NCBI GenBank assembly: GCA_001662655.1
Contig: KV460220.1
Length of the DNA stretch: 64,000 nucleotides
From: Pseudogymnoascus verrucosus
Lineage: Eukaryota
Direction: 5' to 3' (one strand)
Shown: positions 1 through 64,000 of the stretch, one piece after another
Position numbering within the stretch: the first letter of the stretch is position 1
How the letters are laid out: every line of letters begins with the position of its first letter
The notes under the pieces: model-generated
Databases searched by the model: none
Told to the model about the DNA's origin: nothing
What the model saw: only the letters and a program-made list of their open reading frames with translations
Translations under genes and position numbers: made by a program

Positions 1-1491
1 CAAGGCAGAACGGACTCTGTTTGCTAATTTGACTCCGCCTCTAGTAGCACATTAAAAATATCTGTGGCCTTGGCGACGCGAGATACCCTGTAGATAGTGA
101 GGTCATTAGGATCGCTATAGTTTGGTTTTGATACCCTTAATAACACAGCCACAGTAGCCAGTATTTGACTTCCAAGTCCAATAAGATTAAGTTAAAGTGT
201 GAAATTTAGCTGACGTTTTGTTACGCAGATCCTGCATAGCTAGAACCACAGCTAAATATCCTTGCTGCTCTTAAATTAGGCTGTTATTCGTATACGGGAC
301 GGGTAATGAGTTTACCTTTAATACGAGCATGCTTCAGGAACGCGGGCCTTTAATCCCATGGGTAGATCCATACAAATTATGAGGGGTAACGTCCCTACCC
401 CGCATTATTCATCTTTACTCATCTCTTCTATCAGATGGAAGTGAATATCGATCTTAAATACAATAATTCGCCGAGGCAACGAGGTGCCTGCACAAAAATA
501 AGTAACTTGTGTAAAGGTAGCTTAATAAAACAGCAGAAATGAATTCACAATACCAATTTCCGTGAACCATCTAAGATCTTCTCTATGGTTAACGTTACCA
601 GCTCGCTACCAACTCCCCTGAATGAGTGATATCCACAATAGTAAATTCAGAGGCCCCTATAGTCAAACAACGATATAGATATCAATAAACTATCACCATC
701 TATTGGCAAATTTTAAGCGCTGTGGGCTACTTTGGAAGGTCCTACCTCGGTCGTACTTTTCGCAATGCTAAGTCATACAGCCTAGAGCTTCCGTGGTGGC
801 GTCGACGGTGTTGGAAGCGGGACCCAAAGTAAGAGCTTAGAAACTGCCGCTAATCATTGCCGATGTACGATCTTAGGGTTCCGGAAAGTCTGACCGAGAG
901 CCTAATCTATGGACTCATTTATATCTTGTAGATCCTTGCTGCTATAGGCAAATACTCTTGACTCGAGATTTAGTTCGCGTATCAATAACCTTAATTCTAC
1001 TCCATCTGGTCACCCATCCCATGTCCACTGAAATATATTGAAATAAATCGCATATTACCTTCGGACGACAAATATGGATGATCTACGCCTACTCTGTATG
1101 GTACTTAGGGGCACGAGCAGAGTTTTGAGGATTATTCAGGAATTACTCAGGGAGGGGCCCGGTGGGGTAGCGACCACAGCTCGACTACTCCTCTGTTCTG
1201 AATTTGGGGGTTTGCTCCAACTACCTATTAGATAGGCATGTTTAGTTTATACCTACTTTAAATCTACTTTAAATGAAATGCCAAGCTGTCTTATAGATTA
1301 TGTACTTCAACTCTTCGAGTCATTTAGGCACATACTGTTGGATCAGTTGATGGGACTATTAGCGATGCCTTTTCGATTTTTGATAATTGTTTGAGTAGCA
1401 GTGTATATAATCATCCTAAATTCTCTAGAATATGAGCTCATTCATAAATCAAGCCGCATTTCAAGCCTTATTCTGATCCACGACACTCAAC

Positions 1492-2644
1492 ATGATATAC
1501 TCGGAGACTCTATTAGGTGCCTTGCTGCTGAGCTCGTTCATTCCTGCAGTACTTGGTCAGAGTTCTGTATGGGGCCAATGAAAGTCAACTCTCCCTAGGC
1601 GTACTAAACAAGGCTAATATTCTAATTTAGGTGGGGGTATGGGCTGGACTGGACCAAATACGTGTGTATCCGGAGCATGCTGCACCTTTTCTAATGACTG
1701 GTAGTAAGTTATGTCCTTGTTGCCTAGCTTTTATAGCCACAATCTCTAATATACGTCGGTGTAGCTCTCAATGCATCCCTGGCAACTGTCAGGGTGGTGG
1801 AGTAACAACTGCTTCTACAACTGTGGGAGTAACCACCACTGCTACTACTCAACCGGGCTCTACTGCTACCTCCAACCCCGGATCAGGCTCCGCGGGCTGC
1901 GGGAAGAACCCAGGACTTACCAGCGGCACCAAGTCAATCACTGTTAACGGCAAAACTCGCCAGTATATTATCAAAATCCCTGATAATTACCAGAGCAACA
2001 GGCCTTACAAGTTGATCTTCGGTCTTCACTGGCTCTCAGGGAGCATGAATGATGTTGTGAACGGCCAGTACTACGGCTTGCTACCATTGTCTAATAACGA
2101 TGTCATATTTGTTGCTCCGAATGGATTAAACAACGGATGGGCCAATTCTGGAGGTGAGGACGTCGCTTTTATTGATGCTTTGGTCAGCACCGTTGAGGCA
2201 GGACTCTGCGTAAATCCAAAGTTGCGCTTTGCCACTGGCTTCAGCTACGGCGGAGGGATGTCATACTCACTTGCCTGCTCCCGTGCAAACGTTTTCCGAG
2301 CCGTTGCAGTTATTGCTGGCGCCGAGATTAGCGGTTGCAGTGGTGGAACTTCTCCTGTCCCTTACTTGGGAATCCATGGAATTAGTGACAGCGTTCTTAA
2401 TATTAGTCAAGGCCGAAGCCTCCGTGACAAGTTCGTCTCCAACAATCGCTGCAACCCACAGAGCCCTCCTGAGCCCGCCAGAGGTAGTCGCTCGCATATC
2501 AAGACTGTGTATTCAGGGTGTACGTCAGGCTTTCCTGTGTGGTGGATTGCGCACGATGGAGACCATGTCCCTACACCACAGGATGGCAATGGACAATACT
2601 GGGCGCCAGGAGAAACATGGACCTTTTTTAGCCAGTTTTTCTAA
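1492..2644 (+). CDS. Secreted CBM1-containing carbohydrate esterase (CE1 / feruloyl esterase-like); first intron has a non-canonical donor, so possibly a pseudogene
   Basis: Signal peptide MIYSETLLGALLLSSFIPAVLG from ATG 1492; CBM1 (WGQCGGMGWTGPNTCVSG..C...NDWYSQC) rebuilt across introns 1580-1630 and 1704-1764; Thr/Ser linker; esterase motif GFSYGG. Confidence 0.8.
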
Positions 2645-2967
2645 ACAGGATCCTGAGATCTAACCGGGGAAATTTATTGGAATTTCTCAGTTCATTCTTG
2701 ATAGTCATTGGTTGCAAATAGTAGGAAGTCCAACTGTTAGGAATTCTTCAATATTAAGCGCTTAACCATAATGTCTTCGCAGTCGCACATATTGGTGTTG
2801 TATATGCCTATAGTAATGATTATTTCAAATTAGGAAAACCTTAGTGCTTCCTGCATGTACTCGTAACCTTTAAATGTGGAATTATTAGACGATTTGCAAG
2901 CTTGCAAAGCCCTGTTACCTTCAAAATTTAGTTCTTGCTAACCTTACCACACAACGCCTTCCCAAAA

Positions 2968-3735
2968 ATGGGCAACGACCTTGCCTCCTGTCCAACCTGG
3001 ACCCTTTCAGAAGCAACATCAGAATCATACGGCCACACAATTCGCGCCATGAAACTCTCTTCCTTCCCAAAATTCGGCTTTGTCATCTACCGCTGCACAT
3101 ACAGCGACGACGCAGCCTGGACCCAGCTCCTTTCACTTATACAGCGAGAAGCCCAAGAGGCCATCAAAGAATTAGGACCAGGGCGTGATTGGCTAGGCGC
3201 GCATCTAGAATGGACAATCGTCGAGGATCCGACGCTAGATGACGCTACCCAGGAGCAGGTGAAGAGGAAGTTTGATGGGTGGGCTGGTGGTGTTGTAGAG
3301 GAGTATGAGCGCACAAGCACGGATAATGTGAGGGGGTTACCGAGGTTTAATTTTTGTGTGTTTGTGGATGAGAAGTGTTTGGCCAGCTTGGAGAAACCAA
3401 AGGCGGTGGTGGATGGGAGGAAACCGCCTGTATTTGTAGTACTGGTGAGGGCTGAGAGGGGGATACTGGCTTGGGTGCTTCAGGCGCAGGCGGCGGCTTC
3501 TCAGCGCTCGCGGAGTGGCGTTGACTCTGAGGACGAGGAAGAAGAAATATTCGATGACGAAGATGAGGAGGAGGTTGAAGATGAGGATGATATACCTTTA
3601 GCGGCCCATAAGGCCAGCTGGATGTATGTAGAGACGCAGCATCTGCTCTCGCTTTACAATTCCTTGCATGCTGATTCAGGCTGGGAGCACCTCTACGTCC
3701 GGCCGCCAGGGGTTTATAGGAGGAATGAGGCCTGA
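2968..3735 (+). CDS. Hypothetical fungal protein (FGFVIYRCTY..D..W motif, acidic tract)
   Basis: Intronless ORF of about 255 aa; the GFVIYRCTY motif recurs in uncharacterised ascomycete proteins. Confidence 0.65.
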   Translation: MGNDLASCPTWTLSEATSESYGHTIRAMKLSSFPKFGFVIYRCTYSDDAAWTQLLSLIQREAQEAIKELGPGRDWLGAHLEWTIVEDPTLDDATQEQVKRKFDGWAGGVVEEYERTSTDNVRGLPRFNFCVFVDEKCLASLEKPKAVVDGRKPPVFVVLVRAERGILAWVLQAQAAASQRSRSGVDSEDEEEEIFDDEDEEEVEDEDDIPLAAHKASWMYVETQHLLSLYNSLHADSGWEHLYVRPPGVYRRNEA

Positions 3736-3759
3736 AGTCAATACAGACGCTGAGGGATG

Positions 3760-3791
3760 TTCAAACTCAAACCTATTGATTGGTATTTAGC
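3760..3791. repeat. 32-bp direct repeat R, copy 1 (5S spacer)
   Basis: ttcaaactcaaacctattgattggtatttagc; 2 mismatches to the copies at 8863-8894 and 30532-30563. Confidence 0.95.
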
Positions 3792-3830
3792 GGTGATACT
3801 TCAAAAAGGCAAAAAAAATAAAAGACAAAA

Positions 3831-3895
3831 ACATACAACAGTGGGTATTCGCTGGTGGTCACCCACCCAACTACTAATCTACCGATCTCAAGCTT
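3831..3895 (-). rRNA. 5S rRNA gene copy 1, 3' part (interrupted)
   Basis: Reverse complement reads AAGCTTGAGATCGGTAGATTAGTAGTTGGGTGGGTGACCACCAGCGAATACCCACTGTTGTATGT, followed by T-tracts (Pol III terminator); joins 8759-8812 to give a 119-nt 5S. Confidence 0.95.
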
Positions 3896-4100
3896 TTAGT
3901 AGATTAATACTCAGGACGGTGCCATTTGGACTAGTGGGTGAGCGTTGCCGCCTTTAAGATTTTAATGTCCTCGCAATGATCCGGTTGTCCCCCTTAGCTA
4001 CCTGATGGCGACCACGTCGACACGCACGAAGTGGGTCTTGTATTAAGGCGCGATGAACGCGATGCACCGCGACTTTGGATGGCCATGGATAATCCGGTAC

Positions 4101-4150
4101 CTAGGTGAGCGAAGGTGAGCGTGGGTGAGCAAGGGTGAGCGAGGGTGAGC
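4101..4150 (+). repeat. Five tandem 10-mers nnnGGTGAGC upstream of a TATAAAA
   Basis: ctaggtgagc gaaggtgagc gtgggtgagc aagggtgagc gagggtgagc; inverted copy gctcacccttgc at 8660-8671. Confidence 0.9.
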
Positions 4151-4819
4151 TTGAAAATGGTATAAAAGGCACGCTCCCGCCATGTCTAGATTTCCCTGTC
4201 TACCATCTACAACATACTTCATTCACTTTCAAGGACTTACCTAGTAATATGAGACGGAAAACCCTCATCTTCCACCACGCACAAGGAAGGTCTGGCCACT
4301 TTTAAGTTCTAGATTGCTAAAAAAAATATATTACACGTCCACGTAGTTGCGTGTTACTTGCGAGGTCTTCCTAACTTAAGGGAACATATCAGGGCGATAA
4401 TAGTTAAATATTATTTTTATAAAGTTTACAAATGAGAATTTAACGACGCTGTCAACTTTAAGTTGGGATGTATATATAGAAACGTTGTACATTTTCTAAG
4501 TTATAGCGCCGGCTAATCTAACTCTGTTAATACAGCTAACGAAAGAGACACATTAGTTCTTCCTCTGTTGCCTTGTTATGAGATGCTTGTCTCATTTCTG
4601 TTGCCTCATCTCCCGCCGTTTAGAAATACCACCTTTCGTCATCGATTTAGCTAAGGTTGAGGTGATTTGTAGTATGGTATAATATTCTCCTCTACCATAT
4701 TCCAAGTATTTACAAGAGAACAGAAATGTCAGAAATGAAACGAGATGGCGAGATCGTGGCAATAGTTAGACCGCTTGCCATCTCAAAGCAACTTATTCCA
4801 CCCACTACAGTCTCCTTGC

Positions 4820-6368
4820 TCATAGCAACACAGCAAACAGCGCAGCGAATCCAGCACCAAGACCAAAAATCGCCGACATAGGACCATTAGGCACAGCAGC
4901 TGCGGCGGAAAAAATAGGCACGCTGGTGGTCGTCGCGGAAGGGTTCGTGTTCGTCAACGTGGCGAGTGTGGTAGGCACAGCGGACGGTGGAGTTGTTGGC
5001 TCTGGAACGCCATCGGGGCAGTGCCAGTGGTCGCCGTGAGCAACACACTCGCCTGATGTAGTCTCACTTGCCGTGGCAGTAGGCGTAGATCCTGGTGGAG
5101 TAGAAGGCTCCAGCACGCCAGCTGGGCAGTCCCAGTGGTCACCATGAGCTATGCATTCGTCGCCGGTGAAAGGTGGTGTGGTTCCACCCGTTGCACCTCC
5201 TGGTGGTGTTGTTGGCTCGGGCACGCCGGCTGGACAGTCCCAGTGGTCACCATGAGCTATGCATTTGCCGCCGGTGACAGGTGGTGTGGTTCCACCTGGT
5301 GCATATCCTGGTGGTGGTGTTGGCTCGGGCACGCCGGCTGGGCAGTCCCAGTGGTCGCCATGAGATACGCATTCACCGCCAGTGACAGGTGGCGTAGTTC
5401 CACCTCCTGGTAGCGTTGTTGGCTCCGGAACGCCAGCTGGGCAGTCCCAGTGGTTACCATGAGCTACACATTCGCCTTCAGATATTGGTGCGGTGGTCGA
5501 GGTAGGTGACGATGTTGAGGTAATCGTTGGAGGTGGGGTGGTTGGTTCTGGCACGCCCTCTGGACAGTGCCAGTGGTCACCATGAGCTACGCATTCACCT
5601 TCAGATATCGGAGCTGTGGTTGAGGTAGTTGACGATGTCGAGGTAGGTGTTGGAGGTGGTGTTGTTGGTTCTGGAATGCCCGCTGGGCAATCCCAGTGGT
5701 CACCATGAGCCACGCATTCGCCTTCAGATATCGGAGCGGTGGTTGAGGTATCTGACGATATTGAGGTAGACGTTGGAGGTGGGGTGGTTGGCTCTGGCAC
5801 ACCAGCTGGGCAGTCCCAGTGGTCATCGTGAGCTACGCATGTTGGTGCAGCCGTTTCAGTGGGGTTGACGGAACTGCAATGCCCTGGGGATTGTTAGATA
5901 TCTGAAGATTCCTGATATAATGAAAAGATGCAGGGAAAGGAAGGCGGGTGTCTCACAATGGTCACCATGGAGTGTACAATCGCCAGCTGTTGGCGAGGGC
6001 GGAATAACCACAGTCGTAGTAGGGCAGGCTCCCGTGATCGTGTAGGTGTTGATGATGATCTTGTAACCGGCCGAGGTGAGTACGTGCGAATCCTCAAAGT
6101 TGTAGGCCGTGATAAGGCCGAGGCCGGGGAAGTTGAACGCGGTGGTGTGGACGGCGATCTGGGAACCCGTCTCGGATGCGGACCCTTGAACGCTGTTGAC
6201 AGAGGAGGCCCAGTTCTTGTAGTCGGTCACGGTGTGATCAATCCCGAGGCTCGTTACGGTCTTCGTGCACAGCTCGGAGGCGGCAGTGGTGATTCCTGCC
6301 TGGGGCTGTGGGAGGGCAAAGGCAAGCCTGACGAGCACGCTGCCTGCGAAAAAGTGCAGGAGATTCAT
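4820..6368 (-). CDS. Secreted, probably GPI-anchored protein with 9 C-x-x-H-G-D-H-W-[DH]-C repeats (putative metal/zinc binding)
   Basis: Signal peptide MNLLHFFAGSVLVRLAFA; GT-AG intron 5956-5884 joins the two ORFs in frame (about 491 aa); Pro/Thr linkers; hydrophobic C-terminal tail. Confidence 0.85.
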
Positions 6369-7283
6369 GGTCGGAATTGATGATGGTGATTGAGGGCTGG
6401 CCTCGACTGATCTTATCTGTCAAAACGAATGAGGATGGGTGCAGCCTTGATTAGGGTGCCGAGAGCTCTTTTTATATAACTTCGACAGAGCAGCCTCATA
6501 TTGCATAATTGGCTGGAGCGCCGGACGGTACTGAAGTTATCATATCACGTAACAACAAAGGCAACAACAATCTAGCCCTTAGCTATCACAACCTATCACC
6601 CATGTACCGTAGCATGGCGTCGGGAAAGAGAGGGTATGACAGGAAAATGGCGCAGAAAACGAGTTAGGAACCAGCTGGTATGCATAGTAATGTTCGGTTG
6701 GCCACTGTGTTAACGCGCCAAGTATTGGTTCTGGCCCTTTAAGGATTAAATATGACAGCTCCCTAAGAAATACTAAGACGCTAATCCCGCGAACAGGTGT
6801 TTGTTTTCGGTATCGCATGCGGAACATCTGGTAACTCCAGCCTACACAGTGCAGAAAAGGGTTTGTCCGCACGGGAAGCATATGGCTTCCTCGTGGGGGT
6901 TGTAACCCTCGTGGGTATGACACCCATGGGATTATCTCTTGGATTATCTTGGGAGACGGGAGAAGACGCTGAGTTAGTCGTGTCAAGGACGCTGTCATTT
7001 AATCCGCCGAACTAAGAACGAAACCTTGGGGGATCTGTAGATTACTAGGTGACTGAAAGAAAGAGGCAGATGGAGAGAGAAAGAGGGGTAAAGAAAGGAA
7101 GGCATCACGGCATGGTCATGTTCGTCTTACCTCACGCCTCTGCCTCACCTTCTATATAACTCCCCCCTCTGCCTCCCAAACAACAAGACAACCAACACTC
7201 ACATCCACATCCACACACTCCATCTTTCCAACTTCCCGAAGCTCACAACCACTCACCATCAAATCACCACCAAATAAATCAAC

Positions 7284-7523
7284 ATGAAGATCACAATCAC
7301 CTCCGTCCTCCTCTTCGCCGCGGCTGCCAGCGCCATCGTCGTCAAGCGCCAGTGCGAGCCGCCATCCAACACCGAATGCACCCTCGTCGTCGGCACCACC
7401 TGCGATTACTGCTGCTCTGCCCTCCCAACGGGAACTGACGCCTGCCACGCGCACGAGCCCTTCCAAAGCTGCGCAGACGGCCAGGGAATTATCTTCCACT
7501 GCGATGCGGTCCACAAGTTGTAG
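7284..7523 (+). CDS. Small secreted Cys/His-rich protein (79 aa)
   Basis: Signal peptide MKITITSVLLFAAAASA, KR processing site, 8 Cys, CHAH and FHC motifs; TATA near 7153 and CA-rich leader; C-ending codon bias. Confidence 0.75.
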   Translation: MKITITSVLLFAAAASAIVVKRQCEPPSNTECTLVVGTTCDYCCSALPTGTDACHAHEPFQSCADGQGIIFHCDAVHKL

Positions 7524-8751
7524 ACGGTCCTCGGGATGTCTCGCTTGCAAACAATGAATAAGGTGAGTTGGGAGCTGGGATGTTAGTATAGGCTGAGGAT
7601 GTTTACTGATTAGTGACTTTCCTTGAAGATTGCCAAGTGTGGATGAATTGCAGATGGGATGGGGTCGTCGACTGTTTGCTAACTTACATTCAACATGGAT
7701 CAGCGAGGATGTTTTAATACATGAAATGTTCTCCATTATGCTTGGTGTGCCTTTTTGTCTACGTATGTGCGGTAATGATCGTGCAGATTGTACTGGTGAT
7801 CATAATACCTTACAATAGTATTGACCAACTTGGCGGAATTGATGGTGGTAGTAGTAAAAGATTCAATTCCTGGGGCAAGAGGATGATGATGGTCGTCGTC
7901 CCTCGAACCCTCCAGGTATCCCGCCAAGCGGCCAAGCCACGCCCCTTTCCGCTCCGCCCCGCCCGCAACTTTGACAGATGGCTCAATTGGTAGTCGCGAC
8001 ATCGCAGCGTCACCTTGGGGGATATAACTGCCATTGACATGGGGTCATTCTATTACACACATGTTTGATTAGCGACACTCACTTTGCATTTCCTTTCTGT
8101 TTTTTCGTTTCCGTGCCTTGAATGTGTGCGGGGGGGGGGTTTAGCTCTTTCCACTGTTCTGGTCTCCTTATCCAGTCGATGCCATGGAGGTGGACTCTCA
8201 GACAGCTCTTCCCGGTCCTCGGTTGTGCGATTATGGAGCTGTTAGGTTCTCGTGAATTTTCGGTGTTTTCTTGTCTGGTCCGATTTCCAGGGAGTAGAGG
8301 AAGCGTCCGTGTTTTCCTTGTTTTCAATAGTATCCCAGTCATTGTAAGATCCAATATCGCCTTGGTTGGGTGAGGATATAGAAAGCCTGAGTGGTCTCTC
8401 GTATGGGGTACCTCTAGATCGCTAGGTGAGTGTATTTCTTATAGCACCCCTCTATTGCACGCTTGTTGTTTCTCTGCGTTGATTCTAGATCCGAAGTGTG
8501 AGCTGGAAACGCGTGAAGAATGCGGGGTTAGTGAGGGGTACAAGGAGATGATTTGAATCTGAAGAACGAGTTTGGATAAATCAATCACTCAACCATAGTC
8601 ACCAATCCAACTATACGTATCTACTCGGTACCATTTCCACAGACTATACTTGCCTTAATGCTCACCCTTGCTTCACCCCTTAAGGCGGCAAGGGGCTCAG
8701 ATTCCACGCTATGCCTACTGGCACGATTGAGAGCATCAATCCACTGAACTA

Positions 8752-8812
8752 CAAGCTTGTGTATGGCAGAGCGGACGGGATGCCCAATTCTCTTGAGTCT
8801 ATGGTCGTATGT
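8752..8812 (-). rRNA. 5S rRNA gene copy 1, 5' part (interrupted)
   Basis: Reverse complement ACATACGACCATAGACTCAAGAGAATTGGGCATCCCGTCCGCTCTGCCATACACAAGCTTG is the 5' half of a Pezizomycotina 5S. Confidence 0.95.
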
Positions 8813-8862
8813 GATAGTTACTCAGTTGGTAGACTATATGTGCCAGCATACGACTACTGACA

Positions 8863-8894
8863 TTCAAACTCAAAACTGTTGATTGGTATTTAGC
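8863..8894. repeat. 32-bp direct repeat R, copy 2
   Basis: ttcaaactcaaaactgttgattggtatttagc, identical to 30532-30563. Confidence 0.95.
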
Positions 8895-8929
8895 AATGAT
8901 ACTCCGAAAAGGCCAAAAAAATGGCAAAA

Positions 8930-8959
8930 ACATACAACAGTGGGTATTCGCTGGTGGTC
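8930..8959 (-). rRNA. 5S rRNA gene copy 2, last 30 nt (truncated fragment)
   Basis: acatacaacagtgggtattcgctggtggtc is identical to 3831-3860; preceded by A-tracts (terminator on the minus strand). Confidence 0.9.
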
Positions 8960-9130
8960 GCTCAGTAAATGTGAGCAACTAATAAAATGAAGATAAAATT
9001 CAACCGAGGTCGGGTTAACCTCCCATTAGGTATAAGATATGAGGAATGAAATTGTGAATATACGCATACTAGAACATCGTTAGCTATCTTACTATGTTAC
9101 CGGGAATATTTAAGGATGTCTTGAATTCCC

Positions 9131-10213
9131 TTATAAATCCGCCTTTGCCTGCTCTCCAGCCCATGCCCTCCTGATCAATTCCCTAATCCCCTCTTTCTCC
9201 ACCCTCCTCGGATTCCAGTACGGATTCGATACCGCAATATTAGCCGCCTTGTCCACGTCCTCCTCCTTCATGCCAAAGTTCTTTAAGCCACGTTCGACGT
9301 TCAGATTCCCTAGTAGCACGTTGAGACCCTTAATTGCATCCCCATCGCTCCCTGGTAAAACCCTAGCTAGCTTTTCCATAACCCCCGGAATCTCAGACGA
9401 GTTGTAAGCAAGTGCGTGTGGTAACACTATCGTGTGTGTTTCGGCATGCGGGAGATTGAACGAGCCACCAAGGGTATGGCACAATTTGTGGTGCAGGCTC
9501 ATTCCCACCGAACCTAGGCACAATCCGCACAACCACGCGCCGTATAACGCCTCCGTCCTCGCCTCCACGTCGTTCGGCATATTAACGATCTGCGGTAGCG
9601 CAGCGGCGAGCGCCTGGGTGCCTTCTAGCGCAAGTAGGGAGATAATCGGGTTCGTATTCTGCGCATACAGCGCCTCGACGGCGTGTGCAATTGCATTTAA
9701 ACCGCTTGTGGCTGACATGGACGGCGGCAGTGTCATGGTGAGGTCGACGTCGTAGATCACCGTGCCGGGAAGGATCTTGGGGTCACAGCGTGTCTTCTTC
9801 ACACCGTCAGCTGTCTCCCCTAAGATGGGGGTCATTTCAGAGCCGGCGTAGGTAGTAGGGATGCAGATGTGAGGGAGACCGGTGCGGATACTAAGGGCTT
9901 TGCCGAGACCGATCGTGCTGCCGCCGCCGATGGATATGATGCTATCGGCAGAAATGGATTTTGCGTATTCTAACGCCTTTTCCGTGATGTCGGTTGGCGT
10001 GTGCATGGTCGCCTCGGTGAAAATGCCCGCGATGTTACCGTTGAGGATCTTCTTCAAGGTCTCAGCCTGTGAGACTTGGTAGGGAGTAGAAAGGAGGAGA
10101 GGAGCTTTGAGGCATTGTCGTGAGATTTCAGAGGGGAGTTGTTGGATGGTGCCCTTGCCGAAGATTACGCGGGAGGGTGATGAGGCGTAGACGAAGTTCT
10201 TGGAGAGATCCAT
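9131..10213 (-). CDS. Maleylacetate reductase (iron-type alcohol dehydrogenase family)
   Basis: Intronless 360 aa; GGGSTIGLGKA, PTTYAGSEMT, NAIAHAVEALYA and HHKLCHTLGGSFNLPHAETH motifs. Confidence 0.92.
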   Translation of the reverse strand: MDLSKNFVYASSPSRVIFGKGTIQQLPSEISRQCLKAPLLLSTPYQVSQAETLKKILNGNIAGIFTEATMHTPTDITEKALEYAKSISADSIISIGGGSTIGLGKALSIRTGLPHICIPTTYAGSEMTPILGETADGVKKTRCDPKILPGTVIYDVDLTMTLPPSMSATSGLNAIAHAVEALYAQNTNPIISLLALEGTQALAAALPQIVNMPNDVEARTEALYGAWLCGLCLGSVGMSLHHKLCHTLGGSFNLPHAETHTIVLPHALAYNSSEIPGVMEKLARVLPGSDGDAIKGLNVLLGNLNVERGLKNFGMKEEDVDKAANIAVSNPYWNPRRVEKEGIRELIRRAWAGEQAKADL

Positions 10214-11600
10214 GGCTCTTGCGTAGGGATTTTTGCATTTATTAGTATGAGGGTTTGGTTAAAAGTTATAGCAATAGAGAGGGACACATTTGGTTATATG
10301 TCTACAACCTTGGCCCGGAGTTGATAGATAAAGTCATGGGGGATATATCATTATCCGGCTAGTGCAGAGGTTGACAGACGATTCCGGAACGCATCCCAAC
10401 TTCGGAAGAGCTATGTCGCAGCGGGGCGGAATGACCCACGAACATTAATTGACCCTACCATATTACAACACGATCTGGAACAACATGCAATTTCTAATGG
10501 AAGGAGAACTCAAAGCACCGCTAGTGCTATCGAGGCCTGATGCCTACGTATTCGAATACGCCACACCTGTGTCTACAATGCCTAATCCGAAAGGCTAAGT
10601 GACGAGAATATACATATTTACAAGATAGACTGAACAGCGAGAAAAGCAAAAAAGTTAAATCACCCTCTTCTAACTAGTTTACCCCCCTAACCACCTTTAA
10701 TTGTATTTAATACATAAGGAGAGACGCTATGGGCTATATATTAAACAAACCTTAATCCTAAAGAGAAGTAGGAGGGGTGAATTCTAAGACTAGATACTCT
10801 AGTTTAAGTTTTCTAATACGAGCGAGGGAATTGAACACGGAGTTTGTTGTAGACGTCTATGGTTGGACTGGAACGTCCGGTAGTAGATCTTGGGTCTGTC
10901 AATCTGAGTGGCTCGGAATTGTTGCTGGAGCAAAAGACGGCCACTAAGAAATGTATCGGCTTATTGGATCGCGGAGCTTCCACTTCCTAGCAGTCTGCTT
11001 ACGTAATCTCAACCCGTTAAATCCTTCCTACCATCACAATGCCAAACGCCGCGATATGTGCAAAACCTATATACTTAGAACAAACTGAGCATTCGTTGTA
11101 GCAACTCGGGTTACTTGTCTGTGTGCTTATTTATATACTCTTAGAGAATCGTCAAATATCGGCTTAATTGAAAATGAGATCCGTAATGAAACAGAGATAA
11201 TTTAGACAGTGGTTTACAATGCGGTTTTCAAAACGAATCTACAAACATATTTTATCGATTCACGGCATTAAAAGTGGTGCAACATCACTCTTAAGTGGCT
11301 ACCAATTTCAAATGATAAGTGAACCCAGCCGCGTGTGCCGTGCCCTACGGCTATGAACCCGCACGACAATGGAACCTGCCGTTTATATACTTCGCATGAC
11401 GCGTAGGATTTTACCTTTTCCAGGCACAGTCCTAGTTGAAGATCGTCTCTGGCCCAGCAAGCCTTATGTGATAGAGAGCGCTATTGATTACTGGATGCGG
11501 AACAGCCGGCCTCAATGAAATCTAGAACAGTAATTCCAATTTGCTCCCACTAACTCGCCTGAACTCAATTCTATGGCTTGCGCTAACCCGCTCAACCTGG

Positions 11601-11659
11601 GGTTGATTGCGGGGCCCCGCAACCAATCTAAGGGGGTGTTCATATATAAACACCCCCTT
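11601..11659. promoter_or_regulatory. Palindromic promoter elements upstream of the MFS gene (inverted CreA-type sites; TATA inside an 11-bp inverted repeat)
   Basis: ttgcggggccccgcaa perfect palindrome 11607-11622 (two GCGGGG = SYGGRG); aagggggtgtt-catatata-aacaccccctt 11630-11659. Confidence 0.5.
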
Positions 11660-11763
11660 GGTTTCGTCTAGAGAAGCGTGGCAAATCCTAATACTTAAAG
11701 GTACAGAGTCTCAAGAGTCGTGAGGATATCGAAAAATAAGCCCTTGCCAGAAATACCTCGAAT

Positions 11764-13777
11764 ATGATACGCAAGGTACAGGGTACTGAAGTCGGAATGG
11801 AAACACTGGATCAAAAGGTATGTCTGAATCCTGCAAGTCAGGGGTCCGGAATTGTGTTAGGTACTAATAAGTGCAGCAGACGGAAGATGCAGCGCATGTC
11901 GAAAAGATTGGAATTTCTCATGACAATACCTTGAAGAAGGCGTCTGATTGTATTACAATCTTGATACCTCAGCCATCTGATGATCCAGAAGACACGTTGA
12001 ACTGGAGTCAAGAAAAGAAATGGGTTATGTTGAGTGTCGTGGCGTACTGCGCGGTTATGCCTGATATGCAAGCTGCATTTGGAATACCACTTGTCCCTGC
12101 GCAAGCAATCGAGTGGGGCATCAGCATCGACGAGGCTGGACGCTCTGTATCAGGCTGTGTTTTTGTGAGTGACGATCGAGCATAAATTCTCGTTCACCGT
12201 CGTTATTAATCATTCTATGTGAAGATGATAGGAGCTGGCAGTCTCTTCTCAGTTCCGTTGGTCCAGCGCTTCGGGCGACTCCCAGTTCTATTCAGGTCGA
12301 TGTTCATATCTTTTTGGATGACAGTATTTGCTACACTTGCACCGAGTCCAATCAGTTTCATCGTGGCCCGTTGTCTTCAGACGACGTTCTCTGCCGCACC
12401 GCAAGTGATTGGTCTTTCCTTCATCTACGACTTGTGAGTCTCGAGCCTGCAATGTCACTGTTTAAATAGCCTACAGTTCCTAACCTTTCTTACTAGATTT
12501 TTTTTCCATGAGCATGCACGTGCTATTGGGATATGGGCCTGGGCCTTCGTCGAGTCGCCCTTCATTGGGCCATTGATCAGTAGCATTGTTGCCAACTTTC
12601 GACCTTGGCAAGACGCATTCTGGGTTTGCACCGCAATGACAGGGCTGGCATGTATCCTTGTGATAATGCTTGTTCATGAGACTCTATATGACCGAGATAT
12701 ATCTATTCAGTTACCCGAAAAGGCAGCTGGACCGCTCGTGCGAAGACTGGAAATGATTTCCGGTGCATACGGCGCCAGGGTCAAAGGGCGGCCATCATTA
12801 GCCAAGAGCTCTATGAGAATGCTGGTCATTGCTTCACGTCCTTACTTTTTCCTCATTCTTGGTGAGTGCGTATGGAACATATAAGTCCTATAGGCTAATT
12901 ACGCGATAGTCTTTTATGCAATGACTTTCATGTGGTCCGTTGGAGCGAATACAACCTTGGTATTATGCACTTATAGCCATACGATGTTCCTCTTGCTGAT
13001 CTGTGCCATTAGAGCCTCTTCCTTTTCAAGCCCGTCGCGGCTGGCGGTTACGGCTTTAGCCAACTGAGTGTCGGATTGATCTACTTTGCTCCCATCACGG
13101 CGACCTTTCTGGGTGAATTATTCGGACATTATTTCAGTGGGTTCTACAATAAATTGACTCTCGTATTAGTATTGACAGTTTGATAGATGATTTTCTCGCG
13201 CGCAGGTATATGCAGCGACACTCTGGCGTGTTTGAGCCAGAAGCTCGCCTCTGGGTAGTGTGGATTGCTACTCCATTTATGGTCGGCGGCCTCATATTAT
13301 TAGGCTTCTGTTTCGAGCTTCATTTTCATTGGGTAGCAATTGCCTTTGCCTGGGGCATCTATTGCTTTGGTACTGTATGTCTCGCAAACAAGAACAAGCC
13401 ACATTTGGTCAATACAGAAGACTAACATTCATCAGCTGATTTCGACGGTGGGTATTACAGCATATGCTTTAGACATCTTCAAAGACGAAGCAGCTGAAGC
13501 AGCGGCTTTGATCAACTTCTCGCGTACGATCTCAGGATTCATTGTAAACTATTTCCGTACGTTTCTATTTCCTCTGAACTTGCTAGAGAAGGTTAAATAA
13601 TACTAACAATGATCAGAGTTCGAGTGGGCAGCCAAAGTTGGACCAGCTGGAAGTTTTGGAACTCAAGGCGCTATCTGCTTTGTAGCCTGGGCGATAATAG
13701 TATTGGTCCAGTGGAAAGGTAAATCTTGGCGACAATCTTTCCTTCCATCGACTACACAACATGTACGAGAAATATAG
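11764..13777 (+). CDS. MFS transporter (DHA1/Hol1-like), multi-exon
   Basis: LIPQPSDDPEDTLNWS, FGRLPV, F..HEHAR..GIW and FEPEARLW motifs spread over several exons with GT-AG introns. Confidence 0.85.
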
Positions 13778-15094
13778 AGCTGTCATAGGACAGTCGAACG
13801 TGCTTTATAGGTGTAAGATGCAAGCTTGTATTCAATGCATGATGCTTCACAATGATATCTTCATCTTGTTCGTACACGAAGGCATTTGCGGCTCATTTAC
13901 ATACATTTCGCTCCATTCGTTTCTGCAGACGATTAGCTGGTATTGATGATTGCCCCGGAAAGCAAATTATAGAGTCAAACACTAACCACCACTAGATCAC
14001 GCTGCCTGATTTTTGTTCTTGTGTTTCTCTTCCCCTCTTGGTTCGCAGAAGTTTAAAAATATAGAAGTATTCAAATTATTTACACTTCTTATATCATCGT
14101 ACACATATACTTTGTTAACTTGGTTTGAACGTTTTCTAATTCCATGTTGTTGTGATTGACTACAAGAATCGATCGTTTTCCGCATATTGTCGTCAAGCTG
14201 AGTGCTTACGATATCGAAACGCAAGATTTTGTCTCCGAGATAATAGCATCAGCAAACTGCAAACACCGTGCAGGGTATATCCCGGCTACTTAGTGACCTG
14301 AAATTCCCAACTAATCAACCTATTTTGGAGTCCATACAACCGATGACGGATGCGATGAGTTATTGTTAGGCGACATCATCTGGATAGTGCGCCACTGCCG
14401 AAAATGGCCGATGCTGGGACTCATTATATTTAAATGCTCCCATATGAAAACTCTTGGCCGACTGAGCTTCCAAGTGATGGATTGAAGTTGTAGGGGTTTC
14501 TCCACCTCGAGTTGCCTCGGGATGAACCCGGTCCACAACCTCCCTGCGACCTCCATACTTTGTAAACATCTCAACTCGACACAACCTTCCCCGCAAGTAC
14601 GGAAACTAGTGCCCAGAGGTCCCGCAATTGGGCTGATGGGTTCTGAGTTTCGAAACCTGGGCGAATAATGTGAATTTGCCTGAAATTCCAAAAAGGCTGT
14701 GAGCCTTGGCATTTCTCGGGATTTTTTTGGCGCAAATTGATCGGAAATCTGTTGGACAGTCGTACGAGCTGTCATTCGACCACCGAGAAACTTGTGGAAG
14801 CCATAAAATAAATAGCCAATCACAACATTATATGGCTAAATGGTACTCTTGTAAGGCCAAACCATATTATTGGGTTTACGGAGCGAATGCAACTACTCAG
14901 TTGTGCAGGACTGAGGTCTCGAAGGAATCGATTGGCTAGGGTTTATCCCACGGGAGCTTCGTATTGAATCGCTTCTAATAACGCACCTGTAGGCACTTGT
15001 TAACTTGCATTGCCTGCCTTAAAGCTGTGCACCTAATAACAGTACGACTCACTCAGTGAAATTTAATAAAAACAAAAACTAGACACAAGCAAAC

Positions 15095-16818
15095 ATGGGC
15101 TCATCAATGAACGTTCTCGACGACGAGTTGAACATTGTTGTGATTGGAGCAGGACTTGGTGGACTAGCTGTAGCTTTGGCGTTAAGGACTGCAACATCAA
15201 GACATGTCATCACTGTTCTGGAGTCTGCTCCGGCATTGGCTGAGGTAATATCATGCTCCCAAATTCGGTAAATTAACAGTTGCGCTGATGCCTCCTTTCA
15301 GATCGGTGCCGGATTACAAATAACTCCGAATGCTGCAAAGTTACTTATACGATGGGGTTTGGGAGACCAATTACAGAAAGTCACCACCGTTCCCGAGCAA
15401 TTTACGATTTACAGATATAGCAATGGCGAAGTCTTAGGCAAACGCGACAACTACGGCGCGGAGATGCTAGCAAAGTACGGGGCGCCATTCTGGGACGTCC
15501 ACAGAGCCGATCTTCAGATTGCAATGTATGAGCGAGCAAAGAATCTAGGAATCAAATTTCGTTTTTCAGCCCAAGTTGAGAGTTACGATTTGGCGACTCC
15601 AAAGGCAATTCTTCAGGGCGGAGAGGAAGTCCATGCTGATTTGATAATTGCTGCAGACGGTAAATCCATAAGTTTCCTAGTTAAGCTAAAACTAGACTAA
15701 CAATAGTTGCATCATCGCAGGCTTATGGTCGCGATGTCGTTCCAGTATGCTTGGCTATATCGCTTCGCCCACCCCAACCGGCGACCTTGCGTATAGAATA
15801 GTGCTCAATTTTGATCAAGTCAAAGATCCTGAGGTGCTCCGGTTTCTGTCCAAGCCGCAGGTCCACTTGTGGGCAGGCCCCGATTGCCATGCGATCTACT
15901 ACCCCCTACGAAACAATACCATGTGTAACATCGTCCTGTTAGTGCCGGACAATTTACCAGAAAACGTAGCTAGAGCACCGGGGAGCATAGATGAGATGAA
16001 GGAAATTTTTCGCAACTGGGATCCAATGTATGTCTTTTTGTTTTCTTCTTTGTTACAGAAATTGCTAATTTACTATAGATTACAGAAGCTGCTGAGTCTA
16101 GTAACGGACGTGGATAAGTGGAAATTGATGCATCGTCAGTAAAACCTTGCGTTATATGCTAAGCTCTGTAGTCGCTAACGCCCATCTTATACAGGCGAAG
16201 AAATGGACGCATGGTCGAATGAGCATGCGACCGTCGCCTTCCTAGGTGATTCATGCCACCCAATGCTCCCATATATGGCCCAGGGAGCCAATTCTTCTAT
16301 CGAGGACGGCGCTGCGCTAGGTGTGTTGTTATCGAAGCTTTCCAAAAAGGAAGACCTAGCTTCTATTCTACAAGTCTATCAAGATCTCCGCAAGCCAAGG
16401 AGTACAGCAATTGCGAAATCTAGCGAAAAGCAGGTAAGCTGTTGTTACTTCTCCAACTGAGAAGCGTTACTGATGACAAATCTTGTAGAGATACTACAAT
16501 CATCTCCCTGACGGGGCGGAGCAGAAAGTGCGAGATGCGTTGATGAAATCGCAGATTCAGGAACCGCAACCTGGATATCCATTCTATTGGTAGGCAAAGG
16601 TCTTTTTCTACTCTTCCTACTTAGTCCTGCTAATTCGTTCTAGGATCGATCCTCAAATGCAGTCGTGGGTTTACGGGTATGACGCAGATTTAGAGGTAAG
16701 ATAACACTTTGTCCATCAGAAAAAGCTAACGCGGCTGACTTTCTACTAGGCACACACTGCATGGGATAAATTTCTGAAAGACTCCAAACAGAAGACACTG
16801 CCAGGGGCACAATTGTAG
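15095..16818 (+). CDS. FAD-dependent aromatic monooxygenase (salicylate hydroxylase-like)
   Basis: GAGLGGL Rossmann motif, EIGAGLQITPN, IAADG and LGDSCHPMLPYMAQGANSSIEDG fingerprints; several introns. Confidence 0.9.
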
Positions 16819-17763
16819 TGCAAAAACACGACGAAAGGGCTTGGAATATATGGAGAGGAGATTCTGAGGTCACTGGGATGACGTCAATTCTTGACCAAAA
16901 CTAGATTATGCAAATGCACCTTCAGCCACTGTAAATTCCAATGTGTAAATGGGTTTAAATTGAGTGTCTAATCCATTCGCTCCTGTCTATGGACTCTGTC
17001 TGACCTCGTGAGCGGGCTAGCAATTCAAATATATTCTTGAATATCTAGCGATATTCATATCTTCGGTAACCATGCTCATGAAAATGATGATATCATATAA
17101 CCGTAGTAAGAAAGCCTTCAAGATTTGCGATATTAAATTCGCTATCGTCGCGCGGTTCCGACAAGCCCCACAGCGGGGAAGTGGAGGAAGCTTATTATTC
17201 CGCGCACATCAATGAGACGGCAATATAAATATAGTCTCAGGAACTCAAGGAAACGGGGGGTTTAGAGGAACTATGAGCTCAAGGGAAACAACCAGACAGG
17301 CAGTTGCGGAATAGAGTGACGTTAATCCATTGATTGAGTGCAGCTCCTAACTTTTACTTCTCTGTCATCATTACCTCCTACAGTGCCTGCCAAACCAACT
17401 GTTCACCCTTCAACAATGCTTGTAGAACTTTTATGGAGAGAACATCTTACCTTTTGCGGTCCTAAACGCATCAAAACCTGTCATAAGCGACTGATGGCGA
17501 GGTTAGCACAAATTGACGCACGCGTGAAAATTTCTTCGCCCGTCATTACCGGCTACGACTATATAGTGTTTCGTAGGGATATATTCTGATATTTCTAGCT
17601 GATATCTCATGGTTTACAAACCCGAAACCCCTTGTAGTCGTTCCGAAGAAGGTTTCAACAATTGAGGGTTCCTGGTGTTGACAAATTTCCAACTGCGTTG
17701 ACCTGAGAATTCCGTTGATATGAGAAAGCCATAAGAGTTGTTAAAATGCACCAATCAAAGAAA

Positions 17764-19683
17764 TTAAGAACCACTCCGTAGCGAGTCTGCGTACGCAGCT
17801 TGGATCACTGCCTTACGCTCCGGTGAACGAGGTTCAATGTTTGCAGGGAAGTCGTTTGGCTTTGAGTTGAATCCTGCGCAGCAAATATTAGCTTCAGCCA
17901 ATCGCAGATGGGAATAACCGGTTTTTGATTAACTTACCAGTAGTGAAATCCATTGTGTCAATCTCAACCTCTTTCCCGTTGGCATCCACGGCACGACTGA
18001 AATTGAAGCCCCAAAGCAGTCGTGCAATGACAATAAACATGCTTCTTTCCCCAATATGCTGACCAGGACATGCTCGCCTACCGAAGCCAAAAGCCCAGTG
18101 GCCTCTCTGGGCGCCATATTCTACGCCTTCACTTTTAGTGGCCGTCGGAAAAGATTCGTCAATAAATCGATCGGGGTTAAATCTGTCGGGCTCGGGGTAA
18201 ACTACAGGATCCATGTGTATGGCCCTGGGTAATCTAATCAGCTTGGGCATTACAGCGAGGATATATGCGATAGACCTACCAGCTATTGCCAATTACCGTC
18301 GAGTTTGCTGGGAGGAAATAGTCCTTGTAGTAATCATCCTCGATCAAGAGGTGTGCAATACCTTTCAGGGGGTAAGCTCACGCCATGAGAACAAAGAAAA
18401 CAGCCTAAGGGGGACATACCAGATGCTACGATCGGCCTCCATCGAAGTGCCTCCTTCGCGACAGCATTGATGTATGGGAGATCATCTTGGTCGTCAAATT
18501 GCGGAAGCCGGTCACCACATACTTTATCCAATTCTGCCTGGGCCTTTGCTAGGACCTCAGGGTAGACCAAAAGCGCCATGGTCAATGTCTCCAGCGCTCC
18601 TGACGTCGTCCCGCTGCCTGCCTCGAACATGGTACCGCAAGCGTAAGCACCTTCCTCTTCGGTAATACCACGATTCTCCATACTGGAGACAATTTCCTTA
18701 GCAAAGCAATCCGTGACTGAATCGTGGAGATTCATTTTCTCTCGGATTTCGTTGATAAGTTGCATGAAAAGGTTGTACTCGAATTTATGAGCTTGCTTGC
18801 CGATTCTTTTGAAGGGGGCGAGAATGCTTGGCAAATACCTCAGGATAGGTAAGGAATCGGCAAGAAAGGCTCCTGGCTTGGCGATACTAAATGAAAAGTA
18901 CATTAGACCTGGCCTGCTTATTTGTCTGAGCTAATGAAAAATGGGAGGCTGTCATACTGCTCTAGTGTATCATTAACTTGCATGATGTTCTGTACGTAGT
19001 CTTCCTTACCCGTACGAACTTCTTTATCATATGTAAGGCCCATAATTAGCCCGCTAGCATATCGATAGTAGTGCCTTGCGAAGTCGGTAGGTTCGTCCAG
19101 TAAATCATTGATAAGTTTTAGTGACTCGCGGCTCTGTCTTGATTGATATTCTGTGGCCTTCGTTGGCATAGTCATCTGATGAATAAACTTGCGGACTCGG
19201 CGCCAACGAGCTATAAGCAAGCGTTAGTTACTGCGTGACATTCTGCAATTTAGGTTGAATTTACCTCCATATGGCATGAGCAACGGACGCAAATGGTCGG
19301 ATAAGACTTCGGAAGCCATATACGTCTGTGGGCGCGAGGAGTAACTATAAAGAATACGTTAAGAGTGCCAGGGAGTTATGGTGACTGTGAACTGACATTT
19401 GACCTCTTCTCTCCAGCAGCTCTTTGACAGTTTCGCTGTTAGAGAGCACGATCAACCGCTCTTTACCCATTTTCACTTCCATTATAGGACCGTACATGTC
19501 CGACCATTCTTTAAATTTGCGCCATGGATAGTCCTCGGGAATCTGATGGAGGTTTCCGATTATTGGAAGACCGGGTGGTCCGGGAAGCGGTTTGCAACCT
19601 TTGGGGAGTGGGCGGCGTCTTTCGCGCATGTAGTTCAAAAAGAACACCCCCCCAAGAAGGATCAGCCCCAAGAATAATAACAT
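17764..19683 (-). CDS. Cytochrome P450 monooxygenase
   Basis: N-terminal anchor plus PGPPGLPIIGN; I-helix AGSGTT; KEALRWRP (ExxR); FNPDRF; heme motif FGFGRRACPG. Confidence 0.93.
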
Positions 19684-20142
19684 GGTCCGTTTTACAAAGG
19701 TCTTGAATCAATACCTCACAGGTTGTTCAAGACTTTCTGTTCTTATATGTTCGTCTCCCTCGGCGTTAACTTGGACCCCAGTTTCTTATACATACAAGGC
19801 TACCAACAGATCGTCTACTTGATTGGATAAGAATCTAAGGGCCAGATCTGATTGGATTGCGGAATTCCCAGCATGCTTGATTTTGGCAACTAGTCCCGGC
19901 CGGGTGGACCCATTATTTGAGTGAATACCACAAGTCCACATATTCGACCATCCGGGATGTGCGTAATAGCGTCACTTCTTCTTGAGTGATATGGATTTAA
20001 TCACCCACGAGCGTTGGTCATAAGCAGCTTGCATACTATTTCGTATCCAAGTTTTTAAAACCACAATTTTTCAGCGATTGTTTCTAGCACCTATCAGTTG
20101 CCGCTCTCTGAGACGTCTTGAGAGCAAGTCCCTTCCTTCATA

Positions 20143-21431
20143 ATGGTTACCGCCACAGCTCTTGTCCTTAAGGCTGCGAATTCAAATTTTCAAGTTGAGC
20201 GCGTGGAACTGAAACGCTTGCAGCCAGAAGAGGTGCTTGTTGAACTACGAGCAACTGGTGTATGCCACACAGACATTTCTGTCCAACAGGGCAAGATTGA
20301 GGCAGTTTTTCCAGTTGTGCTGGGTCATGAAGGTATTATATAGCCATCTTAACGTGAGTAAACCTTCAAAGAGATCTGGCTAATCACCTATACCACTCAG
20401 GGGCTGGAATTGTTAGAGAAGTGGGTGCCAACGTAGATAATGTTCAAGTTGGGGATCATGTGTTGCTATCCTATTCCTACTGTAACCAATGCCGCCACTG
20501 CCAGAGGGGGAAAACATACCAATGCGTCAAGATGGCAGAGCGAAACTTCGCTGCCTGCCGCCCAGATGGCTCTTCGCCAATGGAGTGGAGAGGAGCATCT
20601 CTGCGTGGTTGTTTTTTTGGTCAATCATCATTCTCGAGCGTTGCCCTTGTTCAAGCAACATCCTGTGTGAAGGTCGATAAAGACATGCCCTTAGCAAGTC
20701 TGGCGCCTCTAGGGTGCGGCGTTCAGACAGGAGCTGGAGCAGTTTACAACGTCCTCCGACCAGTGGATGCCGGCATGCAATCCGTGGTCATCTTTGGAAT
20801 CGGCGGTGTTGGCAGTGCGGCTATCATGGCCGCCAAGGTCATCAGTGAGGATCATGCTGGGATCTTGACTACGATAATCGCAGTTGATCTCAGCGAGAAG
20901 AGGCTTGAGCTTGCAAAACAACTTGGTGCCACGCATGTTATAAATCCGTCCACGACTGAGAGCGTCGTTGAAGCCATTCACAGGGTCACAGACCCAGACG
21001 GCCTCGAAGGAGCGATTGACTGCACCGGGGTTGTGGCCGTCATCAATGACATGATTGTTGCTCTGGGCCCTGGTGGACGAGCAGTCACCATCGGTGCGCC
21101 ACCTGCATCTGCTAAGATGTCTATCCAAGTATTCCCGTTCATAAATGGCTGCAAAAGCTATGAGGGTTCCAACGCTGGCAACAGCAATTCGAGTGAGGTA
21201 GCTAACCCTTACCTGCTCCACCCTGTCCTTCGCATGCTAAATTTTTTAACTGCTTAGTTCCTCCCATTCCTTGTTGAACTTTTCCGCCAAGGTCGACTGC
21301 CGATTGAGATGTTGCAAAGGCAATATAAGCCGACCGAAGTGAACGAGGCAGTCGCGGCCATGTTGGAGGGCAAAGTGGTGAAGCCGGTCATCCTCTGGCC
21401 AGAAGAGCAAATTCAACTAGTGGGAAATTAG
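20143..21431 (+). CDS. Zn-dependent aryl/benzyl-alcohol dehydrogenase (MDR family)
   Basis: GVCHTD, LGHEG, structural Zn CNQCRHC...C, FFGQSSF and APLGCGVQTGAG motifs; two introns. Confidence 0.9.
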
Positions 21432-22141
21432 GTCCAAATGAAATCAGGGATGAGGAGGGTGATAGTGAATAACTCAGAATTTCCAATACCGATTGTTGTT
21501 TGTTTGCCTCAGGTAGATATTATGCTCGTATAGTGTGTACGTACACCGCACTTACTGTATGAAGGTACTGATATCATCACCATGCTACCTAATAAAAACA
21601 ATGCCATATTCTTCATGGAAAACCGCCGCACGTAAATGGCGAGGAGATGCGTGAGGTGAGCTTGAACGTCTAAATGATTGGCTTGGGTTATCCGCCTGGT
21701 ACCCTGGGTTCTTTCCAGCTAACCCGTGGGGCGGAAGCGAACTACGTTACTGTTGTAGGTGGGGGTACGGAGATCCACAGCCGTCATTTTAGGGCCAAAA
21801 TGCCCACCATATCCCATGGTGCTCATCCTCTTCTCCCTAACAGCAGTTACAGAGGCGAACCCGGGTCACGCCGTACCGCTCCCTCACTAACTATTTGCCT
21901 ACAAAACCTCAATATAGTGGGGTAATTTAAGTAGTAGCACTATGTACTGTAAGTTACTGTAAGCTATATTATAAACTAGAAATAATGGAAGGTAAGTACT
22001 TACTAGGGAACACTTTTAAATACTACGCCATTAGCATCCATCCCCTAAATATATATATCTCAACCCGCTCATACAACCCATATTATTGCTCATCCTAAGC
22101 AAAAGTAATTAGCGGCCATCACAGTACATCAGCCAGCCATC

Positions 22142-23305
22142 ATGGACCCCACAGAAGTAAATATCCCCGACGTCAAGGATATGAACATCGACAACATCAC
22201 TAAAAACACCATCCTCATAAATTCTCAGGGGCCCAACGCACGAGTGAAGTACTTGTTTGAGCGCCTGGTCACACATTTGCACGATTTCGCCCGTGAGACG
22301 CGCTTGAGTACGACGGAATGGAAAACAGCGCTAGACTTTTTGGTTTCGGTTGGACAGATTAGTAGCGATGTGCGACATGTACGTGCTTTCTTTGCAGAAA
22401 ACATCCATGAGGGTTTTTGAGGAGCATAGTCTGATGGCACGTAACACAGGAATTTATCCTGCTCTCAGATATTCTAGGACTTTCCCTCTTAGTCGACGCT
22501 ATCGACCACCCCAAACTGCCTTCTAGCACCGAAGGGTCGGTTCTCGGGCCCTTCCACAGCCATGAGGCCGAGACAATCGAGTCCGGAAAGGATATTTCAT
22601 CGGATCCGAATGGAGAGACATGTCTTGTGATCTGCACCGTCAAGAATCCATCTGGTGCCCCGATTGAAGGCGTAAAGATCGATATTTGGGAGACAGATTC
22701 TAGTGGGCACTACGACGTGCAGTATTCTGAGCGCGAGGGACCGGATGGACGATGTGTCATGAAGTCTGATAAGGACGGGAACTTCTGGTTTAAGGCCATC
22801 GTCCCTGTCAGCTATCCCATTCCGCATGATGGTCCTGTAGGTCAACTTTTAAAGCTGCTCCACCGACATCCTTGGAGGCCGGCTCATATGCATTTCATGT
22901 TCGAAAAGGAGGGCTGGGATCACTTGATAACGTATGTTCTCTCTGCTTCGCTCTTTATGCTCTCTTCCCTTTTTCATCACGCCATGATAGTGACAATAGT
23001 ACCACCTGAACTGATGCTCGCTCCATAGTGCATTATACATAACCCCGGACCCGTACCTTACATCAGACGCCGTATTTGGAGTGAAAGACTCGTTGATTGT
23101 CAGCCTAGGCAAAGTGTCTGCCATACAAGCAGCCGAGTACGGCGTCCCAGAAGGAACCGCTTTGATAACGCACGACTTCGTACTAGTATCGGATAAAGAG
23201 ACGCAGAGTTTAAGAGATCAGAACGCATTGAAAGCAGTGGCCGACTTGTTTCCTGGGAAGAAGATGAAGCTACTGGACCATTTGCCTGTGCCGGATGTCG
23301 ATTAA
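22142..23305 (+). CDS. Intradiol ring-cleavage dioxygenase (hydroxyquinol/catechol 1,2-dioxygenase family)
   Basis: LVTHLHDFARETRLSTTEW, EFILLSDILGLS, TEGSVLGPF, GHYDVQY, YPIPHDGPVG and RPAHMHF motifs; two introns. Confidence 0.93.
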
Positions 23306-24196
23306 GTTAGTGGAGAGTGTCTCATGTCTGAGGAATCGTTGAGATTGCAGCTGCCTATTCCTTGTTAATTTTGTGGCTCTGAATGGGAGCGGTGGAAGTC
23401 ATGGCGTTGCTCTATGTGCGTTGATAACACGCCATACCTATCGAGCCTGTAGCCTAGAAAAGCATTATGGTTAGAAAAGCCGCGAATCTCAAACCTCAAC
23501 TATCATTTGTGTCACGAGTGAAGATGTTACCTGCTGCAACGAAACTTTGCCTCCTTGCCTTCAAATGTGCGCAGATTACAAAACACTCAGACATTTTGCC
23601 ATCACATGCCAAACCTGCAAATAGTTGCAATTTGTTACGCCTCGCTCATACCATGAGCATAGCTAAAGTACATTGCCACACCGAGCTTTCTTGAAGCAAC
23701 TACACAGAAGCACCAAGCAGCAATAAAGCAAATTGAGTGGCCCTCCTCACTTGCATACTTTCTATTTCTGCTGTTACTTTACTGAATTATCGAGAAGCTC
23801 TGGTGAACTGACCAGCCTTTTTCATGCTTGTCAATTGGTCACTGCCGTAAAGACGATAGAATGTCGAATCCAAGGGAGGCTCCAGACGTACTGCCTGGTG
23901 TACTATGGTAGAACCAGAAAGCTGGGCTGTGCCCGGCCGCCATACACAAGGACTTTTATGAATGTTCTTAGTCGAGACTCGCCCCACATGACTCCCGAAA
24001 ATCATATGGGGTAGGCGGGGATGACCCATGCTCCACATAGTTATCTAATCGTAGTCGTAAGCGGAGTGCGTCTGCGAGAATTGTTGAAGCGAAGTGCGTC
24101 TGCGACCACCAATTTTTGTAGGTACCTTTACATAATAAATTGTATAGAAAGGTACATAGATCAATTTATTTATTTGCGAAATTATCACTTTTACTC

Positions 24197-26234
24197 CTAC
24201 TCACACTCCCATTTCCCATCCTTCTCAAGCTCATATTGGAGCTCCCGCTCAAGCTGGCTCGTAGGCTCAAGCTCGAACTCAAATCCAGCTTCGAAGCTGG
24301 TTTCCGAGCCAGCTTCGAAGCCAATTTGGAAGCCAGCTTCGAAGCCGGTTTCCGAGCCAGCTTCGAAGCCAGTTTGGAAGCCAGCTTCGAAGCCGGTTTC
24401 CGAGCCAGTTTGGAAGCCAGTTTGGAAGCCAGCTTCGAAGCCGGCTTCCGAGCCAGTTTGGAAGCCAGTTTGGAAGCCAGCTTCTGGGTCGATAATTGGG
24501 TCCTGGTCTTCTGGAGGAATTGGGTGGCCAGCTCGAAGAAGAGCTTTTACCCTCTTTTTCCGGAGGCCCTCCTGTTTCCGGGCCTCAACCCCAGCCCTAT
24601 AAAGCTGCTTCCGGGCCTGGTTGGCAGCTAGCCGGGCTACTCTAGCTTCCTTCGCCTGGGCTTTCTGAGCTATAAGCTCAGCTTTGGCAGCCCGAAGCTT
24701 ATAAGCTCGCTCAGCAGTAAGCTCGCCTCCAATTTGAAGCCGGGCCCGGCTCCTACTCTTCCCTTTTTTCTGCTCCTGTTTCTGCTGCTGTAGAACCTGT
24801 AGATCAAGCTCCTGAAGCTGGCCTGAGGCCAACATCCGTTCAGTGCCAGTAGCCCAGTTGCCCCAGCTCTTCTGTGAGGGGCTGCTTAGAAGCCCTATAA
24901 GCTTTGAGTTCCACCGCTGTAGCCCCTGTTCTGAGTCCTTAAAAGTTGTAGGTTTAGGGGTTATTGGGTGTAGTAGTAGGGTAATTGGTGGTGTAATAGG
25001 CCTAGGAATAGGCTTTGAGTAGGTCCGAGTCCTTAAAAGTTGTAGGTTTAGGGGTTATTAGGTGTAGTAGTAGGGTAATTGGTGGTGTAATAGGCCTAGG
25101 AATAGGCTTTGAGTAGGTCCGAAGCTTCATAATAGCTGTATTACAGCTTATTGGCCAGATTCCTAATTTCTGGAAGGCGTGGGTTATAGTAGACTCCTTA
25201 AAAGTCTGCTCTCTTATATGTGGAATATCTCTCATAAATGAGGACAGATTGTATTGAAGGTCCATCTCTCGTATGGCCTTAAGCACAGCTTCCCTATGGT
25301 AGTGCTTATAAGGTTAGAATATCCCCACATCTAATGGCTGTAAAACGTGTGTAAGATGTAAGGGGAACGTATAAGTGATAATGTTGCTCTCTGCTGCTAT
25401 AATGATGAAATCATCACTTGTATGGCTAATATGTGAGTCGAGTATTAGGAGCTTTAGGACGTTATGTAGAGCTGTATGCTCTATAAAGTGCTGTAGCCAC
25501 TATAGTGTAAGGTGAGAATTAGAAAATCCAGTGTCTGATAGTAGGATGAGCTCTGTGCCGAGTAGATTTAGGTGGTACCATGAGTCCATATGTATTTTAC
25601 CCGGTAGAATAAGTACTGGTGGAATAGTCCCTCCTACTGTAGACACAGTTTCTACAATAGTAATAGACTGTCGATTTTCAGGGCTTAGAGTATAGAGCTG
25701 TTTAGCTATTCGTGGCACAATAACCTTCTCTCCTCCTGGAATTCCAATTCTAAAGCCAGTTTCATCTATATTCCAAATTGACTCTGGCTTTATATAGTGC
25801 TGTAGTATAAACTCATAGTATTTCTCAAACCACTCTTGAATAGTACTCTCATCTTGAGCTTTAACACGCTGTTGAGCAATTGGCTTAGTTGTAATAATAT
25901 GGAAATCTCGAAGCTCATTCTTAATGAGCTTACTAAGCCAGCTTCGTGAGGGTGGTGGTAGTGGCTTCCGTAGGTGGCATATAGCTGCAAAGGTCATTTG
26001 CCGGGTAGCTCCTAGGCCTAGCTCATATTGCTGTATAATCCACTGCTTTAGAGCTTCTATTTGAGCTGTAGTGAGCAGCCTATTCTGACCACCTTGGCGG
26101 GGCTTGTGGAGTCGTTGGATGCTTGACTGTAGAGTGGTTCGTGGAATGTGGAAAATCCTAGAAGCAGCAGCTACAGACTCAGTCGGATTGTCTGCTAGCC
26201 ACTGACGGGCATTTAATAGAGGAGTCCCTTCCAT
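24197..26234 (-). pseudogene. DDE_1 (pogo/Fot1) transposase pseudogene
   Basis: In-frame stops (e.g. TAG at about 25500 in L-*-W-L-Q-H-F) and a 94-bp tandem duplication (24933-25122) that shifts the frame. Confidence 0.88.
24283..24485. repeat. 12-bp minisatellite in the transposase 3' end (GFEA/GFQT/GSET codons)
   Basis: Repeated agccagcttcga / agccagtttgga / agccggtttccg units. Confidence 0.9.
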
Positions 26235-27123
26235 TAAATTGTTTTCATTGAGTTACTATGTAAATTACTATGTAGAGGAATGTTGTAGGTTTTGGTGAGG
26301 GGTAGCGGTGAACTGGCGCCAGTACAAACTGAGCGATCTCGCAGACGCACTTCGCTTCAACAATTCTCGCAGACGCACTCCGCTTACGACTACGATTACT
26401 AGTAACGAATTTTGTGGTGGTTTGACGCAGTTCGCTTCCGCTCACAGTTAGGTCGTGTTCCGGAATGATTCCGGCCACAGAATTTACCGCAGGCACATCC
26501 CACACGCGATGACGGCTCTACACTAAAGAAAGCGTTCTGCAGAATGGAAATGTGTTTAAGCATGTATTCCGTGTGAGACGCAAAGTTACCGAAGAGAGTC
26601 AACACAAATCTAACAGATGTTCTTTTTACCGTAGAAGTGAAAAAGGCTCTAGACACTTGCCTAAAACGATAGTATTGTATCACTCAAACGGTTGGCAAAT
26701 GATTAGGATAGCACGCAAATAGCACATCGTAATAATAAGAAAAGCCAAAAAAAAAACTTAGCTTGATAGTCCATTCATTCTTTGTCCGCGAACCTCCGCT
26801 CACCTGCAACGAGACATGTGGAATTGTGCATCCGATGTCATGCTTCGCACCTCATACTCTACTTTAGTTAGTAGGTAATGGTGGGAAAAACCGCCACTTT
26901 CGCTAAATCAATACGGCCTACCCCACCCATTTTCTACGGGGTCGGTCCCCGCCTTTCTCGCCCTGTCTTTCTTCATGCACTTCCCTTAACATCATAAAGT
27001 TAGCTCCTGTCTAGAGTCATCCTCGCGTGATACTCTACAGGCAAACTCTAATCAGTAAATCATTCTGCCCTCTTTGTTCAGAAATCTTCACCAAAATATT
27101 CGCTGGCAGACGGAGCACCCGCG

Positions 27124-29869
27124 ATGACTAGCATTCCGCACATCCCTAATCACGGAGCACCCGATGATCAGCTCGCGACCAGATTACTGATACCAATGGC
27201 CAAGAGAATCGAGCCACGTCGGATAAGGAAACCGCGCAACAAGACTCTAGAAGCTTGTCAGAACTGTAGAGAGAAACGCATCAAGGTGGTTCCAGATTAG
27301 AAACTCAAATTAAGGCCAAACATATCTAACATTTATAGTGTGACGGCTGTAGACCTTGCCGTGGATGCCGGAATAAGAACATTGAGTGCAGTCTCGCTGT
27401 CGCTCGAACTGACCAGAATGACCACCTAGCTGAGTACGATTCCCGGTGAGCAAGACAGACAATTTAACAGGATTAACCGAACGCGCGTGCAGAAAGTTAA
27501 ACCAAGCTTTAGACAGGCTTTCTAGATTGGAAGCACGCCAACAACTTTCAGAGCAATCGTGGGGAACTGTTCGAGAAGGTGAGCAACTGCTTCATGAAGG
27601 GGGGGTGCATTTTGATCCCTTTGATGTTGTATCTTGCTAATTAAAACCTATCAGTCTTGGGCGCCGCAATTGGGAAGCCCTCGACACCGTCTATAACGGA
27701 GCTCAATCAGCAGACCGGATGTCCAGAATATTATGGTAAGAGCACTATCTAAAGCCTTCTCGGTCATTGTATGTTGACTCTTCTCTCAAGGCCGCACATC
27801 GAACCTAACATTGGCCACATCTATAAATAAGCGACTTGGACAGCTGGACAATAATGGATTAGCTACTCTACCACAACCCCGCGATGAATCCCTGAGCGTG
27901 AATCCGATCTCAAGAACAAGCGTCGGTCTGGCCAACCCTGAGAGGCTGGTCGAGGTGTGTGACTATGTTGTACCACTTACCGCTTCTAACAGACGATACC
28001 GAACGCTTCAAAGGGATGTAGCTGATAGGCACATTGAGAGCTTTCTTACCACAATCCATATATACTTTCCGGTCTTTGACATGTCAAGCTTTCGAGCGAA
28101 ATATGCACGTTGGAGAGAATTATTTAGCAGCAACCGTCGCTTCGGACACCATAACGACGATCAGGTCCAACAGCAGTCATTCTGCCTCCTCTATGCTGTT
28201 CTTGCCCTTGGGGCGTTATACTCCTCCGGCGAAGAGGACAGCTCATCTTGGGCAGCTTGGTACTTTTCAGAGGCTCAGGAAATCATCGGACGTCTGTTCG
28301 ATGCCGTAAATCTAGAGCTGGTACAGGCTGCAATGTTTATGGTAGGTCGCATCTCGACTTCGCGTCTGACAGAAGCATATGCATCTGTGTTTATAGGGAG
28401 CTTATGCCCAGCACGTCATCAAACCAAATTGTAATCCCTCAATAACCTCAGCTTTGTTTCTGGTACTGAGAATCGTTAGTGGCGTATAATCTCATCGGTC
28501 TTGCAACTCGAATGGCATTCTCGATCGGATTGAACATAGCAGGTCAAGGTCAAAGTCCGAGTGGGACGTATCTAGACGAGGCGAAACGTACCTGGTGCAT
28601 GGTTTATGTGCAAGAGGTGGAGCTGAGCTTAGATTCTGGGCGCCCGATGTCCCTGAGGAGCTGCGACGCCAACGTTCCTTTCCTCTCTCAGAGAATCGAA
28701 AACGATGCCGTAAGTATTAGTACAAGGAGGTGCACAGGTGTTGTTACCACTTGCTGACGAGTAATAGGCATTGCTCGGAGACCTTGCCACTTCTAAAACG
28801 GTGTTCATTAAGTATCTTACTGGAATTGCTCAGATAACGAGGGATATTATGACTTTCGTTAGTTACCATATCCAGGCCTTTGGTCCTCCTAGTCATGAGT
28901 TCAGGGCGAGAGTTCGTCGCTTTTCTAACAGCCCATGATAGCTTGATGGATCGAAGACAACAATCACCACCCCTCCATTAAAGTGGGACCGAATTGATAG
29001 CTTCGATAGCCAGTTGTTACAATGGCGAGAGTCTCTCCCGAGTCACTTGCGATTTCGAGACTATCTTACAGACCAAAACTACTCGCCAGAAACACTTTCA
29101 AGTTGGACATCTAGACAAAAGAGTAGCTTAAGAGTCCGTAAGTCTAATACTGTTCTCACTTACTACCAACACATACTAGCATCAGGATAATCATTAGCTA
29201 ACAGTAACGCAAGACTATAACATGGCAGTCATGATTTTGCACAGAACTTCCCTTCAGGAAGCGGAGAAGACCACACGTGACAAGGTTTCCATCGCATCAG
29301 AAGCCAAAGGTGAGCAGGCGGCAAGCGACATGGTCCGCCACATTTACAGCTCCTTTAAGGCGGTCCCAGATTTACGGAAATGGACTTACTACTGCTTCTA
29401 TTGTCTGCAGGCCACGCTCACATTGCTTATAAAGCTCGTAGACGAGCCTTTACTAGAGAGTAACCTCAGCGTGGCTGAGCTGTGTGAGCTCAGTATTGAT
29501 GTCTTTCAGCAGATTGATCTCAGGTCTGCAGACCAATGCGCTAAGATGGTGCGTAGAGTTCTGGATAGGTGGAATTCTCACCGCTGCAGACTTCTAGCTC
29601 AACAGAAAGGACATGCCGGTGCAGAACCCGTGGAGTCTATGCCCGGTCCACTTAGAACTCCCGATTCTATTCCAACTCAATTTGAAAGCGGGGATTATTA
29701 CCAAGATCCGGCCCCTATGATGGTAGATTCAACTGAGCGAGAGCTTGAGTTTGATTTTGAGACAGTTTCAACAGGACGGACAAGTGCAGGAACAGTAGTA
29801 TCTAGTGAATATCCATGGCTTGCAGCCGACGACGAAGCTTTATGGAGTTACTTATTAGATTTTAGTTAA
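27124..29869 (+). CDS. Zn(II)2Cys6 transcription factor with fungal-specific TF domain (likely cluster regulator)
   Basis: ACQNCREKRIK|CDGCRPCRGCRNKNIEC binuclear cluster split by an intron; IHIYFPVF, GLATRMAFSIGL and AKRTWCMVYV...LSLDSGRP motifs. Confidence 0.9.
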
Positions 29870-30421
29870 ATTTGTATTAATTAACCTAGCTATTGCTAGC
29901 ACTTATCTTACTGTTTGCTATAAACTAAATTTAGTAACAGAAATAGTCTTAGGGTAAGGGCTTATAAAGTTAAACGTCTAACCCTTATGCCTATTTAAGG
30001 GTGCTAGATAGGAGTAATAGGAATAAGGGCATATTAGGTTTAGGTGATTAAATTGTAGATGCGGGCAAAGTCGCGTGCGCAGTCAGAACGGGATTTGTAC
30101 TATAGACTCTATGAGGGGTCTACCCCGCGTCTCCGCAACAGTGACTCCACAGTTGCACTCACGTTACAATAATCACTATAATGGGATCTGTATCCTCTCT
30201 GATCAATCCACACGCCCTCGAATCGCCTTCTGTCTTGCTGCATGTTCACAATTACAGCTAATGGTAGAAATCGCGACTGGGTCTTTGCTTAGGAGAGACG
30301 CGCCTTCCTTAAAGATAGGTACGACTCCCTGCCTATACAACCCCTAATTGGCACCTTAGCACTTACTACTTTAGGTAATGGTCTGTTAGAAGGTAGGACC
30401 GGTTGCTAAAACCCTCTATTA

Positions 30422-30482
30422 CAAGCTTGTGTATGGCAGAGCGGACGGGATGCCCAATTCTCTTGAGTCTATGGTCGTATGT
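30422..30482 (-). rRNA. 5S rRNA gene copy 2, 5' part (interrupted)
   Basis: Identical to 8752-8812; ends at CAAGCTT. Confidence 0.95.
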
Positions 30483-30531
30483 GATGCTACTCAGTTGGTG
30501 GACTGTATGTGGCAGCATAGGCCCAGTGACA

Positions 30532-30563
30532 TTCAAACTCAAAACTGTTGATTGGTATTTAGC
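30532..30563. repeat. 32-bp direct repeat R, copy 3 (right boundary of the accessory region)
   Basis: Identical to 8863-8894; similarity to the 5S spacer stops right after it. Confidence 0.95.
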
Positions 30564-30906
30564 GCTATGCAAAATCTAACTCCAGCCCATAATACCGCCC
30601 CTGAAAACATAAAATCGAACAGAACTATTGGCCCTGCATTTGCTCACGCCTGTCCGTCCCAGCCATGTACCAGAAACGCCTATTCCGACCCTTGCAAATG
30701 ATATTATGTACGCTGCGTTCGGTGCGGTTCAAAGTCCTCCCACATAGCCTCCAATGGCATTGTAATGCTTCTATACCTTGTTGCGATTTGTATTGAACGT
30801 AATGGTCGTTATCAAGAGTGTTGTAATGTTTCACAGTATCTGTTCCTGTGTAGTGCAGTGAACTGTAGGATAATTTCGTGTATTCCTCCATGGATTATCG
30901 TGTCAG

Positions 30907-32807
30907 CTATGGCGATGGAGGCATCGACTCCACAACTGCGCCCATATTGGGGGTAGCTGCCTGAGCTGTAACTCTGTGTCCACCACTTCCATCAAAAATA
31001 AATGGTCCCGCATCATTACGGGGAGTCATGGGTCCGTCAGCCCCCGACAAGACATCCGGACTTCGATGTCCTGGGCTTGGCGTTCGTCGATCTCCACTTT
31101 CGTCGCTGCCACGTTTTGAACCCGACCGGTTCGATCTTGCAATATCAATCGGGGCGCTCAATCCGGATTGTTCGCTTCTAGCTTCGCTCTCTCTACCCCG
31201 GTCGTTGATTTCAAGATTAGCCATGAGTTCTTCCGATGAATAACCACTCGGTGAACTACTCGAAACTGGCTCAACGTGGGTCGTCGGTACTTGACCCAAA
31301 TTTCGGGGCTCAGGAATGTCCGGGGGAGAAATTGGTTGGGGTACTTCATCCTCCTCTGAAGAAACCTGGCGTTGGCGTGTAGTATCGGCCTCCACATCTA
31401 CATCTGATGGTTTCAGCTCCTCCCACTCGCCTTCTGTCGGTTCGTCCACGTCCGCGTCGAGGTCAGCAACTGCTCGACAGTTGGGACACACGAAGTGAGG
31501 CCAATGCGGGCCATTAATAATTCGCCGGACGCATTTGTAGTGCCACGTGTGCGAGCATGGCGCAACAAAGAGGGATTGGCAGGGCTAGTGTAGGAGTCAG
31601 AAATCTGGTAGATTTAACTCGAGACATAAACTTACAGCAACTGCGCCTAAGCAGATGGAACAGTCCTGAGAGGACGTTCCAGTTGTAGACTGTATCTGTT
31701 TCGCCATGTTTCGGAGGCGTTGGTGGGATGCAACACTGTTTATATGTTAGCTGTAGTCCTTTGTTCCGCCATGTGTGTGACAAACTTGAAGCTGTTTATT
31801 CCGGTCTGCCATGCCCTGTTAACTTCAATGCGAATCTTCACGCATCTGAATATCATTTCCTCGCCGCCCTTGAAATCGATCCCCAACTGAACAATATCCC
31901 CATTTTTCACTGGAAACGGCTTGCTCTCCGTGCCTGGAGAGCTCAACCTGACATGGTTCAGGAACGTTCCCGACGAGCTCTTGACGTCTTTTATAAACCA
32001 TTCACCATCTTGTGCCCAGAACTCACAGTGCCTGCGGCTGACTACCTTGGACTTAAAGCCAACAGGGGCAGCAGTCGACAGATTGGCAGGTTGATTAGGC
32101 TGTGTCTCTCGTTCTGAGTACCTCCCCACGCGTATAATCTCCTTCCCTGTTGGCAGTGTGCGGCCCATAGGGCTGAATATCAACGAGGGTCTCGGGGCGC
32201 GAGCGTCTTGATGCTGGGAAAACCGTATCGTAGGCTTGCTCTCCGGGCCATGCAAAGGTCCCGACGGAGGCGGGGAGCCGTGAAGATGCGGGTCTGGGCC
32301 CCCGTTCATTTGTGAGATATCAGACCCCGCTTCTCGCATTGCGGCGCTGCCAGAGCGTGTCCGCGCCATGGGTGGCTCTTCTTGATTCACTCCCGGTTCG
32401 CGGTGAAGTATAGAAGAGGCCACACTTTGGCCGCCTACTGTTGTAGGCCAACCACTTCTTGCAAAGGCCGTATCGGGAGAGATTTGTATTGTAGGTGACT
32501 CGACTGTCGTTGTGGGCTGGGTTGAAAGGCCGTCGGAAGTCACAACTGGCGCCAACTGCTCGAAATCGGCAGGATCAAATGAGGCTGAGGGCGGGGAGGG
32601 GTTGCTGGTAGCTCGAGTCAACGGCGATTCAGATCTTGTGCCAGGTGATGATGTCGACGGACTGTCTCGTGCGTAGAGGTGGTTATGGGTGTAGTTTCGG
32701 AGATAGCTTAGGCCACGAAGACGGCTGGATCGTGAGGGAGATGATGTGGAGGACGGAGAGGTCGTCGTTGCCAGAGTTGAAGATGACGGGGTCGCATGAG
32801 TAAACAT
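30907..32807 (-). CDS. dma1: FHA-RING E3 ubiquitin ligase Dma1/Chf
   Basis: FHA (RVGRYSE, GFKSKVVSRRHCEF, DVKSSSGTFLN) plus RING (DCSICL...APCSHTWHYKC...CPNCR) across introns. Confidence 0.9.
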
Positions 32808-33351
32808 AGTTGGTACTTGCCAAAACGAGCGGCTCTCCAAAACGTCCACCACCAGGTCTGTCGAAGTGACTTAGGTATAGGCTCAAAAGCGTTCAAACAA
32901 ACCAAACCAAATCCTACTCTGAACAGAACGGGATACGTTAAATTATGTTCGCGAGGACGACGGCTATGTTGCCAAGTTACCGCCGAACTTTACTAGAACA
33001 TATGTGCTTTCGGGGAGGTTGGCAGTTGACGCCATGAAGTACTTTTCAATATACTAGTACATACTGTAGTCGCAAGGTCGTTCGTAGTGGCGATTTCGGG
33101 ATTTGGGAGGGGTGGGACACGCGCAATCTGAATCGTCGAGCTCGGTCATCGGAACGGCCGATAGTACTTCCAGTCGGGGGCTATTATATACGGAGTATAC
33201 ATATAAATTCTCAAGAGATGGCAAAGGCTCACGTAAACATGGAAGAAAATAATGTTCTATTACTCGAGTATTACAAAGGTGCTACCGTGACACGTCTAGA
33301 ATTAAATACAGGCCTCTCGCCTCTCAATTCGTAACTTGATCAGCCGTCCCT

Positions 33352-34188
33352 CTAATACTGTCCTGGTGTTCCTGCGACCCCGGAAGCCTGCTCCTGTTGG
33401 CCATATAAACCCTGCTCCTTTGCATAATCCGCTTTCCCCGTCCGACTATAGCCATAGCCTCCCGTCCCTCCTGGATTTGCCTCATTCATATACGTATTCG
33501 CCGGCTTCGCGCTCATCGGAAACACCGGTGGCTCATATGGCGGGTTCATATCGCGTCCTGCATTCGCGTCTTTCTTGTTATTCCCAAGCTTCCAGAACTT
33601 CCACTTCACCGGCGCTGACCCAGCCGTGTAGTTGTTCGCTGGGGATGGCCCGAATCGCTTCTCACGCTTGTGGTGCTTCCATAGCAGGATCTCGGCGAAT
33701 GCGCTGAGCAGGAAGAAGCCAATCGCGACAATCGACACAGCGAAGGCGACCTTCTCCAGCCGGCAAACGGACCCGAGCTCCGGGAGGGCTGTGACGCCGC
33801 CCTTGCCGCCGGGAGGCTTGCTGTTGGCGTCACCGTTGCCGAAGGGTGTCACTACTTGCCCAGTGCAGCTCGTGACGCCATGTCGTGTCTCCCAGGCGAT
33901 GTAGGCGAAGGCACCAACGAAGGCGATGTCAAGGATGACAGCGAGGAAGGCGAACCAGCGGAAGCCGCCGAGGAACCACAGGAAGACGAGCGAGGCACCT
34001 GTGTAGACCACGCAAGCACCAGAGATGCCCTCGACGGAGCGCAGGTAGCCAGAGATAGGTAGGGAGTGGTTGGAGAGTGTTGCGAGGTAGTAGGAGTATA
34101 TCCCAAGGACGATGGCCGAGGCGCAGAATTGCACTGCACGGATGACCCACTGGACGCTTTTGAGGGCGATGCCGGACTTGAAACCCAT
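33352..34188 (-). CDS. MARVEL-like membrane-associating domain protein
   Basis: Four hydrophobic helices (RAVQFCASAIVLGIYSY...; ILDIAFVGAFAYIA; CRLEKVAFAVSIV); intronless 278 aa. Confidence 0.75.
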   Translation of the reverse strand: MGFKSGIALKSVQWVIRAVQFCASAIVLGIYSYYLATLSNHSLPISGYLRSVEGISGACVVYTGASLVFLWFLGGFRWFAFLAVILDIAFVGAFAYIAWETRHGVTSCTGQVVTPFGNGDANSKPPGGKGGVTALPELGSVCRLEKVAFAVSIVAIGFFLLSAFAEILLWKHHKREKRFGPSPANNYTAGSAPVKWKFWKLGNNKKDANAGRDMNPPYEPPVFPMSAKPANTYMNEANPGGTGGYGYSRTGKADYAKEQGLYGQQEQASGVAGTPGQY

Positions 34189-35106
34189 AGTTGGGGGTGG
34201 TGTGAGGAGGTGAGTCGATGTGGTCGTAATGAGGATTTAAGAGGTATTTGTTCAGGCGATGATGCAACGATAATGGTAATTGACGACTGATAGATATTTT
34301 GTGCACATGCGTTTTGTTTAATCATGCAAGGGCTTCGTTGGCAAGAGTGATGGTGGAGTGCAAAAGGGTTTATTAAAAAGATGCTCCTTCCCTCTCATGT
34401 AAGGAATAGAGTAAGAGCATCTTTGCCATTCACCCCACATCCCGTAGATGTTGCGCAAGCGTGTGTCGTTATGGACATCAGTCGACATCATAACCACTTA
34501 AATGGAGTCAACCCCACTAGAACTACATATCTCTCCTCCACCAACCTGACTAGTACCTGGTTGCGTATCGTCCTCCACATCTCGGCGAGAACTTACCACC
34601 CCGATCAGGTCGCCCCATCCTTTCGGCGAACCATATAGCGGAGCGCTCTTGGGTTCGCCGCATCGTTCGTTGTTTAGAGTGTTGCTAGTGCAAGTCTAGT
34701 AGGAACTGGTGGGTAAATTGGTGGTTCTAGGGGGCTTTTCAAGGATGATATCATACTTCGCCAGATCGCTGCCGATCGAGATCGATAGAACCGCGTCAGC
34801 CAGTCGATCTGAGACCCCCACATGGCGATCATTCATGTGACAATTTTTATGTGGCTGCCTATAACTGCACGAACCAGCTGTGCATACTCGTCCAATACGT
34901 TCTACGTGGAAATTTGAAATGTAATGGGCGTGCCAATGAGTTTAGTTGCTGCTCGTCTGAGTATATGTTTATATTTAACTCCGTGCAACAGATTCGAAAT
35001 TAGAATATTATGTCTGCCAAGGCTACGAAATATGTTTGGGCGTCTTCCGCCTAGTACGACCTCGAAAAGATAGTGATTCCAAATATACCCAGGTGCACCA
35101 GGGGAA

Positions 35107-37885
35107 TCACCTCTTCAGTTGGGCAATCAGTCGCTCTACTTCTGTGGCATCGCCTGGCCTACTCGCCTTTCCACGCAGGTCCTCCAATATCTTCAAGTCT
35201 TTCGTCTTAAACGCTTCTTCTGCTGCCTGCTTAATCATACCACACTTTGTCCACATCTCAATACGTTCTGCGCTAGTTATCCCCGTGCACTTTGGGATAA
35301 AAACAGATGCCAACTTCGGATTGCCAGCCGACAATAGAGAGTTGAAGAATGGTGTCCATCCAATTGGTGATTTTCGAGTGCTCGAGAGGGTCTCGATTTC
35401 CGACCATGCACGGGAAGCGATATGTGCACGCAGCCTTATCCACCAGAAAGTCTTCTCGCCCAGTTTAAATTCAGCTTGCACTTTCTTTGCGCGGCTGGAA
35501 TAACCGGATCGTAGCAGTCTAAACACGGTCTCGTTAACTGATAGCCCCGTATAAGTCTCTTCAAGATCGCGGTCGAATGCCTCCTGCATCTTCAAAAGGG
35601 TCTGTGCCTCTTGTATCGACTTGAGATCGAATACCGTGTCCTTGGAGTCACTCAGCAACTTGCCAGCCAGGGTAAGCTTATCAATAGCCCCTCGTGCGTC
35701 ACGCTGAGCGAGAGCATCGTGAACAAAGACGTGTGCGCCATCAGTCCGACGGTCATCTTGATAGTACAGGTCCTTTAGTAGTTCCATGTCGTCTCCTTTT
35801 GCAGAGCTCTCAATCAACGCCGTTGCTATTGGCCGAGAACTGATGACACGGAAGAAAGAAGCTAGTGGCAGCTTATTCTTAAGCTGGAGAAGGACAAAGA
35901 ATATCAGGTCCGAATCACCGCTTTCGATCGCCTTGTCGAGTGCGATTTCGTCTTCTTCCATGCTGAGAAGAAGAGGGACCTGTTTGCCAGCGCGTGGCTC
36001 GTAATTTAGTAATTCTGTGGCAAGACGGCCCCGGCCTTCATCATAGGCAGCGCGTGCGATCTCCTCAAACGAAATGCCGCGCTTGTTGGCCAGCTTCTCT
36101 ACAATGAGGCGGCAGATGGTAGCTTCGTCTTCGGAGGATACGCGGACTTTTTGGCTCGCCCAATGCACGTAGATACGGTCGGTGGGGAGACGAAGGTACG
36201 ACGATATACGTAACGCTAGAAGATACTCTCGGCGATTGATGAGTCGCTCAATAAGTTTCTCCGGCGTGAGGCGGAGGAACTGTTCATAGGATAATGGAAG
36301 CCCCACCGAGTAGAATCGTACAGCGTTAAGGACCCGGAGGATCTCGCACATTTCGACGAATTCATCGGAGTTGTAAATATCAACGACCGATTTTCCAAAC
36401 GATGCAGCCCGTAAAAGCTGCTTTTGCCAGTGAATGCTAAATTCATGCCCAGAAGCTTTAACCTGTAAAATGCGTTAGCCAACAACGGAATGGATGGCCA
36501 GTTCAGGCTCCTTACGCATGCATCGACAGCCTCTACAAGGTTGGGCTTAATGAGTTGTATATTGTCGTCTGCTTTTGGTGATTCGTTTTCTAATTGTTGG
36601 ACGGCGTCGAGTAAGATTGACGCGGGGGATACAGTTCCAAATCGGAAAACCTCGTCTGTAACTTCAGGTACTTTCTGGAGGAAGTCGCATACATCGTTTG
36701 TTATCAAACGAACACCATCGTGGTCTGGATATATTAGTTAGGCGTCGTCACAAAATTCGGAGTATGGGATTATAAATACCGGCTATTGCGTGAACACGGC
36801 CGTCGTAAAAAAACTTTGCAGCTGAGCCGTTTGGCCCTATTAGATGGACTTCATCTTCCCAAGCAATAACCACAGCATCATTTCCACACCACAGAAGATC
36901 CACTGGGAGTGTCTTTGCCTTCGAGTCATGCTCACTCAATCGGTTTTGGAAATCGCTGGTGATAACGTATGCCTTACCGCTTTCTGTGTATAAGGCTGCA
37001 AACTTTCCGTTTGGTGATACGCTTATATGGATAAATGGACCAATATCAAGCATTCGATCTTCAGATTCAGTGGCATCCACCACATATATCGTTTCGCCTA
37101 TAGCCAGTAAAACTTCTACTGAGCGAGATAGCGTATATGCCGGTGGTACCAGGGTCCAAGAGTGGACGACCCCGTCCGGTGGTACGGCCAAGAGTTTCGG
37201 CCGTGGCTCCTCATAACGAGAGACGGAAATTAGATGATTGTTTGATAGAAGAGCCACGAACCCGGTGGAGTAGAAACTTCTTGAGCTTTAGCCTTCGTCA
37301 ACGCCACCTAATCGACACACTTACCGGCAAGCAACTACACCAAATTCTTCCGCCCCGTGACCCAACGAGAACTGAGAGAAGTCGCCTTGCAGGTTGTAGT
37401 AACAGCGAACTGTTCCATCCTGGGTAACTACTAATAGTTTCTCATCCTCCGACCACCCGAGGCCTTTGATTGAGCCTTTGTCCCAGTTGATGCGCCTAAT
37501 GAGCTTTCCGGAACAACTATACACATCAATGCTTGATTTGGAACCTTGACTACCACGGAAAGTATGTAATTTTGTCTCATCACGGTATAGAGCTGTGATA
37601 ATTGTTAGTGTATGGTGAAAGACGCGCGGCTGTCCAAACTGCAGGCGAGCAGCCCAAGGACGCTGAAGTGGTCTTGACAATAAAGGGCCAAATAGAACCA
37701 GCCGTATGGAGGCAAATGCCCTAAAACTGAGCAGTTGAAAATAACATACCTATAGCTCCGCCATAGGGGGCTCCTGTCACAATGTGATTCTCAAGCTCAA
37801 GGTCCTGGTCGAACACTTCCGTGTAGAGTTGGACCTTCCGATAGTACCTTTCCCCCAACTTTTCCCAATCTGCAGTGGGATTCAT
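35107..37885 (-). CDS. vps16: Vacuolar protein sorting protein Vps16 (HOPS/CORVET)
   Basis: MNPTADWEKVGERYYRK start, GAPYGGAIA, WCGNDAV, LRVLNAVR, IYVHWAS and ALDKAIESGDSDL; multi-exon. Confidence 0.92.
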
Positions 37886-38419
37886 CCTTGCAACATCAGC
37901 CTCATTCTGTACATTAACAAATCAATGATTGTATATAGTCGATGTAGCATCCAATCGCCCCGGATGTCTACGCATGTGTAAGGAAGGATGATGAATTCAC
38001 GTGCCGTGTGAGTGGTACCTGGTTGTCTTTGCCCAGGCGCTTATTCCAGGATCCACCCTTTTTCCGCGCGGCTGTGCGGCCGCTCACCACCGATGCCAAC
38101 CACGATGGTGGCGCAACGCGAATTCCACCGCTGGAACTCGTCATCAGAAACGCGTATATGCAAATCCTTGATATTCCAAGGCCCTACTTCATAGTCGATA
38201 TCTCCAATACAGGCAGTTTTCACCAAAAGTCTGAACCTCAGCAGCACGCAACATAGAAACCACTCGGACACTGGAGCCTCATTGTTTCAGTCATCACGAA
38301 GGGTCCAAGTGAAATCGCTCAGTCTTGCCTACATACCAACTGTGGCCGCAGGTTTGCTGCAACCCAGACAAGGTGCAATATGCGCCGAGGTCTTTTAGAT
38401 TAATGAAGTTGGATTGGAA

Positions 38420-41400
38420 ATGAGCACGGGTGCAATCCTGGGCCGTTCATCAAACAGGCCGTTGTCTATGTATGGCGCCGGGCAAACTCCTCAAGGGGGA
38501 GGGTCGGATGCGAATGGCCACGGCACAGCTGGCGACAATGGAAAGAAGTTACCTGCGCGAGTGTTCCAACATATCGATGACCTTCTAAAGGCGAAGCCCG
38601 AAGTCAATGTACACGCCCCAATACGACGACTTGTCCTCGATGCCGAATCATACTCTAAACAAGCCGATACTCACATCGACTTTCGCCGACCAGATCTGGC
38701 CTTGCAGGACTACATAAAGGCCTCGATTATTGCCATCGACATTATACCGAGGCACAAAGAATATCCCGATTTGAAGGCAGACCGTGGCGAGCTCCATCGT
38801 CTCTATAGTGCACTGCAGAAAAGGATATATTCCCAGTATACCCGCTTCGAAGAGGTCAAGGTGGTAATTAAAAAAAACAATGCCGAAAGTGGTATTCGAC
38901 CTGGGTCCGTGAATGTAGTTTCAAATGGGATCGCTCGTGAAGATGCGCATTCACGGGAGCCTCCCGTTGTTCCCAAAAATGACGCCCAAGCCGTGAAACG
39001 CCCATCCGGCGGAGACAATAAGAGCCCTGCGCGTACAAAACCCGCGGTTCATCCCAAACCAAATGCCTTGCTCGGAAAGGCAATCGGCAATCACCAACGG
39101 TCGCAAAGCGAGCAAATCAAGCGAGCCCCGAATCTTCATAACGAAGACCTCGAGAGCCGCTTTGCTAGATTGCGCGCGGTTGATACGCAGAGCCAAGATC
39201 AACGATCAAAGGCATACCCAACACGACCGTTTGTGAAGACAGGCGCAGAGGGCTTTGATGGGCGGTCAGCAGTACAGTCAAGCAAGTCTCTGGACAGACC
39301 GTCTGGACCTCGCGATATGCCGAAGGCTTCGTCGGGGCCACCCCGACCTTCAAAGTTGGCTATGGATGTTCTGATTCCCGATATGCCTAGACCGCCGGAT
39401 GCTATCTACAGCCCTGACCGTACGAGTCTCGATGCACGAAGTTTTCCACCCCCCAGGATTGCCCCAAGGCCAAGCTTGAGTGAACCACGCAAGCCTGCCA
39501 CTGCACCAACAACGAGCCTTTCAACCCGCACAACCCCTAGTGTGTCCACTGATACGCTTCCTAATGGTCAGAAATCATCCTCCCCAAGGCCGCCTTTGGA
39601 CCGTAAATTGTTTAATTCGACCACTGTGGTAGCGGATGATCTTGTCAATTATATGAAGCAATGTCGAATACTATTTGTCGACATTCGCTCACGTTCAGCA
39701 TTCGACAGCGGCCATATCATGTCACAGTCTATTCTGTGCATTGAACCTATCGCTTTGGTAGAGGATATGTCGGCAAGCCAATTGGAAGAAAGGCTCGTTG
39801 TTTCGCCTGACAATGAAGCAGATTTGTTTCGAAAGCGTCAGGACTATGACTTCGTTGTATATTATGACCAGTCATCGTCTTCAAACCTCTACGCTGACGA
39901 AACGAGCAATGTGGAAGAGATCCCATTACGAGACTTCAGCAAAGCTATTTTCGAATATGATTACAATAAAAAGTTAAAATGTCCACCTAAGCTATTGGTG
40001 GGTGGGTTAGATTCATGGGTGCAATTAATGGGACCTGGCGCTTTGGCTACTTCGGACACTTTACAAGCTGTCACACCTCCAATTCCTCACCATGATTCAC
40101 CTATGCGGGCTACATCAACTTCTTTAAGTTTAGAAAAGCAGTATCAATCAAGGCCACTTACACAAGATGAAGAATCGAAGTGGCAGAAAAAACTCATGGA
40201 ACCGTCAGATGACTTTGCCGGTCGTTTCCCAGATATCGATACCTTCGAAAATACGGCCAGAGCTTCCCAAAACAAAAGTATTGTCGAAAACAGCATGACT
40301 GACTATTCATATGTTGATGCGCATGAGGCTGAGCTTAATTCTTTGGAATTCAGGGAACCAGCACGTCCTGCCCTCGCCTTGTCCAAACGAAGCTATCATG
40401 GTGTCTCGGAGAGTGTCTCATCTTCTGTTTCCGCTCCCCAAAAATCCAGTTGGGGATTGTCTGAGGTTGATTCTATCTCTCCTTCAGTTTCAGCAAGCGG
40501 CAGAACTGGCCTTGATAATTTCGGTAACACTTGTTACATGAATTCTATCTTGCAAGCCTTCAGTGCGACTCCATGGTTTGTAACATATCTTCTAGACGGC
40601 TCGATAGACAAGGCTGGGGCACCTCCTCGGAAAAAGGGGGAAGTAAGTGACCCACCACAGTTGATGGTCAGAAACCTTGCCTTCTTGATACGACATCTCT
40701 GGAGCGGTCAATATAACTTTGTAAAACCTCAGACACTCAGGGTACGTTTGTCCTTTACATTCTCGTTCTCTGTTTAATTCTAACCTTCGATAGAATTATA
40801 TATATAGAATTTGCAACCGTGGGCATTCGAATTCCAGGGTTCTTTTCGGCGGCCCGAACCAACAAGATGCCCAAGAGTTTCTTGACTTCCTTCTAAATAT
40901 AATTGAAGATGAAACGAATCCTGGACGAGATAGGCCCGAACCTGCGGCCTTAACAACGGCTCAGGAGCAGCAAATAAGAAACGAAGGCCATGCAGCAGAA
41001 ATTAAGTTTCATCGGCTAAGATATGCGGCTGCACACCAATCGCCGATCACTGACAAACTCCTCCTTTGCACGATGAAGATTTTCAAATGCCAAGAATGTG
41101 GCTGGAAGACAACTAACCACAGTGACAACTCTCCATACCTGAACGTCAGCATCCCAGACGGACGAGAGTCGAAATTGTCAGATTTGCTGAGCCGAAGGTT
41201 TAGCAAGGAAGGGAAAGTGAAGGAGGTTTATGATGATGTGAAATGCGACAAATGTTTCGCCATTCATGGCCGCAAGACACGAAGGTCGGTGACGGAAGTG
41301 ATTACTAGGCTTCCGGATACCCTTATTCTCGTTCTTGTCCGCCATACGGCGGATATTCGGAGGAACAATGCGCTTGTCACGTTCCCTCTGGATGACCTGG

Positions 41401-41660
41401 ATATGGACGACTACTATTACGACGTCCCAGATGCCGGCAGAGACAGGCTTGGCAAGAGATCTGCCACACATTACCGTTGTTATGCCGTGGTGCAACATTT
41501 GGGTGACAATTTGCACTCTGGTCATTATATTACTTTGGTCAGAGATCGAGAGCGCACGAGCCAATGGTGGGAATTCAGCGATCGAAGAATTCGTACTATT
41601 GATGCCGCATTAACCCAAACCAGTAATTCATATATCATGTTTTACCAGCGCGTCGAATAG
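38420..41660 (+). CDS. doa4: Ubiquitin C-terminal hydrolase Doa4/Ubp4 (USP8-like; rhodanese + USP)
   Basis: Rhodanese VDIRSRSAFDSGHI; Cys box GLDNFGNTCYMNSILQ; QQDAQEF; His box HLGDNLHSGHY; one intron near 40742-40793. Confidence 0.85.
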
Positions 41661-42057
41661 TCGAAGCCCTTATTAGAGGAGGGCTTGTGTGTAGACGAGG
41701 ATTATTGAATATTAGGGTTCATTTTGCATGCATTTATATAGCCGGGCGGAAACCAGCGATAGCATATGACGAGAGCAGGCGTTGATTGACAGTTAATGAG
41801 ATACCAATGCAATGATTAAAACAGAACTATAATTAAATTAGAGGCTATTATGTACTATTATAATTCACTGTTCGGAGTTTATAATATATTTGGTTTGTGA
41901 ATAGGATGAGAATGCAATTATGATGCAAATTAATGTTTCCTGGATATTACGTTTAATCGCGGTAAAAATTAATTACCTCCGCTCTCACTGTTTTTATTGT
42001 TTACTACCACATATCCTCGGCCACTATCACCAACCACATTTTAGTATCTCTCCAACG

Positions 42058-42696
42058 ATGCCAGGAAAGGCCAGTACCTCCAGCAGCACCCCCAAAAACT
42101 GGCCCCCTCACATCCCCTACCTCAAAACACCAGCCTATTCCCGCACCCTTAGCCCCATCCAACTCAAAGCCCTCCGCACACGAACGTCAACAGCTCAAGA
42201 CACACCTCAAACCGTTCCAGGACCATCTCCTCTCGTGCGCATTACACCAATATCCAATCCATCACATCCCGCAAATGGACAGAGCGGGTTGTTTGCAGCG
42301 AAAGATCTTCCCCCAGGCTCCTTCATCCTGCCCTATATTGGGGAAGTTCACGGCCAGGGAGCGGCGCACGAGGCGAGCGACTATGACCTGAGTCTTGATC
42401 GAGATACCGAACTGGCAGTGGACGCGGCGCGAAGTGGGAATGAGGCCAGGTTTGTGAATGACTACCGTGGGGTGCCGGGTGTAGTAAAGCCCAATGCGGA
42501 GTTTCGAGAAGGGTGGGGCGGGAAGGAGCGAGCGATGGGGGTTTGGGTATTACCGGCTGGGAAAGCGGGCAAAGGGAAGGGGATTAAGAAGGGAGAGGAA
42601 ATTTTGGTGAGCTATGGGAGAGGATTTTGGGGCGCGAGGAAGGAGGTTGATGAAGGAGATGGTGGAGGCGACCAGGTGGCTGGGCAGGTGGATTGA
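42058..42696 (+). CDS. Small SET-domain protein (putative lysine methyltransferase)
   Basis: GQSGLFA, YIGEV, GNEARFVNDYRG and IKKGEEILVSYGRGFW SET motifs. Confidence 0.85.
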   Translation: MPGKASTSSSTPKNWPPHIPYLKTPAYSRTLSPIQLKALRTRTSTAQDTPQTVPGPSPLVRITPISNPSHPANGQSGLFAAKDLPPGSFILPYIGEVHGQGAAHEASDYDLSLDRDTELAVDAARSGNEARFVNDYRGVPGVVKPNAEFREGWGGKERAMGVWVLPAGKAGKGKGIKKGEEILVSYGRGFWGARKEVDEGDGGGDQVAGQVD

Positions 42697-43189
42697 CGCT
42701 CATGATCGAGATATAATCCACCCAAACGATCATGTCGTTGCTTGATTTGAACAAAGTGGGCGTCCATGGAGCTGCATTCTAAGCAAAGCATTGATATCGG
42801 TTCTTGCTAGGGCAAACCCACCAGGTGTTGCCGTTCTCAGAACCCTCCCTCAACGAGTTCACGGTCTGCTATCACAAACAGGTCCCACAGGAGTTACTGT
42901 TTCCGGAGTAGATTCGATCAAACTGGATTACAAATCCGGATCACCAGTATGTCCCAGCCCTACGGCATAGCAACTGAAGGGCGACTCAGCCGTCAGCAAC
43001 GCCTGGGACAAAGTGAAAGGACCAGGGCAATAGAATGAGGAGAGAAATGCAAAAGGAACTGGGAGACTGGGAGAATATTATTTGTCAATCGAGGAATTGT
43101 CTTTGCATGAAATTGATTCAAGCCTGCGCCTTTCGAAGGCACTAATGCTTTTACAAAACTGATGGAATATCGTGTGCGACCATGTTAAT

Positions 43190-45545
43190 CTAGTCCATGC
43201 CCTCCACGCTTCCTAGCCATTGCCCGCCACCCTTGAGTAATGCATTCACATCCACGCCCGTCAAATACCTCTCACTGACCCCGACATTAACCCTCTGTGA
43301 CAGCAGCGACGACAGTTCTGCCTTCGCTCTTCCCATCTCATCCTTAGTCATTCCTCTCGCTTCCTTCTCTTTCCTTGCCCGCCCTCCAACCTTGCCCTTC
43401 CTCTCAAAATCTTCACTATCGTAGTCCACACCCAATTCCTCTGCCGCCTTGCGAGCCCATTCATCTCCTCTTTCTCCCTTAGACTTCGCAATTCCTGCGT
43501 CTGCAATTTTCTTTGCGAGCACCACACGTGGCCGTAACAGGGCCGCGACGCGCCTGTCAATGTCAAGTGTGCGGATTACACCAACCTTCCCTGCGAGGCG
43601 GCGTAACGACTGCGCCTCCTCGGGTGCGCAAAGCATAATACTCGTTCCCTGTGCTCCAGCACGCGCTGTGCGACCAGAACGATGGACGTACATGTCCGCA
43701 GCACGGGGTAGATGGTAGTGGATGACCAATTCGACGGCTGGAAGATCGAGTCCGCGTGCGGCGACATCGGTGGCGACAAGGAGAGAGGAAAATCGCTCAA
43801 TAGACCGGAGACGAGCCTTCTGGGGCATGTTTGAATGTAAGGTGACGGGGGAATAGTTGAGGTTGGCTAGGAGCGGGGTGAGGCGTTGGGCGGTGTGGAT
43901 GGAGTTTGTGAAGATGATGGTTTTGAGGTTGGGGTGGTGAAGGAGGAGAGTATAGAGGTATAGGTCCTGAAATGTAGAGTCAGTATGGTAAATTTTTGGG
44001 TATATGATGCTAGGCAGTAATGAGGCTTGAGGATTGATACATACCTTTTCGGTGGCACCACATTCAATAACGCCCTCCTTGAGGCCCTCTGCCATGGCTG
44101 ACGTAGCCACGTCGATAAATTTCGGCTCTCCCTTGAATTTCAGCTTCTTCATCAGGTACTCCATCCCGTTATCCCCAAGCCTGCCCTTTCCTGATAGCTT
44201 TTGTTGCAGTCCTTTCTCCAGTGTTGCGGAAAAGACGAGGGTTTGCCTTGTAATGACATGCTCTTCTTCATCGTCCGCGTCGTGGCGGTCCAACTTCGAG
44301 ATAATCTCTTCAGCCTCTTTGAAATGTCCCTCCGTTAACAATCTATCTGCCTCATCGACAACGAGGAATTTCAATGTTTTAAGAGATTTGGAGAGCTCAA
44401 TGCCTGAGCTCAAGACTTCCCACAACCGACCGGGCGTGCCGATGATGATGTCGGCCCTTGCCAGCTGTCTTTGCTGTTTCTGAATGGCCAATCCTCCGGT
44501 TACTGTGGCTATGAACGGCGCATCGGACAATCCTTTACAAAGCTTCGTAAGATGATCGGTCAACTGATGTGCCAGTTCCCTAGTTGGCGACAGGATCAAA
44601 GCCGTTGCACTTTTCTGAGTCTTCTTTTCTGTTACCGTTTCATCCTCCCGGCCTTCATTATCCTGGAGCCATCTCTCGATAATTGGAATACCAAAGGCCA
44701 ACGTCTTACCAGAACCCGTAGAGGCCTTCCCGATAACATCGTTCCCAGCTAGTACCTCCGGAATAGCCTCCTGTTGGATCGGCGTTGGTGTCGTGAAACC
44801 AATCTTTGCCAGGGCCGAAAGCATCGCCGGAGAAAGGTTCAGCTCTGCCCATTCAGTCATATCTTCATCTTCGGCTTCGTCTTGAAGAGCTGCGAACACG
44901 TTGGGTGCTGATTGTTGTTTCTCTGGTAGCTTCTTGTCCTTCGATTTCGCCATAGAATCCTTGGCTTTCGCTGCTAATTTTGCGGCCTTCTCTTTCTTGG
45001 ACTCTTTCTTGGACTTTGCAACATTGGTATCATCCGTTTTTGGGGTTTCCGGCTTGGCTTGTTGTTTGCTGTCCGTCTTCGCTGATTTCGGCGTATTCGA
45101 ATCGGCCCTTGCTCCCTTCGCCTTGGCCTTTGCATCCTTTGGTTTTGTCTTTACGGCATCATCCGCGGGCGCATCTGCCATATCATCATCAAATCCTTCA
45201 AACTCGGTCTCGTCAATTGGGGTTTTTGTAACCTAAAATGTTAGCTTAACCATATAACGGCTTGGGTAGTCTCTAAAGGCTCACAAATTTGACTTGATTT
45301 CCGTCTCTGATAACCTCAACATTGTCCACCTCATCCAGTCCAAAGAAACCCTCGGCATCCTCGAACATATCGGGCATTTCAACTTCGTTCCATGGCAAAG
45401 CATCCAATGCGACAGGTACCTTCCTCACATCTGAACCAGCTCCTGCGGGCGCATAAGAGCTTGAAGTTTCAACCTTTTGCCGCTTCTTCGACCTCTGACT
45501 TGTAGTCGGCACAGGCCTGTCTCTCTTTGGCTTTTGAGGAGCCAT
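43190..45545 (-). CDS. mak5: ATP-dependent DEAD-box RNA helicase Mak5
   Basis: PTPIQ, ASTGSGKTLAF, SPTRELA, VDEADRLL, FSAT and YVHRSGRTAR; N-terminal LPW...FFGLDEV exon typical of Mak5. Confidence 0.88.
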
Positions 45546-45757
45546 ATTTAGAGAGTTGTAGTGCGATAATATCGCTGGCGGTCAATGTCCCTCAAGGTAA
45601 AGATAATTTTTGGCGGCGATAAGCATTTTCCGGAGGTTTTCACAAATCGCGGGGATATAATTCGCCGAGTATCTCAGCCTCGCAAGATTCTGACAAGGCT
45701 CTCTCACCCCACGTACGAGGAGCCCACTCACCACTCCAGACACAATATTTCTCAACC

Positions 45758-46926
45758 ATGGGGAAATCTTCTAAAGACAAACGCGACGCCTATTACCGGC
45801 TAGCAAAAGAGCAAGGCTGGAGAGCAAGGAGTGCATTTAAGCTGCTCCAGCTGGACGAAGGTATACCATTCCTCACACACAAATTGAACGTCATCTAACC
45901 AGGTATCTAGAATTCGACCTATTCCAAGATGTCACCCGAGTTGTCGACTTGTGCGCCGCTCCTGGAAGTTGGAGTCAAGTATTGTCTCGAGTATTAATTA
46001 AAGGAGAGAAGTTTGGGCGGTCAGCATGGGAGGACAAACAAGAAACGGCTCGCCAGACATCTCTACAACAATCAAAATCCGAGTCGATTCCGCTCGATTC
46101 AAGTACGGACTCAGCGAAGGCAGTGGTACAAGAGCCAACAGAGCCAACAAAAGCAGATTCGGCCCCGCAGCCGCCTAAAGATATCAAAATTGTCGCAATC
46201 GACCTCCAACCCATGGCCGCCCTCCAAGGCATTATTACCTTACGTGCCGACATCACTCACCCCGCCACGGTCCCGCTCTTACTCGAAAATCTTGGATCTG
46301 CTAAGGCCGATCTTGTACTGAGCGATGGAGCGCCGGATGTTACAGGTCTCCACGATCTTGACATATACGTCCAATCGCAACTCCTTTTTGCAGCATTGAA
46401 TCTTGCTCTGTGTGTTCTTCGCCCGGGAGGTAAATTCGTGGCCAAGATTTTTAGAGGACGGGATGTTGATTTGCTGTATGCACAACTAAAACTATTCTTT
46501 GAGACAGTCGTTGTTGCAAAGCCAAGGTCAAGCAGAGCAAGTAGTGTTGAGGCCTTTGTTGTGTGTTTGAACTTTCAACCTCCAGAAGGGTATCATGCGA
46601 GTTTGTCGGAACCTCTGAATGTTGAACAGCTCGAAACAATGGTTAACGCAAAGAGTAGCACAAAGGAAACTCTTATAAATTCCAGCAGTTCCACTGAAAC
46701 ACGGGCGGATGGTGTCGTCGAAGTTGAAACCAACAGCGACCCTGATCGGTGGATAGCACCCTTCCTGGCATGTGGAGATCTATCATCCTTCGACGCTGAT
46801 GCAACATATCATCTGCCAAAAGATCGAGTAACGCTCGACCCAGTTCAGCCACCGACAGCACCACCTTATAAACGAGCGTTGGAGAGGAGAAAGGAAGCTG
46901 GTGGAGCGTATGGGAAAACTACTTGA
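45758..46926 (+). CDS. trm7: tRNA (cytidine32/guanosine34-2'-O)-methyltransferase Trm7
   Basis: [29 protein letters not shown]|, [24 protein letters not shown] and [13 protein letters not shown]. Confidence 0.95.
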
Positions 46927-46948
46927 AAGATCTAATACAAAACAACAT

Positions 46949-47503
46949 TCAAACCGGCATCGCAGAGCCCCTTCCCTGCTTGTTTAAGATTGCAAAACCA
47001 TTCTCGCCCTGCTTGAATTGAGACATTCCCATCTTTGCATAAAACGCCTCTCCCTCTTTCAGGTTTGCCATCAGCATCACTCGTCTCAGATGCGGCCAAG
47101 AAGCGAACTCCTCGTTGACACATTCCACCAGCCACGATCCTAGACCCTTCCCCTGATGTTCCTCAAGAACATATACATCTGTCAGGTATGCAAATGTGAC
47201 CTCGTCTGTAATTACACGAGCAAAACCAATCTGAGGAGGATCGCTGCGACCTGACGAACAATCAGCTAGTGTTACATTACTCAGTCTAAAGAACTTACCA
47301 GCAAGTTCTGAGGATGATTCTGGTAGTGCATAAACTCCAAAACAAAGAGACTTGCTTAACATCTTCTTCAAATATTCAGGCTCCATGCCCCTGGCCCAAT
47401 ATATAGCATCAGATTCGAACGCTGCATTGACAGCCTCAGGTTGGATAAGCTCCGGCGAAGTGGAAATCATATAGTTCTCCCGGTACCAGGTTCCTTTAGC
47501 CAT
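46949..47503 (-). CDS. GNAT family N-acetyltransferase
   Basis: QIGFARVITDEVTFAYLTDVYVLEEHQGKGLG motif A; probable short in-frame intron. Confidence 0.85.
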   Translation of the reverse strand: MAKGTWYRENYMISTSPELIQPEAVNAAFESDAIYWARGMEPEYLKKMLSKSLCFGVYALPESSSELAGKFFRLSNVTLADCSSGRSDPPQIGFARVITDEVTFAYLTDVYVLEEHQGKGLGSWLVECVNEEFASWPHLRRVMLMANLKEGEAFYAKMGMSQFKQGENGFAILNKQGRGSAMPV

Positions 47504-47820
47504 GATTCTTTCTTTGTAACAGATCGATCTTCTGCAAACTTTGCTTATTTTATTCTTTTTTAGGAATTAACGATTTACTTTCTGTAACTTCCCGTCGAAC
47601 CGTCGCACCACGTTTAAGTTGGAGCCATTCTCACCGCCGGCTCTACCCCGCCAACCCCTCTGTATTCTGCCCCACTTCACCGCTCGACCCGCGCTATATT
47701 ATCCACCACCACAATTTTTTTTCTACTGAAATAAACAATCCCCCCCACCTTCGACTTTATTTCTTGTTCTCAGTTTGGTCTGATCTATTTTGGAGGGTTT
47801 TAGACCAAAGAAAGATCAAG

Positions 47821-50800
47821 ATGGACCAAGGACGATTTGTTGAGTTGCTGCAAAGCATTCAGATTCGTAAGTTTCCCTCTTTCTGCAGTTACCCCTCTAT
47901 CGCGATGAGTTGTCGCCGTGGCAGGTGTTGTTTATACACGTTGTCGTCGCCCCGTCCACTCCCGTCCATGCCTGTGAACTTTTTCACCCCTTTCCTCAAC
48001 GACCTTTTTATATTTGTTCCTCACTAACATATTCAGCCGATACCGAGAAGGTCAAGGCAGCTACCACCGAACTGCGCCAAACCTACTACCCCCACTCTGA
48101 GTCTCTACTATGGCTCCTACAAATTCTCGCTTCTCACGACGTCCAAGCGATCCGCCAACAAGCAGCTGTTGAAGCCCTACGCCTCGTCCCGAAGCACTGG
48201 GCCACCCTTGACGGGCCCAAGCCAGCGATCCGCGAGTCACTGCTCAAGGCCGCCCTGAACGAGCAATCATCTCTCGTGCGCCATTCCACTGCTCGCGTTA
48301 TCTCCGCTATTGCTGGGATCGACCTTGAAGATGGCGAATGGGCCGACCTCCCGGGCTTCCTCATGGAGGCCGCCAAGCAGCCACAAGTAGGACACCGTGA
48401 GGTTGGAGTGTACATTCTCTTTACCCTTCTTGAGGTTGTTGGCGATGGATTCATCGACAAGCTACCTATCCTCTTCCAACTCTTTTCCATAACCATCCGC
48501 GACCCAGAATCCCCCGAGGTCCGCATCAACACCATGCTTGCCCTCAGCCGCATTGCGATGCTCATCGACCCTGAGGAGGACCGCAAGTCCCTCAAGTCTT
48601 TCCAGGACACTGTCCCATCAATGGTTGCTGTTCTCAAGTCAACCATTGACGACAACGACGAGGATCGCGCCATGCAAGCCTTTGAGGTGTTTCAAACTCT
48701 CCTAGGTTGTGAGTCGGCCCTCTTGGCCAACCACTTCAAGGACCTCGTCCAATTTATGATTGAACTCTCCGTCGAGAAGAGCATCACCGACGAGACCCGC
48801 TCGCAAGCCCTCTCGTACCTCATGCAGTGTGTCAAGTACCGCCGCATGAAGGTTCAGGGCATCCAAGGGATGGGAGAACAATTGACCATCAAGGCCATGC
48901 AAATTGCAGCTGAGATGGAAGATGACGACGATGACGAGGATGAGATTACCCCTGCTCGCTCGGCCCTGTCCCTCCTCGATATCCTCGCAAGCAGTCTCCC
49001 ACCCCGCCAGGTGATCGTCCCACTGCTCACCTCCCTCCCACAATATGCCAACAGCGAAGACCCAGCCCTCCGTAAGGCTGGTATTCTCTCCCTCGGCATG
49101 GTCGTCGAGGGCGCACCCGACTTCGTTGCCACCCAGCTTGAGCAAATCATGCCATTCATCCTCCAGCTGCTCAATGACTCGGATATCAACGTCCGCCAAG
49201 CTGCCCTTCACGGTGTCTCCCGCCTTGCGGAAGACCTTGCGCAAGACATGAGCCAGTCGCACGCGACTCTCGTCCCCGCTCTCCTCAAGAACCTCGATGC
49301 CGCTGCCAGCCAGACTGATAAGATCAGCACTGGAATCATCATTGGATCCTGCCTTGCCCTCGACTCTCTCGTAGACGGCATGGAGGCTGAGATTTCTTCT
49401 CTGTACATCTCGGAGCTTGTCCCACGCATTGGCCGCCTGTTCGAGCACCCGGATTTCAAGGTCAAGGGTGCATCCGCAGGTGCTATGGGGTCCATTGCCT
49501 CATCTGCAGAGGAGGCATTCCTGCCTTTCTTTGAGCAAACCATGAAGGCTCTGTCCGAGTACGTTACCATGAAGGACAGCGAGGAGGAGCTCGACCTTCG
49601 CGGTACCGTCTGCGATGCCATGGGCAGCATGGCAACTGCTGTCGGTGGTGTGGCTTTCCAGCCATACGTCCAGCCATTGATGGCTGCCTCGGAGGAGGCT
49701 CTCCACCTTGGACACCCACGTCTTCGCGAAACCTCCTACATTCTCTGGAGCACCATGTCGAAGCTTTACGAGAAGGAGTTTGCTCCATTCTTGGACGGTG
49801 TTGTCAAGGGCCTTCTGGAGTGCCTTGAGCAGGAGGAGTCTGACCTCGACGTTGAGCTTGGCGAGGAAGCCTCTGACCTCCTCGGTACCGAGGTTGTCGT
49901 TGCGGGCAAGAAGATCAAGGTCGTTCAGCCCTCAACTGATGAGGATTCGATGGATGACGATGAGGACGATGATGATGACTGGGATGATCTCACCGCGGTG
50001 ACTGCCGTTGCCCTCGAGAAGGAAATCGCTGTTGAAGTCATTGGCGATATCCTTTCGCACACCAAGGATCTCTACATTCCTCACTTGGAGAAGACTGTCG
50101 AGGCCGTCATGACCTTGGTTGACCACTCTTATGAGGGCTGCCGTAAGGCTGCCATCGGCACCTTGTGGCGCGCATATGCCTGCCTTTGGGCTTTGATGGA
50201 GGACCACACCGGCAAGAAATGGACTCCTGGTATTCCATTGAAGGAGCAGCCAAGCCAAGAGCTTATCAAGCTTGGTGAGGTTGTTGCTACTGCCACAATG
50301 ACTGTTTGGGGCGATGAAGTTGACCGGTACGTTCTTTCCTTTTATAATTTTAATTTCTACGTGGATATGACGAACCACCATTACGTACCCAGCTCACTCA
50401 GATGCACAAGTTGCACTTGCTGAGAACACGTATCAACATTCCGATCCATTTCTATTCATTCAATTTGTTTTAAAAAGTTTTGAAAGAATCATGCTGACAA
50501 GCACAGTGCCGTCGTCACCGACATCAACCGCAACATTGCCGCCACCCTCAAGCTCTGCGGCCCAGCTATCCTCACCCAGGGTAACATGCTCGAGCAAGTG
50601 ACCACCATCCTTGCCGCGCTTGTCACTCGCCAGCACCCTTGCCAGATGGACATGGGTGATGATGAGGACCAGGAGGACGTCGGCGAGACCTCCGAGTACG
50701 ACTGGCTCGCGGTTGACACCGCCCTCGACGTCGTGATCGGCCTCTCCGCCGCCCTCGGCAGCCAATTCGGCGAGCTCTGGAAGGTCTTCGAGAAGCCTGT

Positions 50801-51428
50801 CATGAAGCTCGCTTCCTCCCAGGAGGCCTTCGAGCGCTCCACCTCCATCGGTGTCGTCGCCGAGTGCACCGCCCACATGGGCGCCGCCGTCACCCCCTCC
50901 ACCGCCACCCTCCTCAAGCTCCTCCTCCACCGCCTCACGGATGAGGACCCTGAGTCGCGCTCCAACGCCGCCTACGCCACGGGTCTGCTCATCCAGCACT
51001 CTGAGGACGTCAACACCTACGGCCCCGCCTACCCCGAGATCTTGCGCAAGCTCGAGCCTCTCCTCCAGACTGAGCGTGCTCGCACCCTTGACAACGCCGC
51101 TGGCTGCGTCACCCGCATGATCACTGCCCACCCCGACAAGGTTCCCATCGCTGATGTGCTGCCCGTTCTTGTGGGTCTGCTGCCGCTGAAGGAGGACTAC
51201 GAGGAGAACGCGCCTATCTACGGGTGCATCGTTGGCCTGTACCAGGCTGGCAACTCGACCGTGCAGGAGCTGACCCCACAATTGGTGCCAGTGTTCGCGG
51301 CCGTGTTGGGAGAGCCAAAGGAGCAGCTCGAGGAGGAGACGAGGGCGAAGCTTATCGAGACTGTGAAGTATATCGCGAAGCAGCAGCCGGCGCTGATCCA
51401 GGGACACGCGGTGTTGGCGGCCCTGTGA
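47821..51428 (+). CDS. kap123: Importin beta-4 / karyopherin Kap123
   Basis: MDQGRFVELLQSIQI|PDTEKVKAAT start; HEAT repeats; VTAVALEKEIA, DNAAGCVTRM and LPLKEDYEEN; introns at about 47867-48036 and 50327-50506. Confidence 0.9.
50362..50448 (+). ncRNA. Intronic box C/D snoRNA, snR71/SNORD29-like
   Basis: Terminal stem tgga/tcca; C box ATGACGA 50367-50373; guide ACCCAGCTCAC (complementary to LSU rRNA GUGAGCUGGGU) before D' CAGA; C'-like TGCTGA; D-like CCGA 50441-50444. Confidence 0.7.
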
Positions 51429-54400
51429 GTTATGATACCATGATGTGATGAGAGAGACGGTCCCCCTTGTTGGGTAGCGGACGTGAGAGTAGATAGATGA
51501 AAATGTGGGAGTTAGCCCGTAATCGACGAGAAATTTGATCATGTTATTGACTTCATGAGCACTATTTTCTACCAATATATCTTGCAGTTTGCTATATACA
51601 TGTATATAACCACCCCAGTATCGGCAATAACGTGCATATTATAGGAAAGTTTCCTTATGTCTGTGGTTCGATGTTGATAATCCGACTGCGTGCCATCACA
51701 TGGGTACTGGTCATTATTACACCGCAAATCTGTAGTGTCTTTCGAAGACGGGGGGCAAAGGTTCTCTAGAGGACTATATCTGACCGCATGAACATTAGGT
51801 GCGGCATGATTTCATCGAGAATTGCGGTGGGCGAGCGGACATGGGCGTTGCCAAATCTTATCTGGAATCCCACCATTGTGTGCGCCCTGCCGCCGCCGAA
51901 CGTTCACTGTCGCCGGGTTCTTCCTGTCACCAACGACTCCACCACCACCACGCAAAGGTAATGATCGCCGAGCGTCAAGCACCTCGAAAATGTGGTGCAT
52001 GCTTGATACGATAAAGGAGGATAATGGTGGGGTTACACGCTCAGGATGTCATGATATCTCCAATCCTACAAGAGATGGCTGACTGAAACAAGCAACATCA
52101 ATTGAACCATCTGGGCCGTTTTTATAGTTGTTCGAAGGCAAGTCTCCATGGCTTCACCGATTGTGGGCGCGGATAGGCGACAAACAGAAATATGCCACAG
52201 TGGATCCGTATAGCCAGGGGGAAGATTGGGTCTGGGCACTGTTTCTGCGCTTGTTTATACGGGGGCTCCCCACTCGATGATCCTTCCTTCACGAGCAGCT
52301 GGGAGGAAGGGGAGGGTGGGAATCAATGGGAGTGGGCGCGGGGGAGTGTTGTGGGATGGTCAGGCAGTCGGGGCAGTGCCCAACCTGAGTTTATCTACTG
52401 CCAAATACGTGAAGGTGAAGTCATCGTCGGTGTGAAAGGCGTAGTTCCTTCCTCGATAGAACTGCGCCCGAGTCCCTCATCCCCATCTCAGCAGCGTCGG
52501 TGACCCCAAACCCACCATGGGAAAGCAAAGATCCGAAGACCAGTGTGATGATCCCTCAATCCCAAATCTGGGGCTGATGGATATATAAGCAGCTCGAACT
52601 AGCCATTGGATACAGATCCGCACCAAAAGCGAGCGATACTAATTGATACCTATGTGGAATCGTTCGGATCGAGATCGAATACAGAAGCCAGATGGATTTC
52701 TGTCTTTAAGCCGTATGGGGCGTATGGAGGTAAGTTGTGATTTTATTTCTCGCTGTCATTTGCATTCTCACCGCTGCGCTTCTGCTGTTGCCGCGCTCGT
52801 TTTACCGTTGTCGATTCTTCTCGTCGCCGTTGGCTCTGTCACCTGTTCCTTTCGAGCTGAGGTCGCAAGACGAACACCGATATATAGTCTACTCGAAATC
52901 CGCGTCTACCCGGTTCATCCAGGTAAAGTTCAATCAACATTCTCACCCCCTGGTATCCGGAGACAATACACCGCCGGCACCCACATCGCCATACCACCGG
53001 GTACGAAATCCCGCCCATCCCATCTCATACACCACCACGACCATACAGAGCAGCTAAAAGTCCCTCGTGGGTTAGAGATCGGATGTGAACGGGGCCGGCT
53101 CGGGTAAGTTGCGGCTCTTCCCATCGGGCGAGAAACGCCGCCAAAAGTTTAATTGGGTGCATCTTCTAGGGCGTAGTGCCGGTTCCATTATCCGATAGCG
53201 ATATTGTTGGGATATAGTGGAAGTGAGGGCTTGGATGGGTGACTAATTGGAGGGGACGAGCGGGAGGTTGGGGGACCCACTGTGAGAATACAAATGTTGA
53301 AGAGATCACGGACCTCACGGAGAAATTGTGTATGATGTTTGCCTCACGGAGAAATACTGTATGGTGTTGAATTGAAGCTGGATCCGCGAGGGTTTGTTTG
53401 GAATTGGTACGCTGGAGAATGATTTGGAGTGGAAACGGATAAATAGTCCGATTGGGATGGACATTGATCTTTTCAAACATATGCAACTTCCAATTCTGTC
53501 GATGAGAGCCTGGAGTCTTCCTGGAAAGCACGTTTCACTCACTATTTTTAAAATTGGCTATCGCGACCCACCTTTCCGTGTCAGACTCTTGCTGGTGCTG
53601 TTATCTCTCTTACTGTCGCTAATCGCTTGCTGTTGCTACTCTCAATTGCTGTCATGGTTCTATTGCTGTCGCTGGTAATTTTTGCTGCCATGTTCTATTG
53701 CTGTCGTCAACACGCTTCGATGCTGGCCCACGAGTGAGTGCCTAGCCATTAAAACCTATGTCTCCAGCAAAGAATACGTAGTACGAGCTTCCCACTTGAG
53801 TCAAATACTGTGTTCTCGTCGCTGGCCGGCCATTCTCATCCTCGTCCTCGTAGAATATTGCTTTTTTTATATTTTGCGTTTGTCTAGACCTCAACGTCCC
53901 AGGGTGGCACGGACGAGAAGCTGACAAGCGGGCAGCAATAGACGGACAATGTGGGTCCGCAGTCGCCTTATCGCAGCTATCGCACTTACGTTACCCCGGC
54001 TACCCCGCTATTCTCGCATGACGGGACTTGCATTCGGGATCGGTACTGGGGTGGTACTGGCGTCTACTGGTGTCGATATGCCACTTGCGATGTAGCTTGG
54101 AAGTCTACGATGAATGATGATGATGATGGTGAGGGTGGTGATTGCGACGATTCGGAGAAATGAAGCAAAAACATAGCTGTAATACTCCCTTTTTTCCGGG
54201 GAACAGGACGCTCAAGATTCTCAAGATGATGCTCAACATAATAATCGAAGCGTAATAGATCCGAACCATACCCGCGTCCCGGTAATCGACCTCCGGTGAG
54301 CGCCGGGGGAAGGTATCCACAAGGCAACCCACGTCACCGTTCCTACCCGCGCACGCCCTCTGTTGACAGGCCGTGACCTTGGGGGACATCCTTCTCGCCG

Positions 54401-55401
54401 GCGGCAATCCCAATACCAATCTCTCAACAAAACCCAATAGACCGAACTGTAGCCATATCCGTCTGTCCATTCTCACTGTGTAGCCATTTCCCTTCCGACT
54501 TCTCTTCGTCCATACCCCATTTCAAAGCGTGGAAACAATGATAGTCCTCACGTGCTCCCTCTCTTCCCGGCTTCTAACACGGCTTCTAGCACCCGCGTCC
54601 AATGAACATCCACCCATCATGGATGATACACACACTTTCCATGAACCGATACATCATTGAACGCCCATCCTGCCTCGTAACCATATGTACCACACATACA
54701 TATAACCACATAAACCACACCTCATCATCATAGCCTGAAGCTCCCTTCCTTCCTCATTCCCTCATCTGCGCCTTCCCCGCACCTGCCCACCATCCAACCA
54801 ACCATCGGGTATCATCCACCACACCACGCACCAAACCAAAGCACGACCTCACACACTCGATCAACCCATCCCACCACCCAACCCGTCCTTCCTACCAACA
54901 TCTTCCCGCCATTTATCGGAGTAAGTCCTAGAACAAAGGAATAGCTTTGTTGGCATTTACCTGTGCCTAGAACTTTATCAAGCTACTCTCTTACGACATC
55001 AGAGCGAGTCTGGAACCGCGAGTTGAGTCGCTGAGCTTCGGATCTGAGCACTTCCGATAAGAGACGGCTGGAGCAACCAAGTTGCCGTCGAACAGTGCCG
55101 ATTATTCCTGAGAACAGAAAGTAGCACGTTGCCGCCGGTTAGAACGGGAGCCTCCGGTATGTCTCCGATACTGAGTAAGAAGTGGGATATGGTAAATATC
55201 TACGTGCTTCTGGCAACGAGGTTCTTTACATATCCCACAAGCTCTTACTTCCCCAACCCTCAATCGTTCAATGCCCTCACTGCCCCATCACACGGCATCT
55301 CATCCCACCTCCCCTCACAAACCCTAAGCTGACCCCTCCAACCTCCCAGCTACCACCACCACCACCAACAAACTCCACTCCCCCACCCCCACCCCCCAAC
55401 A

Positions 55402-56515
55402 ATGTCCTCCTCCATAAAACAAGCCGCCGAATCGGCCCGGGCCAAATCCGCCGAAGCCCTCGAGTCCAGCAAACGCGCCGCCGAAAAAGCCATGTCCGAC
55501 CCCATCGGCGCCAAGAACTCCCTCTTCCAAGCCCCCGCCATGCGCGCCGCCCTCCCCTTCCTCAACGGCGGCCTCGCCGGCATGGTCGCCACCACCGCCA
55601 TCCAGCCCATCGACATGGTCAAGGTGCGTCTCCAGCTCGCTGGTGAGGGCGCGCGCACGGGGCCGAAACCGAGTCCCATCAAGATTGCTAGGGATATCAT
55701 CGCCGCGGGAAAGGCGAGGGATTTGTATACGGGTCTTAGTGCCGGGTTGCTGAGACAGGCTGTGTATACCACTGCCCGCATGGGATTCTTCGACACGTTC
55801 ATGAAGTCCTTCGCAAAGAGCAGCGAGGCCGCGGGTAAGAAAGTCGGGTTCTCGGAGCGCGCAGCTGCTGGTCTCTCAGCTGGTGGATTAGCAGCTATGA
55901 TCGGCAACCCCGCCGACCTCGCGCTCATCCGCATGCAATCCGACGGCCTCAAACCCCTCGCCGAGCGCAAGAACTACAAATCTGTCATCGACGCACTCGC
56001 CTCCATCGTGCGCGCCGAGGGCGTAGCGCGTCTATGGGCCGGCGCCGCACCGACGGTAGTCCGCGCCATGGCGCTGAATTTCGGACAGCTCGCTTTTTTC
56101 AGCGAGGCGAAAGCGAGGCTCAAGGGCACTTCCTTGCCGCCGACGACGCAGGTGCTGACGGCGAGTGCGGTTGCAGGGTTCTTTGCGAGTGCCATGTCGC
56201 TGCCGTTTGATTTTGTGAAGACGAGGTTGCAGAAGCAGGTTAAGGGCGCGGATGGGAAGATGCAGTATAAGAGTATGATTGACTGCTTTAGGAAGGTGGC
56301 GAGGGAGGAGGGGGTGTTGAGGTTCTATCGCGGATTTGCGACGTATTATGTTAGGATTGCGCCGCATGCGTAGGTTTTCCTGTTTCCTTTTTTTGTCGTC
56401 TCCCTGGCGCTCCGGGGTTTGGGTCGGAGATGGTGTTGGTGTGATGAGTGCTAATTGATAACGCAGGATGATTACGCTTCTGGTCGCGGATTACCTTGGC
56501 TTCCTCACCAAGTAA
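55402..56515 (+). CDS. Mitochondrial 2-oxoglutarate/malate (dicarboxylate) carrier
   Basis: Three carrier signatures PIDMVKVR, PADLALIRMQ and PFDFVKTR; GLSAGLLRQAVYTTARMG; YVRIAPH; one 3' intron. Confidence 0.92.
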
Positions 56516-59500
56516 GGGAGGGTGTGATTGATGACGGATAGGGGCAGATGAAGGTGGTGTGGATGGAATTTGGCTGGGCCCCCTCAACAGGGCAACACGT
56601 ACGCGATGGGTGGTCATCGAAACTTTTTCGCATACCCCCTCAATATTTTGAGAGAAAAAGATGGGAGATGAGAGAGTGGTAGAATATTTTTTTTTCGTTT
56701 GATTGAAATGCGATTCGTTCAATTCAATTTCTTTGATTGCTTTGCTCCTTGCTTTCCTCGCTTCCATGTGTGCATGAAGAGATGCATGCGTTTCTTTTGT
56801 GACGAGAGGAGATATGCGATGGGATAGATAGAGACAAGACGGAAAGAATTGAGTGCATACTTACTACCGACCTACCTTACCTGCAGCGTGAATTTTGCGT
56901 TGTTCTGGTTCTCCTGGAGTTTACCTTGCATTAGAACACGTTGCGTGCATTCGACGTGCCTCAATAAAACACTACCTGCCTGCCGGCAGCAAGAGTAAAA
57001 GATGCACGCACGCAGCCGAGCTGAGCTGTATAGAGCTCGCTTCCCACACGATCATTTGATCATATTCCCAATTATCCTCTGCGTTTCTCTCTCTCTCCTT
57101 ACAGTTCCGCAAAATCCAATACACCGCCGCTGTCTTTCTCAACCAACTGAACTGGGCTATACCAATATATGTGGTCGATAAATATCCCCCACCACCCCAC
57201 GAACTCGCCTAATTTATTGGCAGGCACAAGTACGGTGTGGGGGTGGGGGTACGCGAGCATGTGATCTGGACTGGGCTGGCAGTTTTTATGGGTGTGATGT
57301 GATATTGGACGTTTGTTGACGTGACGGAGGCGGGGGATGAAGGTGTTCATCGTGAATATAGGATGGAGATTTCTGGGGTTGATTGGTAATATGGTTCTTA
57401 CTTTGCTTTCCTTGATATCTGTATTTGTGTTTGTTGTCAGCGATAATATCCACTTACCTACTTGTATGAGAAAGTTACGCGTCTCCAATCGTGAAGCGAT
57501 CGCATCATATCCGCAACGGTGTAAGTAGAACAAAAACATACTCCCCACCGTCCTTTATCTCCGTGTGTATCGGCATCGGCGATACAAAGTGTATCTCCAT
57601 GCCCTACCCCCTTTCCCTCCCTCCCTCCCTCCAGTAACTCACAATCTGTAGCCCCTCCAAGCAAAAAAATTAAAAAAATTAAAAATAACCGCCCCCCCCT
57701 TACTAACATATCGGCGCTTTCGGTGGTCACGGCGGGAAACCCAACCCTCTTCACATCCGGGCCCAGATGGCATAAGTGGGGTGTGGGTGGGGGATGACGA
57801 AGTGGATGCGCCAAGCGCTTAAATACCGTAGCGGAGATACTTTACCGGAGGGGATGGAGGGTATGGTGCTGTCCGATCCGAGACGAGAGATCCGAATCCG
57901 AGTTATGTTTATGTGTGTCTACCTTGCTGGCTGCCTACCTTACTTGCCCCGCTGGTTTGGTGGTGATGTACGCGTGTTTGGCCTGTGTTTGTGACTGTGT
58001 GGAGTGGAGGGAGGAGGGAGGTGGATAAATCATGTGATATGTTTCAGAAGCCTAATCTAGGGAGGGAGGCCAGACAAGACGAAGACGAAAACGAAGACGA
58101 AGATGGGGAAAGCGCGATATGCGAGGGGGCGGGGCGGAGCGGAGCGGGCGTGGCGCCTGGCTTGTGTCGCTGTGGAAGAGACACAAGACAAGGTGACAAG
58201 GTTTGTGTTGTGTTATGTCTCGTAAGTGATGGTGGTGCAGATGGCGATCTTTGTTTCGCTGTTGCACGTGTGATGGGGGGTAAGATGCATGTGTAAGGAA
58301 GGACTACTATACTGGAGGATTGGGTGAGCTGTTATTTATTTTTTGGTCATTGGGATTGGAGTTAGTAGTACATATTGATATTGTGTTGATGGCGATTCGC
58401 TTTCTTCGGTGTAGGATCTGGTTTGTGGGATCGGTGTGCGAGGGTTAGTAAGGCTATAGAGATTACTGTGCTGATACGTGGTGTATGTAAGAAGTGTGTA
58501 AGTAAGTCGAGTAAGTCTGCATATGTATGTGTACTGGCCCCTTTGGATCCTTTGGGTGGTGGTACTTGCTGCCTACCAGTCAGTCCTTGGCGATCAATGA
58601 GACACGATGAGCCATGTGTCCTTCCTCCGTAGACGCACCGCACACGAAGAGAGATGAGCCATGTTCGCAGCACAAGGCGATTTGAGGCAATTCGGAGGTT
58701 TCCCTAACCACCGACACTTGACAGGTAGCATCCACCCGGCGTGCATAAAAAGTTCGATCATGGGAGTGTACCTCTGTACAAGTGGAGAAGTAGATGGATA
58801 GACAAGTACCCTCCCATGCACTCCACCACTCATCCACCACTCTCGTCTCCCACACAGCCATATTTTTCCGAACAAACGCGACCGGGAGGGAGCGAGTACG
58901 AGTGCGAGAGACGAGGAGACGAGGAGACGAGGAGACGAGGAGACGGAGTTATGCAACCAGAGGGACCCACAGAAATATACAATGGAGTAATGTAACCCAC
59001 ATTAATATACACATACGTGCTAGGTTGACTCCCCCTCCTGCATCTATTACTTTGTCTCCCACCAATCATACTCCCCACTCGTACTCGGAAGCCCACACTC
59101 CCGATGATGACGCGCTTGTCTCAAACCAGCATAGTGGGGTCGCGCCTTATCGTTCTTTGGTCCCTGTTTGTTCGTTTTCTGTTCCTTCTCTTCGTCTCTT
59201 GTCTCTTCACAACGTGCACGCGCTGTAACCGAAGCTGATGTGTGGGATACGCTAGTCTTGCTTTGGGGTTAGCGGGATTGTAATTGGAGGGGATATTGGG
59301 GGGATCGGGGGAATTGGGGGACGAGTGGGGAGAGTCGACTTTGATGGTTGCCCCTTCTAGAATAAGGTACGCTGGAAGATGGATGTACTCCTCCCGTACC
59401 TCTCCCACCACATCTTGCGTTGCATGCCAATCATTGTTGCCTAGCATGTGTTGGAGATGGTACCCTTTGTGTACTTCTTTCACACCATTCTCCCGGATCC

Positions 59501-60106
59501 CGCTGAGAAAACAATTTTAACTTTTTATGAAAATATACTTACTGTACCCATCTGTTCGTCGTCCTCCCTCTCGTTTTTTATGTCAGACCCTCATCACACG
59601 CTATCTGACTGTACTTTATTCTATCCAACTCTATGGAGGGGCCCTGTAATCTCTCCAGGCCTACCATTTCGTCTGCTTCTGGCTAGATTATCCTCTCCTC
59701 CACCCTCTTCCCTACGCCTAAAGTAAACCAGGGCCACGTCTTGCTCCACAGCCGTGTGTCTGTGTACCTTCATAAAAGTCCTCATACTACTCACTCTAGG
59801 CGGACCTTTCACAAGCACCGCCCTCATCACCGCCGGCTTGGCTTCGTCGTCCAATCTTTCTCCTTCTTTTTCAGCTCGCCGACCCCGTCTCACTCATTCT
59901 TCCTTCCTCCCCCTCCTCCTCTTCTTCTTCCTTCTTTATTCATTATATCTTCTTCCTAATCCCCGCCTTTTTAACCTTTCTCTTCTTTCACACGGCTTCC
60001 TCACTGCATGGGTCTCACCTCGCTGCTACGACTCTGATCTCCGGATCCTCCACTCTCTTTACCTTCCTCTCATAAGAGCGAGACGAAACCACCACCACCA
60101 GCAGCC

Positions 60107-63100
60107 ATGGCGACTGCACCAGTCCCTGGCGCCTTCGGCGTGCTCCCTGAAGCCCAGGGCGTCACCACCAACGCCATTGGGCACAGTATTGAATCCGAGC
60201 GCCCAGTGACCGAAGACACCCTGCACGATGAGACCGACACCAGCTCCTCCGAGAACAATGAGAAGCACATCACCGACCTCGCGCGCACCTTCACCCAGGC
60301 CTCCATCCGCAACGAGCAGGGCGAGCATGACAACCCCTTCACCTCCGCCGACCCCACTCTCGACCCCCACAACGAGAAGTTCAACGCCCGAGCCTGGACC
60401 AAGACCCTCGTAGGCATCACCAGCCGCGACCCAGAGCGCTACCCCACACGCACGGCGGGCATTGCATACAAGAATCTCAATGTCCACGGTTTCGGCAACC
60501 CCATGGACTACCAGAAGACCTTTGGTAACTACCCGCTCGAGATTGGTGGATTGTTCAACAAGCTCCGCGGCAAGGGCCAGCGCAAGATTCAGATCCTGCG
60601 TAACTTTGAGGGTCTCGTCCGCAGCGGCGAGATGCTGGTCGTGCTTGGACGCCCTGGAAGTGGGTGTTCGACGCTGCTTAAGACTATCTCCGGTGAGACG
60701 AACGGCTTCTTCATCGACCAGGAGTCCACCATCAACTACCAGGGTATCGCTGCCCAGCAGATGCACAACGATTTCCGTGGCGAGTGTATCTACCAGGCCG
60801 AGGTTGATGTGCATTTCCCGCAGTTGACTGTTGGACAGACGCTTAAGTTCGCAGCCCTGGCTAGGGCCCCTAATAACCGCATTCCGGGTGTGTCGCGCGA
60901 GCAGTATGCCGAGCACATGCGTGATGTGGTCATGGCCATGTTTGGCCTGTCGCATACTATTAATACTAATGTTGGAAACGATTACATTCGTGGTGTTTCC
61001 GGTGGTGAGAGGAAGCGTGTCTCCATTGCCGAGTGCTGTGTGGGCCAATCGCCTCTGCAGTGCTGGGATAACTCCACCCGTGGTTTGGATTCCGCGACTG
61101 CTCTCGAGTTCGTCAAGACTCTGAGACTGTCTACCAACATCAGTGGCGCAACTGCCATTGTTGCCATCTACCAGGCCTCGCAGTCCATCTACGATGTCTT
61201 CGACAAGGTCGCCGTTCTCTACGAGGGTCGCCAGATCTACTTCGGACACAAGCACAAGGCCAAGGAGTTCTTCGTGAACATGGGTTTCGACTGTCCCGAG
61301 CGTCAGACCACCGCCGATTTCCTCACCTCCCTCACCAGCCCGCTGGAGCGCATTGTCCGCCCTGGCTTCGAGCACAGCACCCCCAAGACCCCCGATGAGT
61401 TCGCCGATGCCTGGCAGAAGAGTGCGGACCGTGCCCAGCTGCTCCGCGAGATTGAGGAGTTCGAGGCCGAGTACCCCATCGGCGGAGCCCACCTCGAGAA
61501 GTTCAAGGAGGGCCGTCGCGCCCAGCAGGCACGTGGTCAGCGCATCAAGTCGCCTTACACCATCTCCGTCCCCATGCAGGTCAAGCTTTGCGTTACGCGT
61601 GGCTTCCAGCGTCTCAGGGGTGATATGTCTCTCCTGTTCGCAGGAATCTTCGGTAACACGGTTATGGCTCTGGTCATTGCTTCGGTCTTCTTCAATCTCC
61701 AGGATAACACCGAGACGCTCTTCAGCAAGGGTGCTCTCCTCTTCTTCGCCATCTTGATCAACGCTTTCAGTTCTGCCCTCGAAATTCTTACTCTCTTCGC
61801 ACAGCGTCCGATTGTCGAGAAGCACACGAAATATGCGTTCTATCATCCGTTCGCTGAAGCGATTGCGTCTATGATTTGCGACATGCCGAATAAGATCGGC
61901 TCGTCCATCTTCTTCAACATCACGCTATACTTCATGACGAACCTGAAGCGCACCCCAAGTGCATTCTTCACATTCATCCTCTTCGGTTTCTCTTGTGTCA
62001 TGGCTATGTCTATGTTCTTCCGTTCCATCGGATCCATGGCTCGCAGTCTACCTGAGGCTCTTGGTCCTGCCGCTGTCATCATTCTGTCGCTTATCATCTA
62101 CACCGGTTTTACCATTCCCACGGTTGACATGCACCCATGGTTCCGCTGGATCAACTACATCGATCCCGTCGCCTACGCCTTCGAGTCGCTCATGGTGAAC
62201 GAGTTCTCCGGCCGCAAGATTCCGTGCACGTCTTTCGTTCCCCGTGGCGGCGACTACGACCTCCTCACGCTCGCCAACAAGGTCTGTGTCACCACCGGCG
62301 CCGAGGCTGGATCCGACGTCCTCGATGGCGATGTCTGGCTCCGCGTCAACTACGGATACGAGCGCAGCCACATGTGGCGCAACCTTGGTATCCTCTGGGC
62401 TCTCGTCGTCTTCGGCTGCGCCGTTCATCTCCTTGCTACTGAGTGGATTTCCGCTAAGAAGTCCAAGGGTGAGGTTCTCCTGTTCCCCCGTGGCAAGGTC
62501 CCCGAGCTTGCATCCGCTTCGAACGATGAGGAGGGCGCTCAAGACAACCGTATCGATACCAACACCCTCGAGGCTACTGCCACGCACGCCGCTGCTGGAG
62601 AGGCCCCACCTAGCATCCAGAGACAAACCGCCGTTTTCCACTGGCAGGGCGTCAACTACGATATCAAGATTAAGAAGGAACCGCGCCGCCTCCTCGACGA
62701 CGTCGACGGATGGGTCAAGCCCGGCACGCTCACAGCACTCATGGGTGTCTCCGGTGCTGGTAAGACTACTCTCCTCGATGTCCTCGCTTCTCGTGTTACC
62801 ATGGGTGTCGTTACGGGCCAAATGCTCGTCGATGGCCGCCAGCGTGACAGCGGATTCCAGCGCAAGACCGGTTACGTTCAGCAGCAGGATCTGCATCTCG
62901 CCACCTCCACTGTCCGCGAGGCGTTGACTTTCAGCGCCCTGCTCCGCCAGCCTAAGGCCACTCCTCGTGCCGAGAAGATCGCCTATGTCGATGAAGTTAT
63001 TAAGGTTCTCGAGATGGAGACGTACGCTGAGGCTGTTGTTGGTGTTCCCGGTGAAGGTCTCAACGTCGAGCAGCGCAAGCGTCTCACCATTGGTGTTGAG

Positions 63101-64000
63101 CTCGCTGCTAAGCCTGCCCTTCTTCTGTTCCTTGACGAGCCTACTTCTGGTCTCGACTCTCAAACTGCATGGTCTATTATCGCTCTTCTCCGTAAGCTTG
63201 CCAACAACGGCCAAGCTATTCTGTGCACTATCCATCAGCCATCTGCTATTCTGTTCCAGGAATTCGATCGTCTCCTCTTCCTCGCCAAGGGCGGAAGAAC
63301 CGTCTACTTCGGTGACGTCGGCCAGAACTCTTCGATCCTCACTGACTACTTCGTTCGCAACGGCGCACGCCCCTGTGGCGTCGAGGAGAACCCCGCTGAG
63401 TGGATGTTGGAAGTCATTGGTGCTGCCCCTGGTTCTACAACAACCGTCGACTGGCCAGTAGCATGGAACGAATCTGACGAGAAGGCTGAGGTGCGCGCGC
63501 AGCTCGCTGACATGCGCCGCCAGCTCATCGAGAAGGAGGTCGAAACCGATCCAACCAGCCTGGATGAGTACGCTGCGCCAATGGGCCAGCAGCTCGGAAC
63601 CGTCACACAGAGAGTGTTCCAGCAGTTCTGGCGCACACCTTCATACCTGTACTCCAAGACATTCTTGTGTGTGTCGACTGGTCTCTTTATTGGATTCTCT
63701 TTCTGGGATGCTCCAACTTCGATGCAGGGTATCCAGAACCAGCTGTTCTCCATTTTCATGCTTTTGACCATCTTCGGAAACTTGGTGCAGCAGATGATGC
63801 CGCATTTCGTCACTCAGCGCTCTCTCTATGAGGTCCGCGAACGCCCATCCAAGACATACTCCTGGAAGGTCTTCATCGTGTCCAACATCATCGTCGAGCT
63901 CCCATGGAACAGTCTGATGTCCGTCCTCCTCTTCGCCACCTACTACTACCCTATCGGCATGTACCGCAACGCCCAGCACGCCGGCCAATTCCACGAGCGC
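60107..64000 (+). CDS. Full-size PDR (ABCG) multidrug ABC transporter, runs off the window end
   Basis: Open frame from ATG 60107 (missing from the ORF track because it has no stop in the window): [69 protein letters not shown] and ENPAEWM. Confidence 0.95.

Follow-up and report, generated by a model that had tools for sequence, protein, structure and literature searches.

Two neighbouring 5S rRNA genes of Pseudogymnoascus verrucosus split by gene-carrying inserts, one with the structure of a small non-autonomous element

Insertion of Starship elements into 5S rDNA is already documented, as are 5S-rich hotspots holding several Starships, and the locus described here opens no new category. Among 222 curated Starship insertion sites 23% fall in 5S; direct repeats are 6–16 bp, and the target of Enterprise is given as a palindrome (PMC11162782). 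The Osiris elements of the Enterprise family in Aspergillus fumigatus carry a captain and are listed with direct repeats ttaagccac, aagcc and aagccacacg, lengths of 11.7–139 kb and TIRs of 8–17 nt (PMC12153272, Table S3), and clustered 5S copies on chromosome 3 of this fungus are described as a Starship hotspot (mBio 2025, PMC12153272). Captain function can come in trans according to PMC10104507. Voyager of Macrophomina phaseolina is reported to insert 20 bp from the 5S 5' end (PMC9156397). The Dada transposons, for which 6–7-bp duplications are described, insert into small RNA genes present in many copies, in fish also into 5S (PMC8869645).

The window, meaning the whole 64,000-nucleotide stretch that was analysed, comes from P. 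verrucosus contig KV460220.1 and contains two neighbouring 5S rRNA units on the minus strand, 236 bp apart, both of which are interrupted by gene-carrying DNA (inserts A and B, Table 1). This two-unit layout of split genes is confirmed. The 5S pieces, the repeats R1, R2 and R3, the terminators and the lengths of both inserts agree with a preliminary description of this DNA. The two halves of unit 1 share 7 nt (AAGCTTG) and, also as described, removal of insert A and one repeat in silico joins them into a 119-nt 5S. The description had further placed both breaks at a CAAGCTT site in a tandem 5S array. Insert A is indeed flanked by repeats, but the repeat is the 7-bp AAGCTTG within the 8-bp palindrome CAAGCTTG (5S nt 54–61). 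On the side of the 5S 5' half both inserts meet the gene at one and the same nucleotide, so that the break site is shared there, but in unit 2 nt 62–89 (28 nt) are missing and thus the left junction of insert B is not at CAAGCTT. Only two units make up the supposed array, with no third gene after R3.

The Rfam 5S_rRNA model (RF00001) matched 3830–3895 with its positions 55–120 (31.8 bits, E 1.4e-05, 70-base search) and 8752–8812 with its positions 1–61 (18.6 bits, E 0.13, 208-base search). Because each half of unit 1 falls below the gathering score of 38, whole-window scans gave no 5S. In the window, 12-mers taken from the joined 5S occurred only in the four 5S pieces, except for a chance match of 12 nt at 23939. 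The joined, intact form was present in contigs of four related genome runs (X1–X4), with joints of 3888 to 8752 and 3889 to 8753. The former is found at multi-copy depth and represents generic intact 5S, not this locus, which no contig bridges.

Table 1. Features of the split 5S locus in window coordinates.
Feature	Position	Strand	Remarks
R1, ~32-nt repeat found downstream of each 5S unit	3760–3791	.	Repeat search and alignment
T-run terminator of 5S unit 1	3796–3830		3' side of unit on RNA strand
5S unit 1, 3' part (nt 55–119)	3831–3895	-	Rfam
Direct repeat copy 1, AAGCTTG on minus strand	3889–3895	-	7-nt overlap of 5S halves
Insert A, 4,856 bp	3896–8751	-	Read as complete non-autonomous TIR element
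Left TIR of insert A	3896–3958	.	Local alignment
GGTGAGC x5, 10-bp period, subterminal repeats	4103–4150	+	
TATAAAAG, TATA-box-like motif, oriented inward	4161–4168	+	Putative promoter role
Cargo gene of insert A	4820–6368	-	Only gene carried
Right TIR of insert A	8679–8751	.	95% identical to public contig L001, 94–181
5S unit 1, 5' part (nt 1–61)	8752–8812	-	Rfam
Direct repeat copy 2	8752–8758		Inside 5' part of 5S unit 1
Inter-unit spacer, 117 nt	8813–8929	.	Holds R2 (8863–8894) and unit 2 terminator
5S unit 2, last 30 nt only (nt 90–119)	8930–8959	-	
Insert B, 21,462 bp	8960–30421	-	One-ended
Fe-ADH family	9131–10258	-	Pfam; insert B
MFS	12210–12884	+	Pfam; insert B
FAD monooxygenase	15272–16457	+	Pfam; insert B
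P450	17894–19707	-	Pfam; insert B
Zn-ADH	20122–21257	+	Pfam; insert B
Intradiol dioxygenase	22109–23028	+	Pfam; insert B
Nested TIR element	24046–26398		Within insert B
Fungal transcription factor	27778–28754	+	Pfam; insert B
5S unit 2, 5' part (nt 1–61)	30422–30482	-	Identical to that of unit 1
Unit 2 upstream spacer	30483–30563	.	Includes R3 (30532–30563); unrelated sequence beyond

Judged by its sequence, insert A is a structurally complete, small and non-autonomous element without a captain. Its TIRs are imperfect and about 65–73 bp long, and their alignment score of 20 was equalled by none of 500 shuffles (8.7 ± 1.5). The cargo gene is predicted to have at least one intron and to encode a signal peptide and a hydrophobic GPI-like C-terminus, and the protein contains eight Cys/His repeats of the form C-x-A-H-G-D/N-H-W-D/H-C-P. 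An Atlas match to 'His-triad hairpin / GPI anchored protein' (score 0.90) serves as a lead only. Given the direct repeats, the TIRs and the membership of a multi-copy family, insert A reads as a transposed element.

A-type ends recurred in 7–33 distinct contigs in each of the runs X1–X4. Position 8718 in the right TIR was covered by 33, 32, 24 and 32 distinct contigs respectively and position 8749, 2 nt from the junction, by 10, 7, 9 and 11. The family contigs part before 8677 and past 8812–8822, running into differing flanks, and at the left end the multi-copy portion stops near 4193 as judged by contig depth and joints. Copies vary in internal length (joints of 3897 to 3979, 3953 to 4122 and 4037 to 4147), and an X4 contig of 12,162 nt terminates in an A-left-like end plus a 5S 3' half. 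In the public contig L001 a 5S 5' half is followed, at the site used by insert A, by an A-type TIR (94.3% across 158 nt, 5S part included), with five GGTGAGC repeats behind the TIR at 166–211. A-type ends were found only in 5S, at one site of one gene. The interior of L001, more than 10 kb long, is unlike insert A and encodes a methyltransferase, LysM proteins and a GH18 chitinase, with a Tc1-like transposon nested in it. Ends that are conserved around differing cargo, 4.9 kb in insert A and more than 10 kb in L001, amount to Starship-like behaviour.

Insert B carries what its Pfam domains identify as an aromatic-catabolism gene cluster. It parts from the sequence of insert A 2–4 nt inside the junction. 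Its terminus TAAT is the commoner terminus of the A family, T being present at 8749 in all contigs listed there and in L001. The two inserts share no cassette-end motif beyond TA/TAAT, and insert B has no significant similarity to the ends of insert A. No TIR was detected between the ends of insert B (452 of 500 shuffles reached the score) and no second direct repeat, AAGCTTG being present at one side only. Insert B retains a single junction, beside the 5S 5' half, and with its other end lost would no longer be mobile.

The statement in the preliminary description that no captain is visible agrees with the Pfam scans. Neither DUF3435 nor another recombinase was found in any of the 88 window ORFs with 120 aa or more, in 72 ORFs of 70–119 aa within the inserts, or in 20 of the 33 ORFs with 100 aa or more in the 10 kb of L001 (three rescanned with E up to 10), all scanned without a positive control for the DUF3435 model. 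Neither the window nor L001 showed a DDE transposase tied to the A family or a Dada-like transposase. The DDE transposase ORF at 1937–3307 of L001 belongs to the nested Tc1-like element, which has perfect 37-bp TIRs (1937–1973 and 3368–3404).

The explanation we favour, with a probability of roughly 0.55, is that elements of Starship type, carrying cargo and site-specific for an Enterprise/Osiris-like target, entered both 5S units at CAAGCTTG, A being non-autonomous and B a remnant. Insert A would be a small non-autonomous member of a multi-copy family, and a tyrosine-recombinase captain with its gene elsewhere would have performed the integration in trans, with crossover probably within AAGCTTG. 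The TATA box behind the left TIR may be a promoter relic of the element's own first gene, and the other end of insert B and the 28 nt of 5S were presumably lost by deletion. Both 5S copies are probably inactivated, as the insertions split the internal control region.

In favour of a Starship type, the direct repeats match the target at both boundaries of insert A. Judging from the AAGC motif, the AAGCTTG site would correspond to the direct repeats of Osiris, both starting at AAGC of 5S (Rfam positions 55–61). The link to Starships made in the preliminary description gains from this Osiris-type site, but its chosen example, Voyager, inserts elsewhere. As far as Osiris is described in the source cited above, it resembles the present locus in its target, the AAGC loop within the 5S coding sequence, in its 5–10-bp direct repeats (7 bp in insert A), in cargo with metabolic gene clusters and in neighbouring 5S copies that hold different elements. 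Here, however, there is no captain, insert A is 4.9 kb with ~70-bp TIRs and is one of dozens of family copies, and in place of a hotspot there are only two 5S units with insert B single-ended. Voyager, in the account cited, is likewise 5S-specific, with target-site duplications, TIRs, cargo and a fragmented 5S copy, but it is giant, has a captain and uses a site other than nt 55–61. Against a Starship type, the TIRs and subterminal arrays of insert A are far longer than Osiris TIRs and resemble DDE-transposon ends, dozens of copies per genome are atypical of Starships, and 4.9 kb is less than the 11.7 kb of the smallest Starship compared (Table S3, PMC12153272). Starships measure tens to hundreds of kb and have DUF3435 at one element end; insert A has 4,856 bp, insert B 21,462 bp in an incomplete state, and DUF3435 was found in neither.

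Long TIRs, short subterminal repeats and many copies are typical of a DDE family, and the internal length variants also point that way. The A family would then consist of 5S-specific cut-and-paste DDE transposons, Dada-like or of another TIR superfamily, making 7-bp target-site duplications; insert A would be a non-autonomous copy that carries a gene, comparable to a Pack-MULE, and short MITE-like derivatives would make up most of the copies. Dada, including the Dada-5S of ray-finned fish, does combine TIRs with 6–7-bp duplications in a multicopy Pol III gene (PMC8869645), a combination also found in insert A. However, as portrayed in the sections of that source that were consulted, Dada encodes a DDE transposase, has fish hosts, uses another 5S site and is described with no large cargo, and no report of it in fungi was found there. 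The only DDE transposase seen here is that of L001, inside its own nested element, and intact cargo exceeding 10–12 kb (L001 and the X4 contig) together with the Osiris-type site suits Starships better, and we consider a DDE origin unlikely. Pack-MULEs and MITEs are similarly enzyme-less with family-specific ends, some host genes and many copies dependent on an enzyme in trans, but they show little site specificity, whereas the A family keeps to one site of one gene.

It also seems improbable that only A transposed and that B is ordinary or horizontally acquired DNA brought into unit 2 by rearrangement, either because deletion or illegitimate recombination removed an older A-family copy and left its last bases or because the junction was gene-converted from unit 1. 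Such an origin would suit the lack of TIRs in insert B and its single precise junction, the other lying inside the 5S 3' part with its 28 missing nt, and inter-unit copying could produce the identity of the 5' junctions (66/66 between 8750–8815 and 30420–30485, insert bases TA included). However, a copied tract would need to stop exactly where B parts from A, and an unrelated breakpoint is unlikely to hit the same point in a 119-nt gene. There is also no clear sign that conversion recently covered the junction region as a whole, since the spacers next to the 66 identical nt reach only 91% identity. In the alignments between units, 8750–8894 and 30420–30563 are identical at 136 of 145 positions, and 3760–3860 (R1, terminator and 5S 3' part) matches 8863–8959 in 89 of 101 columns. 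Contigs of all four short-read runs break within 5S and terminal-repeat copies and thus no listed contig spans the whole structure, which would allow for misjoined 5S and TIR repeats bringing together split genes from different loci. Such an artefact is nevertheless very improbable, as the repeats are just 60–300 bp long, an X4 contig joins the flank to the 5S 3' half up to 3893, an X2 contig (19,165 nt; window 8930–20000) joins the 30-nt 5S fragment to insert B, X1 and X2 contigs lead from the interior of insert A to 8699 in the right TIR, and the split-5S-plus-TIR junction occurs in the unrelated L001 as well.

Serial docking at 5S genes, the earlier interpretation, is partly supported. Its integron-like form was not upheld: there are two units only, each insert occupies a 5S gene of its own, and neither an empty allele or excision product nor, in the window, a recombinase was found. 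Integrons and tRNA-gene islands likewise reuse a conserved RNA gene or fixed site for unrelated cargo, but here there is no adjacent integrase, cassette recombination site or common promoter, and the 5S gene is destroyed, not restored.

More tentatively, and with doubt outweighing belief, the A family may represent miniature captain-less Starship derivatives that multiplied with the help of an Enterprise-type captain working in trans and came to fill a sizeable share of 5S genes. Each member would comprise ~70-bp TIRs, GGTGAGC recombinase-binding repeats and a promoter stub, sometimes with one cargo gene. This would be the equivalent, for tyrosine-recombinase giant transposons, of a MITE or Pack-MITE. 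'Truncated 5S pseudogenes' have long been noted in filamentous ascomycetes, and many of them would be accounted for. If a captain does move the family in trans, then Starships spawn non-autonomous derivatives as DDE transposons do, the ends and binding repeats offer a compact natural substrate for the study of captain recognition, and fungal 5S pseudogene counts can be read as an insertion record. The novelty here lies in a small, multi-copy, captain-less member with long inverted repeats and a single surface-protein gene. Insert B shows a route by which a catabolic cluster can become fixed, namely when its carrier loses an end. In two relatives insert A is about 1.7–1.9% different and the left flank is equally diverged, and insert A thus looks old and vertically inherited.

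The 5S rRNA genes at this locus were detectable only when the Rfam search was cut at the break. Since each piece lies under the gathering score, scans of the whole window gave no 5S match, either at that score or at E values up to 1. The two halves of unit 1 share the 7 nt AAGCTTG, and the preliminary description had stated that removal of insert A (3896-8751) restores an intact 119-nt gene. The piece coordinates confirm the 4,856 bp size of this insert and joining the halves across the 7-nt overlap does give 119 nt. The identity of the 5' junctions of units 1 and 2 spans 66 nt, insert bases TA included. Unit 2 lacks 5S nt 62-89 because its 3' portion is reduced to the last 30 nt. A '5S pseudogene with conserved 3' block' is reportedly described in old Aspergillus papers.

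The units are 117 nt apart and their spacers are repeated (identical columns 89/101 downstream and 136/145 upstream), giving the layout R1-terminator-5S-spacer-R2-terminator-5S-spacer-R3, where R1 to R3 are the spacer repeat copies. The tandem arrangement proposed previously is thus real for two units but the array is no longer than that. The order of segments across these 60-300-bp repeats is that of the given assembly. A second '5S - spacer - R - terminator - 5S' junction, ~87% similar to 8776-8944, exists elsewhere at single-copy depth in three related genome runs (X1, X2 and X3), thus the locus is not the only one to hold a small tandem 5S pair with such a spacer.

Features of the split 5S locus and of the metagenome contig L001 (L001 coordinates refer to that contig)
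Feature	Position	Strand	Remarks
5S unit 1, 3' piece	3830-3895	-	Rfam 5S_rRNA model 55-120, 31.8 bits (search cut at break)
5S unit 1, 5' piece	8752-8812	-	Rfam 5S_rRNA model 1-61, 18.6 bits (search cut at break)
5S unit 2, last 30 nt	8930-8959	-	sole surviving 3' portion
5S unit 2, 5' piece, 61 nt	30422-30482	-	identical to unit 1 counterpart
Insert A, five GGTGAGC motifs	4103-4150		10-bp period, behind left TIR
Insert A, TATAAAAG	4161-4168		inward-pointing, after GGTGAGC motifs
Insert A, sole evident gene	6368 to 4820	-	signal peptide, intron, eight Cys/His-rich repeats, hydrophobic C-terminus
Insert B	8960-30421		21,462 bp; Fe-ADH-family, MFS transporter, FAD monooxygenase, P450, Zn-ADH, intradiol dioxygenase and fungal transcription factor genes (Pfam)
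Insert B, nested element	24046-26398		2.35 kb, perfect 60-bp TIRs
Nested element, 12-bp tandem array	24234-24521		spurious miRNA-family matches in Rfam
Nested element, 94-bp unit	24930-25117		two tandem copies, 98% identical
Nested element, ORF	25500-26252	-	weak HTH_psq / Tc5-type DNA-binding matches
Housekeeping genes	right of 30564		FHA/RING, Vps16, UBP-type hydrolase, DEAD-box helicase, FtsJ, importin, mitochondrial carrier, PDR-type ABC transporter
L001, cargo			methyltransferase, nested Tc1-like transposon, LysM proteins, GH18 chitinase
L001, nested Tc1/mariner-like transposon	1937-3404		perfect 37-bp inverted repeats; intact-looking 456-aa HTH+DDE ORF

Insert A is a transposed element. 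It ends in imperfect terminal inverted repeats (TIRs) of ~65-73 bp (3898-3958 versus 8679-8745), whose local alignment score of 20 was reached by 0/500 shuffles (8.7 +/- 1.5). A Tc1-like model with duplication of 'TA' was rejected as it fails to restore a 5S gene. No transposase or recombinase domain was found in the insert ORFs using Pfam and no further copy of the ends was found within the window (blastn E<1; alignment). Each of the eight repeats in the product of its gene is 36-41 aa long and contains the motif C-x-A-H-G-D/N-H-W-D/H-C-P. Judged from its sequence, the protein is secreted and probably GPI-anchored. Its neighbours in the protein Atlas are 'His-triad hairpin / GPI-anchored' fungal (surface) proteins (score 0.90, a lead only) and this suggests that it may bind metal, possibly zinc.

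Insert A is also a member of a family residing in 5S genes. Four related genome runs, X1-X4, supplied Logan contigs, which were aligned to window positions 1-20000; X1 shows 0 differences in unique parts and is probably the source of the window, X2 ~0.2-0.4% and X3 and X4 ~1.7-2.0% divergence. Position 8718 in the right TIR is covered by 33, 32, 24 and 32 distinct contigs in X1-X4, respectively, and position 8749, which lies 2 nt short of the junction, by 10, 7, 9 and 11. Distinct contigs were counted because the summed word depth, ~90-130 times single copy at 8718, is not a copy number. Similarity in the contigs covering the right TIR ends before 8677, the inner TIR edge, and past the 5S 5' end (8812-8822) the same contigs continue into several differing flanks. 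The left end of insert A is multi-copy to ~4193 and one X4 contig of 12,162 nt terminates in an A-left-like end followed by a 5S 3' half.

When metagenome contigs were scanned for the junction, a single record was retrieved, L001, in which a 5S 5' half is joined to an insert A-type TIR (94.3% across 158 nt, the 5S portion included) with five GGTGAGC repeats behind it, then >10 kb unrelated to insert A. Conserved ends and site with variable multi-gene cargo, as seen between insert A and L001, is the Starship pattern. The TIR core had 0 matches in the genome-contig and viral-contig collections. The DDE ORF of L001 was considered as the enzyme of the family and rejected since the element that carries it is nested and has TIRs of its own. 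The 5S 5' half of L001 (31-91) differs from that of the window at three positions, in the strand expected to pair with the AAGCTTG region; it may represent a variant copy or a pseudogene in decay.

We favour an origin of the family from a Starship-type tyrosine recombinase, with a probability of roughly 0.55. The link to Starships is literature-based. Of 222 curated Starship insertion sites, 23% are placed within 5S rDNA and the Enterprise target is listed as a palindrome (PMC11162782). The direct repeats of 5S-specific Osiris elements in Table S3 of PMC12153272 are ttaagccac, aagcc and aagccacacg, and, going by this motif, their start appears to coincide with the AAGC loop where AAGCTTG begins here (Rfam positions 55-61). 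Voyager, cited previously as an example, has a different site, described as 20 bp from the 5S 5' end (PMC9156397). Nothing on 5S elements was found in the MBE 2022 supplement. No captain, the DUF3435 tyrosine recombinase of Starships, was found in the ORFs scanned: using the Pfam model without a positive control, DUF3435 was found in none of the 88/88 ORFs of 120 aa or longer in the window, none of 72 shorter insert ORFs and none of the 20 scanned out of 33 L001 ORFs of at least 100 aa. According to PMC10104507 a captain is able to act in trans on a mini-element. Among the papers listed on non-autonomous Starships and MITEs, no title or abstract opening describes miniature captain-less Starship families, a weak hint that such families may be undescribed.

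The alternative that the family is one of DDE transposons is unlikely. Three points nonetheless weigh against a Starship origin. The TIRs of insert A are far longer than the 8-17 nt listed for Osiris (PMC12153272 Table S3). Subterminal repeat arrays, and likewise dozens of copies, are more characteristic of DDE transposons. Dada transposons are reported to duplicate 6-7 bp when they insert into small RNA genes, among them 5S in fish, but at another site than here (PMC8869645).

Insert B adjoins its 5S 5' half at the same nucleotide as insert A. The earlier claim of a shared break point therefore holds at this junction but not at the other boundary of insert B, which lies within the 5S 3' part. 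The first bases of insert B, TAAT, match the terminus that is commoner in the A family, with T at 8749 in all contigs listed at that position and in L001. Otherwise its ends show no inverted repeat (452/500 shuffles reach the score) and do not significantly resemble those of insert A, and its right end has no partner TIR within the window (blastn E<1; alignment). Comparison of the right ends of inserts A and B gave a score of 13, reached by 14/500 shuffles and too weak for kinship. Insert B is read as a one-ended remnant whose other end was lost together with 28 nt of 5S, for which we infer a deletion. One X2 contig continues from the 30-nt 5S fragment into insert B, thus this left junction is found in more than a single assembly. 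From their sequences the genes of insert B together look like an aromatic-catabolism cluster and, from its neighbours, the Fe-ADH-family gene would be maleylacetate-reductase-like. The nested element probably represents a non-autonomous pogo/Tc5-like transposon that has moved recently. A RIP signature is absent from both inserts.

The preliminary description saw tandem 5S genes as a docking array for cargo islands. This concept has already been published: for A. fumigatus, PMC12153272 reports a region of chromosome 3 where six to eight 5S copies cluster and 75% of the resident Starships are inserted in 5S, and its authors name it a Starship hotspot. The idea thus matches a published case but the instance here is small, with two units. 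The locus is a small instance of a 5S hotspot whose occupants are old or crippled.

Insert A looks old and vertically inherited since its interior has diverged as much as the left flank (42/2443 versus 68/3823 differences in X3 and 46/2429 versus 76/3890 in X4). That it occupies the same locus in X3 and X4 is indirect, as the contigs fail to bridge flank and interior. In these two runs 9339-20000, within insert B, is uncovered while the flank and the interior of insert A are covered, but this gap cannot be taken to indicate an empty site. An empty allele was also rejected for the joints 3888->8752 and 3889->8753; their summed depth in X2-X4 is 22-25 times single copy and they come from intact 5S copies elsewhere.

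The source of the window is a filamentous ascomycete. The G+C content is 0.462 in the left flank (1-3759), 0.464 in insert B and 0.516 in the right housekeeping flank. The left flank contains two long ORFs without a clear Pfam family and, given these and the lower G+C, the DNA on the left side of the two 5S units may itself be accessory.

Follow-up and report, generated by a model that had tools for sequence, protein, structure and literature searches.

A 4.9-kb captainless insert in a 5S rRNA gene of Pseudogymnoascus verrucosus, a probable internal-deletion derivative of a 5S-targeting Starship

The window, which is the whole stretch of 64,000 nucleotides analysed here (Pseudogymnoascus verrucosus, assembly GCA_001662655.1, contig KV460220.1), carries an insert of 4,870 bp at positions 3889-8758, called insert A, which lies inside a minus-strand 5S rRNA gene and between two 7-bp CAAGCTT repeats (Table 1). 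CAAGCTT occurs once in intact 5S genes and flanks insert A on both sides, and both halves of the interrupted gene match uninterrupted 5S copies at 98-100%. Two uninterrupted copies score 74.2 bits against the Rfam model RF00001, whose gathering score is 38; Rfam scans of the window do not report the halves at insert A, because the gene is split. Matches to miRNA-type Rfam models at 24.3 kb fall under their gathering scores and were rejected.

Table 1. Features of insert A and of its surroundings (positions in the window)
Feature	Position	Strand	Remarks
3' half of interrupted 5S rRNA gene, left direct repeat included	3832-3895	-	98% to uninterrupted copies
Left direct repeat CAAGCTT	3889-3895	+	putative crossover core; same site in 25 split 3' halves
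Left imperfect terminal inverted repeat, end type 1	3896-3958	+	
Five subterminal GGTGAGC repeats, 10-nt period	4104-4150	+	putative accessory recombinase-binding role
TATA-like box of former captain promoter	4161-4167	+	conserved in 7 aligned left ends; putative function
Captain gene stub, start codon and five codons, then left deletion breakpoint	4249-4266	+	homology to C52 stops there
92-bp non-coding piece	4607-4698	+	also in the C8 unit (89%) and the C52 region (93% over 44 bp)
Cargo gene 1	4820-6368	-	491 aa; predicted intron 5884-5956; nine C-x2-H-x2-H-W-x-C histidine-triad repeats
Cargo gene 2	7284-7523	+	79-aa small protein, hydrophobic N-terminus, 8 cysteines
Right end, about 100 nt kept, end type 1	8659-8751	+	one inverted GGTGAGC (8660-8666) and right inverted-repeat arm (8679-8747)
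Right direct repeat CAAGCTT	8752-8758	+	
5' half of interrupted 5S rRNA gene	8752-8812	-	100% to uninterrupted copies
Neighbouring tandem 5S gene, downstream flank and truncated 3' end (8931-8959)	8863-8959	-	context
Further 5' half of a split 5S gene, with no right end recognisable before it	30422-30482	-	context

The ends of insert A are imperfect terminal inverted repeats (TIRs), both of which are whole. Alignment of the left end with the reverse complement of the right arm gives a score of 51.5, which was reached by none of 2000 dinucleotide shuffles (mean 24.2, maximum 48.5) and by none of 3000 random window pairs (maximum 44.5). The alignment includes an exact 10-bp match (3945-3954 and 8682-8691), and its first 16 nt differ at four positions, all of them transitions. 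The left end shows no RIP skew, with 10 C>T/G>A changes versus 14 reverse changes against a majority sequence that is itself RIP-biased, and RIP damage as the origin of the TIR transitions is unsupported for the left end as a whole. Whole TIRs and an absence of RIP skew are more than a purely dead relic would need to have, and they weigh against such a reading. One further GGTGAGC lies within the left TIR, and the right side has a single exact inverted copy, against three in a longer right end at another place; these repeats are putative accessory binding sites of the recombinase. A preliminary description of this DNA had proposed the direct repeats, the targeting of 5S genes, the inverted similarity with its perfect 10-bp match and the restriction of the first differences to transitions, and all of these are borne out; the subterminal repeats that it proposed are present as a series on the left and as one exact copy on the right.

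Insert A keeps 378 nt of a left end, up to the sixth codon of a captain gene. Over these 378 nt it is 88.7% identical to the left end on contig C52, which runs into a DUF3435 gene, and the homology stops at nt 378. On three contigs (C52, C25 and C27) the same left end is followed by a DUF3435 captain gene, so that captain-bearing elements at other 5S loci share these ends, as the preliminary description had suggested looking for. All three captains are stop-riddled, with 4 stops in 220 codons and 2 stops in 117 codons in two C52 exons, and AT-rich, with a TpA/ApT of 1.20-1.45 versus 0.65 for cargo gene 1. No intact cognate captain was found among at least 19 DUF3435 matches in this genome, and tblastn with a related captain as query gave no match in insert A, where the six-codon stub stands alone, in agreement with the earlier report of a missing recombinase. 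The protein KFY08696.1, which matches a C52 captain exon at 59% and carries the clade-2 HxxR motif, best fits the row psesp.8_3243 (a gene span of about 1,960-1,990 nt was among the criteria), and this row is listed as fam06 with the Enterprise captain. By this indirect route, the parent of insert A probably belonged to the Enterprise family (fam06). No full-size parent with the cargo of insert A was found, and the 92-bp piece is the only interior link of the insert to larger family members.

The two genes that had been noticed in insert A are confirmed, and both are open and single-copy in this genome. The protein of cargo gene 1 has hydrophobic N- and C-termini, in which a signal peptide and a GPI signal were judged by eye, and its ortholog OBT59738.1 matches it at 96% in exon 1. 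It has 42 relatives, spread over many ascomycetes, 41 of which match PF28209, by name a His-triad hairpin, and/or PF28210; it has no PDB relative and no second copy in this genome, and its repeat motif was not found in the literature searched. The product is predicted to be a GPI-anchored histidine-triad-repeat protein and is most likely a metal (zinc) binding protein of the cell surface. The pneumococcal Pht zinc-binding surface proteins (PMC9175090) likewise have several motifs of HxxHxH/HxxHxD type and a predicted surface location, whereas cargo gene 1 belongs to the fungal family PF28209/PF28210, has cysteine-flanked repeats, lacks a solved relative, and its metal binding is only predicted. 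Cargo gene 2 gave no homologue at 43-139 aa and only Atlas matches below 0.8, its single-sequence model has a pLDDT of 48, and its product is most likely an orphan 8-cysteine secreted peptide.

Exact patterns show that this genome has, split at the same 5S site, 25 3' halves and 46 5' halves. The ends are thus not single-copy; ends that are single-copy everywhere, with an inverted similarity no better than in shuffled controls, were what the preliminary description had named as contrary to its view. Left-end motifs are present at 24 of the 25 left junctions and right-end motifs at 24 of 30 right junctions examined. The tips of left and right TIRs co-vary in three types, with 8 of 10 pairs matching (permutation p 0.004; the pairs were chosen by the analyst and not blind), and insert A is a matched type-1 pair. 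Eleven small units of 3.1-9.0 kb, each read over its whole length, have no common cargo; nine have no captain match and two have short 5' stubs. No cargo is common to any of 50 segments inside right ends and 30 inside left ends, and the right end was also found at 15 metagenome loci, all of which lack the cargo of insert A. At other loci the same ends flank different cargo, as the preliminary description had suggested looking for. Pfam matches between these ends include SDR, MFS, NACHT-ankyrin, AAA/NLR-like, zinc finger, AnmK, HET and ZIP. Right ends at three loci (C6, C17 and C22) appear to rebuild an intact 5S gene. The left ends of insert A and C13a are unskewed and those of C25, C1b, C57 and C6 are RIP-skewed; we hypothesise that short ends may escape RIP, and C52, which has a full captain yet an unskewed left end, does not fit.

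Insert A is one of many small recombinase-less remnants with different genes in this genome. It is probable that it represents an internal-deletion derivative of a 5S-targeting Starship, presumably of the Enterprise family, and that it persists as a resident remnant. A full-size element that encoded a DUF3435 tyrosine recombinase would have integrated at the CAAGCTT core of the 5S gene and split it, a conservative recombination that is proposed from known Starship biology. The internal deletion, which is seen in the anatomy of the insert, removed the captain from codon 7 on and all the rest save two genes and about 100 nt of right end. The remnant would then have been kept as a resident locus on account of its cargo, which is present in one copy and is probably of use, and multi-copy captains would have been destroyed by RIP-type mutation. 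The many units of 3-9 kb with unrelated cargo at other 5S genes would be products of the same process.

Residence is suggested by relatives, since the cargo diverged from this genome about as much as the left flank did in three of them (X2, 0.4 vs 0.25%; X3, 1.7 vs 1.5%; X4, 1.9 vs 1.8%). That these relatives carry the same locus is deduced from single-copy cover and equal divergence, as no contig bridges flank and cargo. In four runs examined, no empty site for insert A and no contig bridging the site were seen; run X6 covers the left flank and not the interior, runs X3 and X4 leave 9020-13000 uncovered, no contig joins across these holes, and the holes are therefore not counted as evidence. 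Joints that skip insert A in the reads of relatives derive from other 5S copies and were rejected.

Insert A could instead be a live, or recently live, non-autonomous mini-Starship, which the captain of another element moves as a 4.9-kb unit between 5S genes. Its matched TIR pair and both direct repeats are intact, and a captain acting in trans may be able to use it as substrate. The engineered miniHephaestus (PMC10104507) similarly consists of ends and cargo (one gene) and was moved in trans by a captain once its own was frameshifted; unlike insert A it is artificial, has a TTAC target and has flanks of 3,820 and 1,902 bp, versus 378 and about 100 bp. Cut-and-paste movement with only rare duplication is described for Starships (PMC12256816), and single-copy cargo is therefore compatible with movement. 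Junctions of right end, CAAGC and left end without 5S sequence, as would arise from the integration of circles into the ends of elements already in place, were found by script at 7 of 51 right ends, by eye at L044, and at the metagenome locus L187. Against movement, no cargo of any unit was seen at two loci, the divergence equals that of the flank in three relatives, and no intact cognate captain was found among the DUF3435 matches. Sister ends are also cut at many lengths, from 34 to 678 nt on the left and in some cases inside the right TIR, and right junctions outnumber left ones, 46 vs 25, which fits unselected deletion around the captain. There is no sign so far that insert A still moves, or that it has moved as a 4.9-kb unit, and we regard this reading as unlikely.

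Much less probable is a composite, in which the left and right ends of two insertions in neighbouring 5S genes were joined by a deletion that trapped two host genes. The 5S genes around insert A are in tandem, C13 and C49 hold arrays in which several right ends accompany one left end, and cargo gene 1, single here and with relatives in many ascomycetes, behaves as a native gene would; but the two ends match in type, the interval between them is free of 5S remnants, and a piece of the interior recurs in two other family members. Chance repeats around two ordinary genes that happen to be flanked by 5S pseudogene fragments could be imagined from CAAGCTT, which occurs 11 times in the window, and this explanation is already refuted by the shuffle controls and by the dozens of further ends that meet a 5S gene at this very base, to which the continuity with captain genes adds; its probability is negligible.

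The internal-deletion reading makes insert A a Starship derivative and not a member in the strict sense. It has boundary direct repeats that match the target, imperfect TIRs and, in the set of 11 units, variable protein-coding cargo between common ends. A DUF3435 tyrosine recombinase as first gene is present at C52, C25 and C27 and not in insert A, and the size of 4,870 bp lies far outside the tens to hundreds of kb of Starships, as had been noted, the smallest element in the starfish set being 15,020 bp.

MITEs are short, non-coding, homogeneous, high-copy elements, non-autonomous and TIR-bounded, that derive from an autonomous family. Insert A resembles them in being small, non-autonomous, TIR-bounded and probably derived from an autonomous family, and differs in its 4.9 kb, where a MITE would be under about 1 kb, in its two open genes, and in a single-copy interior in place of many near-identical full-length units. 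The MITE-like character proposed earlier, taken as an amplified homogeneous unit, is ruled out by this interior and by the unshared cargo of the 11 units; the accompanying idea that only cis-acting ends were kept fits the anatomy, while selection for the ends is unsupported given the many lengths at which sister ends are cut.

Enterprise-family Starships (family 6, clade 2), such as Osiris of Aspergillus fumigatus, are also found inside a fragmented 5S gene with a direct repeat of more than 6 bp, with fixed orientation in most copies and with the DUF3435 captain first in full-length relatives (PMC11162782, PMC12153272); Osiris haplotypes average 38-138 kb, whereas insert A is captainless and 4.9 kb. 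Five 5S sites are published for such insertions. Voyager of Macrophomina phaseolina (PMC9156397) is likewise always in 5S genes and has a TSD/DR and TIRs, but it inserts 20 bp from the 5S start and not, as here, near position 55-61, and it is an element of 74-124 kb from family 10 with its captain present. In derelict or degraded Starships (PMC9156397; life-cycle stages 4-5, PMC11623301), as in insert A, the captain is lost or RIP-mutated while cargo persists with vertical inheritance. Published derelicts are described as regions recognised by cargo, with ends often lost; in insert A the two TIRs, the pair of direct repeats and the split target are all preserved, and it belongs to a set of at least 11 small units. 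Natural captainless 5S Starships below 10 kb are not described in the literature searched, outside which most subscription papers lie, nor did that literature show minis in such numbers, a co-variation of ends in three types, end-to-end junctions or 5S-rebuilding right ends.

Surveys of Starships take captain genes, or regions above 30 kb, as their starting point (PMC11162782, PMC12256816), and small captainless units are therefore invisible to them. In this genome one and the same site is interrupted in at least 46 5S genes, and the small units encode transporters, enzymes, immune-type receptors and secreted proteins, so these loci are a large hidden deposit of Starship-delivered genes. The natural ends, with their three types and many cut lengths, are a ready map of the cis sequences that captains need. 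A broader view, which we hold as possible but doubtful, is that the 5S genes of this genus form a dispersed cassette system, in which captainless minis of 3-9 kb, each with one or two intact genes, would be moved in trans by captains that visit the genome, stack end to end at junctions already present and escape RIP through short matched ends. The minis of at least one lineage would bring along the 5S terminator and the 3' half, and their integration would thereby restore an intact 5S gene, as in tRNA-targeting islands of bacteria, and insert A would be one cassette. Should the minis be mobile in trans, or restore the 5S gene, the parallel between Starships and bacterial ICE/IME systems would be closer than has been described; otherwise, insert A would be a neat but ordinary end stage of the known life cycle.

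The gene to the right of insert A may have been captured from a place beside a DPH2-like gene, to judge by a match of 72% over 74 bp only.

Insert A, 4.9 kb of DNA that splits a minus-strand 5S rRNA gene, is a miniature derivative, without a captain, of a Starship family that targets 5S genes; the captain of this family is a DUF3435 tyrosine recombinase gene. CAAGCTT bounds the insert on both sides, as the preliminary description claimed, and the flanking 5S halves match uninterrupted copies at 98-100% identity; two of those copies reach 74.2 bits with RF00001. The two ends resemble each other in inverted orientation with a score of 51.5, a value reached by 0/2000 shuffles and 0/3000 random window pairs; both the 10-bp match and the transition-only first 16 nt are as claimed. 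The subterminal repeats hold for the left end, where GGTGAGC occurs five times, and the right end keeps a single exact inverted copy.

Positions of features in the window and, with C and L numbers, on contigs and loci elsewhere
Feature	Position	Strand	Description
CAAGCTT direct repeats	3889-3895; 8752-8758		boundaries of A
5S gene halves	3832-3895; 8752-8812	minus	flank A
GGTGAGC repeats	4104-4150		left end of A
Cargo gene 1	6368-4820	minus	one predicted intron; 491 aa, nine cysteine-flanked histidine-triad repeats, hydrophobic termini
Cargo gene 2	7284-7523		79-aa peptide, 8 cysteines
Right end and intact 5S gene	C6:549846-550016 (L210); C17:224820-225005 (L205, L211); C22:445210-445389 (L212)		
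Second junction	C25:6306-6440 (L094, L203); C57:43856-44030 (L091)		right-end remnant and 5S terminator
Captain-bearing left end to right end	C52:107495-219635		candidate full-size parent
Small unit	C2:379298-388317 (L204)		9.0 kb
Captainless unit	C8:403154-417558 (L214, L215)		14.4 kb
Arrays	C13:434186-445897; C49:51037-61663; C5:163438-201839		single left end, successive right end and 5S 5'-half units

The ends are not single-copy in the assembly studied (30.2 Mb, 151 contigs), which agrees with the first proposal: the left 312 nt of A have 30 matches and the right end at least 40 (the best 40 of 60 candidate matches, limited to its last 100 nt), with different cargo between them. The window is C15:248001-312000 of this assembly. 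Exact patterns that are independent of the element find at least 25 3' halves and at least 46 5' halves of 5S genes split at the same base, and a reversed control pattern has 0 matches in the assembly. Left-end motifs are present at 24/25 left junctions; of the 46 right junctions, 30 were examined, and 24 of these have right-end motifs. The tips of the terminal inverted repeats (TIRs) fall into three sequence types, and the type at the left co-varies with that at the right: 8 of 10 pairs, nearest partners picked by hand among the loci read, are matched (permutation p 0.004). The mismatched pair of C57 is accounted for by a nearer boundary, and the pair of A is matched, of type 1. Left ends are cut to between 34 and 678 nt, and some right ends are cut within the TIR.

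A-like left ends lead to DUF3435 genes at other 5S loci (C52, C25 and C27), an outcome that the preliminary description had named as support. The left ends of A and C52 share 88.7% identity across 378 nt, which span the TIR, the subterminal repeats, a TATA-like box and six captain codons, and the homology ends after the sixth codon. Two C52 captain exons are broken, one by 4 stops across 220 codons and the other by 2 across 117; the remaining cognate captains have more stops and low GC, and no intact cognate captain is found among at least 19 DUF3435 matches in the assembly. One C52 captain exon is 98% identical to KFY77759.1 across half of the exon; this match and that of cargo gene 1 with OBT59738.1 point to the genus Pseudogymnoascus. 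The captain of the named relative KFY08696.1 has an HxxR motif, at whose position the broken captains of the assembly carry HxxC, YxxC or YxxR, and the gene span of KFY08696.1 agrees with one fam06 row of the starfish tables (PMC11162782); motif and span together would indirectly place the family in Enterprise. A right end lies 112 kb from the C52 captain-bearing left end, at the contig end. More distant captain-like genes, mostly stop-riddled, are found in the L073, L072 and L077 regions and on C44, C26, C20, C61, C46, C18 and C15:400032; those of C46 and C61:5060 have no stops.

The interior of A is single-copy in the assembly, apart from one 92-bp piece that recurs in the C8 unit, 44 bp of it being found in the C52 region. 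Both genes noticed in A are open. Exon 1 of cargo gene 1 is 96% identical to OBT59738.1, and the 42 relatives found are, with few exceptions, fungal hypothetical proteins that carry PF28209 or PF28210, of which PF28209 is named His-triad hairpin (a lead, with a database match score of 0.82). Pneumococcal Pht proteins use HxxHxH motifs to bind zinc on the cell surface (PMC9175090), and on this analogy the product of cargo gene 1 is predicted to be a wall-anchored metal scavenger. Its repeat number is unlike that of the ortholog OBT59738.1 (491 vs 379 aa, window 4986-5840), and its internal repeats of 99-123 nt have no signature of RIP, a repeat-directed mutation. A homologue search with cargo gene 2 found no relative.

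The target site, direct repeats, matched TIRs, captain-end homology, deletion breakpoint and open cargo are all observed in A. A full-size element would have integrated at CAAGCTT, and a deletion would have taken the captain and most cargo, the single-copy rest being retained; that A is such a resident derivative of a 5S-targeting Starship is likely. Right junctions outnumber left ones, 46 to 25, which fits deletions that have the captain at their centre. Starships are left without a footprint when captains excise and integrate them, and captains also act in trans (PMC10104507); A could be a cassette mobilised in that way, which we consider improbable. Divergence was compared in four runs over window 1000-13000. 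The left flank and the cargo of A are both present in X2, X3 and X4, runs of relatives, with differences of 7/2,852 vs 14/3,388 in X2, 42/2,810 vs 42/2,439 in X3 and 51/2,880 vs 46/2,432 in X4; such similar divergence is consistent with vertical inheritance at one site, on contigs that do not span flank to cargo. No empty site or second locus of A is seen in the four runs or the assembly. Junctions of right end, CAAGC and left end without 5S occur at 7/51 right ends, plus one found by eye, and in metagenome L187, which suggests that family members integrated into each other's ends via a joined-end intermediate. These junctions are located at L007, L008, L009, L044, L060, L120, L121, L122 and L187:6912-7117.

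Eleven units of 3.1-9.0 kb, chosen from the 25 left junctions for a near right boundary and retrievable sequence, were read end to end; nine have no captain match, the other two retain 5' stubs of it, and the 11 have no cargo in common. Together with two neighbouring units, they match Pfam models of SDR, MFS transporter, NACHT-ankyrin, AAA/NLR-like, C2H2 finger, AnmK, HET and ZIP transporter proteins. Duplicated Starship DNA is mutated by RIP (PMC10104507); small-unit cargo has long open frames, and the RIP signature is absent in the units measured. All-against-all comparison of 50 right-inner and 30 left-inner segments gives captain remnants, two 190-270-nt matches between loci and nothing else. 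In the C2 unit, which carries an MFS transporter, an AnmK kinase and a Zn-cluster-like regulator, the interior is inverted between the TIRs and the captain stub is reversed at the right. By eye, ORFs of the C8 unit resemble a GH18 chitinase gene and the genes that usually adjoin it. In the arrays, each right end with its 5S 5' half follows different cargo.

On C6, C17 and C22 (3/3 pattern matches), the right end runs straight into a 5S terminator and an intact 5S gene. The three are alike in right end, junction and gene (86-92% across 265-337 nt) and unrelated past the 5S start. On C17, a split 3' half with a left end lies 5.3 kb off on the left side, with an NLR-like gene between. In the simplest reading of these sequences, the right end of one lineage would bring the 5S 3' half, and integration would then rebuild the gene; alternatively, a deletion between neighbouring 5S genes in tandem could have produced the same arrangement. 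C25 and C57 have in common a second, different junction, in which a right-end remnant meets a 5S terminator via CAAGC. On C25, a captain-bearing element in turn interrupts the 5S gene that follows this junction. According to the starfish paper, insertion at any of its 5S sites would likely disrupt the gene, and its Table S1 includes Aspergillus elements with a 15-bp repeat (PMC11162782). This repeat can be read as the 5S 3' end.

The definition of a MITE includes amplification, and A, which is not amplified, falls outside strict membership. Of the MITE-like mini cargo element first proposed, the captainless, 5S-targeting miniature derivative stands, and the MITE, with no amplification and a single-copy interior, does not. 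A behaves as a Starship remnant but lacks a captain, so it is also outside strict Starship membership. The comparison with Starships drew on PMC11162782, PMC9156397, PMC12153272, PMC10104507, PMC12506042, PMC11623301, PMC13004909, PMC12256816 and PMC12289983; targeting of 5S genes is already known, as are derelicts and smaller haplotypes. The smallest element of the starfish set has 15,020 bp (PMC11162782), and the portions of the literature searched gave no account of captainless natural units below 10 kb as a class. The weight lies in the many units across the genome and in the ends that may rebuild a 5S gene, more than in A alone.

Next to A, window 8960-30428 (21.5 kb) extends from a truncated 5S 3' end to another split 5' half, has no recognisable ends and is probably a relict, older member of A's family. 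One of its genes belongs to the Fe-ADH family; other ORFs look catabolic, and those at 24-26 kb look transposon-like. In a metagenomic relative (L193:3000-7103), an Fe-ADH gene with 82% identity to window 9119-10641 also follows a right end and a 5S 5' half; there, the upstream cargo is different, and a DPH2-like gene lies downstream. The window retains no more than about 200 bp that resemble the start of the DPH2-like gene, of which a full copy is found on C11. Perfect 60-bp inverted repeats (24046-24105 / 26339-26398), 2.3 kb apart, surround a transposase-like ORF (25503-26252), with which they form a separate DNA transposon, and palindromic and tandem repeats lie at 24282-25122 within the same span.
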